From Styela clava (Eukaryota), in NCBI RefSeq assembly GCF_964204865.1, contig NC_135257.1:23126001-23190000 (forward strand): 64,000 bases of DNA, read 5' to 3'. Positions 1 to 64,000 of the stretch are shown piece after piece. Under the pieces are notes generated by a model. The model ran no database searches and had not been told where the DNA came from. It saw nothing but the letters and a program-made list of their open reading frames with translations. Each line of letters begins with the position of its first letter. Within the stretch, counting starts at the first letter, position 1. The position numbers were made by a program, and so were the translations under genes.

Positions 1-265
1 GATACTTAGTGAATTTGAACTTACCCTAATAAAATCATTTCGAATTTGAAATAGTCGAACTGAGGTTTGGAAGCTGCAGTTTTCGCAATTTAAATAATCC
101 GGATTCCTTCTCTATGGATGCCCCTATATGTTTATGCAAGCATAGCACTTTCATGGCTTCTATTCATTTTTTCGCATTCGAGAACTACTATGACAAACGT
201 TTTTATAACTGCTGTTTTCAGAGACAATATATGAAATAAAATAAAATGCATTACTTTCTCACTAG

Positions 266-3200
266 ATTTGGCCGATGTACAAGACTTGAATAATAAGTTG
301 ATAAACGACAACGAAAAGATGGAAAAAGGTGAAATATGTTCACTAAAATTTTTTCTTGACAACATAATAGGATTTTCATGGAGCATTTCTTAAAGGTTGT
401 AAGTATCCGAGCAATATATTGAAAAGCGAAGAACCGCTTTATCAAAATGACACTGCTATTCGTAGCATTTGTTAACAATCTCTAAGATCTTGGGATTTTG
501 TGTTTGTCAGTAAAGAAGCATTATAAAGTATGAAATTAAAAATATTTCATGGCAGTTTTAATGAAGCGAGAGCATTATTCCAATAACTTTATTTGAAGAT
601 GTGATATTTCGTGAAACAACTGATACAAAACACAGAGAGCGAATAAGCTTATCCTGACTGTAATTTGAATTTACAAAAAACAATGACATTATTTTACCGA
701 ATGACTGTAAGAACTATTGTGAGCCTGTTTAAGATTAGTACACGTGTTCGATTATTTTCAGCTCTATACTCTAACTATGAAAAACGCTAGAAATGTGTGA
801 AATTGCGTGGCTGAAGTTTTATTGTATTAGCAAAAAGTAAATAGATCATGTGTAATATTAATATTAACATTTAGCGATATCCCGGATTGAGCAAAAACTT
901 GCTGTTACGGATAAGTCTCAAATGCTTCCAAGTAGATCCGAGCAGATAACTAGACCTACTCAAACAACATTGAAACCAACTCCTGCTTCAGGTGAATACT
1001 TTATTCAATCCAAGTTGTAGTTTATGAATATTTTATGAATAATCAACTTTAAAGTGGTCATAAATCAAAACGATATTTCTAAATTTGATGTAGCCGAAGC
1101 CGAGTAATGTCAGTAAGTGATAAATTTTATTGGATATTCACAACCAGAAAACAACAGACGCATTGCGTTATTGGCTTCATTGCATTTTCTCATGTCGGCA
1201 AGATTGATTTGGAATATTAAAGTTTTGTTTCAAGGTACCTGGTGCTTCTTCCACAATGCAACGATTGATTCAGCTCTTCCATTTCAGAAAACTGCAAATT
1301 AAAGGTCAGCAATATCTGCTATTTCGCTGTGATACGTGGTGAATATTATGCCTACGCCTACGACAAAGCAGTTGATATTTGTAAGAAACGTAACGCAGGT
1401 CTTGGTTTGATTCGAGATGAAGAATCCTACAGTGCGGTTATGAATTACTTGAGAAGTATTTCAAAGAGAAGGTCGTGGATTAATATCTGGACAGGAATTA
1501 AGATTGATCCAATGGTTAGTATCATATAGTTATGTCAATTATTCTCATCTGTAGGAATATAAAATATATTACGAGATGGGCAGAGTGTGAGGTGGTGAGA
1601 CACGGTCAAAAATGTTTGAGACATCTTGGGTTATTTTATCATCTACAACAGCGCAGGCGGTATATCGAATACATTTTTTAGGTTTTATCTGTTTCTGAAT
1701 CCGAGTAAATTTACTCAGAAGTTTTTGATTGTCTTGGCGTTAATGTTATCCGATATTTAAAAATTATACCAATATTAATTCCTCTTCAAGTTTACAACTT
1801 GGGCCTCAAACACAGCGCTGTAATGAAGCTTTGGAAATGGTAAATGAGCAAGCAAAAAAAAATATTGCTATATCTTAAATGATTTGCAATGCCACCAGTC
1901 TTACCACCAATATTTTATGAGTATCCCATTCATTTATGTCGGTGTCCCACCATAAATTAAATAATAGATACAAGTATATGAAGAAAATAGAGATGAAAAA
2001 CATTTGAAAGGTAAAAATCATAAAGACTAAGGTTAGCTCTGACGTAATCAAGTTGCTATGACACGGTTAAAGTTCTATGTGAAATACAAATGTGCTGCCC
2101 CATCCCATTCGCATGGACAAGCCTGTGTTTTACCACAAGTCTAAACTATTGAATCGCGCTGCTTGGCCCTGTTTCTCTATGAAGTTGACATGATCTTTAC
2201 ATTCGCTTTGTATAACTTGCTGCTTCGTCGTACATTGGAGATTATTTTTAGTTGATCCGCAACAACCTATTCATCTAATTCTATCAGAAGACACGTTTAG
2301 CACTCACTATCTCAGTGCGGGACAATTTGATTGCGGCCATTTTCGCATTCATGCTTCCAAACTTTCTTCGTGTTGCATCTGGTTTTGGCCTGCTTTTCGT
2401 CTATTTTAGCACCGATTTCTCCGCATATGGATGTATATGCGACACTTTCTGGATATTCAAATACAATTAAATTCAAGTTGGGAATTTAGAGCCTGATGTG
2501 GATCTCGTTCTTGAGAAAGTTTGGTTGTTCATGCGATTACGCAATATATATATGTGAAAGCAATTGTTTTTGCCGGTTTCATTACATTTTAACCCACGCA
2601 CATTTGAACCCGTAATTTGAAGCCACGACAATTGCACCTGACACCCATGAATTCTAATCTATAGGTTTTAGCACCCTCATATAGATTGAACCCGCGGATA
2701 TACGGGTGCAAATGTATGAGTTCAAATGAACGGTCACCCTTTTCGACTGATATCATAATAAAAACGCAATAACTTCCACGGGAAACATTTCACCTAAGTC
2801 TTCGGTTGAGAGCGAAGCACACTTTAGTTGGTACTATCGTAGGGTGCGTACCAGGTTGGGGTTAGGTAATAATTTTTCTGATTTACCTTATTTTTTCTGA
2901 TTTACCTTATTTTTTCTGATTTACCTTATTTGCGTTCTATCACGAGTTCGGGTACTGTTTGTGTTATCCAGATTCCCTGCCCATAGGTTTCAGTCCTTTC
3001 ACAAAACTTGATGTAAAGTAGGCGAACAGAATTAGTTACCTACATATTGGTAGACACATTTCTGGAGCTCCCTTTAGTTCCATTTAGATGCCACGCAATG
3101 ATATTGAGATCGCCACGCAAAATACTTACGGCGATATAATATGGCCAAATACTAGTGAATGGGGAAGCGATTCCGAAAAGCCATCTTGGTTAATGTTCTG

Positions 3201-4153
3201 TGGTCGTTATTGTTCGCTTTTAACTGATACGTTGGCCATATTGTTAATCCACGACATATGCAAATTGAAAAAAATAACCAAACTTGGAACCGTATGGTGG
3301 GCTGGGATATATTAGCGTTTGATACATCATGAAAAACGAATCAAGATCGGGAGAATATGCAAGAAAAATCGACGTAAATGGTCAAATCCCATAAGGAAAT
3401 GCATTACGCATCTCGGAAAAGTTGGAAGTCTATCGACTAAACAAGCGAGTCTTCATTTTGGTCCCGCGGAAATGAGAAAGAATCCCATTCTTTATTTATA
3501 TATCTCTGTGGTTGCACTGAACTGCTTCAAGTTTTATCTAACAGTAATTGTGCAATATTATAGTTTTGGAAAAGCCTTCGCCCAGAGCATGAACATGAAG
3601 TACTACATGGAAAGGCAAGAGAGATTAGAAATATTTGCATTTGCTTTTGACCAAGCATGGATCAATGATAATATGTATTGTTTCACCTAATCATCAGAAG
3701 ACTGGTCTTGCACTGAACTGCGTAGAGTCATAAAGGAATTGTGCAGTGCAATAGTTTTAGACAAATCTTTACCAAGCGTATGAACATGAAGTTTTAAATA
3801 TTATCATATGAGAGACTAGAAATACTTGCATTTACATTTGCCCAAGTATGGATCGATAATAATATATCGTATTTTGATGAAAAATTTCATGAAAAACGTC
3901 ATTTATGACTATAAATGCGTGATCATGCTTGATTTAGTGATAAACGCCATCTGATTTTCTTTAGACTGGTGACGTCACACCTGCATATTCATTCACTAAA
4001 TGGTCTCCAGGTTATCCAAAAACGGGAATTGAATATAAAGATCGCACAAATGTTTATCTCCATGTTGATGCATACCAGAATCGTCGTCAAGGGATGGTGA
4101 ATGGTCCTCCTACCTGGGAGCGTAATGGAGTTATTTGTGAGATCCTGATATAA
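266..4153 (+). CDS. Copy A: secreted coiled-coil/C-type lectin-like protein, 3' part (5' exons lie before the window)
   Basis: AG/GT-bounded exons in frame: 266-328 (DLADVQDLNNKLINDNEKMEK), 875-991 (AISRIEQKLAV...TTLKPTPAS), 1288-1514 (ENCKLKVSNICYF...AVDICKKRNA...IWTG...DPM), 3965-4153 (TGDVTPAYSFTKW...GVICEILI*). CTLD hallmarks: C-x7-CY, A-x3-C, WTG (WIG-like), terminal ICE. Confidence 0.85.
2575..2738. repeat. Short palindromic interspersed element (ACATTTGAACCC...GGGTTCAAATGT)
   Basis: Copies at 2575-2738, ~10616-10780 and ~54733-54900, plus an independent inverted copy at ~41012-41214 nested in the Charlie element. Confidence 0.65.
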
Positions 4154-6892
4154 TGAAATGTCTGTCTGGTTGTATTTTGTTCCTTTATTATCAATGAAAT
4201 ATAAATCTGTGAATTCTAATTGAAATTTATACGATTAGCCTTACGCTGATCCATGTCGTTATCACAGCTATAATAAGGTAAATTAAATTATGATCATTTT
4301 TAAACTGTTAATATTAAATTCATCTAAGCGTAAAGATGATTCCTACTTTTTGAAATTTTCCAACAATTTATTCAATATCATATTTTATCGGGGGATTTTT
4401 ATAGGGTTAATTCAAAAAAATTGTTTCTTTTTGTTGATCTTACTATACTGAGTGGACAAAGGCCTAATTTGAGTAAAGTTTGAAGATTTATTTGCGTGAT
4501 TTTGGAATTTGAGAAATTTTTAATCATAATAAAATCAGCTTATGTGCAAAATCTTTGTTTTTTCTGCTTATGTTCCTCAGAGGAATCATGTTGATCACGA
4601 AATAGGTTTGTGAAATTAGGATAATTTATTTCGTGAGAACACAAGGACTGGAATTAATTGAATGAGCAAAAAGATGAAAACGTTTACCGAATTGTTTGAA
4701 CAATGAGTGCTCACATAACATATTTCGATCGTGGTGTCAGATCGTCTATACAAGTTAATTTGAAACCCGTCGCCAGTTTTACTACTTGACAAATGGTTAC
4801 CAAAAGTTCTACTGGCCCGAAAACGAAACTCAGTCGCATTCTAAACGCCGTTTTATTCACTTAGACAGGGCTAGATTCTATTATTTAAATATTGATGAAA
4901 ATACCGCAAAATGAATACCGGCTGTGCAAATCATCGCAAACAATGAATGAATGAATATGATATGATTTGTATCTTTTGTTTCCGGTAGTCCTCCGTTTTT
5001 CAATGACAGTGACAATCACCAATTTTTGACAATATGATGGGATACAGGACAGGATATAGATAGTGAAAAATTTAACTTACTTGGAATGTGAAATTGGTAA
5101 ATTAAACAATAGGAAAACAGATATCTTCAAAGAATAAATCGTGAAAATAGCGGATTGAAATAATTCCATGATACATTGCCTCATAAACAACCTTCTATCG
5201 CGCTTGTGAACAACCTGTGTAGGTTTGTGGGGATACTTATGTGCAAGGGTTTCAAGAATGTGGAACGATGACCTCATACTCACATACTGAGACAAATAGC
5301 AGAAAAATTTGAATAAATTAGAACCGTTGTGATCAGATGAAATTGGCATCGTTTCTGACAAGATGTTTAACCTCTTATTTTGTCCGTCCCGCCGGAGTTC
5401 AGTTTCACAATTTGACAAAGATAGGATTAAAGCTTTGTGCAAGTAGACACAAGTGCGTGAAGATTTACTATGTTTTTGGAAAGACCGGAAATTTTTCAGA
5501 ACGGATAAATTTAATACACCTCAAAGTTAAGTATAAAAACAAAGAGTTGGTAAATGAGTGGGTACTAAGATACATCCAGTGGTTTCGGATTTCAAGCCCT
5601 TTTTCATGCATATTTGTTTTCAACTTAATTCATTGCACTTCCTTGCACGTTATTTTTTCCTCCATATCCTCCAGTCACGCTCCAGTGGTTTTTTAAAGGC
5701 TTCCGAGACGTCGTATCGAAAATGTAAAGACATGGGCGTGGCTAGAAAAATTATCCGAATCATTTGTAAGTAGAATTTGGTTCCTCACACGCCCCAGTGA
5801 TTTTGGCCTGTTGAGGGTCTCTGAGAGATTTTGGAATCTGAAGAGATGAATATGACTGCAAATATTGTTTGAATAATTTGTAAACAGAGTTTTGTTACTC
5901 CCCAGTCACGCTCCATTGATTTTATATTATATCTCGAGAACGGTAATAGGTAGAGATGCCATATTTAGGTGATACAAGGTAATTGAGGTCAAGTTTCGTC
6001 ACTGATGAGTGATCACAGACACCAAAATTGATAAAAATCGACTTCAATTAGTGGTGACCGGTTTATGATGTGTTATTGGAACAAATCAACGGTCAAAAGA
6101 ATTTGGGGGTAGCACGCTGGACGAATTTATGTCATTCGTCAGGCGCAGCGACCTTCGTTTTTTTCATCGCACACCGAAGGAAAGTCCGCTTTTTAACTTG
6201 TCCAGAACTTTTTTTTACGATTTCCCTCGCAGGTAGCAACAAAGGAGCGACCTCCCCTCGGTGGCTTTAGGAGACAGAAATATAGGCTGATAGATTATGT
6301 CAACGTCCAATATGGACATACTCTGGAAATTTCGGACAATAACAAAAAATTTTGTATACAAGGGGAGATAAGATGAGAAGAGGGCAAGCACACAATGTGC
6401 TTTTTATGCCATTTAAACAAAGCTACCCCTTATCTATAGATGCTCATCGCTACTATAAGGATATGCTGTTATAAAATTATATGTCCTTTTTAATATTGCC
6501 ATATTGCGTGTGGATAAGCTATGCCATCTTTAAAAAGTCTAAGCCGATTCTGAGAAAGATCATTTTTAAGGTTTTCTACGCATCTTTTAGAAAAAATATG
6601 CCTTTGCTCTAATCGACCACGTTTAGTAGGATTAAACGCCTTTACAAAACGTCCATGTCTATTATGAATTTTCAATGTCGCTTTTGAATGATCTTTTCTT
6701 ATTCTATAAATGCTAGTATGCTACGCTCCTTCTGAATTTTTACTGACTCGGCTACAAATAGCGTTGTCTGATGTATGTAGTTTTCGAAATAAATCAAACT
6801 TTGCCTGCGCACGTTTGACATAACTTTTTATTTCTAATTAGAATTTTTCTTCATTCATTAATACTTTACTGAAACTACACTGAAACCGAGAG

Positions 6893-9800
6893 ATGAAAAT
6901 CTCAATCGGGTTTTATCTTAATTTACGTCTTCGCTCCATCCTGGAGTCAAGATGAAACAGTGTTCCACTGCTTTCCCAAGCCGGGTTGCAAGATTGCACA
7001 ATGTGATCCAGTTGCTGTAGGATGGAACAGACCAGGTTTCAACATTGATCAACATCTACATGACAAAGAGTTTCCGATTACATGCAAATCCAAGCTTGCG
7101 CTACATTCTCGAAATACTGCTGACTTGTTTCCTTTAGTTTCCAGGAATATTTTAGGCAAGTATGATAGTTGTTGAAGAACCTCGTTCGATTAGATATAAA
7201 AACCTATGAAAACATTGGAAAGGATACCGTTTACAATTTTTATTTTAGGTTATATAATAAAAATATTTTTTTTATCCGGTAGATCTGAATCCATAAACAT
7301 ATAGGACAGCATAGAACATTGAGTGCAGAATCAAATCTTTGCATTTGGACATGGCATCAAAGTGTTATCATTTACCAACGATTATATTTGTAATCTGATA
7401 AAATGATATAAATTTATATTAATGAGTTTTCTATCTTCATCCAGATATTAGAAATATCAGATCAGATTTAAAGGAACTGGAAGAAAACTTCAAAAATAAA
7501 ATGGAAAAAATTGATGTTTCTGGAAATGACGGTTAGAATCATTGACAAATAGCTAGGAATATGTCCACAAATACTCAAATGTATGTAAAGTTTCTTTAAA
7601 AAGGTTTGTGGTCCTAAAGAAAATTGAACTGAAATTCAAGATGTTTAAAACAGAGTTTATTTTTCAACAGCAAGTGGCAACAAGTTTGAAGAACAATCAG
7701 CAAAAATTAACAAACTTGAAGGGAAGGTTGAAAAGCAATCTGGCGAAATGAAGAAATTGAAGAAAGGTTAGTTATATATTCGTCTACAGATGAGAGTGTA
7801 TTAGCTGAACCATTGAGAACAAATCAAAATTATGAAAATAGAATGATAAACTTTTATGAAACACGAGGGAAATAATTCAAATCGTGTCTATTAGAAATGT
7901 TCAATGAATACAGTTCACGCTTTCGTTGAACCTATTAAACGCAAAGTATCAGTGTCGACCCCTCTAACATTGACAATCGTGATTGTGAGACTCAATTGGC
8001 AGCTGAAATCGGAGAGTGCGGTACAAAACGCAACAAAAACTGCGCAACATTCTATTGAGATCAAAGATTTGAAAAAAGGTTGTTGCACATTTCTGACTGG
8101 TGAAGTTTTTTTTAGTCTCTTTTCTAGTATTTGAACCTGATGAAGCCAAAGGTTTTATTGCGTCAAAGTAATTAATTTAGCAAAGTCAGAATCTAATATG
8201 TTTCGAATATGTTGGGTCACAAATGCAGTTCTCTGAGAGTTGGGTTTTGCAGTCGTGGAAAATCATTCAATATCTCACTCGACTCAGAAGTGCTCTGAAC
8301 TCTCTCCGACTTTTTGAATATCCATGTATTTATAAAAAGCTACACTGACTGACTCAATATTATATTTCATTTCTTAGATTTGGTTGAAGTTCAACAGACG
8401 AATAAAATTTTGGTGGAAAAATTGTTTGAACAAAAGAAAACAAGCGACGAAATGAAGAAAGGTAAATTAAGTAAATTAATCGATGAGGATATGATCCATT
8501 AAAGCTAACAATCATGATAGGTAACTACTATCACAAAAACGTTTTTAAGCTGATGTTTCACGAACAATATACGGAACAAAGAATATTAAATATTGTATTC
8601 TGAACTTCTAAATGTTATTTCTTCATTAGATTTGGTTCAAGTTCAACAAACAAATATAAATTTGATAAAAGAATTGGATCGCATGAAGAAAACCATCGAT
8701 GAGATATCGAAAGGTATTTTTATGTTATTTTAGATCACCGGAATACAGGCAAGCGCAATAGTTGATAAGTTACAAAATAGAAAACCGCTTGCTCAGGTTA
8801 GCAGTTTTTAAATTAGAAACTTTTTTTATTCATATTTTCCCACGAACTAATTTATACCAAAGTATATTTTCAATTAATTGAGCGGAAAGTGCGCATGTTT
8901 CTGGCTTTTGAATGGAAAAATTGTAGGAAACCGGTCTAAATGACATTATTTCCACGACGGACTACCTTTTTGAGCCTGTCTAAGAACAATAAATTTGAAA
9001 AACAACAAAGACTGACACAACATTGGAACTGATTCTTTCTCCAGTTAAGTACTTTATCCAATATAAGTTGTAGTTTATGAATATTTGACGAATTATTCGC
9101 ATTATATCGTTTATCCAATATTGCATTTTTTTAAATTATTCAATCCAGGAAGAATATGAGCAATATATGCATTCCCAAATACGACCAGATGAGTCGACTA
9201 ATTTGATCAGATTGGAATATATTGAAATATTGTTAGAAGTTCCTTTGCTTCTTATTTGTAGCAACGATTTTTTGAAAAACATTACTTGTTTGATTTTGAA
9301 TTTTCAAATAAATTGTTGTTTCATTTCAGGAAACTGCGAACTAAAGGTTGGAAATAACTGCTATTTCGCTGTGATACGTGATGATATGGATGTCAACTAC
9401 GACAAAGCAGTTGATATTTGTAAGAAACGTAACGCAGATGTTGGTTTGATTCGAGATGAAGAATCTTACAATGCAATTGTGAATTACACGAGAAGGAATA
9501 TGCCAAAGGAAAAGAAGTGGGTTCAAATATGGACAAGAATTAAGATTAATCCAATGGTTAGTATCATATAGTTATGTCAATTAATCTCATCTGTAGGAAT
9601 ATAAAAGATATTACGAGATGGGCAGAGTGTGAGGTGATGAGACACGGTCAAAAATGTTTGAGAAATCTTGGGTTAGTTTATCATCTACAACAGCGCAGGC
9701 GGTATATCGAATACATTTTTTAGGTTTTATCTGTTTCTGAATCCGAGTAAATTTACTCAGAAGTTTTTGATTGTCTTGGCGTTAATGTTATCCGATATTT

Positions 9801-12106
9801 AAAAATTTTACCAATATTAATTCCACTTCAAGTTTACAACTTGGGCCTCAAACACAGCGCTGTAATGAAGCTTTGGAAATGGTAAATGAGCAAGCAAAAA
9901 AAAATATTGCTATATCTTAAATGATTTGCAATGCCACCAGTCTTACCACCAATATTTTATGAGTATCCCATTCATTTATATCGGTGTCCCACCATAAATT
10001 AAATTTTAGATACAAGTATATGAAGAAAAAGGAGAGGAAAAACATTTGAAAGGTAAAAATCATAAAGACTAAGGTTAGCTCTGACGTAATCAAGTTGCTA
10101 TGACACGGTTAAAGTTCTATGTGAAATACAAATGTGCTGCCCCATTCCATTCGCGTGGACACGCCTGTGTTTTACCACAAGTCTAAACTATTGAATCGCG
10201 CTGCTTGGCCCTGTTTCTCTATGAAGTTGACATGATCTTTACATTCGCTTTGTATAACTTGCGGCTTCATCGTACATTGGAAGTTATTTCCAGTTGTTCC
10301 GCAACAACCTATTCATCTAATTCTATCAGAAGACACGTGTAGCACTCACTATCTCAGTGCGGGACAATTTGATTGCGGCCATTTTCGCATTTATGCTTCC
10401 AAACTTTCTTCGTGTTGCATCTGGTTTTGGCCTGCTTTTCGTCTATTTTAGTACCGAGTTCTCCGCATATGGATGTATATGCGACACTTTCTGGATATTC
10501 AAATACAATTAAATTCAAGTTGGGAATTTAGAGCCTGATGTGGATCTCGTTCTTGAGAAAGTTTGGTTGTTCATGCGATTACGCAATATATATATGTGAA
10601 AGCAATTGTTTTTGCCGGTTTCATTACATTTTAACCCACGCACATTTGAACCCGTAATTTGAACCCACGACAATTGCACCTGACACCCATGAATTCTAAT
10701 CTATAGGTTTTAGCACCCTCATATAGATTGAACCCGCGGATATACGGGTGCAAATGTATGGGTTCAAATGAACGGTCACCCTTTTCGACTGATATCATAA
10801 TAAAAACGCAATAACTTCCACGGGAAACATTTCACCTAAGTCTTTGGTTGAAGGCGAAGCACACTTTGGTTGGTACTATCGTAGTGTGCGTACCAGGTTG
10901 GGGTTAGGCAATAATTTTTCTCATTTACCTTATTTTTCTGATTTATCTTATTTTTTCTGATTTACCTTATTTGCGTTCTATCACGAGTTCGGGTACTGTT
11001 TGTGTTATCCAGATTCCCTGCCCATATGTTTCAGTCCTTTCACAAAACTTGATGTAAAGTAGGCGAACAGAATTAGTTACCTATATATTGGTAGACACAT
11101 TTCTGGAGCTCCCTTTAGTTCCATTTAGATGCCACGCAATGATATTGAGATCGCCACGCAAAATACTTACGGCGATATAATATGGCCAAATACTAGTGAA
11201 TGGGGAAGCGATTCCGAAAAGCCATCTTGGTTAATGTTCTGTGGTTGTTATTGTTCGCTTTTAACTGATACGTTGGCCATATTGTTAATCCACGACATAT
11301 GCAAATTGAAAAAAAAATAACCAAACTTGGAACCGTATGGTGGGCTGGGATATATTAGCGTTTGATACATCATGAAAAACGAATCAAAATCGGGAGAATA
11401 TGCAAGAAAAATCGACGTAAATGATCAAATCCCATAAGAAATGCATTACGCATCTTGGAAAAGTTGGAAGTCTATCGACTAAACAAGCGAGTCTTCATTT
11501 TGGTCCCGCGGAAATGAGAAAGAATCCCATTCTTTATTTAAATATCTCTGTGGTTGCACTGAACTGCTTCAAGTTTAATCTAACAGTAATTGTGCAATAT
11601 TATAGTTTTGGAAAAGCCTTCGCCTAGAGCATGAACATGAAGTACTACATGGAAAGGCAAGAGAGATTAGAAATATTTGCATTTACTTTTGACTAAGCAT
11701 GGATCAAGAATATATATATCACAGTCGCTTCACATAATCATCAGAAGACTCGTCTTGCACTGAACTGCGTAGAGTCATAAAGGAATTGTGCAGTGCAATA
11801 GTTTTAGACAAATCTTTACCAAGCGTATGAACATGAAGTTTTAAATATTATCATATGAGAGACTAGAAATACTTGCATTTACATTCGACCAAGCATGGAT
11901 CAATAATAATATATCGTATTTTGATGAAAAATTTCATGAAAAACATCATTCATGACTATAAATGCGTGATCATGCTCGATTCAGTGATAAACGCCATCTG
12001 ATTTTTTTAGACTGGTGACGTCACACCTGCATATTCATTCACTAAATGGTATTCAGATTATCCAGTCACGGGAATTCATTATAAAGTAAGATTTGTGAGA
12101 TCCTGA
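6893..12106 (+). pseudogene. Copy B: pseudogene of the coiled-coil/CTLD family
   Basis: Exons 6893-7155 (+1 frameshift at 6908-6914, TGA at 6953-6955), 7445-7531, 7671-7766, 8378-8461, 8630-8713, relic linker ~9002-9046 with dead donor, CTLD 9330-9556, and last exon 12011-12106, where 92 nt of the A sequence are replaced by 4 nt (frameshift, loses the C-terminal CTLD strands and final Cys). Confidence 0.85.
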
Positions 12107-14347
12107 TATAATGAAACGTCTGTCTGGTTGTTTTTTGTTCCTTTATTATCAATAAAATATAAATCATTGAATCCCAGTTAAATTTATTCGATTAGCCTCA
12201 CACCGATCCATGTCGTTATCACAGCTATAATGAGGTAAATTAAATTATGGTAAATTTTTATTATCCAAACGTAAAAATTATTCCTACTTTTGAAATTTTT
12301 CAGTCTTGCAAACAATTTATTTAAAATCATATTTTTACGAATAATAGTTGGGCTTTTCATAATGTTATTTTCATTGTTTTGCTGATCTTACTATACTGAG
12401 CTGTGAAATATTTAAATTTGAGTGAAAATTGAAGACTTATTCGCGTAATTTTGGAATTTGAGAATTTTAACTCCTAATAAATTCGGATAATGTACAATAA
12501 CTTTATTTTTTTTTGCTGTCTCTCAAAGGTATCAGGTTGGTCACGAAATAGGTTCGTGAAATTAGAATAATTTATCTCGTGAGAACACAAGGACTGAAAT
12601 TAATTGAAAAAGCAGAAAGCTGAAAAAATTATCCAAATTGTTTCAACAATGGATGAAAACATTAAAAGGTTTAAACATAACATTATTACGTTTTTAATGC
12701 AAAAAGTCTGAGAATGCATCCTTTCGTTGGATCGGTTGTCGTATCATATCGTCCATCTGGGTTAATTCGAAACTCGTCGCCAATTTTACAGCTTGGCAAA
12801 TGTTCACAAAATTTACTGACCCAAAAACGATGGAACTCGTAACTCAGATTTATTTTAAATGCCGTTTTATTTATTTAGACAAGACTAGTTAATATTACAT
12901 ACAACATAGTATAGATAAAAATGATGACAAAATAGATATTGGCAGTGAAAAAGCAACACAGAACCTTAGGAATTAATTACTCGGAAAATTACATGAAGGG
13001 AGAACTTTGGTCGGTGGGTTTGTTCAAATTGACAATGATCTTGATCAACTTTGACAGATTGAAATATGGCTGTGGTCTGAGGTTTGGAGCTCTTTATGAC
13101 GGTAGTGATTAAAAATTTTTCAATCCCAGTGAAATTATCCAACAATATAATGGGACGTAGAACAGAGTATAAATGTTGGGAAATTTGACTTTAGAAAGTG
13201 AAATTGGTAACTTTGACAATAGAACAGTAGATATATTCAAAAGATAAATAGACCCAATTCCTTTGCACATCATGTTAGAATCATCCTTCCTATGTCAATG
13301 GTGAACAGCCTCTGTAGATGTGTGGGTTTGTGGGGGATAATTATGTGCGACAGCATTACTGGGTGGTTCATCTATCCTATGGTGAATTAGGATTTCCCCC
13401 ATCATCCGGTTTCAAACGTTTCGAACGATGAACTCTTATTATCATTGCATTGGGCACAGAAAGCTGTGGTTCTTCATGCAAGTTTTATACTTTTTTCTGT
13501 CCTGAGATAAATGCTAAATATAATGGTGTATTCGAGATGCTGAGGGTTATTGTTATCGAATAAAGAAAATGTGATATATATCTAACATATGGCAACAAAA
13601 CATATTACATTAAATTATATCAGTGTTAAAAAATATATGGAACAGTTCCATATCTAATAACAGGACTAGCAAACTGGATTATAATGGATAAACATTCAAT
13701 TTGAATAAGTTTCTCTACACCAATAATCGTAAAGGCGACTTTGATAACTATAAATGGGGAATGTATATGAATGCAAAAACAAGGACTTGTTGGGCAGTAA
13801 AGGAAATGGATTTAAATTTCAAGGCGACATATAATAACTAGACTAGTAGACACAACACATACTTTTGCTGTTCATTTATTGTCATAGTGAAGGTATTATG
13901 ATGCTGATCATTCAATTTCAATTACATTCTCGACAAGTTACCATTTAGATGCAGGTTCTGCTACTACATGTTCGATTTGAGGCAACATATAATAATTGAG
14001 TCAGTGGAAGAGAGCCCGCAAAAAGAGAAATGGGCGCAAACTTCAGGTGACAGATGTTACTATGCAGCGTGGACAATAAATACAAAATCAAAAAACGGCT
14101 TATAATGACTAACTTGAGCAGCGTGGAAATAGTTGCAATATTTTATGCGACATATATTATAAACCTCAACAGTGAGGAGGATGGCTGATCAAATCTGGAC
14201 AATAACTGTGACGTTGCATTGATGTAAACGTAACACATACTTTTGTGGCAACATGGCAAAGCAATCTAATAAAAAAATGGCTGCTAAATTTCGGATAAGT
14301 GAATTGATCACATGGCGTTTTTACTTCCATTATGTCTGCGTCGTTAT

Positions 14348-15683
14348 TTACTCACCCCGGTCCTTGTTCCTGGGATCAAAATATGCCGTATCCATATCAT
14401 TGTCCGGTGTCGCACAAACTGCGGGGTTATAGAGGTTCAAATTAGTCCAGTTGAGGGAGCCAAAGATCTCAGAGCTGCAAATATCTAAACGTGAATAAAA
14501 AACTCTCATTGAACAAAAATGGACTATCGACTCTCTTAAAGTAGGAGGAAAGTAATAGACAAAAAAAAAAACTTCTGTGAATTCTTAGCTGAGTAACGAC
14601 CCAACAGGTCATTTAAAATGGAGTTACTCCCGTAGTGTGTGTACCAGGCTAGGGTTAGAACATTATATATGACGTGCTCTCAACTGGGTCACATTCAGGT
14701 CAAATTAGGAAACTAGTTAAACAGGTTGTTGGAAGGAGTCATACCTAATGGTTTCGATGGCAAGGATTTCGGACAGAATTATACATTATATTCTCCTATC
14801 TTTAGAATTCCCTCTTTCGTCTGGTTTCAGAGTCAAAAGCTTTAAAATTAGTGAGGTTGCCGGTTCGGATAACGCTTCGTCACCTTCTGACCATTCCATC
14901 TCTGTAGGAAAAAACTTATTTACTTCAAAAATGTTTTGCTTTGGAAACAATCCCTACAAGTTACCATATATTTGGTCTATCTATGGAAAGTATAGACAAG
15001 GGTGTAGCAAAGAAATAATGTAAAAGAGACTCATCTCTGAGCAAAGTTACCGGAACTCAATCAGAAGTAAACGAGACCCATCTCTGAGCAAAGTTACCGG
15101 CACTCACTCAGAAATAAATAAGACTCATATCCGAGCAAAGTGTCGGGCACTCACTCAGAAGTAAAGGAGACTCATCTCTAAACAAATTATGGGTATCTCT
15201 GAGTAATGTAACATACACTAACTCAGAATTAAGGACGCTCATTTTTGAAGAAAGTTACTGTCACCGTGGCCCCCTAGAATCAGTTCCCAGTCACAATTCT
15301 AGGCTCAAAACTGATTTGACTTTCATCTTCACAAAAAATTTCCTGTTCCTCCCACTTTCATTGCTTGATAAGTTTATTGTTGAGTATGGATTGTTCGATT
15401 TGGAACCCACCTATCAAAATACAACTGGAATGATACATAGGGGACTATAGGTCACTGAACGAACCCCCTGCGGAAGGGAGCCACGAGCCATGAAAGGTAT
15501 GAACCACTGCTATATAGAATTATGGTGTTGCATTACGGCATTACAATTTATGACATACAGCATCAGGATGGTTTCACCAGTAGCAGATGGCTATATGCAA
15601 AAGCATATGATGGATATAATAAGCAATTAAATTGTCTCAACGGTTTCTTTTGACACTTCTCGGAGTTTGCAGAGGAGTTGGTT
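14348..15683 (-). pseudogene. MASTL: Decayed Greatwall/MASTL-like Ser/Thr kinase relic (C-terminal exons)
   Basis: Collinear minus-strand segments match the MASTL C-terminus as I recall it: EPTPLQTPRSVKR (15683-15643; cf. TPYRTPKSVRR), EPRIV..ELILGGHG (15342-15265; GTPDYLAP deleted), MEWSEGDEALSEPATSLILKLLTLKPDERGNSK (14901-14800; cf. [23 protein letters not shown]; donor mutated), DICSSEIFGSLNWTNL...PDNDMDTAYFDPRN (14484-14348; cf. PDDETDTSYFEARN). Confidence 0.75.
15020..15260. repeat. Degenerate 47-bp tandem repeat (about 5 units)
   Basis: GAGACTCATCTCTGAGCAAAGTT...CTCAGAAGTAAA at 47-bp spacing. A more decayed relative lies at ~42440-42670. Confidence 0.75.
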
Positions 15684-16485
15684 CCAAAGCCATGTGTCTC
15701 ATCGAGGTCAAAAGTGGCAACGGATTGGGAGTTTTGTCTGATCAAATTACGAGATTTTGAGAATGAAGGAATCGGGAGTGAAATATATCAAGTTTGGATA
15801 TACGCAATAGCTCCTCCCGGTGGGAAAATACCAAATTCTCCTCCGCGAATGTGACAGAAGTCCGTGCAACAGTGGGTTTCGTTTCAGTTGCTCTGGATAA
15901 AACAACTTCTGGTGAGGAAAAGTTGGCAGCTATAGACTCCAGCTCAGACTTAGCCATAGACTCTGATGCAGCCATTATAATAGCCTCCGGTGCAATCATA
16001 TCTACCTACGGTTGACTGATTTTTGTTGGACTGGTGACACATCAATTGTTCATATGCGGAGGGGGTAGATCTAGGTGGATCTATCACCAGCGAATTGTCC
16101 AGATCTTAAAACCTTAGGCGGAATGCTGCTGCTCTGGAAAAAGATAAAATATGCTGAGTCAGCAAAATCAATATGCCGGAAATCCGCCATCAGCTAAAGG
16201 AGAATTTTTAATCTTCTATATGGCGAGGAAAGCTGACAATATTATTTCAAAGTGTCATTCCGATCCAATAACCAAATCCAACACTAGACTCCTGGTCCAT
16301 ATAAAATGTGGCTTCGAGTTGAAGTTGTTTTGAAATTTGGATACTGACACACCCTCGAACTCACGAGAAACTTGAATTTTGGAGTATGTAAACGTTTTGA
16401 CTGAATATTATTGTATGAAAAATCCAAAATTAATATATTTTTTCAAGTAGTTAGCCATAGTGCTTGGTTGACTATAAGCTCCCAC

Positions 16486-19400
16486 CAGTGGCGACGCGTG
16501 GTCATTTTGACAACCGGGGCAAGCTACTGCGGGACTAAGTCACCCCCATCTACGGGGACAGGATGAGCGCTGTAAGTTCTCCCATCATTTTATGAGTATA
16601 AAAACCATTCCATCGGTAACAACCAATCGGCAAAAGCGACAATTTTTAACGATAAGAAAGTGTCTTTAAAACCGGTCCAAGTCAAGGATTATTAACTATA
16701 GACTTAGTTTATTTTAAAAACCTCTTTCAAAATGAAAGGCAATATTTACCCAGATAAATACAATGACATATTAACAGAAACTTCGGGAAAGCAGACAAAA
16801 CCTAAAATAAGGTTTAAAACGTTACTATGAAGAAAGGAAAGTTAATGCAAAGATAAGGACATGCGTCGCTCACTCATAGATATATATGCTGCTAGACTTC
16901 TACTGCTTGAACATATATGCAACACGCCGCGGTTTCTTGGAAGCAAAATGCTCAATAACGCGCTGATTAAAGTCATGCATCCCTGAAATAACGTCTCTGT
17001 GAATGGATAAAACAGCCAAGGAATTTAATCTATCTTGCTTCATTGTGTTTCTGAGATACGTTTTAATACGCTTCAGCGTGCTGAATGTTCGCTCTGCGTC
17101 GGCGGAAGAAATAGGCGTCGTCAAAATGATGTCCAGAAATTTTGCAGACGACGCCAAGGTAGTTACTAGAGTGTTATCTATGAGGAACCCATAGAGCGCG
17201 CAAGTTGATGTGATGTTCAAAAAAGTTTGATTGGTGTATATACTGCGCAATTTATTTTCCAATTTACCCACGTTTATCATGGGGTAAAATTTGGAGACAG
17301 TAGCCAACAAATGGATGGGAAATTGACGTGCAAATTTTGAAAAATTTTTGGGGTTCATCAAAGAGAACGCGGCAAAGTGTTCAGTGCGCAGACGATCGCC
17401 TATTTGATTCACCAGAATGTCACAGCATTCCTTTGCAGACAAAATCAAACGCTGCGTTGTTTGCCCGCGGCGTAAAGAAGCACTCCATGTATCGTCGTAT
17501 TTTATTGTTTCCCGGATACGAGATACAGCATCGCAGAAGTCTGAAATACACGACTGCACAGACGCTCCATCCATTAGCCTTGACTGCAATGCGCCGTATA
17601 ATACATCCACGTGATAGAATATTGTGGAGAAAAAGGCGAGAAAAAATGAAAACTCACCATCTTCTAGCAGACGCTTTAGACCTGCCGCCTCCCTCACAGA
17701 GCGTTCGTCCCAAACCGGAGAGCTCTGAATGCCATTGAAACACTCAATGAGCTCAGACTTAATTTCGGACACGCCCTGCACCACGCATGATTGGAAGTTC
17801 CAACGTGTTGGTGCACAAGCTGGGAGACGGCGGCTACATATCTGGCGAAGGAGGTCAGAGCGCTTCGGCGAAACGGAAAAAAATGAAGAAAACCCCGAAA
17901 CATTTGCAAAAAATATACGGACTAGAGGGGTTTCAAGACACATATTTTTAATAACGAGTTTAAATTGGTGTGCATAACAATGTAAAAAATGCGCATGAGG
18001 AAAATCTTCTTTTATATAAACTTGAACACCATGTTTCGACCCACTCATGACTGCCGCGCCGTCATAAGTTTGAGCTATCAATTTTGACTTCGCGTTGTAA
18101 GGCTGTAACACTTCTTTCAGTATAGCCGATATCCTGCAAGCCGTGCGATCAACGATTGGTACAAAGCTGTGAAATGTCTCGGTAGGTTTACCATCTTTCA
18201 CAAACCGAAAAATCACAGCCAGTTGGGAAACGCACGTGGTGTCAGTTGTCTCGTCAGACTGAATCGAAAGGAACTGGCAATTCTCAATTTCCAGAGCCAA
18301 ATGTTGTAAATAAATTTTATACATTGAGTCGAGCAAATCATTTTGGATATCCTTAAATGTCCCTTTCGAAACAGTTGCGGCATCAAGAAGATCTCTCAAT
18401 ACTGTATCTAGGGATGCGGTGTATTCCACCATATCCAAAAATACCCCTCTGTTAGAAGAGCCACGAGCCTATCATCGTGCCCACGGAGGGACAGCTCGTG
18501 ACAACCAATGAACTTTAAAACATCTATCAATCTACCGAGAACATGGCGGGTTTTCTCGACGTTTTGGTTGTGCCGACTAATAGAAACCGCGCGTCCTTCA
18601 TCCAACTGTGCTGCAATATTAACATTTCCGAATGTTCGGTATTTTACTGCATTGTTCAAATGCTCCATAGAAGATTGATGATCCCTGGCACGCTCGGAAA
18701 GATGTTTAAGATCTCTAAAACCAAATTTACACCAACGTGAGTCACGGGCGGTAGCAAAAAGTAGGCAATAAAACAAAAAAGTGCATTTTTGTCCTCGCTG
18801 TAACACAAACATTCGTGTTTTTTATACCAAGTTTCTGAGCAGAATGTACGCCGATGCTTTCCTCCGTCATGGGATTGTTCCAGTGAACAATTTTTTGGCT
18901 GATAAGGTCCAAGACGTTGTACCTCTAATTTTTGTTCCAGCGGCAGCTGCGATAACGGAGTGCGAAGTGGTGCATCAACCTTATACATTATGAGGTCTAA
19001 GGCTAAGAAATGCGAAGCCGGAAAGAAGTGAGGAGCTCAAAAGGAATGTGGAAAATCGAAAGCAAATGGAATAAAGGTCTCTAACTGATTCAAATAGCGA
19101 AACAAGCGACAAAAACGAAGGCGAGGAAACTATCAACTCTTCAAGCAACCAACGAACGAGAAGGAATGCGTGAATATGTCAACACGTTGTTGTAAGAAAC
19201 GTCGGCATTGTGTCGTCATAATTTCGGGGCTAGCCCCGATCGGCCCCGATGATTTAGTAAAAGAAACAGAAAACAAACGAGACAAACGCGGCGAGTGGAA
19301 GATAAAAGAGAGAATACGATATACAATGAGCAACCGGGGCAAAATCGGCGTCGCCCCGTCGACGTTTGGCGAAGGCTTTGCGAGCGAAAAATGAACCATG

Positions 19401-19528
19401 TCGGGAGAATATGGCTAGTGTAGACAGTCTGTGCAACCGATATTGAGGTATTTTTCGAATATTTTTTATTATACCGAAAAAACAACCGGGGCATTGCCCC
19501 GGTTGGCCCTATTGACGCGCCGCCACTG
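16486..19528 (-). mobile_element. Full-length hAT DNA transposon (3043 bp)
   Basis: TIRs CAGTGGCGACGCGT / ACGCGCCGCCACTG (one mismatch in 14 bp). Perfect 8-bp TSD GCTCCCAC at 16478-16485 and 19529-19536. Subterminal CAACCGGGGCA motifs. GC content is higher than in the host sequence. Confidence 0.95.
16900..18988 (-). CDS. hAT transposase (ZMYM1-like: TTF-type zinc finger, DUF4371, C-terminal dimerization domain), broken by two frameshifts
   Basis: The 512-aa ORF 18438-16900 has SDETTD, YDGA, CYAH, TRWN and AERTFS-L-RIK motifs. The N-terminus continues in ORFs 18812-18408 and 18988-18656, with frameshifts near 18770 (homopolymer) and 18470. Confidence 0.88.
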
Positions 19529-21766
19529 GCTCCCACCCATCACCCAATCTGCCTAGTTACTACTTCACCCGTAGGTAGATATTACTAAGATTGATCATGC
19601 TTTAAATATGAGAGTGTGAGGGCGTAGTGATTTTATTTCTAATCTGGGAACATCCAAGTGTCCAAGACCAGAACGCCACTGATGTGTTGGCCAAAGTTTG
19701 AATGCCAAGGAAGATCATTATGAGTAAATACAATGCGGCACTTCCATTATCTAACTGGGTATCTGTTCTACACCAGACTTGGACTGGTAACATGCCGTTT
19801 CAGAAGTATGTGCTAAAATGAAGGTAAATAACTTTGTTGGCCTACTTCACATCAAGTTGTGTGAAGGGACAGAAACTTATGGGCAGGGGGTATATTCACT
19901 TGGCTTACACAGACAGTGACTAAACTCGTAATAGAACTAAAATGAAGAAAATCAGAACCAAATTATGGCCTAAACCTGGTACACATACTACAGGAGTACC
20001 TGTAACATTTCCCTGAAAATCTTTTCACCTGTCTTCATCTCATGGGGCAGTGAATGAGGCGTCTTCTACGTTGCCACGGACAACTTCGACTGATTCAACA
20101 ATACATTGGAATGGAGTAGAATGTGTTGGGATCATCGATGATGCGTGAAGGTCAGGGGTCATGAGAACTATCTTTTTCTAAAAAGCAAAGCATTCTGAGT
20201 AAGGGTGAAAACAGGCAATTAATTTACTCACTGAACAGAGCTTGCTGAAAATCATTGATGACAAATGCATCACTTTGAAAATAAACGTATTATCTCAGTA
20301 GGTTCTAAAAATTACAAGTCATAGCATCTAATTATCTCAGGCTTCTAAACATGATTGGTCAAACAGCTAATGAGAGAGGTAACTTTTGTTAACGATAGAA
20401 ACCAACACATAAACAACATAAATCAGCAAGACTCATGGGTCTGCTTTGTGGTATGTTCTTCTGGAAGACATGTTAATCTTTGACTACCATTAAATAAAAA
20501 AGCGTGTCATCACAATTATAATATTTTGACGAATCTTTCCACATACCTGCATAGGATGAGAATGGCAGCTTGCCTTGGTTGTCTTTTACACCTGTGATGG
20601 AAAATATCAATATTAAAACACAACTGGCTCCTAGGATTATCCTTATCTATAAATGCTGAAAATAATGGGCTCAGTAATTGATAGGGGCGATTTTGGGTCT
20701 GAATTTGTGCCTACCTACCCAAAAATGAGCACTTGCAGTCTACTAAAGAATTTATTCAATCTTATGTATCTAATTTCAGCAAATATACAAAATAAATCCG
20801 AGTTCGCAGACTTTTCCCGGCTTAAATTTATTCTTCGCAACGTTGGGACTCTATAATTTGACGTTTTTCTCTCATAGCAGAAACACCCCTTCCCCAAAAA
20901 GCCCCGCCTTGTAGGCTGCCGATCTTGAAATAAAATCTTGTTTTTGTCGTTGTTCGCATGATGTCGCTCTTTCACGCGATGTGTTTTAAGCGACGAAAAA
21001 AGCGCGAGGTGTCGCTATTAAAAAGATTTTATTTTGCTTGTCCATCATACCCCGGGGGTCCAACTTACCCCGAGTTCCGACCTACTTGCCTATATCTGAA
21101 ATTCCAGTTCCAACTCGCCCTGCTCGGGTGTTAGCGCATCGGAATAAGCATTAGTATTGCATTTACCATCGCACCCTGCAAAAGTTCAAATCCTGTGAAC
21201 GGATAACTACGGGCAAGAAAATTGAAATTATTAATTAATATAAACAAATTAGTAACTGGTCGATTATGGCTTCCTCTACCATCAAGTCCTTGCGTTTGGA
21301 ACAAAACAACTGAATAAGTATTCCCATACACGACCGGTAAACAAGCAAAAGGCTATGGTTTGCCACGTGATTAAACTCTGTCTGTTTTATTTTAACCAGA
21401 ACAAAATCTTAACAATTCCCGAAAATTGGAAGATGGTTTTAGGTGTGGCTGTTATACCAGTGAAAAAACGCCACGTTCTGGATACTGCAGATTGTGCTCG
21501 ACATGTTATTAATAATTGCGCGCTCGCTAACCCTGAACTCGCTGAATTTTAAACAACTTTTTAGAATACGAAAATTATTAATTTAATGTTATGGTTGGAG
21601 GGAGTGATTTGAACATTAAAATTTCCTGCGCAGGATGCACTCCTACTAAATAAAAACCATTTTGATTATTTTGAATGTTAGCAGGGGCGTTTTCTTGGCA
21701 GGGGTTTTATACAAAAGATCCCAAAAAACATAACAATTTCTCTTTTTGTCTTTGTTGAATAATAAC

Positions 21767-22100
21767 CGCGCGGCGGTGTGGCTCAACGGCGCGGCGGTGT
21801 GGCTCAACGGGCTAAGCGTTAGGAATACGCTCGCCACCGCACCTCTAATTACTCTGCGTGGGTTCGCAGGTTCGAATCCCATGCAGGGACGGTTATGTGC
21901 GAGAGGATTGCTGGACTCCTCGCCGTCGTTGGGTGGTTCACGTAACCGCTGGTCGGTTACGGCTTCCTCCACCACCAAGTCCATGCTTCCGAAAACAAAC
22001 AATACAGTAAAACTAATCCCATACCCGACTTGGAATGGTAACCGGACGAGACTTATCGGCTTTCCTCTCCCCCGGGATAAATATGTAAATCTTATCCTAT
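21767..22100 (+). mobile_element. tRNA-derived SINE with a duplicated 20-nt head
   Basis: A-box-like TGGCTCAACGG and B-box GGTTCGAATCC followed by a ~230-bp non-tRNA body. A second diverged copy lies at 47280-47613. Confidence 0.8.
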
Positions 22101-25100
22101 ATGTCTAAGGAAGTCTGACCTTGCTCAGACAAAGAATCACAGAAATATATTCGTCTTAGAGTGAATCTAGACTTTTGATAAGTGTAAGCCTTTTAAATGA
22201 TATCAGCTCAAAAATTATGTAACGGTTCAACATTTAAAATGGCAAAGATAGATGACAGTAAATAAAATATGCGGATCTAAACAATTAATTTGGATAGGAT
22301 TCTCGACAAATAACATTTTGAATGCAGGTTTAGCTTTTGCATGTTTAATTAAATGCGACGTATAATAATTGAGTCAGTGGAAGAGAGCTCGCAAAATCTA
22401 GGAAAAGCAAAAACAAGCTGAAATCTGAAGACGAGAAATTTTATAAAATTTGTATATGAGTTTGCCTTGAATAAAAGTCGGTAGAGTACTAATTCAAAAG
22501 TTGCAAGTTTGCTCAAAGCAAGGTCACTAGAACTGAACTAAAATAGGAAAGTGTTCTACTAGAACTGTTTTAAGTTTGCTCAGAGCAAGGTCACTAGAAC
22601 TGGACTAAAATAGGAAAGTGTTCTACTAGAACTGTTTTAAGTTTGCTCAGAGCAAGGACCCGATCCCACAACTAGAAGTAGAAAGAGTACTGTTAGTAGA
22701 GTCGGAAACGACCGTTGATGTTTAAAAAACAAATACCAAAGTTAAATTAGTCAAAATATTTGGAATGAATCTTCATAATATATTAAACGTTTTTTTAATC
22801 AAACACACAGAACAATTAGAAATATAAGATTTAAAAATATTTTACAAGTTTTTAGAGTAATCATTTATTTGGATTTGCTCATCCATAGTTTGGAGATTTT
22901 TTTTACACAGCTTGGTATGAAGTACACAGTAAATAATAACGTTCATATTTTCATTTTCTCAAAAATCAATGCACAAATCTGAAAGGCGAGAAAACTCGCA
23001 AATGACAGAGAATGGTAAATGACATGAACATAAGACTTGTTTCTAATGAGTTTCGCAGGTCAAAGTTCAATCTCATTGCCTACAACCGTACCCAAGATAT
23101 AGAAATCTGGTATCCAAGGACTACTGTTTATGAAAGGGGAAGAATCTATTACAGCCTGAATGAGGTGGTGTGTGTTATCTCTGATCGCTTGACATTAAAA
23201 AACTTACCAGTACCGCCCAAATTACTTCACCATGATATATTACACAATGGTTAACAGTTAAAGTTAAGTATGGGAACCAAGATTTAGTGAATCAGTGTGG
23301 GTCAGTTTTATAAAATCCCAAGTTAACTTGAAAATATATAAGTCCAGGTAAAAAACTCACGGACCGGCATGAAATTTTGAAATTGCCGACAGAAGCCTTA
23401 TCAGCCGACCCTGTGGGTTCACCTTTGACCTTTGATGAGAGTGAAATCGACGACCCGTTTAAGACTCGGCACGAGATTCCACATGAATAATATTTTATCT
23501 TCAATTTATTTTTTTTATAAACTTTTCGTAGATAATTAATTTTATTGAGCGAAATTCGATATCATTGAATTAAGTTCGGCCATTCGTTGGTTCTCACTGA
23601 TCAAAGACAGACTATGCAATTTCCCTGACAGTGTTGAATGTTTTCAAGTCCTATGTCAACCGCTATTCACTGACATATCCTATACAAGTATGAACTAATT
23701 TAGAGATTTAATTTAGAGTTTCAGTGATTACATGCAATTTCTTTTCCATGTGTATGTTTTTACTTTTATTAAGAGATCTTGCATTGAGAAAGCTCGCAAC
23801 TTTTTTATTGGTATCATTTCCAATTTTAGTTGAAGGTTCTGCACCTTGCTTCAGGCAAACTTCCAACTCTTCTATTAGTACTCTTTCCACTGGGGCTCGG
23901 CACCTTGCTTTGAACAAACTTGCAACCCTTTTATTAGTACTCTTTCCACTTTTAATTGTGGGTATGGGAACTTTCAGCTGAAACATCCAATGATTTTGGA
24001 TTTCAAGCCTTATTTCATGCATATTTGTTTTTAAACTAATTCATTGCACCTCCTAGCACGTTATAGCCAGTGTTTTGGTTATAATTTAATATTTTGTACA
24101 AATGCTTTTAGATTGTCAAACAGAAGATTTATGTTTTTATAATTCATGTAAAGTTGGAATAATTTATCCATTTGTATATTGAGTGCGGTTTGTCGAAAGC
24201 AGTAATATAATCAGAAATGAGCGTGTCTGAGCTATCTTTATCCATACCGGTTTGCCAGACCATTCGCGAACGCTTGATAGGTTTAAATTCCAGAGGAAAT
24301 ATGGAATAAAATTGCTGACAAACTACCTCAGTAATTTTACACCTATCTTTTATTAGCATTGGCAAAGTTATAAACAAATTGTAGATTTTATTAGCATATG
24401 TAAACTGATATTTTGAAATTTATTGCGATTCCGTTAAAAATAGAATATTGCAATATACTAAAATTAATTCGGTGTCTATCGAATAATGAACGTCACGCGT
24501 AACCGCTAATATGATTAAGATCTGAAACTGCGTCACGAAATAACAAGCGTCTGCTCCTATAACTGTGGTAAATTTTTAGGCATAAAAGAGACGCTAGAGA
24601 AACTATATTATCAGAATAGTTTTAATATCGACTATATGAAGGCAACTAACTGGTTGATAGGATAGATCGCGAGAATCTGAGTTTGAAAGAAAAAACTACC
24701 TGCGATACAAGCAACAGTTAGACTTATCTAATATGCGCTGAGAAGTCTTGATATCGTTAAATTATATATAATCAGTTTTAAAACTTATCAAATGCAACTA
24801 CACTTGAGGGCAGCGGAAGACTGAAATATAGATTTGCAGTAGACTACAAATAATGTCAGAATTGCCGCATTTTGGAAAATTCATATAATAACAAAGAGTA
24901 GCGAATATTTCCAATAAAGTGTGTCTTATATGTCAGCTAAACAAAGTTCGTCGTTTTTGAATGGGCTATTATCTATCAGGATATGCCGTAACACGCAATG
25001 ACACTTCTGATAAAGCTACTTTGTATCTGAATAGGATATGCCACTTCTCTAAAAACACTAAGCTATTTCTGGAAAGGGAGTTTTAAAAACTGCTACATTT

Positions 25101-25777
25101 TTTTTATGAAGTATGCCTTTCTTAATTAAATCGGCCGCGTTCATTTTCTAAAATAAACGTTTTTAGAAAATGCCCATAGCGTTTCTAAAAATGCAAGTTT
25201 TCTTTCAAATGGGCTATGTGTTCTTGCTAATTTGTCAATATCGCATCAAAAGCTGTAGCACCGATCGATGTATCTAAGCCTGGATTATGCAAAACGCAGC
25301 TGAGTTATTGATAAATCATCGTATAGTTATGACAATTTTACAACCAACTTTCAATAGCAATATAATATTGTATTCTTACAGCGTGTTGAAGAATAACTCG
25401 TTTACGAAGTTACTATCAGATAAATTAGTTTAACATGAACCGAGATTAAATTCCAGTTAAATAGTTTTGTAAGAAGGACACAGAGAAAGCAGAGTTGTTA
25501 GTCCATCTGAGAAGTTCAACAGACTTAAATATATTTTCATATTACAATATATAACGACATTAAACTTTGACGCCATCTAAAAAAATTGACACATGCCAAA
25601 TATTCTGTATTTCTACGCATTGACAAACCAGAGCAATGGTAGCGGATCCTTCCTAATTTATTACCTGGGGTTATGAATGGGGCAGTGCACATTTTAAAGC
25701 TAAAGCTGTCTGCTGTATATAGTTTATAGAATTTTCACTGCACAATAATGAGAATTTGTTCCACATTAGAATAACCC

Positions 25778-25784
25778 TATATAA
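25778..25784 (+). promoter_or_regulatory. Candidate TATA box of copy C (equivalent TATAAA at 50586-50591 for E)
   Basis: TATATAA/TATAAA about 60 nt upstream of the ATG, in conserved context in both intact copies. All copies with a visible exon 1 share a CTACACTGAAA leader motif just before the ATG. Confidence 0.4.
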
Positions 25785-25839
25785 CAAGTTTAAAACTTTT
25801 CTTCATTCAGTCACTACTTAACTACACTGAAACCACGAG

Positions 25840-28800
25840 ATGAAAACCTCAATCATTTTTATCTTAATCTACGTCATTGCTTCATCCTGGTGCCAAGATG
25901 AAACAGTGTTTCACTGCTCTCCCAAGCCAGGTTGCCAGATTGCACAATGTGATCCGGTTGCTGTAGGATGGAACAAACCAGGTTTCATCATTGATGAACA
26001 TCTGCATGACAAAGAGTTTCCCATCACATGCAAATCTGAGAGTACGGCACAACCTCAGAATACTGCCAACTTATTTTCTTTGGTATCGAGGAATATTTTA
26101 GGCAAGTGGTTTTTTCACTGTTTAAAATACTTGGAGACAAAGCTATCTCACTATATAACAGGCGTTGTTCGTCATAGATTGAATTCATCACGCCTATTGA
26201 TGGGAAGTCTTGAGTGTCGGTAAGACTACTCTATCATACTGTTACGTTTCCCTTGCTCTCTAAATCCAATATGACGACAGGTATGGCAACTCAACATCAA
26301 AGTCAGATTCAAAAAAGTGCATCAAATTTACAACTTGTCTGATATTGATTTTGTATACCTTTTTCACAGGAGATTGTGCGTTCATTTCCTGTTTGCTGAC
26401 AATATAGCCAATTTATTTTTTTAGAGTAAAATCTTTAGTTAGGCAAAATTCATTAACTCATAGCTTGAACTGTTGCAGGCCACGCGTCGATTGTATCTCA
26501 CTAACGCTAAATTCAGAATATTTGGATATATTTTAGTGGTCTGTCGTTATATTGCTCAGAGAAGAGTTTTCTTACTTTTGAGAACTTATTTGTGCAAACA
26601 GAACTTTAAATTTTTCAATACTGATACTCAATTCCCTCAGGAGATCAGTTTCTCGCGACAATCATTTTAATGTTTCAATCAAATATCAAATGCTTGTATT
26701 ATTGAAACGCTTAAGATTGTTTCATAGTTCTCAACTTTTATTCAGATGTTAGAACTATCAAGTTAGGTCTGAAAAAATTAGAAGACAACGTCGATGAAAA
26801 CAGAAAAAACCTCGATCAATTTGAGAAAAACATGTTAGGTAAGAGTTGACGCACTCTGTTTTTGGAAGACACCTTATATTAAGTGAAAATCTGGTTTCAG
26901 CATTTAAATGTGATCGCCATTCGTGTCTTACAGAAACTGATTTAAAATTTTAAAGTTGATTTGAACAAAAGCTTTTTCATAGAAAAGGTATTTGAACCTA
27001 ATGTTTTCGCAGAACAAAAAGCTAACAATGAAATCAATAAACAATCTGACGAAGTTCGCAATCTTCGTGACAAAGCTCTTCAGCAATCTGGACAAATTAT
27101 TGATGTACTGGGAAAGTATGCAAAGCAATCTATTGAACTGAATGAACTTAAAATGAAAAACGTGGAACAATCTACCGAGATATCTGATTTGAAGAAAGGT
27201 TGGTGAATTGCATGATGTGATGAAGATTTATATTAAAATAAGTAAGGATTACTCAATTATTTGTTGACAACAGAATCTTTTTCGTACGGCATTTCTTACA
27301 AGTTCGTAATTATTAGAGAAAAATACGTGAAAATATCTAAAGGCGAAACCGCTTTAATAAAATGACAATTCTATTTGTAGCATTTTTCAACATTCTGTAA
27401 ATAGAAAAGTATTATAACGATTGTGACTGGGAAAATTTTATAAAATATTTCACGGAAAAGTTTGTAACCAGTTCATGCAGCGAAAGCATTCTCTCAATCA
27501 CTTTATTTGAAAAAGTGATATTTTGTGAAATTACTGATTTAAAAACACAGCGAAAAGGCTTGACGTGACTGTAATTTAAATAGGAGAAAAAATGACCTTA
27601 TTTTTTCGAAAGACTATAGGAACTTTTGTGAGCTTATTTGAGATTGGTGCATGTGGTCATTTATTTCCAACTCTATACTGAACAACTAAAAACGCCAGAA
27701 ATTTGTAAAGAAAGAAAAACATTGCTTAAGCTTTGTTGTTTTTGCAAGTGGCAAATAGCTGTTTTTAAACTTCATATTACCATTCAGCTATATCCCATAT
27801 TGAACAAAAACTTGCTGTTATGGAGAAGTCTCAGCTATTTCCAAATAGACCAGGGCAGATCACCAGACCAACAATAAAGTCTCGAACAACTCCTGCTCCA
27901 GGTAAATATTTAATTCAATCTAAGTTGTAGCTTATGATTCACGAATCATTCCCATTAAAGTTGATTTTAACATAAACGATATTTTCACATGCGATGGAGA
28001 CGAAGGTAATGTCAGCAAGTTATGAATGTTATTAGGATAATTGAAACCAGGAAACAACATATGCATTGTGTTATTGGCCTCATTGCATTTATTTAAGCCA
28101 GCTAGTTTGATTTGAAAATATTGAAGTTAAAGGTACCGGGTGTTTCTACCGCAACGAAATGATTAATTAATAATTATAAGTCAATATATATTTAAATAAA
28201 TAGTTGTATACTAATTCAGCAAACTGCAAATTAAAAGTCGGAAATATCTGTTATTTCGCTGCAATGTTCGATGAAATGAATGTCAACTACAATAAAGCCG
28301 TTGATATTTGTAAGAAACGTAACGCAGATGTTGGCTTGATTAGAGATGAAGAGTCTTACAATGCAATTGTGAATTACTTGAGAAGAAATATTCCAAAGGG
28401 ATGGGTGGGGATAACTATATGGACAGGAATCCACTTTGATCCAATGGTTGGTATTATATGGTTAAGCCAATTATCTTCTTGTGTAATACATCATGAGATA
28501 AGGGGAGTGTGGTGTGAGACATTACCGAATATATTTGAGACAACTTGAGTTAATTCATTAGCTATTTAAGATACTTTTTTACGTTTCACCTGTTCCTGAC
28601 TCCGGGTTAATTTACTCAGAGTTTTTTTGGGAAATTAGTATTAGCCGAGGTGACTAATCTTTTTTAATGAACAGTTTTTGTAGCTTAGATCTGGGGTGTG
28701 CAAACTGCGGCCCGCAAAGAAAAATTGTGCCGCCCGCGGAGAATTGCCAATCCCGCGAAGAATTGCCAATACACAATGTTATAAAACGTGATTCTAACTG

Positions 28801-29721
28801 AATTCGTTTAAATCTGATGTGACAATAAATTCAAATAGCAGTTTTCTTTAGAAATTTATGCGTTTTAACTCGCCAATTCTGCAAGGCCCTCTATCAATGC
28901 CGTAAGATCAATGACAAAAAGAAACAATTTTTGTGCTTGCAACTACTAAAAAGGCTATCTTAAATAAAGGTGCAGCCCGCGGCTTTGCTCAGCTCCTTTT
29001 ATTTGGCCATCCTGTGAAAATGATTGCACACCCCTGGCTTGGATGAATGTATTAGCGTTGATGTCCACTGATGTTTGAAAATAGAACCAGTATTCATTTA
29101 TTTCATGTTTACTTTGGGCCGAAAACTCGGCGTTGTAATAAATTTAAGTATATTTTACATGCAGTGGTAATTCATGTTCATTAGAGCGCTAGTGAGATTC
29201 GAACTTGTATGTTGAAAGTGCATATGAAGTTATTTGAAGTCGTTTCACAACAACCTAATTATCTAAATTGAGCACGTCTTGCACTGAACTGCTTGGAATT
29301 TAGTCATATAGTTATTGTGCAGTGGAACATTTTTGTTAAAAATCCTTGCTCAGCACGAACATGAAGTTTTACTTGATTACACGTGACAGACTAAAAATAT
29401 TTGTGGTTACATTTGACCAAGCATGGATCGCATTTTGACTGATGAAATAGATAATTGTTGATATTAAATCAAATGCATTTTTATGCACGATCTAGTTCTG
29501 GTGAATAACGCTATCCAATGTTTTTTTCTTAGACTCTTGACGTCATACCGTCTAATTCATTCACTAAATGGGGTCCAGGTCAACCCTTCACGGGAATTTA
29601 TTTTAAAGATCGTACAAATGTTTATATTGGGGTTAATTCCTACGCGAATGCTCGTAATCAAGGGATGGAGAATGCTGCTCTCACCTGGAAGCAGCATGGA
29701 GTTATTTGTGAGAACCAATGA
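25840..29721 (+). CDS. Copy C: intact secreted coiled-coil/C-type lectin-like protein (~356 aa)
   Basis: Exons 25840-26101 (signal peptide MKTSIIFILIYVIASSWC + 4-Cys domain; GC donor), 26746-26838, 27013-27198, 27788-27901, 28220-28446, 29533-29721 (TGA). The spliced sum of 1071 nt is open throughout. Confidence 0.88.
28691..29036. mobile_element. hAT/Charlie-type MITE in the CTLD intron of copy C
   Basis: TIRs CTGGGGTGTGCAA / TTGCACACCCCTG, subterminal GCGGCCCGC motifs, TSD GCTTAGAT / GCTTGGAT. Confidence 0.85.
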
Positions 29722-30437
29722 AACGTCTGCCTGATTGTATTTCGTTCTTCTAGATCCATCATCGATTAAAATATTAATCATTATTACAGTAAATATCAAT
29801 CAATAATTAACACAAATAATAACTAGTTAAACTAAATTGCGTTTGATAACGATAATTCTCAATGTTTGAATTTTTTAGTTCTGCAAACTCTTCCGTTGAA
29901 ATTGTAGTTTAGTTAAATAGGAATTGATTGAATTTTTTGTCAAATTGATTTGTTTTAGAATATAAATTTGAGAACTCATTAACTAGTAATAAATTCAGAT
30001 TTTGTTTGATATATATTGGCAAGGTTTGGAGTCTTAAATTTGATTTACCCAAGTTTATACGTATAAATATAGTGATGTCACAAATTTGGCTGCAATGTTA
30101 AAAATTTTTACATGAAATTCCATGGTAGCAATTTTTACGGTATTTTCCACTTAAAGTTACTCAATTTGCCATGTCAAAATTACAGAACAATCCCGTTTTC
30201 ACAGCCCAAATTGCAGGGAGTTCCCAGTAATATTTATCAGACTTTCCGAGTTGATTTCACGTTTCATCTTAATTCCAAGTGAAACCAACCTGCTTTTCCC
30301 TGTAGAAAGTACACGACTTGCATGTATACTTGACATGGATGTTCGTGTAGTATGCGTGATAGAATTTCCCTGTATATGCAGTTACAGGGAATTCATTGGC
30401 AGCAATTCAAACTTGGAATTCCGTGTATTCTCTAAGT

Positions 30438-31280
30438 CAGGGATGTCTAACCCGCGGGCTGCATGCGGCCAACTTGAAGTTTTTATATAAATACGGACAT
30501 AAAAACATATTTACCATAAAAATTACCTGGTATGATATAAAATCTTACTAGAATTTAGGCTGTAATTTAAATTTCAAGCGACTCCGCCATAAGAAAAGCG
30601 TTTTTAAGCGCCATAGAACATGATTCCACAGAAAGCCACTCAAAGGGAAAATCTGTGGCGATACAATGAGTTTGCCATCCATTCTGAAATCACATACCGG
30701 TACTTGTTTTATTGATGATTGTTGAACCACAAAAAACAAATCCACCGGTATATCTGGAACAAAAAAGAGGAAGCTTGAGGATGAAAATCGGGAATATCAA
30801 AAGGATTGGGAAGAGTTGTAAGACAACGATGTATGCCTAATAAGCCGTAAAGATGTCTAATAATTTGAAAATTATGAAGTCAAAGAATAGGAGTAAGCTG
30901 ACGAGCAAAAATTTGACAAGCCAGTTAGTTACATTGTGCGGTATCAAAACTACCCGTTGATATTAAACAGTTGAGCAATGACAATCGAGAGCAAGTTTTG
31001 CACTAGAAAAATTGGTGACTTTTTTTCCCCTTCATTTTTTACGCCAATGTATGTGCATTTTGCATAAAAGTTGAGTTGAATTTCATGGTCTTGGTGTACA
31101 TCTTGTGTTCAGAAATTCGCAAAAGCGTTGTGCAATCTAGGCAATTGATTCAGCGACGCTCAAATTCTAACGTACATCGGAATTGGGTTGGTATTCAAGT
31201 TTGGTAAAAACGTTTGCGGCCCGCAATGAATTTCCCCATGTGAAAGTGGCCCGCGACACTAAAAAGGTTGGACATGCCTG
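30438..31280 (+). mobile_element. Non-autonomous hAT/Charlie (SPIN/GTF2IRD2-like) deletion derivative
   Basis: TIRs CAGGGATGTCTAAC / GTTGGACATGCCTG, perfect TSD CTCTAAGT on both sides, internal remnant KKRKLEDENREYQKDWEEL (~30761-30817) typical of Charlie transposase N-termini. Confidence 0.88.
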
Positions 31281-32799
31281 CTCTAAGTAACACCCAATCT
31301 TATGACAGATCAACTAAAACAAACTTAGAGAAGTTTATTCTCAAAAACAAATCACCAAAAAATTAAACATAAAAATCACAGGCACAGACAGGGGGCGTGG
31401 TTAACGACCCCAAAACTTTCAATATGTTTTAAGGTGATTTTTAAGCATATTTTCCATTACTATATGTCATCGAAATAACAAGTTTCTCAGCATGCCCCAA
31501 ATCTTAAGACAATTTCCAAATGAACCCAAGCTAGCAATCCTAATATTTGACCCCCACCCCCCAAAACATATATATTTTTCGGCTTCCAAATGGTTACGGT
31601 TGAAATCTGAAGAACAGTACAATATATTAATCGAGTTTGATTTGAAAATTAGTGGATTTCTCAAAATCAGGTTTTCGTGGGGAATTTTAACAAAAAACAG
31701 CCAAAAATATTTTCATTTTAATATAGTCTGGAGCGATTTTCTAGAGTTTCGATTCTCCAGTGCGGTATTCCTTGCATTCTAAGTAAATAGGTCTTGAATA
31801 ATTGAATACCGAAATATGTTGAATAACTTTTTGGCAAGCAAAAAGACTGAAAATTATTCAGAAAAAGATGTTTTTTTCTCTAGATTTCCAACAGGTCAAT
31901 TTAGGTACTGATATACATAGTCACCCATCTCTCGCTCATTGTACCGCCATTAATAATGGACGTTCACAAATTCAATATGCATATTGAACACGTAAACGTC
32001 TTTAACCAATGACAGTACTATGAGCAAAGGATAGGCGAATGGCTATGAGGACTCACTCGTAAAATCTACTTGGACAATAGTTGAAAATCTAGAAAAATAC
32101 AACTTGTTTGATCGATTTTGATTTTTTTTAAATCTAGATGTCTTACATAGAATACAAGGAATATAACTATAAAATATCAAAACTCTAGAGAGAAATTGCA
32201 CCAGACTATTACAATGAAAGTTTTCATACAATTTTCTACAAAAAATAAAACGATTTTAGGGAAATCCCCCATCTTCACAAAACCGAACTTTAAAAAGAAA
32301 AAATGTGATTTCCTCAAAGTAAGCTAACAGGGAAACTGGATTAAAAAAAAAAACTGTGAGTTTTTTCGTTACACAGTGTATTCGAAATTATATATAGTGA
32401 GTTCGCATATTTTAGAGGTTGCTATTTTCTTCAGCAACCTCCGAACCTTCGAGTTGATCTCATGTCGAATTTCCTTTTCTTCAGTTTTACTGTCTGCTTA
32501 CTGAAATATCTGAAAAGGAAAGAGGTCATAAATCCGAAGAAAACATATATGCACAATTAGCAAGTGCCAGCCAATATTCAGGCAGGTGTTGACAACCCCA
32601 TTATGTCAAATACAAAGTCAGAGAAACACGCACATCTCGTCTGTTTTTTAACTCCATATAAAGTTCTAGTATAATTCTTGCTATTCAGCACAACTAATAA
32701 TCCTGCACAGCAGTCAAGTTAGAATCTGGGTAGTTGTATGCAAAAAAATATATTTACTCACTATCATTAAGTTGTCATAAAATGCTCAATAGAGGTTGT

Positions 32800-33620
32800 T
32801 TCAACCTACCTTCGAATGAACTCAAGAATAGAAGCAGTCTTCTTTGGGTACACCAAAGGCAAAAATATGCCATGAATAAATACGTTATTCCATTAAAAAA
32901 TCCTCCACTGTTGCCAATATTATTCTCTCAATAGACATATAGTAAGAATATTAGAATGTCAGAGAACCCCCTGTAAAAAAGGAAAGTGTACTTAGCTCAA
33001 ACCCAAAGTCTACATATTTGGAGAGACTTATAACGCAGTGCTATTGACACACATCAAGATAAGATGGTGGATCGTTTTGCCTAAGAACAGGAAAACCGCA
33101 GTGTGAACAGCAAAAAATGAGTCTCGAGTGTATAACATGAGAAATCACAATACTACTTGCGGACGAGCACGTGGAAGATATATTTAAAAACAGGTCTTAT
33201 TCATCATTGCTCAAATTTGGCCGATTCTAGCACAATTGGCAAGGAATTAATGGTAATATTAGAGATTTAGGAAACATAATATCGAAGTTATATGCTTTGT
33301 GAGTGTGCCACTTGATTTTTTTGTTTATTATGACCACATATGGTAAAAGCACTTCTCTCTGTAATCTACTACGTAGAAATGCATTATTGGCTACACTTAC
33401 CTGCAGACATTGATCGATTTTTTGTCGAGGTTATTGAGAAACTCATTTTGCCCTGCTTTGTAAGTGGAATGTTCGTCTAGAAACCCACTCTCAAATAGGA
33501 AGGGCCACCCTGTCTGAATGTCTGCAATCGGCAAATTGTTACAGTAGACTATTGATATCACGTCTGTGTTCCGTGTGTTGCTTTCATAATATGGTATCTC
33601 CCGCAATAACTGCAACTTTT
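32800..33620 (-). pseudogene. Possible decayed exons of an uncharacterised SAMD3-like, transposon-associated gene
   Basis: Minus-strand fragments ...IADIQTGWPFLF... (ORF 33615-33397, AG|GTAAGT donor) and LFMAYF/LVYPKKTASILEFIRR (~32880-32810) resemble motifs I associate with that family. Frameshifted and recognised from memory only. Confidence 0.3.
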
Positions 33621-33921
33621 ACAAATTTCTTATACCCTAATTGTAACATGCTCTAATTGAGATTCTTGACAATCATGCTAGAAGTTTGAAAAGATTTCTG
33701 ACAACTTGTTAATGAACAATTTAAATCCATTTTTGGAGCATTTACATATAGGCCTATAAGTCATCTTAACTTTCTGACATTATATAGCTATCACATAGTT
33801 TGGTAATATACTGGTATCGCCTACCCATCAGTATAACTCAAACCTCCTACATTGATCAACTTCCTCATTAAAACGGAAGAACTCGCCTTCTTGGTCAATG
33901 GCGGATCGCGGTTCGTGACAG

Positions 33922-34212
33922 TCACCATCTTCTAGCTAGCAGACGCTTTAGACCTGCCGCCTCCCTCACAGAGCGTTCGTCCCAAACCGGAGAACTCTGA
34001 ATGCCATTGAAACACTCAATGAGCTCAGACCTAATTTCGGACACGCCCTGCACCACGCGTGATTGGAAGTTCCAACGTGTTGGTGCACAAGCTGGGAGAC
34101 GGCGGCTACATATTTGGCGAAGGAGGTCAGAGCGATTCGGCGAAACGGAAAAAAATGAAGAAAACCCCGAAACCTTTGCAAAAAATATACGGACGAGAGC
34201 GGTATCAAGACA
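33922..34212 (-). mobile_element. Internal fragment of the same hAT transposase
   Basis: Near-identical to ~17654-17941 (ORF 34001 MPLKHSMSSD... equals ORF 17729). No matching TIR pair seen. Confidence 0.85.
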
Positions 34213-36408
34213 CAGTGTAGTCGAGTGTAGTCAGGAAGCGTCTGCTTCCAAAAATATCCGAATGCGGTAAATTTTCAAGCATAAAAGCAACGCAATGGAA
34301 ATACATCAGTATAGTTTTAGATCGACTATATGAAGGCGACTGGTTGATAGAATAGTTCGCAAGATTTTTAGAGTTCGAAAAAATGGAACCTCCTATGATG
34401 CTGGTAATATTTGGAAACATTCCGTTTGTGATGAGAAGTCTCGATATTGTTGACTTGAATTGATTAGTTTTAAAACCAGATATTATCAAACGCAAAAGCA
34501 TATGATAGTTGGGTAACCGAGAGCACTTTAGTGCGAAAGCCCAATCAGTGCTAGAAATCGTTGCGCGTAGGCCAAGAAACGTAGTACGTAGCCTAACTAT
34601 ATTTAGGGTTTCTGCGTAAAACGAAGGTTTCCTAGGAAACTGTCGGGCCGATCCGGACGAAACTTGGCATGTAGGTCGGGGATCGTGTCCATATGATCGG
34701 CCATAGGAAGTGGGCCCACACGGGATTTCAGTAAATCGGGCTTTTAAAGGCCGTTTATCTCGATTTCCGGGGCGGGAAAGCGTTTGCCCGAATATTGGGA
34801 ATTTTTTCAAGTAGTATTGGCGGTGGGAGTGAAGTCTCCGCCCCCTAAGTAGTGGAAAACACGTGGAAAGCCACGCCCACTTGGGGCAATTGATTTCGGA
34901 CGATTCTGAGCACTTGGAATGGGATTTCTGGCAAAGCGATGTTCGATTGTTGAAGAGAATAATTAATCGAATATTTCACCGTCATCAACTTGGTAATTCC
35001 CCCTACCCTTAACGCTCAAGTGACATCGGAACGTTGCGCACCTCAGATTAAAGCTATCAAGAAACAAAGTAGATAAGAATAGTTGGAAAAATTAGTTAAA
35101 TGCTTCTTTCAAGATTTTTTTTTCCCTCACTTCCCAGTCACGCTCCAGCGATTCTGGCTTATTTATGGCCTCTGAGAGATCCCAGCAGAAATCTAAAGAC
35201 ATGGGCTCGGCTGGAAAAATTATTCGAATCACTTCCAGGTGGAATTTTTTCCCCATACTCTCCAGTCACGCTCCAGTGACTTTGGCTTATTGTATGCCTC
35301 TTAGAGGTTTTGTTAGGAATCTGAAAAGATGAGTATGACTTGAAATATCGTTTGAATAATTTTTAAACCGAGTTTTTTTTCTTTAACACCTAGTACGATG
35401 ATTTTATATTATACCTCGAAAACGGTAACAGGTAGAGATGTCATATTTGGGTGATACAAGGTAATTGAGGTCAAGTTTTTCAAACAAAAATTGTCACCAC
35501 GGTTGAGTGATCACAGACACCAAAATTAATAAAACTCGACTTCCGTTAGAAGTGACTGTTTTATGATGTGTTATTTAAAGTTTTAAACAACTCAACGGTC
35601 AAAAGACTTCGGGAGTAGCGCGCTGGACAATTTCCGCCATTCGTACGGCGCAACAACCTATGTTCTTCCATCGCACACCTAATGAGCGTCCGCTTTTTAC
35701 CTTGTCCGAAACGTTTTCTTACGATTCCCCTCGCAGCTATGGACGAAGGAGCGACTTCTCCTGTATGTTGTCAAGACTTCCAGGAGACTGCAATATGTGT
35801 TGATAGATTATGGCCAACATCAATATAATAACACAAATATTCTGATCATTAGTGCGATATAAGCAAGGAGAGTAGCAAATAATTATCAATATGCTTCATA
35901 GACAGTTAAACAAAGCCACTCCGTCTTTATAGAAGATCACCGCTACTTTAGCATATGTTGCTCTAAAAATGTTATACACCTTCTAATAAGGCCACGTGTG
36001 GATAACCTATGCCATTTTCAAAAGGCTTGAGCTGATTCTGAAATGATCATTTTTAAAATTTTTTACGCCCCATTTTAAAAGCATATGCCTTTATCTTAAA
36101 TCGACTACGCTTTACAAAACGGTCATATCTTTTATGAATTTGCAATGTCGCTTCCAAATTAACTTTTCCTATGCTATAAATTCTACGCTCATTTTTTATT
36201 GTTACTATCTCGGCTACAGATAGCGTTGTCTAATGTACGGGTTTTCAAAGCAGATCAAACATGCTCTGTGTCCGTTTGGAAAAACCATGATTCCTTGGAA
36301 AATGCTTTTGAATTTTTAATTTTACATTGACATAACGGAATGAACTTTTTAATTTCAACTCAAATTTTTTTTAATATAGTTTTTACTTTTCTACACTGAA
36401 ACCACGAA

Positions 36409-39400
36409 ATGAAAATCTCAATAGTTTTCATATTAATCTAGGTCATCGCTTTATGCTGGTGTCAAGATGAACCGAGTTTCACTGTTCACCCAAGCCTGGT
36501 TGTCAGATTGCACATCGTGATTCGGGCAGACTAACTTTTGACATTGATAAACATACCAAAGAATATCCGATCTCATGCAAGTCCAATAGTACTGTCCTTA
36601 GCTGTCTTGATTTGGCATCCAGAAATTTGGGTAAAATTTTTTCTTTATCTTCTTGTGTAAGTGTAATTAAGTTGTGTAATTAACAAACTATTGTTTTAAT
36701 TAGGCTGAGTTTTGCGTTATTATCTACCAAGAAATAAGGTTTTTCGATATTTTGCATGATGCAATCGAATCTAAAAAAAAAAACTTTTATTCAGATATCA
36801 CAAATATCAGAATAGGATTGAAAAAATTGGAAAACAGGTTTGATGAAAAAATGGAGAGTTTCGGTAAAGAAATTTTTGCTCAGTGCCGATAGTTTCTTAT
36901 TACAGTAAAATGCAAATTTTCCCACACTTTGTGATTTCTGTTCTGTTTATTTTAAACTTTTATTTCAACCCTAAGTACTCGAACATACAGCCAACTGTTT
37001 AACCAAAAATAATCCTTCAAAACAAATGAGTGAAAGCTCCAAAAAATGTAAGAAAGTGAACTAAAGACCTTAAGCGATATTAATTCATAAGAATCTCCTT
37101 GTTTTTAGGTCTAGGCTGTTGATGGGCGCCAGATGCTTCCAGTCACTTCTTGGCTCCTGCTTTTTTATTGACCTTAGCTGCTGCCTTGGTTTTTTTCACA
37201 TTCCCGGTCTTTTTGGTAGTTTCCTTGATGTCGTTAAATTTGAAATAAACGATCTATTGAGGGAAACTACGAAACAGTCTGATAAGATCAGAGAATTGAA
37301 GGAAGTTTGGTGGAAGGAAGGAAAGATTATTGCAACAGTGTGATGCTTGTTATACTGTTATTGCTAAACTGAGTGAAATGATTTGCAATTCCGTAAAGTC
37401 AAGTGCTAACCATCGCTATCAACATTAAATCATACTCGAGTTTTCAACGCTCTAAGTTATTCTTAATCTTTTTCATATTTTCAGTGCCCGAAGGTTTTTG
37501 GCAATAATACAGTACAATAATTTTACCAAAACGAGGGAAATCAGAGTCTTCTATTTATATGTCCCAATCTTATTTCAATACTGCAACGAATGTGTGTCTT
37601 GATCTACTGGATAATCATATTTTTAGACTTGGTTGAAATTCAAGAAATGAATGAAAAGTTGGTAGAAGAAAACAATAAGATGAAGAGAGGTGAAAACCAT
37701 CAAAAGGGCCTGAATACTGTTGTTCTAGCTTATAGAGATGTTTTACATATTTTCTGGACTCTGGTAACTGCTATGACAAACATGGCTATTTTAACTGCTG
37801 CTTCGAAATCCTATATAGGTTACAATGGTAAACAATATAATATTTCATACTGAGCAGCTGAATGTTATTTTAAATGTTATTCTTTCATTAGATTTGATTA
37901 AAGTACAAGAAATGAATGAGGAGTTGAGAGATGACAACGAAAAGATGGAGAAAGGTAAAATATGTCGAATAATTTTCGTTATTGACATTGTAGTTTGCTG
38001 GGAAATATTTTAGTGCAGTGTGAGTACATTTACTGGGATATATTTTAGGAAAAATGGGACATCTCCGAAATCGTATACGTATCCCATAAACATGATGAGA
38101 ATTATATTTGTAACATTTTCCAACAATCTGTACGACCTGGGGATTTTGTGTTTGTCAGAAGTAAATTATTGTGACGTATGAAACAGGGGGCATTTTTACA
38201 AATTAGAATTTCTTACGAAATATTACATTGCAAAGTTGGTGACAGTTTATGCAGTGAAAACATTCTCCCAAACTATTCAAGTAAAGAAATGATATTTTTT
38301 TAAATTATTGCAACGAAACACATCACACGAAAATGCTTGCCGTGGCTGTAATATAAATGAAAAAAACCAGTAAACATTTCAATAGAACATCATTTTTCCG
38401 AAGGAATATCAGAACTATCTTATGAATATCAGAGTATGTTTAAAATCAGAAAATATTCCACTAATTTTTCATTTCTACCAATGAACAATTAAAAACGCTA
38501 GAGACTTGTAACGATTGAAACTCGCATAAAGGCGTTGTTGTTTTGGAAAGTGGTAGATAGCTGGAGGAGGTGTCTAATATTAATTATATGATAATTTAGC
38601 GATATCCAGGATTGAACAAACACTTGCTGTTATGGAGAAGCCTCAGAAGCTTCTAAATAGATCCGGGCAGATTAACAGACCAACAACAAAGACTCGAGGA
38701 ACATTGAAACCAACTCCTCCTCCAGGTGAATAATTCATCCAATCCAAGTTGTAATTTGTGAACAGTTGATGTATCATTCGCATTAAAGCAATTATAAAAC
38801 AAAACGATATCCCTACATTCGATGGAGCCGAAGCCGAGTAATGTCAGCAAGTTATAAATGTTATTGGATTTTCTTCTGCATAATAACAACCAAAAAAAAA
38901 ACCTACTCATTGTTTTATTTGCTTCATTACATTTTCTCAAGCCGGTTAGTTTGATTTGGGATATTGAAGTACTCTTTGAAGGTGCACCTTTTTCAAAACA
39001 AGGTATGATCAATATTTATTACTCGATAAATTTTCACGTGTACAGATATTTTATTTCAGAAAACTGAAAATTGAAGATTGGAAATATCTGTTATTTCGCT
39101 GTGATATATCATAAGCAGAATGTCAACTATGACAAAGCAGTTGATATCTGTAAGAAACGTAACGCAGATGTTGGTTTGATTCGAGATGAAGAATCTTACA
39201 ATGCGGTTATGAATTACTTGAGAAAGAATATTCCAACGAAACAGACGTGGGTTCATATATATATATAAGGATCAACTTTGATCCAATGGATAGTATCATA
39301 AAGGTATGCCAATTATTCTCATATGTAGGAATATAAAATACCTCACGAGATGGGCAAAGTGTTAGTCAAAGATGTTTAAGACAAATTGGGTTAGTTCATT

Positions 39401-40163
39401 ATCTACAACTGTTCAGGCGGTATATCGAATACTTTTTTTTATCTGTTTCTGACTCTGAATAAATTTACTCAGAAGTTTTTTTGCAAAGTTTTTGATTGTC
39501 TCGGCGTTAATGTCCATCGATATTTGAAATTGGTACCCATATTAATTCCACCTCAAGTTCACAACTTGGGCGCAAACCCAGCGTTGTAATAAAGCGTGGT
39601 ACATGAGCAACAACAAAACGCAAAATAACGAGGTGATTGATTACGTCATGGATAACCTTAGTCTTTATGCTTTTTACCTTTCAAATGTTTTCCTTCTCCC
39701 TTTTTTGCAATAATTGTATCCATTATTTAATTCATGGTGAAAGAGCGACACAAATAAATGTGATTCCCACGAAAAACGTCCCATGTGATGTGATGGAACA
39801 AGCATTAATTGGTACTAGATGTCCCATGGCAAGCCTGTGGGCAATGCATATCACTAATATATGACACATCGTTATTATGCGATTTGTAATGCGATTTTAA
39901 GTAATTTATGAAATTAAATGGGCGATCAAGCATGATCCTGTGATATACGTCAATTATTTTCTTTTAAGACTGGTGACGTCACACCTGCAGATTCATTCTT
40001 TAAATGGAGTCGGGATGGTATTCCATTCACCGGTATTGATTCTAAAGATCGTACAAATGTTTATCTCAATGTTAATTCTGAAACGAATTATAATGATCAA
40101 GGGATGGCGAATGCTGCTCCTACCTGGGAGCGTAACGGAGTTATTTGTGAGATCCTGATCTAA
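36409..40163 (+). pseudogene. Copy D: degraded pseudogene of the coiled-coil/CTLD family
   Basis: Exons 36409-36630 (TAG at 36439-36441 plus a -1 frameshift), 36795-36863, 37627-37689, 37892-37954, 38600-38725, 39060-39288 (Cys codon to TGA at 39065-39067, (TA)n disruption, donor GT to GA), and last exon 39969-40163, which is still open. Confidence 0.88.
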
Positions 40164-40325
40164 TTGGATGTCTGCTTGATTGTATTTTGTCACTATGGAT
40201 TCATCATCAATGAAACATAAATCGTTGAATCCTGATTTAAAATTTAAACGTTTTGTATTTATAGTAAATGTAGTATATAACAGTAAATATCAATTATTAA
40301 TTTAAATTAGCATGATTAGTTAAAC

Positions 40326-41824
40326 CAACCTATGGCGCATGCGCCAAACGTGGCGCATTGCATGATTAGAGGTGGCGCATTGCATCTTTAACCCTTTTCA
40401 TGCCAAAATTGTTAATTGCACTTGGCTTCTCCACCCCAAGCCGTTTTTTTGCGATTTACATGGTGACTTTTGATTGTACCTAAAATCTATTCTCCTTACT
40501 CCACGTCGCCCACTTACGGCTTGTTGGAATTAGAAACAACAGGCGATTATCGACGTTAGCTTTTGGACGGACTTTATGACATTCATTCTAGACTTTTAGC
40601 AAAAATTAGTAAAATTTACTATTTTTTCCCTACTGAAGTAAAAAGTTCAGAACTTCTGGAAAAATAGAAAATCGTCAATTATCAGCTTGAAACATGGATT
40701 TGCCATTGCCCAGACTTCCCAAATATCTCCCAATAACCATTGAACAACCAGTTGAAATGCCCAAGCCTAAAAAATTCATTATAAATCAACCCACAACATG
40801 CTGAAAATGACCCCTAAATACCACCTTTTTCATCCAAACTTCAAATGACCGTTGTCAACAAAAGCGAAGCGTAAAATCGATTGCTGCGACGCAAGTACTA
40901 ATCTCGAAGAAGCCTGGAGTAAAATCACGCGACGCTAGGCCAAACAGCTTCTTAATCGTACCCTTTTCTCTTCGTTGTTAAAAACAGCTTTATTGCGTAA
41001 TGCTCATAAGACGGTGACCGTACATTTGAACCCATGTACATTTGAACCCATGCGTATATCCACGGGTTCAATCTATATGCGGGTGCTAAAACCCATGGGT
41101 TAGGGTTAGTATGGGTTTAACTATCCGTGACACAAAAACAATTCCATAGGTGCAATAGCATACAGGTGCAATTGTCATGGGTTCAAATGTACGTGGGTTC
41201 AAATGTAATGGAACCTCATAAGACAGAATGCGTTTTTCTCCTACTTTCAGGAAGGCTGTAGTTTTTACTTGGAGCATGGCGTCACAATGGTTCCCTGTTT
41301 CGTAATCAATCGTAATCTGTTTATCGTAAATTGCTCGAATTTTTGCGTGGATACGAGAATTTTCGTTGAGTTAACTATATATATGCGGCTGTCATTGAAA
41401 TTTATTTCGAAACGACATATAGATGTGAACAAACATTTTCTGCCTTGAAACTAATTAAAAGCAAAGCGAGGTCAAGACTTACAGATTTAAATTTGAAGAA
41501 TTCACTGCTCCTCTCAGTAACAAACTTAACTCCAAGAATAAAAAAACTGACGAAATTAAAACAGCAGCAAAAGTCTCATAAAGGCGGTACTTAAATAAAA
41601 TTGATCAGTTTTATTTATTATACTTCCTTGCTTAATTTCCATTCATGTGAAGTTGTAAATTGTAGAAACTACATATACGTGTGTATATATGTGTGTGTAT
41701 TATGAATTTATATAATTTCAACAAGAAGCGGACATTAGGCGTGGGAATACAAGAGATTTACGGCGCATCTGAAACATTATGTTCAAAACGTGGCGCATGG
41801 TATGTGAAAGGTTGGCCACCCCTG
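40326..41824 (+). mobile_element. Non-autonomous hAT/Charlie element with a truncated left TIR
   Basis: TSD AGTTAAAC at 40318-40325 and 41825-41832, with an empty site in the paralogous 3' flank of C near 29825. Right TIR GGTTGGCCACCCCTG. Transposase C-terminal remnant TYRCEQTFSALKLIKSKARSRLTD...QQKSH at ~41412-41580. Confidence 0.85.
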
Positions 41825-43029
41825 AGTTAAACTAAATTGCGTTTGATGGAGAAATTTCAATTTTTGATTTGAATTTTTCAGTTCTGCAAACACTTTCGTT
41901 AAATTGGATTTCAGTTAAACAAGAAATTCAAAAAACTAATTATCTATTAATAAATTAAGCTTCTGTTTGATATTTATTTGGCAAGGTTTAGACATTTAAA
42001 TTTGATTTACTTACATTTAGGAATATGAAGATAGTGATGTTACAAATTTGCCTAATAAACAAGCAATAAATTCAGTTTCTGTGTAAAATCTAATGTTTTT
42101 CATAATGCTGTTTCCCAGCGGGATCAGTTTGAGTAAGGATTAGGTTCGTTAAATTTACAATAATTTATCTCAAAGGAACGCAAAGCTTGAAATTACCTGA
42201 ATAGGTAGAAAAATAAAAAGGTTTACCGACTCATTCTATGAAATTGTATGGCGTTTATTGATTTGAGCAATGCTAAATTTGTTCAAGGGTTTTTTGGCAC
42301 CGCATCCTAACACTTCCCTGATTCGATAATGCGACGGAAATGTATCAACCAATTAACAGAGAAGTACATTGCAATAAGTGCATTAGAAATTTGGTATTAT
42401 TGCGGGTATTTTATGTACTCACACATGATTGAAAAAATCTTCTTTGAGCAAAGTTTCAGGCGACAAGAAGTTCTATGAACTAGAAGTTCTGAAACTATAC
42501 AGAAATGTCTTGTTGAACTTATTCAGAGGTAAAAAAGACCCATCTCTTAGAGAAGTTATGGGTGACCTTTGAAATGCGAAAAGTTACTGAAATAACATGG
42601 GATTATGGTGGCGTCGTACATGCACTCAAAAGTAAATGAGACTCTGAGCAAAATTCCGGGTGATCACTGAAGATCCAAAGGCTACTGCGACTATCAAAAA
42701 TTAAACGTAAATGAATACCAGACTATTATCTAGTTATACTGCATTGGAAGCCACCGTCCGATTCTTATTTCCCAATTGCTGCGGCAAAAGTTCCAACATG
42801 TGTTACATCGGTTAAAGTTGGGGGAAACGGCTGTCGTTCTTAAACCGTTATCCTGCCCGCGACTCCCACGACCCCTACCACGACTCGAAAAATTGAAGCA
42901 TGAAGGTCAACAAACTCCAACAAAAAAAGAGTTAGCTTGGAAGATAAAAAAAACGGAAATTAAAGACAATAGCGTTTATATAATTTGCAATGAGTGTGTA
43001 CGTATTCTTGCGTACCCTTGATTAAAGGT

Positions 43030-43660
43030 AGAATAAGTACTAATGGAAGGTTACAAGATTTCTCAAAGCAAGGTCTTGAGACCTCAACTCAGTGCAAATC
43101 TTACTGATAGAAAAGTTACAAGTTTGCTAAAAGCAAAACCCTGAGCTCTCGATAAAAAGTGTAAAAATTATTAAAGCGAGGTCCCGAGCCTTCAACAAAT
43201 AAGTGTAAAGAATATTAAAAAAGGAGTTGCCAGTTTGCATAAAGCAAAAATTTTGAGCCCTCAGCTAAAATCAAAAAGAATACTGATAGAAGAGTTGCCA
43301 GTTTGCTTAAAGCAAGATCCTGATTCCTCGACTAGAAGTGGAAAGAGTACTGATTGAAGAGTTAGAAGTTTGCTCAAAGCAAGATCCCGAGCCCTCAGCT
43401 AAAATCAAAAAGAATACTAAAAGTAGATTGGCCAGTATGCTTGAAGCAAGAACCCGAGTAGTTATCTAAAAGTGTAAAGATTATTATTAGAAGAGATGAA
43501 AGTTTGATGAAATATTTTTCCAAAGTTAGAAAGAGATGAAATCCCGAGCTCACAACAACAGGTAGAAATAGTACGGATAACAGAGTTGCAAGTTTGCTCT
43601 AAGCAAGGTGTCGAGCCCTCAACTAAAAGTAATAAAATTACTGATAGAAGATGTGAAAAC
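43030..43660 (+). repeat. Degenerate ~67-bp satellite array
   Basis: AGTTTGCT-AAAGCAAG motif mostly at 67-68-bp spacing. The same unit occurs at 22490-22700 (+) and as reverse complement at ~23730-23960 and ~44750-44870. Confidence 0.75.
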
Positions 43661-46550
43661 GACTGCTGATGTGTTAAAACGAAATTAACAAAGTTGAATC
43701 AGTCAAGATATTTGAAATCATTCTTCATAATATATTGATCCGATTTTTCCTTTTTATCGGACACGCAAAACAATTAGGAATATTTAGGAGATTTAGAAAT
43801 ATTTTCACAATTTTAGGGGTAGTCATTTATTGAAATTTGCCCATCTATGGCTAGAAGATTTACTTTCTCACAGCTTTGTATGTAGTGCACAGTAAATATT
43901 AGTGTTCATATCTTCTTTTTCTTAGAAAGCAATGCAAAATCCTAAAAAGCATAGCAGACTCGCGTCACAACTTGCAAAAGACAGATAAATGGCAAATGAC
44001 ATGAATGTAAGACTTATTGTTAAAGAGCTTCACAGGTCAAAGTTCAATTTCATTGACCACAACCTCACTCAGGACATAGAAATCTGGTTCCCAAAGACTA
44101 CTGCTTATGAAACGGACATATCCTAATACAGCCTGAGTGTGTTATCTCCAACCGCTTGACATTGAAGATCTTACCAGTACAGCCCAATTTAATACACCCT
44201 GATTTATTACAGACTGGCTAACAGTTAAGGTTACGTATGGGAACAAAAAGTTGGTGAATAAGTGGGTCAGTTTAATAAACCCCAAGTTAAAAATGTATAC
44301 GGTCCAGTCAAAATGTCTTCACTAACCGGCACGAAATTTCGTAATTCCCTACTGCAACCTTATCATATATATACTTACTGCCAAGCATTTGAACCTGCGA
44401 TACGAAGCAAAATGCCTTAACCGTTGATTTGAAGTTGATTTTAACCCTGTATTTTTTTTTCAGCCGTTTAAGTCTCAGGACGAGATTCCACATGAATAAT
44501 ATTTCATCTTTAATTGATTTTTTTTTTAAACTTTCCGTAGATAATTTATTTTATTGAGCAGAAATTTAATATCATTGGATTATGATTGGCCATCTGTTGG
44601 TTCTCACTAATCATAAGATAGACTAGGAGTTTCCCTGACAGTGTTGAATGCTTTTAAGTCCTATGTCAACCGTTCTCTACTGACATTTCCAATACGGGAA
44701 TAACATTTAAAATTACTTTATATTTTTAATTGGTATTGCTTTATGGAATATTGCATTGAGCAAGCTTGCAACTCTTCTATCAATAAGTACTCTTTCCACT
44801 TTATGTTGAGGGCTCGGCACCTTGCTTTAGGCAAACTTGCAACTCTTCTTTTATTACTCTTTCCACTTTTAATGTGGGTATGGGTCCTTTCAGTTGACTC
44901 TCAAGCAAAAACTACTATGATACATCCAATGGTTTTGGATTTCAAGCCTTTTCCATGCATATTTGTTTTTAAATTAATTCATTGCACTTCCTTGCACGTT
45001 ATAGCCAGTGCTTTAGTTAGAAAATAATAATTTGTACAAGTGCTTTAAGATTGTCAAACAGAAGATTTATGTTTTTATAATTCGTGTTAAATTTGGAATA
45101 ATTTATCTGTTTGTATATTGAGCGTGTTATAGATGGGTGCAGTAATAATCACAAAGGAACGTTCTTGAGACATTATTGTCCCTATGGGTCGTCTCAATAA
45201 TTCGCGAACGTTTTGTCAGTTTTGAACTCCGGAAAAATGATAAAAAAATTTGTTGACAAACTATCGCAAACTTTGTGTAATTTTACGCTTATCTTTTAAA
45301 AGAATTTGCAAAGTCATAAACTAATTGTGTTCATTTTTTAATTACTCAATTACTATTGGATTCACCCAACTTTACTGTCGATTTTAATAGCATATGTCAA
45401 CTTATATTTTAAAATTTATTGCGATTTTTCTAAAAATAGAATAATATATATTTAATTCTGCGATGTCATTGTCTATCCGATCGCGCCACAGCGCTAATTC
45501 AATTAAGATCTGAAACTGTCACGACGTAACGAGCCTATGCTTTTATATATATCGGGATGCGGTAAATTTTGAAGCATAAAAGCAACGCCATAGAGACTAT
45601 ATCATCAGTATAGTTTAATATCGACTAGATGCAGACAACTGACTGGTTTTTGGAATAGTTCGCAAGAATCTGTGTTTGAAAGGAAACTGTATGTGATACT
45701 GGCATTATTTTGAATTAGTTATTATGCGCTTTTGATATCGTTCAATTCTTCAAATGACTGAACTTGAGTTGTTGATAAAGTATCGGATAGTTTGGGCAAT
45801 TTTACAGCTGACTTTCAATAGCAATTTAATATTGTAAACCTAAACAAAATACGATTGCTTTTTATTAATCACATGTAATTAAGCGTAAATTTTCTACTTC
45901 TTTTAAACTATGTAGTATTTGTAATATCTATTTGCAATTCATTGCGATTTTATCAAAATAGAATATCGCGACAAACTAATATTATGTCTGCTATGTCATT
46001 GTCTATGTCATGACATAGTGAAGGTCGCGCAATATCGATTATCTGATAGATCTGAAACGACGTCAAGACAAACCACAACGTGAATGCTTATATATTCGAA
46101 TGTGTATATAAACGGTAGTACTGTCGAATGTGTATATCTTTCGAAAGAACGCGATGAATCCGTGTTAGAAAATTTTGATATCGATTGTATGAGGCAAGTG
46201 GTTGATAGATTAGTTACAGCGTGATAAAGAATAACTTTTTTACGAATTTACTATTATGTAAAATGCTATATTATGCACCGAGATTAAATACCAGTTAAAT
46301 AGTTTTGTAAGAAGGACACAGAGAAAGTAGAGTTATTCTATCAATCTGAAAAGTGAAACACACTGAAATATACTTTCATATTACAATATAGTACGACATT
46401 GAACTTTGACATCATCGAAAAATTTGACAGTGGCCAAATATTCTGTATTTCTACGCATTACCACGTCAGAGCAGTGGTAGCGGATCCTTCCTAAATAGTT
46501 CTCTGAGCTTATTACTGAGGTCGTGCGCATTTTAAAATTATACACCGGTT

Positions 46551-46860
46551 CTTTAAGAACTAAGTTGGCGCCTATTGGATATTTCTGAAGAACTAAGTTG
46601 GCGCCTATTGGATATTTCTGAAGAACTAAGTTGGCGCCTATTGGATATTTCTGAAGAACTAAGTTGGCGCCTATTGGATATTTCTGAAGAACTAAGTTGG
46701 CGCCTATTGGATATTTCTGAAGAACTAAGTTGGCGCCTATTGGATATTTCTGAAGAACTAAGTTGGCGCCTATTGGATATTTCTGAAGAACTAAGTTGGC
46801 GCCTATTGGATATTTCTCAAGAACTGACTTGGCGCCTATTGAATATTTCTCAAGAACTAG
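46551..46860. repeat. 33-bp minisatellite, about 9 units
   Basis: Unit CTGAAGAACTAAGTTGGCGCCTATTGGATATTT. AAGAACTAAGTTGGCGCC recurs at 33-bp spacing (46555-46786) and then degenerates, with relic units to ~47100. Confidence 0.95.
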
Positions 46861-47279
46861 CGCACTGGCAGTTTTATGTTTATATTTCCTACCATGCGTT
46901 TATTTGACTATTTTGTGGACAGTTTATTGCCAATAGCCAAAGAATAGTTTTCTAAAAATAGATTTTTATGCAGCATATTTCTTGTGTTTTCAACGATAAG
47001 CTGTCGTGTGGGGTATTGTGACATCATAGATTTGGCGCTCATTGGATGTTTCTGAAGAACCAAGTTGGTGCATATCGGATATTTCTCAAGAACTACGCAC
47101 ATTGGCGGTTTTTTATTTTTTATTCTCCACCAAGCGTTAATTCGATTAGTTGGTGAACAGTTTATTGCCATTAGCCAAAGAATAGTTCACTGAAGAGCTA
47201 TTTTCAGCCAGCACATTTCTTGTGTAATTAATGACCAGCTGTTGTGGGATATATATTTTGGTATTAACACTGGCAGTTT

Positions 47280-47613
47280 ACGCGGTATGACTCATCGTAC
47301 TAAGCGTTAGGAATACGCTCGCCACCGCAGCTCTGATTAATCTGCGTGGGTTCGCAGTATCGAATCCCATGCGGGGAGGGTTATGTGCGAAAGAATTTCT
47401 GGCCTCCTTGCTGCTGTTGGGTGATTCAAGTAACCGCTTGTCGGTTACAGCTTCCTCCACCATCAATCAAGTCCATGCTTCCGAAAACAAATAACTAGCT
47501 AATCCCATACCCGACATGAAATGGTAACCGGACGAGCGGCCGTGGTTCGCCATATGGTTAAGCCGTCTTATCGGCTTTCTTCTCTTCCGGTATAAATAGG
47601 TAAATCTATCCTA
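47280..47613 (+). mobile_element. tRNA-derived SINE, older copy
   Basis: Homologous to 21767-22100 along its length (AAGCGTTAGGAATACGCTCGCCACCGCA ... GTAAATC(T)TATCCTAT). The B box is degraded. Confidence 0.75.
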
Positions 47614-50600
47614 TTTTGATTGTTTTATTTGTTTATTGATTTGGCTATATATGCATATGACTTGGCAGTAATTGTACATCACCAAAATGGCTGTATTTGG
47701 ATATTAATTGGCTGTATATGTATATAACATTGACTGTATATAAATATTCACTTGGCGCAATATGTATATTTAGTTGGCGCTATATGCATATTCTTGGCAG
47801 TATATGTATGACACGTTACCAACCCTATCGCCAATATCGGACAATATGTTGGGATATAGGACAGGGTATAGATATTCAGAAATTTAACTTACTTGGAACG
47901 TGAAATTGGTAAATTATACAATAGGAAAGCAGATATCTTCAAAGAATAATTCGTGAAAAAAACGGATTGAAATAATTCCATGATACATCGCCTCATAAAC
48001 ACCCTTCTATCGCGCTTGTGAACAACCTGTGTAGGTTTGTGGGAGATAATTATGTTTCAAGAATGCGACACGATAAACTAGTTCTATCCTCGCGTTGAAC
48101 TGTGAGGGAAAGCTAGTTAGGTTGTCGACTTGTCGTTGTTAAATAAAATTCTATAAATGTTCAAACTATGACAACAAAAAACTGATCTTTTGTATAAAGC
48201 CCCACGCCACCAATGCAAAAATGTTAAATTTGAGAAAAAACCTCATTTCCATGTTTTAGATACTGCAGAGTGAGTTCGTCATGTCTTAAAGTAATACCGC
48301 GCTTTCTAACCCTGATATCGGTGAATTTCAACGTTACGTTTCAAAATACGAAAATTAGTAATTATTCAGTTAGTGTTAGGGTTAGGAATTATATAAATTT
48401 CAAGTGCAGTCAGCATCCTCACCGATTAGTTACTATTTATATTAATTTTATAGAACGTGCCTGAGCTATCTTTGCCCAACAATTCGCGAAGGTCTTGTCG
48501 GTTTTTGTTAGTTTGAACTCGAAAAAAATGATGAAAAAAAAATGCGGACAAACTTCTGCAAACTTTGGGTAATTTTACGTTTATCTTTTAAAATAATTTG
48601 CAAAGTAATAAACTAATTGTGTTCACTTTTTAGTTACTATTGAATTCACCTAACTTAACTGTAGATTTTAATAGCATATGTAAACTTATATTTTGAAATT
48701 CATTGCGATTTCTTTAAAAATAGAATATTGCAAAAACCTAAATTAAATCTGCGATGTCATTGTTTATCCAGATATCACCACATGACGCGACATCGCTAAT
48801 CCGATTAAGATCTTAAACTGTCACGCTTCCATAAATATCCGAATGCGGTAAATTTTTAGCATAAAAAGTACGCACTGGACTTAAATCAGCATAGTTTTAT
48901 ATCGATTATATAAAGACAACTAATTGGTTTATACAGAATAGTTCGTAAGAATCTGAGTTTGAAAGAAAGAAACTGTATATTGATAGTGGCATTATTTAGA
49001 CTTATTCCTTATGCGCTGAGAAGTCTTGATATCGTTAAATTCTATATAATCAGTTTTGAAACTTATCAAACGCAGCGACACCTGAGGGTACCAGAAGACT
49101 AAAATATAGGTTCGCAGTAGACTACAAATAATGTCAGGATTGCCACACTCGGAAAAATTCATGTAATAACAAAGTGTAGCGAATATTTTAAAAAGTATGG
49201 GTACAATAAACAAAGTTCGTCATGTTTGAATGGGCTATATCCATCATTGAGGATATTCCGTAATCAAAACGCAATGCCACGTCTGATATGGCTACTTCTT
49301 ATCTGAAAAGGATATTGCACTTCTCCAAAAACACTAAGCCATTCCTGGAAAAGGAGTTTTAAAAATTGCTACGTTTTTTTTTTATGAAGTATGCCTTCTT
49401 TAAATCGGCCGCGCTCTTTTTCTAAAATAAACGCCTTTTGAAAAATGCGTATAGCTTTTCTGAAAATGCGAGTTATATTTTAAATGGGTTCTACGTTCTT
49501 TCTAATTTGTCAAAATCGCGCCAAAAACTATAGCACCGATTTATCTAAGCCTGGATTATGCAAAACGCAGCTAGTTTTCAAATAACTGAACTTGAGTTAT
49601 TGATAAATTATCGGATAGTTTAGGCAACTTTACCGCCAACTCTTGATAGCAATATGATATTGTAATCTTAAACAAAATACGATTGCTTTTTAATTATATG
49701 TAATTAGGCGTAAATTTTCTGTTTCTTTTAAAGTACTTAGTATTTGCAAAGTTATGTTTTACAATTCATTGTGATTTCTTTAAAATAGAATATTGCGACA
49801 AACTAATATTAGCTCGGCGATGTCATTGTCTATGTGTCTATGACATAGCAAAGGTCGCGCGATGTCGATTATCTTATTTGATCTGAAACGACGTCACGAC
49901 GTGAATGCTTATATATATATTCGAATGTGTATATAAACGGGAGTACCGTCGAATGTGTATATATTTCAACAACAAAAAAAAGCAACACGATGAAGCCTTA
50001 CTAGTGAACTTTGATATCGATTGTATGGGGCAACTGGTTAATAGATTAGTTACAGCGTTCTGAAGAATGACTTGTTACGAATTTACTATTAAATAAAATG
50101 GTTTATTTTCAACCGAGATTAAATACCATTTAAATAGTTTTGTAAGAAGGACACAAAGAAAGTGAGTTATTTTATCGATCTGAGAAGTTTACCAGACTGA
50201 AATATATATTCATATTACAATTTAATACAACATTAAACTTTGACGTCATCGAAAAAAATGAACAGTGGTCAAATATTCTGTATTTCTACGCATTAACAAG
50301 CCAGAGCAATGGTAGCGGATCCTTCCTAAATTGTCCGCTAGGCTTATGACTGAGGTCGTGCACTTTTCAAAATTGTACACCGCTATATAAAATTAATATC
50401 CTATCCATAAGAACTGTGATTCTTTTTTAAAATGGCTTGTTTTTTCTTAAAAGGTTGTGTCTTTTCAAAAGAGTTATATCACTTCTAAACATGGTCATTC
50501 CTACATAAGCTTTGTAGTTTCTACAATAATGTTTTAGAATTTACACTGCGCAATAATAAGAATTTATTTCACATTAGAATAACCCTATAAACAATTCAAA

Positions 50601-50646
50601 AACTTTTCTTTATTCAGTCACTACTTAACTACACTGAAACCACGAG

Positions 50647-53600
50647 ATGAAAATCTCAATCGTTTTTATTTTAATTTACGTCATCGATTCATCCTGGTGC
50701 CAAGATGAAACAGTGTTTCACTGCTCTCCCAAGCCGGGTTGCCAGATTGCACAATGTGATCCGGTTGCTGTAGGATGGGACAGACCAGGGTTTAACTTTG
50801 ATGAACATCTGCATGATAAAGAATTCCCGATTACGTGCAAATCTAAGAATACTCCACAACCTCAGAATACTGCCGACTGGCTTCCCTTGGTATCAAGGAA
50901 CATTTTAGGTGAGTGGTTTATTTACTGTTTAAAATACTTGAAGGCAAAGCTATCTCATTATATCACAGGCGTTGTTTGTCATCGATTGAATACTTCACGC
51001 CTATTTATGAAAAGTCTTGGGTGTGGTTTGCGTCTAAAACTACTCTATTATACTGTTACGTTTTCCCTGCGCTCTAAATCCACTATGACAACAGGTATTG
51101 CAACTCAATATCAAAGTCAGATTCAAAAACGAGCATCAAATTTACAACTTGTGTGATATTGATAACCGATACTTTTATCAATGGCGATTGTGCGTTCATT
51201 TGCTGTTTTCTGACATTATAGCCAATTAAGTTTTATTATTTAAATTTTATTATTTTATTACAATTTTACACTGAGTCAAAGCTTCAGTTAGGCAAAACTC
51301 ACTAACTCTAACTAGCTTTTACTGTTGCAAGCCTGGCGTCAATTCGCACTCACTAACGCTTAAATATATATAGTTTCATAAACTTTGAATATATTTTAGT
51401 ATCTGCTGTTAACTGCGCAGATAAGAGTCTCCTTACTTTTGATTCAGTACTCAATTCGAATACGGGATTATTTTGGTAACAATCATTTCTGTTTATAATA
51501 TTTCAACCAAATCTTTGTATCATTAAAACACTCGGAATAGTTTTCATAGTTCTTACTTTTTATTCAGATATTGGAACTATCAAGTCGGAATTGAAACAAT
51601 TGGAAGACAACGTCGTTGAAAACAGCAGAAACCTCGATCATTTTGAGCATAGCATGTCAGGTGAAAAGTGACTACACGTTTTACCAGTCCGTTTATTGTG
51701 AGACATGATCTTATAAGTGAAATTCTGATTGTCTTACAGAAATTGCTCTGAATTTTAAAATTTGAATAAAAGTTTTTCATAGAAAAAGAATTTGAACCTA
51801 ATTTTTTCGCAGATCAAAAAGCTAACAATGAAATTAAGAGACAATCTGATGAAGTTCGCAATCTTCGTGACAAGGCTCTTCAGCAATCTGGACAAATTAA
51901 TGATGTACTGAGAAAGTATGCAAAGCAATCTATTGAACTGAATGAACTTAAAATAGAAAATGTGAAACAATCTACCGAAATATCTGATCTGAAGAAAGGT
52001 TGGTGAATTCATGATGTGACGAGGGTCTCAGTAATAATTACTCAATGAATTGAATAAGTAGCTCACACTTGAGAATGAATTGGATCACAAAACAATTTCA
52101 GGTTTTACATTTCAGAGACGTTACCGCCGCATGTCTCTTGCGTTGGTAGTTAGGATACTTAGTGAATTTGAACTTACCCTAATAAAATCATTTCGAATTT
52201 GAAATAGTCGAACTGAGGTTTGGAAGCTGCAGTTTTCGCAATTTAAATAATCCAGATTCCTTCTCTATGGATGCCCCTATATGTTTATGCAAGCATAGCA
52301 CTTTCATGGCTTCTATTCATTTTTTCGCATTCGAGAACTACTATGACAAACGTTTTTATAACTGCTGTTTTCAGAGACAATATATGAAATAAAATAAAAT
52401 GCATTACTTTCTCACTAGATTTGGCCGATGTACAAGACTTGAATAATAAGTTGATAAACGACAACGAAAAGATGGAAAAAGGTGAAATATGTTCACTAAA
52501 ATTTTTTCTTGACAACATAATAGGATTTTCATGGAGCATTTCTTAAAGGTTGTAAGTATCCGAGCAATATATTGAAAAACGAAGAACCGCTTTATCAAAA
52601 TGACACTGCTATTCGTAGCATTTGTTAACAATCTCTAAGATCTTGGGATTTTGTGTTTGTCAGTAAAGAAGCATTATAAAGTATGAAATTAAAAATATTT
52701 CATGGCAGTTTTAATGAAGCGAGAGCATTATTCCAATAACTTTATTTGAAGATGTGATATTTCGTGAAACAACTGATACAAAACACAGAGAGCGAATAAG
52801 CTTATCCTGACTGTAATTTGAATTTACAAAAAACAATGACATTATTTTACCGAATGACTGTAAGAACTATTGTGAGCCTGTTTAAGATTAGTACACGTGT
52901 TCGATTATTTTCAGCTCTATACTCTAACTATGAAAAACGCTAGAAATGTGTGAAATTGCGTGGCTGAAGTTTTATTGTATTAGCAAAAAGTAAATAGATC
53001 ATGTGTAATATTAATATTAACATTTAGCGATATCCCGGATTGAGCAAAAACTTGCTGTTACGGATAAGTCTCAAATGCTTCCAAGTAGATCCGAGCAGAT
53101 AACTAGACCTACTCAAACAACATTGAAACCAACTCCTGCTTCAGGTGAATACTTTATTCAATCCAAGTTGTAGTTTATGAATATTTTATGAATAATCAAC
53201 TTTAAAGTGGTCATAAATCAAAACGATATTTCTAAATTTAATGTAGCCGAAGCCGAGTAATGTCAGTAAGTGATAAATTTTATTGGATATTCACAACCAG
53301 AAAACAACAGACGCATTGCGTTATTGGCTTCATTGCATTTTCTCATGTCGGCAAGATTGATTTGGAATATTAAAGTTTTGTTTCAAGGTACCTGGTGCTT
53401 CTTCCACAATGCAACGATTGATTCAGCTCTTCCATTTCAGAAAACTGCAAATTAAAGGTCGGCAATTTCTGCTATTTCGCTGTGATACGTGGTGAACGGG
53501 TAAGGGATGTCAACTACGACAAAGCAGTTGATATTTGTAAGAAACGTAACGCAGATGTTTGCTTGATTCGAGATGAAGAATCCTACAGTGCGGTTATGAA

Positions 53601-56299
53601 TTACTTGAGAAGTAATATTCCAAAGGGAAGGTTGTGGGCTTCAATATGGACAGGAATTAAGATTGATCCAATGGTTAGTATCATATAGTTATGCCAATTA
53701 TTCTCATCTGTAGGAATATAAAATATATTACGAGATGGGCAGAGTGTGAGGTGGTGAGACACGGTCAAAAATGTTTGAGACATCTTGGGTTATTTTATTA
53801 TCTACGACAGCGCAGGCGGTATATCGAATACATTTTTTAGGTTTTATCTGTTTCTGAATCCGAGTAAATTTACTCAGAAGTTTTTGATTGTCTTGGCGTT
53901 AATGTTATCCGATATTTAAAAATTATACCAATATTTATTCCACTTCAAGTTTACAACTTGGGCCTCAAACACAGCGCTGTAATGAAGCTTTGGAAATGGT
54001 AAATGAGCAAGCAAAAAAAAATATTGCTATATCTTAAATGATTTGCAATGCCACCAGTCTTACCACCAATACTTTATGAGTATCCCATTCATTTATGTCG
54101 GTGTCCCACCATAAATTAAATTTTAGATACAAGTATATGAAGAAAAAGGAGAGAAAAAACATTTGAAAGGTAAAAATCATAAAGACTAAGGTTAGCTCTG
54201 ACGTAATCAAGTTGCTATGACACGGTTAAAGTTCTATGTAAAATACAAATGTGCTGCCCCATCCCATTCGCATGGACACGCCTGTGTTTTACCACAAGTC
54301 TAAACTATTGAATCGCGCTGCTTGGCCCTGTTTCTCTATGAAGTTGACATGATCTTTACATTCGCTTTGTATAACTTGCGGCTTCATCGTACATTGGAAG
54401 TTATTTCCAGTTGTTCCGCAACAACCTATTCATCTAATTCTATCAGAAGACACGTGTAGCACTCACTATCTCAGTGCGGGACAATTTGATTGCGGCCATT
54501 TACGCATTTATGCTTCCAAACTTTCTTCGTGTTGCATCTGGTTTTGGCCTGCTTTTCGTCTATTTTAGTACCGAGTTCTCCGCATATGGATGTATATGCG
54601 ACACTTTCTGGATATTCAAATACAATTAAATTCAAGTTGGGAATTTAGAGCCTGATGTGGATCTCGTTCTTGAGAAAGTTTGGTTGTTCATGCGATTACG
54701 CAATATATATATGTGAAAACAATTGTTTTTTCCGGTTTCATTACATTTTAACCCACGCACATTTGAACCCGTAATATGAACCCACGACAATTGCACCTGA
54801 CACCCATGAATTCTAGTCTATAGGTTTTAGCACCCTCATATAGATTGAACCCGCGGATATACGGGTGCAAATGTATGTGGGTTCAAATGTACGGTCACCC
54901 TTTTCGACTGATATCATAATAAAAACGCAATAACTTCCACGGGAAACATTTCACCTAAGTCTTCGGTTGAGAGCGAAGCACACTTTGGTTGGTACTATCG
55001 TAGGGTGCGTACCAGGTTGGGGTTAGGCAATAATTTTTCTGATTTACCTTATTTTTCTGATTTACCTTATTTGCGTTCTATCACGAGTTCGGGTACTGTT
55101 TGTGTTATCCAGATTCCCTGCCCATAGGTTTCAGTCCTTTCACAAAACTTGATGTAAAGTAGGCGAACAGAATTAGTTACCTACATATTGGTAGACACAT
55201 TTCTGGAGCTCCCTTTAGTTCCATTTAGATGCCACGCAATGATATTGAGATCGCCACGCAAAATACTTACGGCGATATAATATGGCCAAATACTAGTGAA
55301 TGGGGAAGCGATTCCGAAAAGCCATCTTGGTTAATGTTGTGTGGTCGTTATTGTTCGCTTTTAACTGATACGTTGGCCATATTGTTAATCCACGACATTT
55401 GCAAATTGAAAAAAATAACCAAACTTGGAACCGTATGGTGGGCTGGGATATATTAGCGTTTGATACATCATGAAAAACGAATCAAGATCGGGAGAATATG
55501 CAAGAAAAATCGACGTAAATGGTCAAATCCCATAAGGAAATGCATTACGCATCTCAGAAAAGTTGGAAGTCTATCGACTAAACAAGCGAGTCTTCATTTT
55601 GGTCCCGCGGAAATGAGAAAGAATCCCATTCTTTATTTATATATCTCTGTGGTTGCACTGAACTGCTTCAAGTTTAATCTAACAGTAATTGTGCAATATT
55701 ATAGTTTTGGAAAAGCCTTCGCCCAGAGCATGAACATGAAGTACTACATGGAAAGGCAAGAGAGATTAGAAATATTTGCATTTACTTTTGACTAAGCATA
55801 GATCAAGAATATATATATCACAGTCGCTTCACATAATCATCAGAAGACTCGTCTTGCACTGAACTGCGTAGAGTCATAAAGGAATTGTGCAGTGCAATAG
55901 TTTTAGACAAATCTTTACCAAGTGTATGAACATGAAGTTTTAAATATTATCATATGAGAGACTAGAAATACTTGCATTTACATTCGACCAAGCATGGATC
56001 AATAATAATATATCGTATTTTGATGAAAAATTTCATGAAAAACATCATTCATGACTATAAATGCGTGATCATGCTCGATTCAGTGATAAACGCCATCTGA
56101 TTTTCTTTAGACTGGTGACGTCACACCTGCATATTCATTCACTAAATGGTATCCAGATTATCCACGCACGGGAATTGAATATAAAGATCGCACAAATGTT
56201 TATCTTCATGTTGATTTATACCAGTATCGTCGTCAAGGGATGGGGAATGGTGATCCTACCTTTGGGCTCCGTGGAGTTATTTGTGAGATCCTGATATAA
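50647..56299 (+). CDS. Copy E: intact secreted coiled-coil/C-type lectin-like protein (~380 aa)
   Basis: Exons 50647-50908, 51568-51660, 51813-51998, 52419-52481, 53028-53144, 53441-53673, 56111-56299 (TAA). All introns are GT-AG and the spliced sum of 1143 nt is open. AATAAA at 56339-56344. Confidence 0.9.
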
Positions 56300-58587
56300 T
56301 GAAATGTCTGTCTGGTTGTATTTTGTTCCTTTATTATCAATAAAATATAAATCTGTGAATTCTTATTGAAATTTATACGATTAGCCTTACGCTGATCCAT
56401 TTCGTTATCACAGCTATAATAAGGTAAATTAAATTATGATCATTTTTAAACTGTTAATATTAAATTCATCTAAGCGTAAAGATGATTCCTACTTTTTGAA
56501 ATTTTCCAACAATTTATTCAATATCATATTTTATCGGGGGATTTTTATAGGGTTAATTCAAAAAAAATGTTTCTTTTTGTTGATCTTACTATACTGAGTG
56601 GACAAAGGCCTAATTTGAGTAAAGTTTGAAGATTTATTTGCGTGATTTTGGAATTTGAGAAATTTTTAATCATAATAAAATCAGCTTATGTGCAAAATCT
56701 TTGTTTTTTCTGCTTATGTTCCTCAGAGGAATCATGTTGATCACGAAATAGGTTTGTGAAATTAGGATAATTTATTTCGTGAGAACACAAGGACTGGAAT
56801 TAATTGAATGAGCAAAAAGATGAAAACGTTTACCGAATTGTTTGAACAATGAGTGCTCACTTAAGAGGTTGAAACTTGCTAAGTGGGTTGCTTGATGCGT
56901 TAATTACGTTAAAAAGCGTCCCTTTGCTGAATACATAAAATATTTCGATCGTGGTGTCAGATCGTCTATACATGTTAATTTGAAACCCGTCGCCAGTTTT
57001 ACTACTTGACAAATGGTTACCAAAAGTTCTACTGGCCCGAAAACGAAACTCAGTCGCATTCTAAACGCCGTTTTATTCACTTAGACAGGGCTAGATTCTA
57101 TTATTTAAATGTTGATGAAAATACCGAGAAAATTGAATATCGGCTGTGCAAAACATCGCAAACAATGAATGAATGAGTATAGTATGATTTGTATCTTTAG
57201 TTTCCGGTAGTCCTTAGTTCTTCAATGACTGTGACAATCACCAATACCCGACAATATGTTTGGATACAGGGCAGGATATAGATATTCAGAAATTTAACTC
57301 ACTTTGAATGTGAAATTGGTAAATTATACGATAGGAAAGCAGATATCTTCAAAAAATAAATCGTGAAAATAGCGGATTGAAATAATTCCATGATACATCG
57401 CCTCATAAACACCCTTCTATCGCGCTTGTGAACAACCTGTGTTTGTGGGGGATACTTATGTGCAAGGGTTTCAAGAATGTGGAACGATGACCTCATACTC
57501 ACATACTGAGACAAACTATCGCAAACTTTGGGTAATTTTACGCTTATCTTTTAAAGAATTTGTTATAAATTTATGAACTAATTGTGTTTATTTTTCAATT
57601 ACTTAATTACTATTGGATTCACCTAACTTTACTGTAGATTTTGATAGCATATGTCAACTTATATTTTAAATTTATTGCGATTTTTTTAAAAATAGAATAT
57701 TGCGATAAACTTAAATTAATTCGGCGATGTCATTGTTTATCCCATCACGCGACATCGCTAATCCGATTAAGATCTGAAACTGTCATGACGTAATAAGCGT
57801 CTGCTTCCATAAATATACGACCGCGGTAAATTTTTAGGCATAAAAGCGACGCTATAGAAACTATATTATCAGTATATTTTAATATCGACTTTATGGAGCT
57901 AACTTACTGGTTTGTAAAATAGTTCGCAAGAATCTGAGTTTGAAAAGGAAAAACTTTATATTGATACCGACTTATTCCTTATGCGCTGAGAAGTCTTGAT
58001 ACCGTTAAATTCTCTATAATCATTTTTAAACTTATCAAACGCAACGTCACCCGAGGGTACTAGAAGACAAAAATATAGGTTCGCTATAAATAATATCAGA
58101 ATTGCCACATTCGGGAAAATTCATGTAATAACAAAGTGTAGCGAATATTTTAAAAAGTATGGGTACAATAAACAAAGTTCGTCATTTTTGAATGGGCTAT
58201 ATCCACGTAAGGGATATGCCGTAATGAAAACGCAAAGCCACTTCTGATAAGGCTACTTAGTGTCTGAATAGGATATGCCACTTCCTTAAAAACACTAAGC
58301 CATTACTGAAAAGGGAGTTGCTACGTTTTTTCAGAAGTATCCTTTTCTCAAATCGACTGCGTTCTATTTCTAAAATAAACGCTTTTTGGAAAATGCCCAT
58401 AGTCCTAATACGTGGAAAACTAGATATTATTAAACGCAACGCCGCTTGATTGTTAGGCAACCGAGAGCACTTTGGTGCGTAAGCTCAATCAGTGTCGAAA
58501 ACGATTGTTTCCCGGGAAACTGTGGAACCGATCCGGACGAAACTTGTCATTTAGATCGGGGACAGTGTCCACATGATCGGGTTAGAC

Positions 58588-59898
58588 GAATTGGTTCCCA
58601 ACCGCCGGTCCGCGGACCGGAACCGCGGACCGGAGAAAATTTCGGTGTTTTGTTGTTTTTATGCCGTCTAAATCGCTTTACCGAGGACGAGGTTGCGTTG
58701 GTTTATTACGCAATTTATCTTCCGCCGTCATATTGCGACATCTTGGCGCCGAGTAATTATACTTTTCGCTTTTTCGGCTCCGATTCATCTCGAATGCGCT
58801 CCGATCTCTTTACCGAAGACGAGGTTGCTTTATTACGCAATTTCTCTTCCGCCGTCATATTGCGACGTCTTTCGCGACATCTTGGCGCCAAGGAATCACA
58901 CTTTTTGCTTTTTCGGCTACGATTCATCGTGAATGCGCTCCATCAAATCACGCAAGATTCAGAAACCTAAAAATTGGCATGCATGCTTTTTCTTTTCCTG
59001 ATTAATATGACCATCCAAATAAAACGTTATGCATATTTCTTTTTTCAAACCAAAAAACAGTCAAGAAAAGTATAATACTCCAGTAAAATATGGCAGGTGG
59101 TCACGACGAGCGCAAAAAAGCATGGGCCGCTGAGATCTTTCCCAGTATCTTGAGCAGACAAAGTAGGATTTTGAGCCTAGTGCCAAATTACCGACGACTT
59201 TGTCATTGTAATGTTAATTCATCCTGTTTGAATCATCGATCAACTGCAGAGGGATTAATATGATGAACCCAATGAAAAAGCTTGATTCAAATTGTGATTC
59301 TACTTTACAGTAGTCACAATTTTGGATATCTCTTGATAACGAATACTCATCGCTAAGTAATCGAGCAATCAAACTGTTGTCCGTATTTTCAACGAGTTGC
59401 TTATATTTTTATTACTTATATATAAAAATATTTTCATCTGTTGCTTTAATTAAAGCGAAGCAAGGAAATTGGCTGCACGCCGCTGCAGGGCTACGTGTTG
59501 CAGAAACTTCTTTGAGGCATCGCTTGCAATATTATATTGGAAACTAAACAGCAGCAAAATTTTCACTGGAGTTAATTGCGTTTGTACATGATTTGGCATG
59601 TACATGTTTTTTTATGTGAGATGTTTTATGTGTGCCTTTCTTACGCATAATGGGTACCCAGCACTGCCTTTCATTACGCAAATATTTTTGGTCGGCACAT
59701 TATTCGATAGTTTTTCTTCGTGTGAGCTGTTTTTGAGTGTGCCTTTTTTGTCTAGATGCATATTGAGTGCCCGACATTGCATTGTATTACGCAAATATAT
59801 GTTATTCTTTTATGTTCCGGTCATTTCAATTTTTTGCCGGTCCGCGAGTACATTTAATTTAGTTTTACCGGTCCGCCAGGGTAGAAAGGTAAGCACTG
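58588..59898. mobile_element. Degraded hAT/Charlie-type non-autonomous element
   Basis: GGTTCCCAACC...CCGGTCCGCGGACCGG at the left end, CCGGTCCGC...CACTG at the right end, imperfect TSD GGTTAGAC/GGTTAGCG. It interrupts a repeat that is contiguous at ~34620-34800 and contains an internal ~130-bp direct duplication. Confidence 0.6.
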
Positions 59899-61703
59899 GG
59901 TTAGCGTAAGTGGCCAAAAAAGACACGCTCGAGTAATTTCGGCGTTTAACGGTTGTTTAGCTTGGTTTCCGGGGCGGAAAAGCGTTTGTCCGAGTAATAG
60001 AATTTGTTTCAAGTAGTATTGAGGGTGAGAGTGAAGTCTCCGCCCCCTAAGTGGTGAGAAACACGTGGGAAGCCACGTCCATTTGGGTACTATTGATTTT
60101 GAACGATTCTGAGCTCTTGGAATGGGATATTGGACAAAGCGATGTTCGATTGTTGAAGAGAATATTTAATCGAATATTTTATCACCGGGAACTTGGTAAT
60201 TCCCCCTCCCCGTAACGCTCTAGTGACTTCGGAACGTTGTGCATATCAGATTGAAGCTATCAAGAAACAGAGTAGATAGGAATAGTTTGAAAAATTAGTT
60301 AAATGCCCTTTTCAAAATTTTGTTTTTCTCCTACTCCCTAGTCACGGTCCAGTGACTTTGGCATATTGCAGGATTTTGAGAGGCCATATCAAAAATCTAA
60401 GGACACGGGCACGGGTGGAAAAATTATTTAAATAAATTTTAAGCTGAATTTTTTCCTCCATGTCCCCCAGTCACGCTCCAATGGTTTTGACTTATTGAAG
60501 GCTTCCGAAAGGTCGTATCGAAAATCTAAAGACATGGGCATGACTTGAAAAATTATCTGAATCATTTATAAGTAGAATTTGATTTCTCACACGTCCCAAT
60601 GATTTTGGCCTGTTGAGGGTCTCTGAGAGATTTTGGAATCTGAAGAGATGAATATGACTGCAAATATTGTTTGAACAATTTGTAAACAGAGTTTTGTTAC
60701 TCCCCAGTCACGCTCCACTGATTTTATATTATATCTCGAGAACGGTAATAGGTAGAGATGCCATATTTGGGAGATACAAGGTAATTGAGGTCAAGTTTCG
60801 TCACTGATGAGTGATCACAGACACCAAAAATGATAAAATTCGACTTCAATTAGTGGTGACCGGTTTATAATGTGTTATTGGAACAAATCAACGGTCAAAA
60901 GAATTTGGGGGTAGCACGCTGGACGACTTTATGTCATTCGTCAGGCGCAACGACCTTCGTTTTTTTTTTCATCGCACACCGAAGGAACGTCCGCTTTTTA
61001 CCTTGTCCGGAACTTTTTTTACAATTCCCCTCGCAGGTAGCAACAAAGGAGCGACCTCCCCTCGATGGCTCTAGGAGACAGAAATATAGGCTGATAGATT
61101 ATGCCAACGTCCAATATGGAAATACTCAATTCCAATATGGAAATTTCGGACAATAACAAAAAATTTTGTATACAAGGGGAGAAAAGATAGAAGGAGGCAA
61201 ACACTTAACAATGTGCTTTTTATGCCAGTTAAAGAAAGCTACGCCTTATCTATTGATGCTCATTGCTACTATAAGGATATGATGTTATAAAAATGTTATG
61301 TCCTTTTTAATATTGCCATATTGCGTGTGGATAAGCTATGTCATCTTTAAAAAGTCTAAGCCGATTCTGAGTAAGATCATTTTTAAGATTTTCTACGCAT
61401 CTTTTAGAAAAATATGCCTTTGCTCTAATCGACCACGTTTATTAGTATTGAACGCCTTTACAAAACGCTCATGTCTATTATGAATTTTCAATGTCGTTTT
61501 TAAATGATCTTTTCTCATTCTATAAATGCTAGTATGCTACGCTCCTTCTGAATTTTTACTGACTCGGCTACAAATAGCGTTGTCTGATGTATGTAATTTT
61601 CGAAACAAATCAAACTTGCTCTGCGCACGTTTGACATAACTTTTTAATTCTAATTAGAACTTTTCTTCATTCAGTTAATACTTAACTACACTGAAATCGA
61701 GAG

Positions 61704-64000
61704 ATGAAAATCTCAATCGTTTTCATCTTAATTTACGTCTTCGCTTCATCCTGGAGTCGAGATGAAACAGTGTTCCACTGCTCTCCCAAGCCGGGTTGCC
61801 AGATTGCACAATGTGATCCGGTTACTGTAAGATGGGACAGACCAGGTTTCAACATTGAAGAACATCTGCATGACAAAGAGTTTCCGCTTACGTACAAATC
61901 CAAGCATGCGCTACAGTCTCAAAATACTGCTGACTTGTTTCCTTTAGTATCCAGGAATATTTTAGGCGAGTATGATAGTTGTTGAAGAACCTCGTTCGAT
62001 TAGATATAAAAACTTATGAAAACATTGGAAAAGATACCGTTTACAATTTTTATTTTAGGTTATATATTGAAAATATTTATTTTTGTATTTGGTAGATCTG
62101 AATCCATAGACATATAGAAGAGCATAGAACAGGGTGGTCCAAACCCAAGCCCGCGGGCCACATGTGGCCCACCGCTTCATTATCTGTGGTCCGCGTCACA
62201 TTCGGAGAGTAATCCAAAAATAGCATTTCGTGTTGTTTTGTAATAAAATTAATCAGAAAAATCTTTCTACATATTGTTAAATCATTTATGTCAATGAATT
62301 GACTAGTGTTATGGCTAGTTGAGGCAACTAGCGAAGTTGAATGATGTGATTGGCACTCTAAACTATTATCTGGCTTCCTATCTTTTTGGTCGGGAATATA
62401 TGCTAACAATAGAAAACTAAAAATCTAATACGGATTCTATTAGCCTTGGATGGCTATGTCTGATAACTATGTGTTTGCATTCTAAACGTGTTTGTTTTGT
62501 ATTGCACTGTTTACCTATTCTCGACACTATTGTGGCCCGCGAGCAAAGCAAAAATAATTTTGTGGCCCGTGGAGCTGACACCCTTGGCCATAGAGTACAG
62601 AATTAACCCCCCCCTGGTCCATAGATCGAGTGCAGAATCAAATCTCTGCATTTGGACATGGCGTCAAAGTGTTCTCATTTACCAACGATTTTATTTGTAA
62701 TCTGATAAAATGATTTAAATTTATATTAATGGGTTTTCTATCTTCATCCAGATATTGGAAATATCAGATCAGATTTAAGGAAACTGGAAGAAAACTTCGA
62801 AAATAAAATGGAAAAAATTGATGGTTCTGGAAATGACGGTTAGAATTCTTCATCCAATTAATTTTCATTGAAAATAGCTAGAAATATGTTCACAAATACT
62901 CAAATGTATGTAAAGTTTCTTTAAAAAGGTTTGTGGTCCTAAAGAAAATTGAACTGAAATTCAAGATGTTTCTGTTATAAATAAAACATAAAACAAAAAC
63001 AGAATTTATTTTTCAACGGAAAGTGGCAGCAAGTCTAAAGAGCAATCAGCAAAGATTAACAAACTTGAAAGGAATGTTGAACAGCAATCTGGCGAAATAA
63101 AGAAAATGAAGAAAGGTTGGTTATATATTCGTCTACAGATAAGAGTGTATTAGCTGAACCATTGAAAACAAATCGAATTCAAAGGGGAATTATTCAAATC
63201 GTGTCTATTAGAAATGTTTAACGGATATAGTTCACGCTTTCGTTGAACCTATTAAACGCGAAGTATCAGTGGCGACCCCTCTAACATTGACAATCGTGAT
63301 TGTGAGACTCAATTGGCAGCTGAAATCGGAGAGTGAGGTACAAAACGCAACAAAAACTGCGCAACATTCTATTGAGATCAAAGATTTGAAAAAAGGTTGT
63401 TGCACATTTCTGACTGGTGAAGTTGTTTTTAGTCTCCTTTCTAGTATTTGAACCCCATAAAGCCAAAGGTTTTATTGCGTCAAAATTATTAATTTAGCAA
63501 AGTCAGAATCTAATATGTTTCGAATATGTTGGGTCACGAATGCAGTTCTCTGAGAGTTGGATTTTGCAGTCGTGGAAAATCATTCAATATCTCACTCGAC
63601 TCAGAAGTGCTCTGAACTCGAATATCCATGTATTTATAAAAAGCTACACTGACTGACTCAATATAATATTTCATTTCTTAGATTTGGTTGAAGTTCAACA
63701 GACGAATAAAATTTTGGTGGAAGAATTGTTTGAACAAAAGAAAACAAGCGACGAAATGAAGAAAGGTAAATTAAGTAAATTAATCGATGAGGATATGATT
63801 CATTAAAGCTAACAATCATGATGGGTAACTACTATCACAAAAACGTTTTTAGGCTGGTGTTTCTCGAACAATATACGGAACAAAGAATATTAAATATTGT
63901 ATTCTGAATATCTAATTGTTATTTCTTCATTAGATTTGCTTCAAGTTCAACAAACAAATATAAATTTGATAAAAGAATTGGATCGCAAGAAGGAAACGAA
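61704..64000 (+). CDS. Copy F: 5' part of a coiled-coil/CTLD family gene (B-like; runs off the window; possibly impaired)
   Basis: Exons 61704-61965 (open, GC donor, fourth Cys replaced by Tyr), 62752-62838, 63020-63115 (acceptor CAG to CGG), 63682-63765, and 63934 to the window end. Confidence 0.75.
62130..62615. mobile_element. hAT/Charlie-type MITE in intron 1 of copy F
   Basis: CAGGGTGGTCC...GCCCGCGGGCC start and GTGGCCCG...CCCCTG end. Absent at the orthologous site of copy B (~7318). The TSD is not clean. Confidence 0.7.

What the first reader, a model, noticed from the sequence alone, without database searches (positions are those of the whole stretch)
1288..56299. Hypervariable C-type lectin-like domains inside otherwise near-identical duplicated genes: a candidate diversifying recognition-receptor system
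Seen: A and E have identical 63-nt neck and 117-nt linker exons, and I find only three substitutions across 1-1287 vs 52154-53440. Their two CTLD exons, however, differ by 26 amino-acid substitutions and 2 codon indels against only 2 silent codon changes (ATC/ATA, CTC/CTT). Many codons carry 2-3 nt changes. Variation clusters in the same segments across all copies. HV1 after CYFAV: A RGEYYAYA, E RGERVRDVN, B RDDMDVN, C (CYFAAM)FDEMNVN, D YHKQNVN. HV2 before WTG: A SISKRRSWIN, E SNIPKGRLWAS, B RNMPKEKKWVQ, C RNIPKGWVGIT. Long loop: A WSPGYPK, E WYPDYPR, C WGPGQPF, D WSRDGIPF. Pre-terminal: A VNGPPTWERN, E GNGDPTFGLR, C ENAALTWKQH. Inference: coding exons more divergent than neighbouring introns imply strong diversifying selection and/or segmental conversion on a ligand-binding face, as in immune, allorecognition or gamete-recognition receptor families.
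Basis: partly seen in the sequence, partly recalled or inferred. Interest (0 to 1): 0.9.

Follow-up and report, generated by a model that had tools for sequence, protein, structure and literature searches.

The report
Sea-squirt lectin genes with hypervariable loops
The window holds part of a very large, species-restricted cluster of sea-squirt (Styela clava) genes for secreted lectin-like proteins whose surface loops differ sharply even between freshly duplicated copies; this is a real and uncharacterised family, but of a kind of fast-evolving recognition gene family already known from other animals.

Summary
Genes A and E differ at 0.2% upstream, 2.6% in the intron, and 10-12% in the two lectin-domain (CTLD) exons. 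That makes 27 amino-acid-changing codons, 2 codon indels and only 2 silent changes. The differing columns are also the most variable ones in 19 other paralogs.

The organism is Styela clava. The genes encode secreted proteins: signal peptide, Cys-rich N-domain, long coiled coil, Thr/Pro stalk and a C-terminal CTLD. They belong to a family of about 85 or more copies in about 2.4 Mb at a chromosome end, found only in this species. B and D are broken copies.

The exon-versus-intron contrast has two causes.
- The 2.45-kb CTLD intron is shared at 97-99% among A, B, E and F (its first 400 bases also with a fifth gene, L004), yet their exons differ by 11-19% at silent sites. The intron was homogenised or transferred by gene conversion. 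In those pairs the contrast says nothing about selection.
- In the sister pair A/E, silent sites match the intron (about 3%). The excess is amino-acid-changing and confined to loop patches, many codons carry several base changes, and no donor exists in this genome.

Family-wide omega in those columns is 1.5 against 0.53 elsewhere (p about 0.012). Diversifying selection is likely but not proven. Function is untested, and "receptor" is a misnomer. An earlier scan note (s1-807456) flagged the same family 1.1 Mb upstream.

The parts
265..330 (+). Gene A (LOC144411731, protein P0053): neck exon, the end of the coiled coil. It is identical in gene E.
   Evidence: tblastn of P0053 and P0043
874..990 (+). 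Gene A: Thr/Pro-rich linker exon, identical in gene E.
1288..1514 (+). Gene A: CTLD exon 1 (strands beta0 and beta1, helices alpha1 and alpha2, strand beta2). It holds patch HV1 at 1338-1361 and patch HV2 at 1455-1484. The acceptor ends in cag and the donor starts gttagt.
   Evidence: Both patches occur only once in the genome at up to 3 mismatches.
1515..3964 (+). Gene A: the 2450-base CTLD intron. It is 97-99% identical to the introns of B, E and F, and its first 400 bases also to gene L004. It is a patchwork of conversion tracts.
3965..4153 (+). Gene A: CTLD exon 2 with its stop codon (long loop, strands beta3 to beta5). It holds patches HV3, HV4 and HV5.
9330..9556 (+). Gene B (LOC120346730, protein P0004): CTLD exon 1, intact.
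12011..12091 (+). Gene B: remnant of CTLD exon 2. About 92 bases are deleted relative to A, which shifts the frame. The public gene model instead uses a short terminal exon at 10010-10069 inside the intron.
28220..28446 (+). Gene C: CTLD exon 1. At least four near-identical copies lie elsewhere in the cluster.
29533..29721 (+). Gene C: CTLD exon 2. The protein ends ...ICENQ.
39060..39286 (+). Copy D: CTLD exon 1, broken by a TGA in codon 2, a frameshift near its end and a lost splice donor.
39969..40163 (+). Copy D: CTLD exon 2, with an open frame.
50647..52483 (+). Gene E (LOC144425808, protein P0043): the 5' exons. Signal peptide and Cys-rich domain lie at about 50647-50907. Coiled-coil exons lie at 51567-51668, 51806-51997 and 52418-52483.
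   Evidence: tblastn of P0043
53027..53143 (+). Gene E: linker exon.
53441..53673 (+). Gene E: CTLD exon 1. Patch HV1 is at about 53488-53514 and patch HV2 at about 53611-53649. A GT after base 53491 is the donor used in the annotated E-F chimeric isoform X2.
   Evidence: A contig of an independent DNA run (X2) covers 53170-53534 with 1 difference.
53674..56110 (+). Gene E: the 2437-base CTLD intron. It contains a high-copy repeat at about 54766-55300.
   Evidence: A contig of the probable RNA run X5 holds the joint 53672>56110 with GT..AG ends.
56111..56299 (+). Gene E: CTLD exon 2 with its stop codon. Patch HV3 is at 56150-56167, HV4 at 56207-56233 and HV5 at 56243-56272.

Best explanation
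**What it is.** The window is part of a subtelomeric array of genes that keep being duplicated and lost. It spans about 2.4 Mb, holds at least about 85 CTLD exon copies, and is built from higher-order repeat units of about 52-62 kb. The genes are specific to Styela clava. Each encodes a secreted protein in this order: signal peptide, Cys-rich N-domain, coiled coil of about 125 residues, Thr/Pro stalk, C-terminal C-type-lectin-like domain. The domain lacks the inner disulfide and the Ca2+/sugar motifs. The layout resembles tetranectin or a collectin without the collagen part.

**Where it varies.** The CTLD has a conserved framework and five variable loop patches:
- HV1: the beta1-alpha1 loop.
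- HV2: the alpha2-beta2 loop.
- HV3: the long loop.
- HV4: the beta3-beta4 turn.
- HV5: the beta4-beta5 loop.

**Why exons exceed introns: two layered processes.**
1. Shown. Gene conversion, or transfer anchored in the conserved exon ends, has homogenised the 2.45-kb CTLD intron among A, B, E and F (its first 400 bases also with L004). The flanking exons keep silent-site divergence of 11-19%.
2. The pattern is shown; its cause is inferred. The sister genes A and E share an identical framework. They differ by private changes confined to the loop patches: amino-acid-changing, often several bases per codon, and including indels. I infer diversifying selection on ligand-contacting loops. Part of it may act on abrupt segment replacements rather than on single point changes.

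**Likely function (inferred).** Multivalent soluble recognition of variable non-sugar or atypical ligands, such as microbial surfaces or conspecific cells and gametes.
For: **Organism and family**
- The proteins are public Styela clava records, all named 'uncharacterized protein'.
- Only 27 hits turned up among 1.84 billion representative proteins, and the six whose clusters I looked up are S. clava records. A second search gave 32 hits, all S. clava.
- The genome holds 147 matches to CTLD exon 1. About 85 of them lie on contig C9 between 21.0 and 23.45 Mb of a 23.8-Mb contig.

**Protein**
- The architecture is read from the sequences and their alignment.
- The structure model gives the CTLD pLDDT 70-89, with all patches in loops.
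- Foldseek matches CD93, CL-K1, tetranectin and SP-A CTLDs at probability 1.0 and TM-score 0.6-0.7 normalised to the target.

**A versus E**
- Regional divergence is 0.23%, 11.9%, 2.55%, 10.1% and 0.88% (upstream, exon 1, intron, exon 2, downstream).
- Silent-site divergence is 0.029 against 0.0255 in the intron.
- Amino-acid-changing differences against silent ones: p 0.012. Against silent plus intron: p 1.4e-15.
- The patches of both A and E occur only once in the genome at up to 3 mismatches over 24-30 bases. The nearest exon 1 anywhere in the genome is 87% identical.

**Intron homogenisation**
- Exon silent-site divergence is 0.11-0.19 against 0.016-0.027 in the intron for five gene pairs (p 1e-3 to 1e-7).
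- Variable sites in the intron fall in blocks, a patchwork of tracts.

**Family level**
- Omega is 1.51 in the columns that differ between A and E, estimated on 19 other paralogs, against 0.53 in the rest. The test against omega 1 gives 2 delta lnL 6.26.
- Silent divergence is similar in the patches and the framework (0.36 against 0.32), so the patches are not mutation hotspots.
- The independent recent pair F/L004 has 4 replacement and 0 silent changes, at codon 9, HV1 and HV2.

**Reality of gene E**
- A contig of the probable RNA run X5 carries the spliced exon 1-exon 2 joint of E.
- An independent DNA run carries E's HV1.
Against: - Within the exons alone the signal is modest. The standard Nei-Gojobori estimate, which averages over pathways, gives omega 1.67 for A/E, which is not significant.
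- Pooled codon counts on recent branches give p 0.08.
- Family omega of 1.1-1.5 is close to neutrality, and recombination among paralogs can inflate such tests.
- Both silent A/E differences lie next to variable patches. The intron also carries A-private clusters of 4-8% divergence. Patchy divergence is therefore a property of the whole locus and could come from conversion by donors absent from this haploid assembly.
- Several recent duplicates show purifying selection, not diversification.
- No coordinates were available to show that the patches form one face.
- There are no population data, no tissue information and no ligand.
Confidence: 0.6

Rival explanations
1. Neutral mosaic. The loops are simply unconstrained. 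Frequent gene conversion homogenises long stretches of high identity (introns, flanks, framework). Densely mismatched loop patches block or escape conversion because the paired strands are rejected. No positive selection is needed.
For: - Family omega in the patches is only 1.1-1.5.
- Conversion is clearly rampant.
- The intron also has divergent patches where no selection is expected.
Against: - A and E have identical framework stretches of only 39-48 bases between the patches, including their silent sites. Separate conversion tracts that fill exactly those gaps are unlikely.
- Neutral loops and a neutral intron should be homogenised alike.
- Omega above 1 is significant at p about 0.012.
- F/L004 shows 4 replacement and 0 silent changes at the same sites.
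Confidence: 0.2
2. Micro-conversion from unsampled donors. The A and E patches were copied in short tracts from paralogs or alleles that exist in other haplotypes of this copy-number-variable cluster but not in the reference assembly. Selection may or may not be involved.
For: - Changes are clustered and hit several bases per codon, and silent changes lie next to the patches.
- L042 is a proven mosaic: its exon resembles L044 and its flank resembles L009.
- Some patch states are shared with other paralogs, for example A's PTWERN with L018 and D.
Against: - No donor exists within 3 mismatches for five patches of A and E in the 377-Mb assembly.
- No exon 1 anywhere in the genome is closer than 87%.
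Confidence: 0.13
3. Programmed or targeted mutation of the CTLD exons. A dedicated hypermutation or templated diversification mechanism acts on the loop patches.
For: - Dense changes of several bases per codon in short patches.
- A's HV1 contains a direct GCCTAC duplication.
- The CTLD fold is the scaffold used by bacterial diversity-generating retroelements (PMC5006420).
Against: - Silent divergence is no higher in the patches than in the framework.
- Recent duplicates of the C type and the pair L017/L018 are unchanged in protein.
- The differences are fixed in the germline genome.
- The only mobile-element gene seen in the window is a broken hAT transposase.
Confidence: 0.03
4. Assembly artefact. 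A and E are one gene, or their CTLD exons were mis-polished.
For: The flanks are near-identical and the region is highly repetitive.
Against: - The differences keep the reading frame and are almost all amino-acid-changing.
- A contig from another DNA sample matches E's HV1 with 1 difference over 365 bases.
- Run X1 shows A's state at 53461 beside E's.
- A probable RNA contig carries E's splice joint (all).
- Both genes have separate public gene models.
Confidence: 0.02

Closest known systems
Tetranectin and collectins (soluble CTLD proteins with a coiled-coil neck; animal C-type lectin groups IX and III)
   Same: Secreted, with an alpha-helical coiled coil directly before a C-terminal long-form CTLD. 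The best structural matches include the CL-K1 trimer, tetranectin and the SP-A neck with its lectin domain.
   Different: - No collagen region.
- A Thr/Pro mucin-like stalk sits between the coil and the CTLD.
- A new Cys-rich N-domain.
- The inner C2-C3 disulfide and the EPN/WND Ca2+ and sugar motifs are absent (read).
- Pfam Lectin_C scores fall below its threshold.
- Trimer formation is untested.
Snake-venom 'accelerated evolution' and ASSET, the accelerated segment switch in exons (PMC2711939). The venom C-type lectin-like proteins and PLA2 genes with introns more conserved than exons are cited from my own knowledge.
   Same: Exons are more divergent than introns in recently duplicated secreted-protein genes. 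Short surface segments are radically replaced while the framework stays the same.
   Different: - This is a tunicate, not a venom gland.
- Here part of the contrast is demonstrably intron homogenisation among paralogs.
- No target is known.
MHC class I and II genes, where introns are homogenised by recombination while binding-site exons stay old and diverse (my own knowledge: Cereb et al. 1997; Bergstrom et al. 1998)
   Same: The intron is much younger than the flanking exons at silent sites. Conversion and selection act together on a multigene recognition family.
   Different: - A different fold.
- Here the comparison is between paralogs, not alleles.
- Balancing selection has not been shown.
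Expanded, fast-evolving lectin-like families of invertebrates and NK-cell CTLD receptors such as Ly49/KLR (my own knowledge), and other S. clava lectin clusters flagged by this scan
   Same: Tandem arrays with gene birth and death, pseudogenes, and variation concentrated in loops.
   Different: - A soluble coiled-coil format.
- Restricted to one species.
- About 85 or more copies at one chromosome end.
Variable proteins of diversity-generating retroelements (CLec fold; PMC5006420, PMC6328139)
   Same: The C-type lectin fold tolerates massive variation near its C-terminal loops. HV4 and HV5 lie in the equivalent region.
   Different: No retroelement, no template repeat and no adenine-specific pattern. 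The variation here is germline variation between paralogs.

Membership tests
C-type lectin-like domain (CTLD) superfamily | The CTLD fold, with secondary structure in the order beta0-beta1-alpha1-alpha2-beta2-long loop-beta3-beta4-beta5 | tested here: met
   The AF2 model has exactly these elements. Foldseek gives probability 1.0 and E 5e-6 to solved CTLDs, with TM-score 0.6-0.7 normalised to the target.
C-type lectin-like domain (CTLD) superfamily | Sequence match to Pfam Lectin_C (PF00059) above the gathering score | tested here: not met
   A and E score 15-17 bits against a cutoff of 22.6, and only the N-terminal half matches. P0001, a more distant relative with several such domains, passes at 37 bits.
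C-type lectin-like domain (CTLD) superfamily | Conserved outer disulfide C1-C4, the N-terminal hairpin cysteines, and the WIGL-type core motif | tested here: met
   Invariant C243, C251, C273 and C376 and the motif IWTG are in alignment A1.
Ca2+-dependent carbohydrate-binding C-type lectins | An EPN or QPD motif, a WND motif and the inner C2-C3 disulfide | tested here: not met
   The long loop reads W-x-P-G-x-P-x-T-G. The beta3 strand reads NVYLxV with no Cys. The beta4 strand reads QGMxN.
Collectins | A collagen-like Gly-X-Y region N-terminal to the neck | tested here: not met
   None of the 24 aligned proteins has Gly-X-Y repeats.
Tetranectin-like (group IX) proteins | A trimerising coiled coil directly joined to the CTLD | tested here: inconclusive
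   A long helix is predicted at 124-216, but a 25-residue Thr/Pro linker intervenes. The trimer prediction could not be run: the tool was unreachable.
Gene family under diversifying selection | dN/dS above 1 at a defined set of sites, tested on data independent of how the sites were chosen | tested here: met
   Omega is 1.51 in the columns that differ between A and E, estimated on 19 other paralogs, and the test against omega 1 gives 2 delta lnL 6.26. Caveat: the tree was fixed and recombination was ignored.
Gene family under diversifying selection | Variable sites form one exposed binding surface | not testable with these tools
Allorecognition or gamete-recognition system | High allelic polymorphism with balancing selection; expression in hemocytes or gametes; linkage to a compatibility phenotype | not tested
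   The single read-laying run gave no usable population data. Run labels are coded, so tissues are unknown.

The most novel reading that the evidence does not exclude
The cluster encodes a germline repertoire of soluble, multivalent CTLD proteins with variable loops. Styela clava would use it for individual-specific recognition (self/non-self of gametes or hemocytes) or as a diversified set of opsonins. The repertoire would be enlarged further by splicing between neighbouring genes: the annotated isoform joins a donor inside HV1 of gene E to an acceptor inside HV1 of gene F. This would be a new chordate recognition system built on the lectin fold.
Probability: 0.1. Interest if true: 0.85.

Novelty: new member of a known kind. 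Interest (0 to 1): 0.55.

Why it matters
Tunicates are the closest living relatives of vertebrates and lack antibodies. Large germline families of variable recognition proteins are how such animals may widen their recognition range.

This family is large, restricted to one species, secreted and unnamed. It also gives an unusually clean natural example of two forces acting on one 4-kb cassette. Gene conversion erases differences in the intron, while the loops of the flanking exons stay different or become different.

It offers concrete material for testing what the loops bind, and whether segment replacement rather than point mutation drives the change.

Tried and rejected
- **Whole-exon or patch donors.** Genome-wide DNA searches with the exon 1 sequences of A and E, and pattern searches with five patches at up to 3 mismatches, found only the genes themselves. 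A's private intron clusters also have no closer copy than B, E and F at 96%.
- **Ancestral-state counting per site.** The machine does not offer ancestral sequences, so I did not attempt this by any other route. I used a partitioned codon model and pairwise counts instead.
- **Fetching all copies.** Analyses therefore use 42 exon 1 copies and 24 full CTLDs.
- **Read laying.** Hi-C raw reads gave almost no depth on the exons, and the contig runs are short fragments. There is no population information and no clear copy-number check.
- **An apparent new HV1 variant in an RNA contig.** It proved to be another paralog of the reference genome, at C9:22055812.
- **Trimer prediction for residues 150-380 of E.** The tool was unreachable four times, so there is no result.
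- **Profile search of solved structures by sequence.** It matched only coiled coils.
- **Literature.** No paper in the library names these genes or describes this family.
- **Joined exons.** Spliced coding sequences were joined only inside scripts, for codon counts. Searches in the tools used single exons by reference or public protein ids.

Full report
**What is in the window**

A self-comparison shows that the window is a mosaic of segmental duplications. Positions 1-4718 match 52154-56864 at 97%. Positions 1277-4040 match 9319-12086 at 95.5%.

Splice sites and reading frames hold for A, C and E.
- B has lost about 92 bases of exon 2, which shifts the frame.
- D has a TGA in codon 2, a frameshift near the end of exon 1 and no GT donor.
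- B and D are therefore broken copies, and their "hypervariable" residues partly reflect decay.

**Checking the observation**

An A/E alignment gives the following counts.

| Region | Mismatches / aligned bases |
|---|---|
| Upstream, including the identical neck and linker exons | 3 / 1287 |
| CTLD exon 1 | 27 / 227, plus 6 gap columns |
| Intron | 62 / 2430 |
| CTLD exon 2 | 19 / 189 |
| Downstream | 5 / 565 |

- The exons are more divergent than the intron (odds ratio 4.7, p 5.5e-13) and far more divergent than the flanks (p 4e-27).
- At codon level there are 27 replacement codons, 2 codon indels and 2 silent codons. Fourteen replacement codons carry 2-3 base changes.

The claim that variation clusters in the same segments also holds.
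- In 42 exon 1 copies the framework is almost invariant: NCKLKVGNICYFAVI ... NYDKAVDICKKRNADVGLIRDEESYNAIMNYLRKNIPK ... IWTGIKFDPM. The two patches between these blocks vary in sequence and in length.
- The columns that differ between A and E have twice the entropy of other columns in 19 other paralogs (1.89 against 0.92 bits, p 6.6e-7).

**Organism and family**

- A search of 1.84 billion representative proteins with exon 1 found 27 hits. The six whose clusters I looked up are public Styela clava records.
- A second search found 32 proteins, all from S. clava, all named "uncharacterized protein" or carrying a misleading automatic name (one is "golgin subfamily A member 3-like").
- Gene E is LOC144425808 (P0043, 380 aa). 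Gene A is LOC144411731 (P0053, 378 aa). Gene B is LOC120346730.
- The genome holds 147 matches to exon 1. About 85 lie on one contig between 21.0 and 23.45 Mb of 23.8 Mb, at a chromosome end. At least eight of them have in-frame stops.
- Equal-scoring copies recur every 52-62 kb. A and B, then E and F, open successive higher-order repeat units. F lies just past the window end.
- An earlier first-stage note of this scan (s1-807456) flagged the same kind of family 1.1 Mb upstream. It was not followed up.

**The protein**

Full-length members share one layout:
- a signal peptide;
- a conserved Cys-rich N-domain;
- a coiled coil with a variable number of repeats;
- a Thr/Pro-rich stalk with a variable number of repeats;
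- the CTLD.

There is no membrane segment, so these are secreted proteins, not receptors in the strict sense.

An AlphaFold2 model of E built on the 24-sequence alignment is confident for the CTLD (pLDDT 70-89). It has the canonical order beta0-beta1-alpha1-alpha2-beta2-long loop-beta3-beta4-beta5. Foldseek matches solved CTLDs at probability 1.0, among them CD93, the CL-K1 trimer, dectin-2, tetranectin and SP-A.

By sequence the Pfam model is missed: 15-17 bits against a cutoff of 22.6. The alignment shows no inner disulfide and no EPN/WND motifs. Ca2+-dependent sugar binding is therefore unlikely.

All five variable patches lie in loops of the model:
- HV1: the beta1-alpha1 loop.
- HV2: the alpha2-beta2 loop.
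- HV3: the long loop.
- HV4: the beta3-beta4 turn.
- HV5: the beta4-beta5 loop.

HV3 and HV4 correspond to the classical ligand-binding loops of CTLDs (established knowledge).

**Why exons exceed introns: two different reasons**

A four-way alignment of A, E, B and F shows a striking pattern.
- The CTLD intron is 97-99% identical in all four genes. Its first 400 bases are equally close in a fifth gene, L004, 400 kb away on the other strand.
- Upstream of exon 1, A/E and B/F cannot be aligned at all.
- The exons differ by 10-20%.

Counting only silent changes in codons that encode the same amino acid gives the following.

| Pair | Silent divergence in exons | Intron divergence | p |
|---|---|---|---|
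| E-F | 0.160 | 0.018 | 1.4e-7 |
| A-F | 0.141 | 0.021 | 1.5e-5 |
| B-F | 0.112 | 0.022 | 0.0016 |
| E-B | 0.145 | 0.016 | 2.3e-5 |
| A-B | 0.185 | 0.027 | 2.9e-5 |
| A-E | 0.029 | 0.0255 | not significant |

For the first five pairs the exons are genuinely older than the intron between them. The intron has been homogenised, or moved as a block, by gene conversion whose ends lie in the conserved exon edges. Variable sites in the intron fall in blocks (A private; A=F against E=B; A=B against E=F), which is a patchwork of tracts. In these pairs the contrast is no evidence for selection.

The sister pair A/E is different. Silent divergence equals intron divergence, and the framework between patches is identical, silent sites included. 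The excess is made of replacement changes confined to the patches.
- 44 base differences in changed codons over about 324 sites, against 2 silent over 69 (p 0.012).
- Against silent plus intron, p is 1.4e-15.
- At the neutral level of 0.029 about 9 replacement changes are expected. About 40 are seen.

**Where the patch differences come from**

- The nearest exon 1 to A anywhere in the genome is E at 87%, and the reverse holds too.
- Five patch sequences were each found only once in 377 Mb at up to 3 mismatches: A HV1, A HV2, E HV1, E HV2 and E HV5.
- Copying from a paralog present in this assembly is thus not supported. Donors in other haplotypes cannot be excluded.
- Some changes look like single complex events. 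A's HV1 contains a direct GCCTAC duplication.
- Both silent A/E differences sit next to patches.
- This resembles the "accelerated segment switch in exons" described for snake toxins (PMC2711939).

**Selection in the family as a whole**

I defined the test columns from A/E alone and estimated omega on 19 other paralogs with a Goldman-Yang codon model.
- Omega is 1.51 in those 29 columns, 0.53 in the other 109 and 0.69 overall.
- Fixing omega at 1 costs 3.13 log-likelihood units, p about 0.012.
- Pairwise counts agree. In the patch columns replacement divergence is 0.40 and silent 0.36. In the framework they are 0.17 and 0.32.
- Silent divergence is about the same in both partitions, so the patches are not mutation hotspots.
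- The independent recent pair F/L004 has four replacement and no silent changes, at codon 9, HV1 and HV2.

Against a universal process:
- The five C-type copies (flanks 1.5-2.8% apart) have 0-1 replacement changes in exon 1.
- L017 and L018 have six silent and no replacement changes.
- L009/L042 is a plain recombinant mosaic.

Caveats:
- The tree was fixed and recombination was ignored.
- The standard Nei-Gojobori omega for A/E is only 1.67, because pathway averaging assigns part of the multi-hit changes to silent steps.

**Reality of the sequences**

One read-laying run gave limited but useful support.
- A contig of a probable RNA run joins 53672 to 56110 with GT..AG ends, with depth concentrated on the exons. 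Gene E is spliced as modelled.
- A contig from another DNA sample covers 53170-53534 with one difference, so E's HV1 is not an assembly slip.
- Run X1 shows A's base beside E's at 53461.
- Coverage was too thin for any statement on polymorphism.

**Verdict**

- There is a real, large, uncharacterised family of secreted CTLD proteins with variable loops.
- The A/E pair shows a strong patch-limited replacement excess, best explained by diversifying selection, possibly acting on segment replacements.
- Much of the exon-versus-intron contrast in the window comes from intron homogenisation by gene conversion.
- Family-wide selection is modest.
- Two of the five copies are broken.
- The proposed biological roles are untested.
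- The kind of system (a tandem, fast-evolving lectin-like recognition family) is well known. This member and its soluble coiled-coil format are new.

Noticed in passing
window 53491 (donor) to L032:1559 (acceptor, about 11 kb downstream, just past the window end): The public isoform X2 of gene E (P0041) is reproduced exactly by three steps. Splice from a GT inside HV1 of E's CTLD exon 1 to an AG inside HV1 of the next gene F, continue through the rest of F's exon 1, then add F's exon 2. The result is a chimeric CTLD spliced between two genes. I could not check whether RNA supports it.
   Followed up: partly
window 16900-18438 (-): A 512-aa open frame with a hAT-family transposase dimerisation domain and DUF4371. 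It is a transposon remnant in the GC-richer stretch between copies B and C.
   Followed up: partly
window 54766-55300 (and the matching part of the A, B and F introns): A very high-copy repeat inside the shared CTLD intron. Read depth is 100 to 1000 times that of its neighbours, with many inverted joints. It is probably a small mobile element with hairpin ends.
   Followed up: no
Proteins P0053 and P0043, residues 45-57 and 77-79 (the N-terminal exons; those of A lie upstream of the window): A and E also differ at 12 of the first 166 residues, in two small clusters of the Cys-rich N-domain. The alternative states (NLF or DWL, and so on) are shared with other paralogs, which suggests shuffling by conversion in the N-terminal exons too.
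   Followed up: partly
window 46555-46859: A tandem array of 9.2 copies of a 33-base unit at 98% identity, followed by a 238-base repeat, in the spacer before gene E.
   Followed up: no
window 10010-10069: The public model of broken gene B ends in a 20-codon exon that lies inside the shared CTLD intron. The same sequence is present at 95% identity in E's intron (54127-54186).
   Followed up: no
protein P0001 (another chromosome): A more distant S. clava relative carries several tandem copies of this atypical CTLD in one 710-aa protein, and one of them passes the Pfam Lectin_C threshold. It may be an older form of the family.
   Followed up: no
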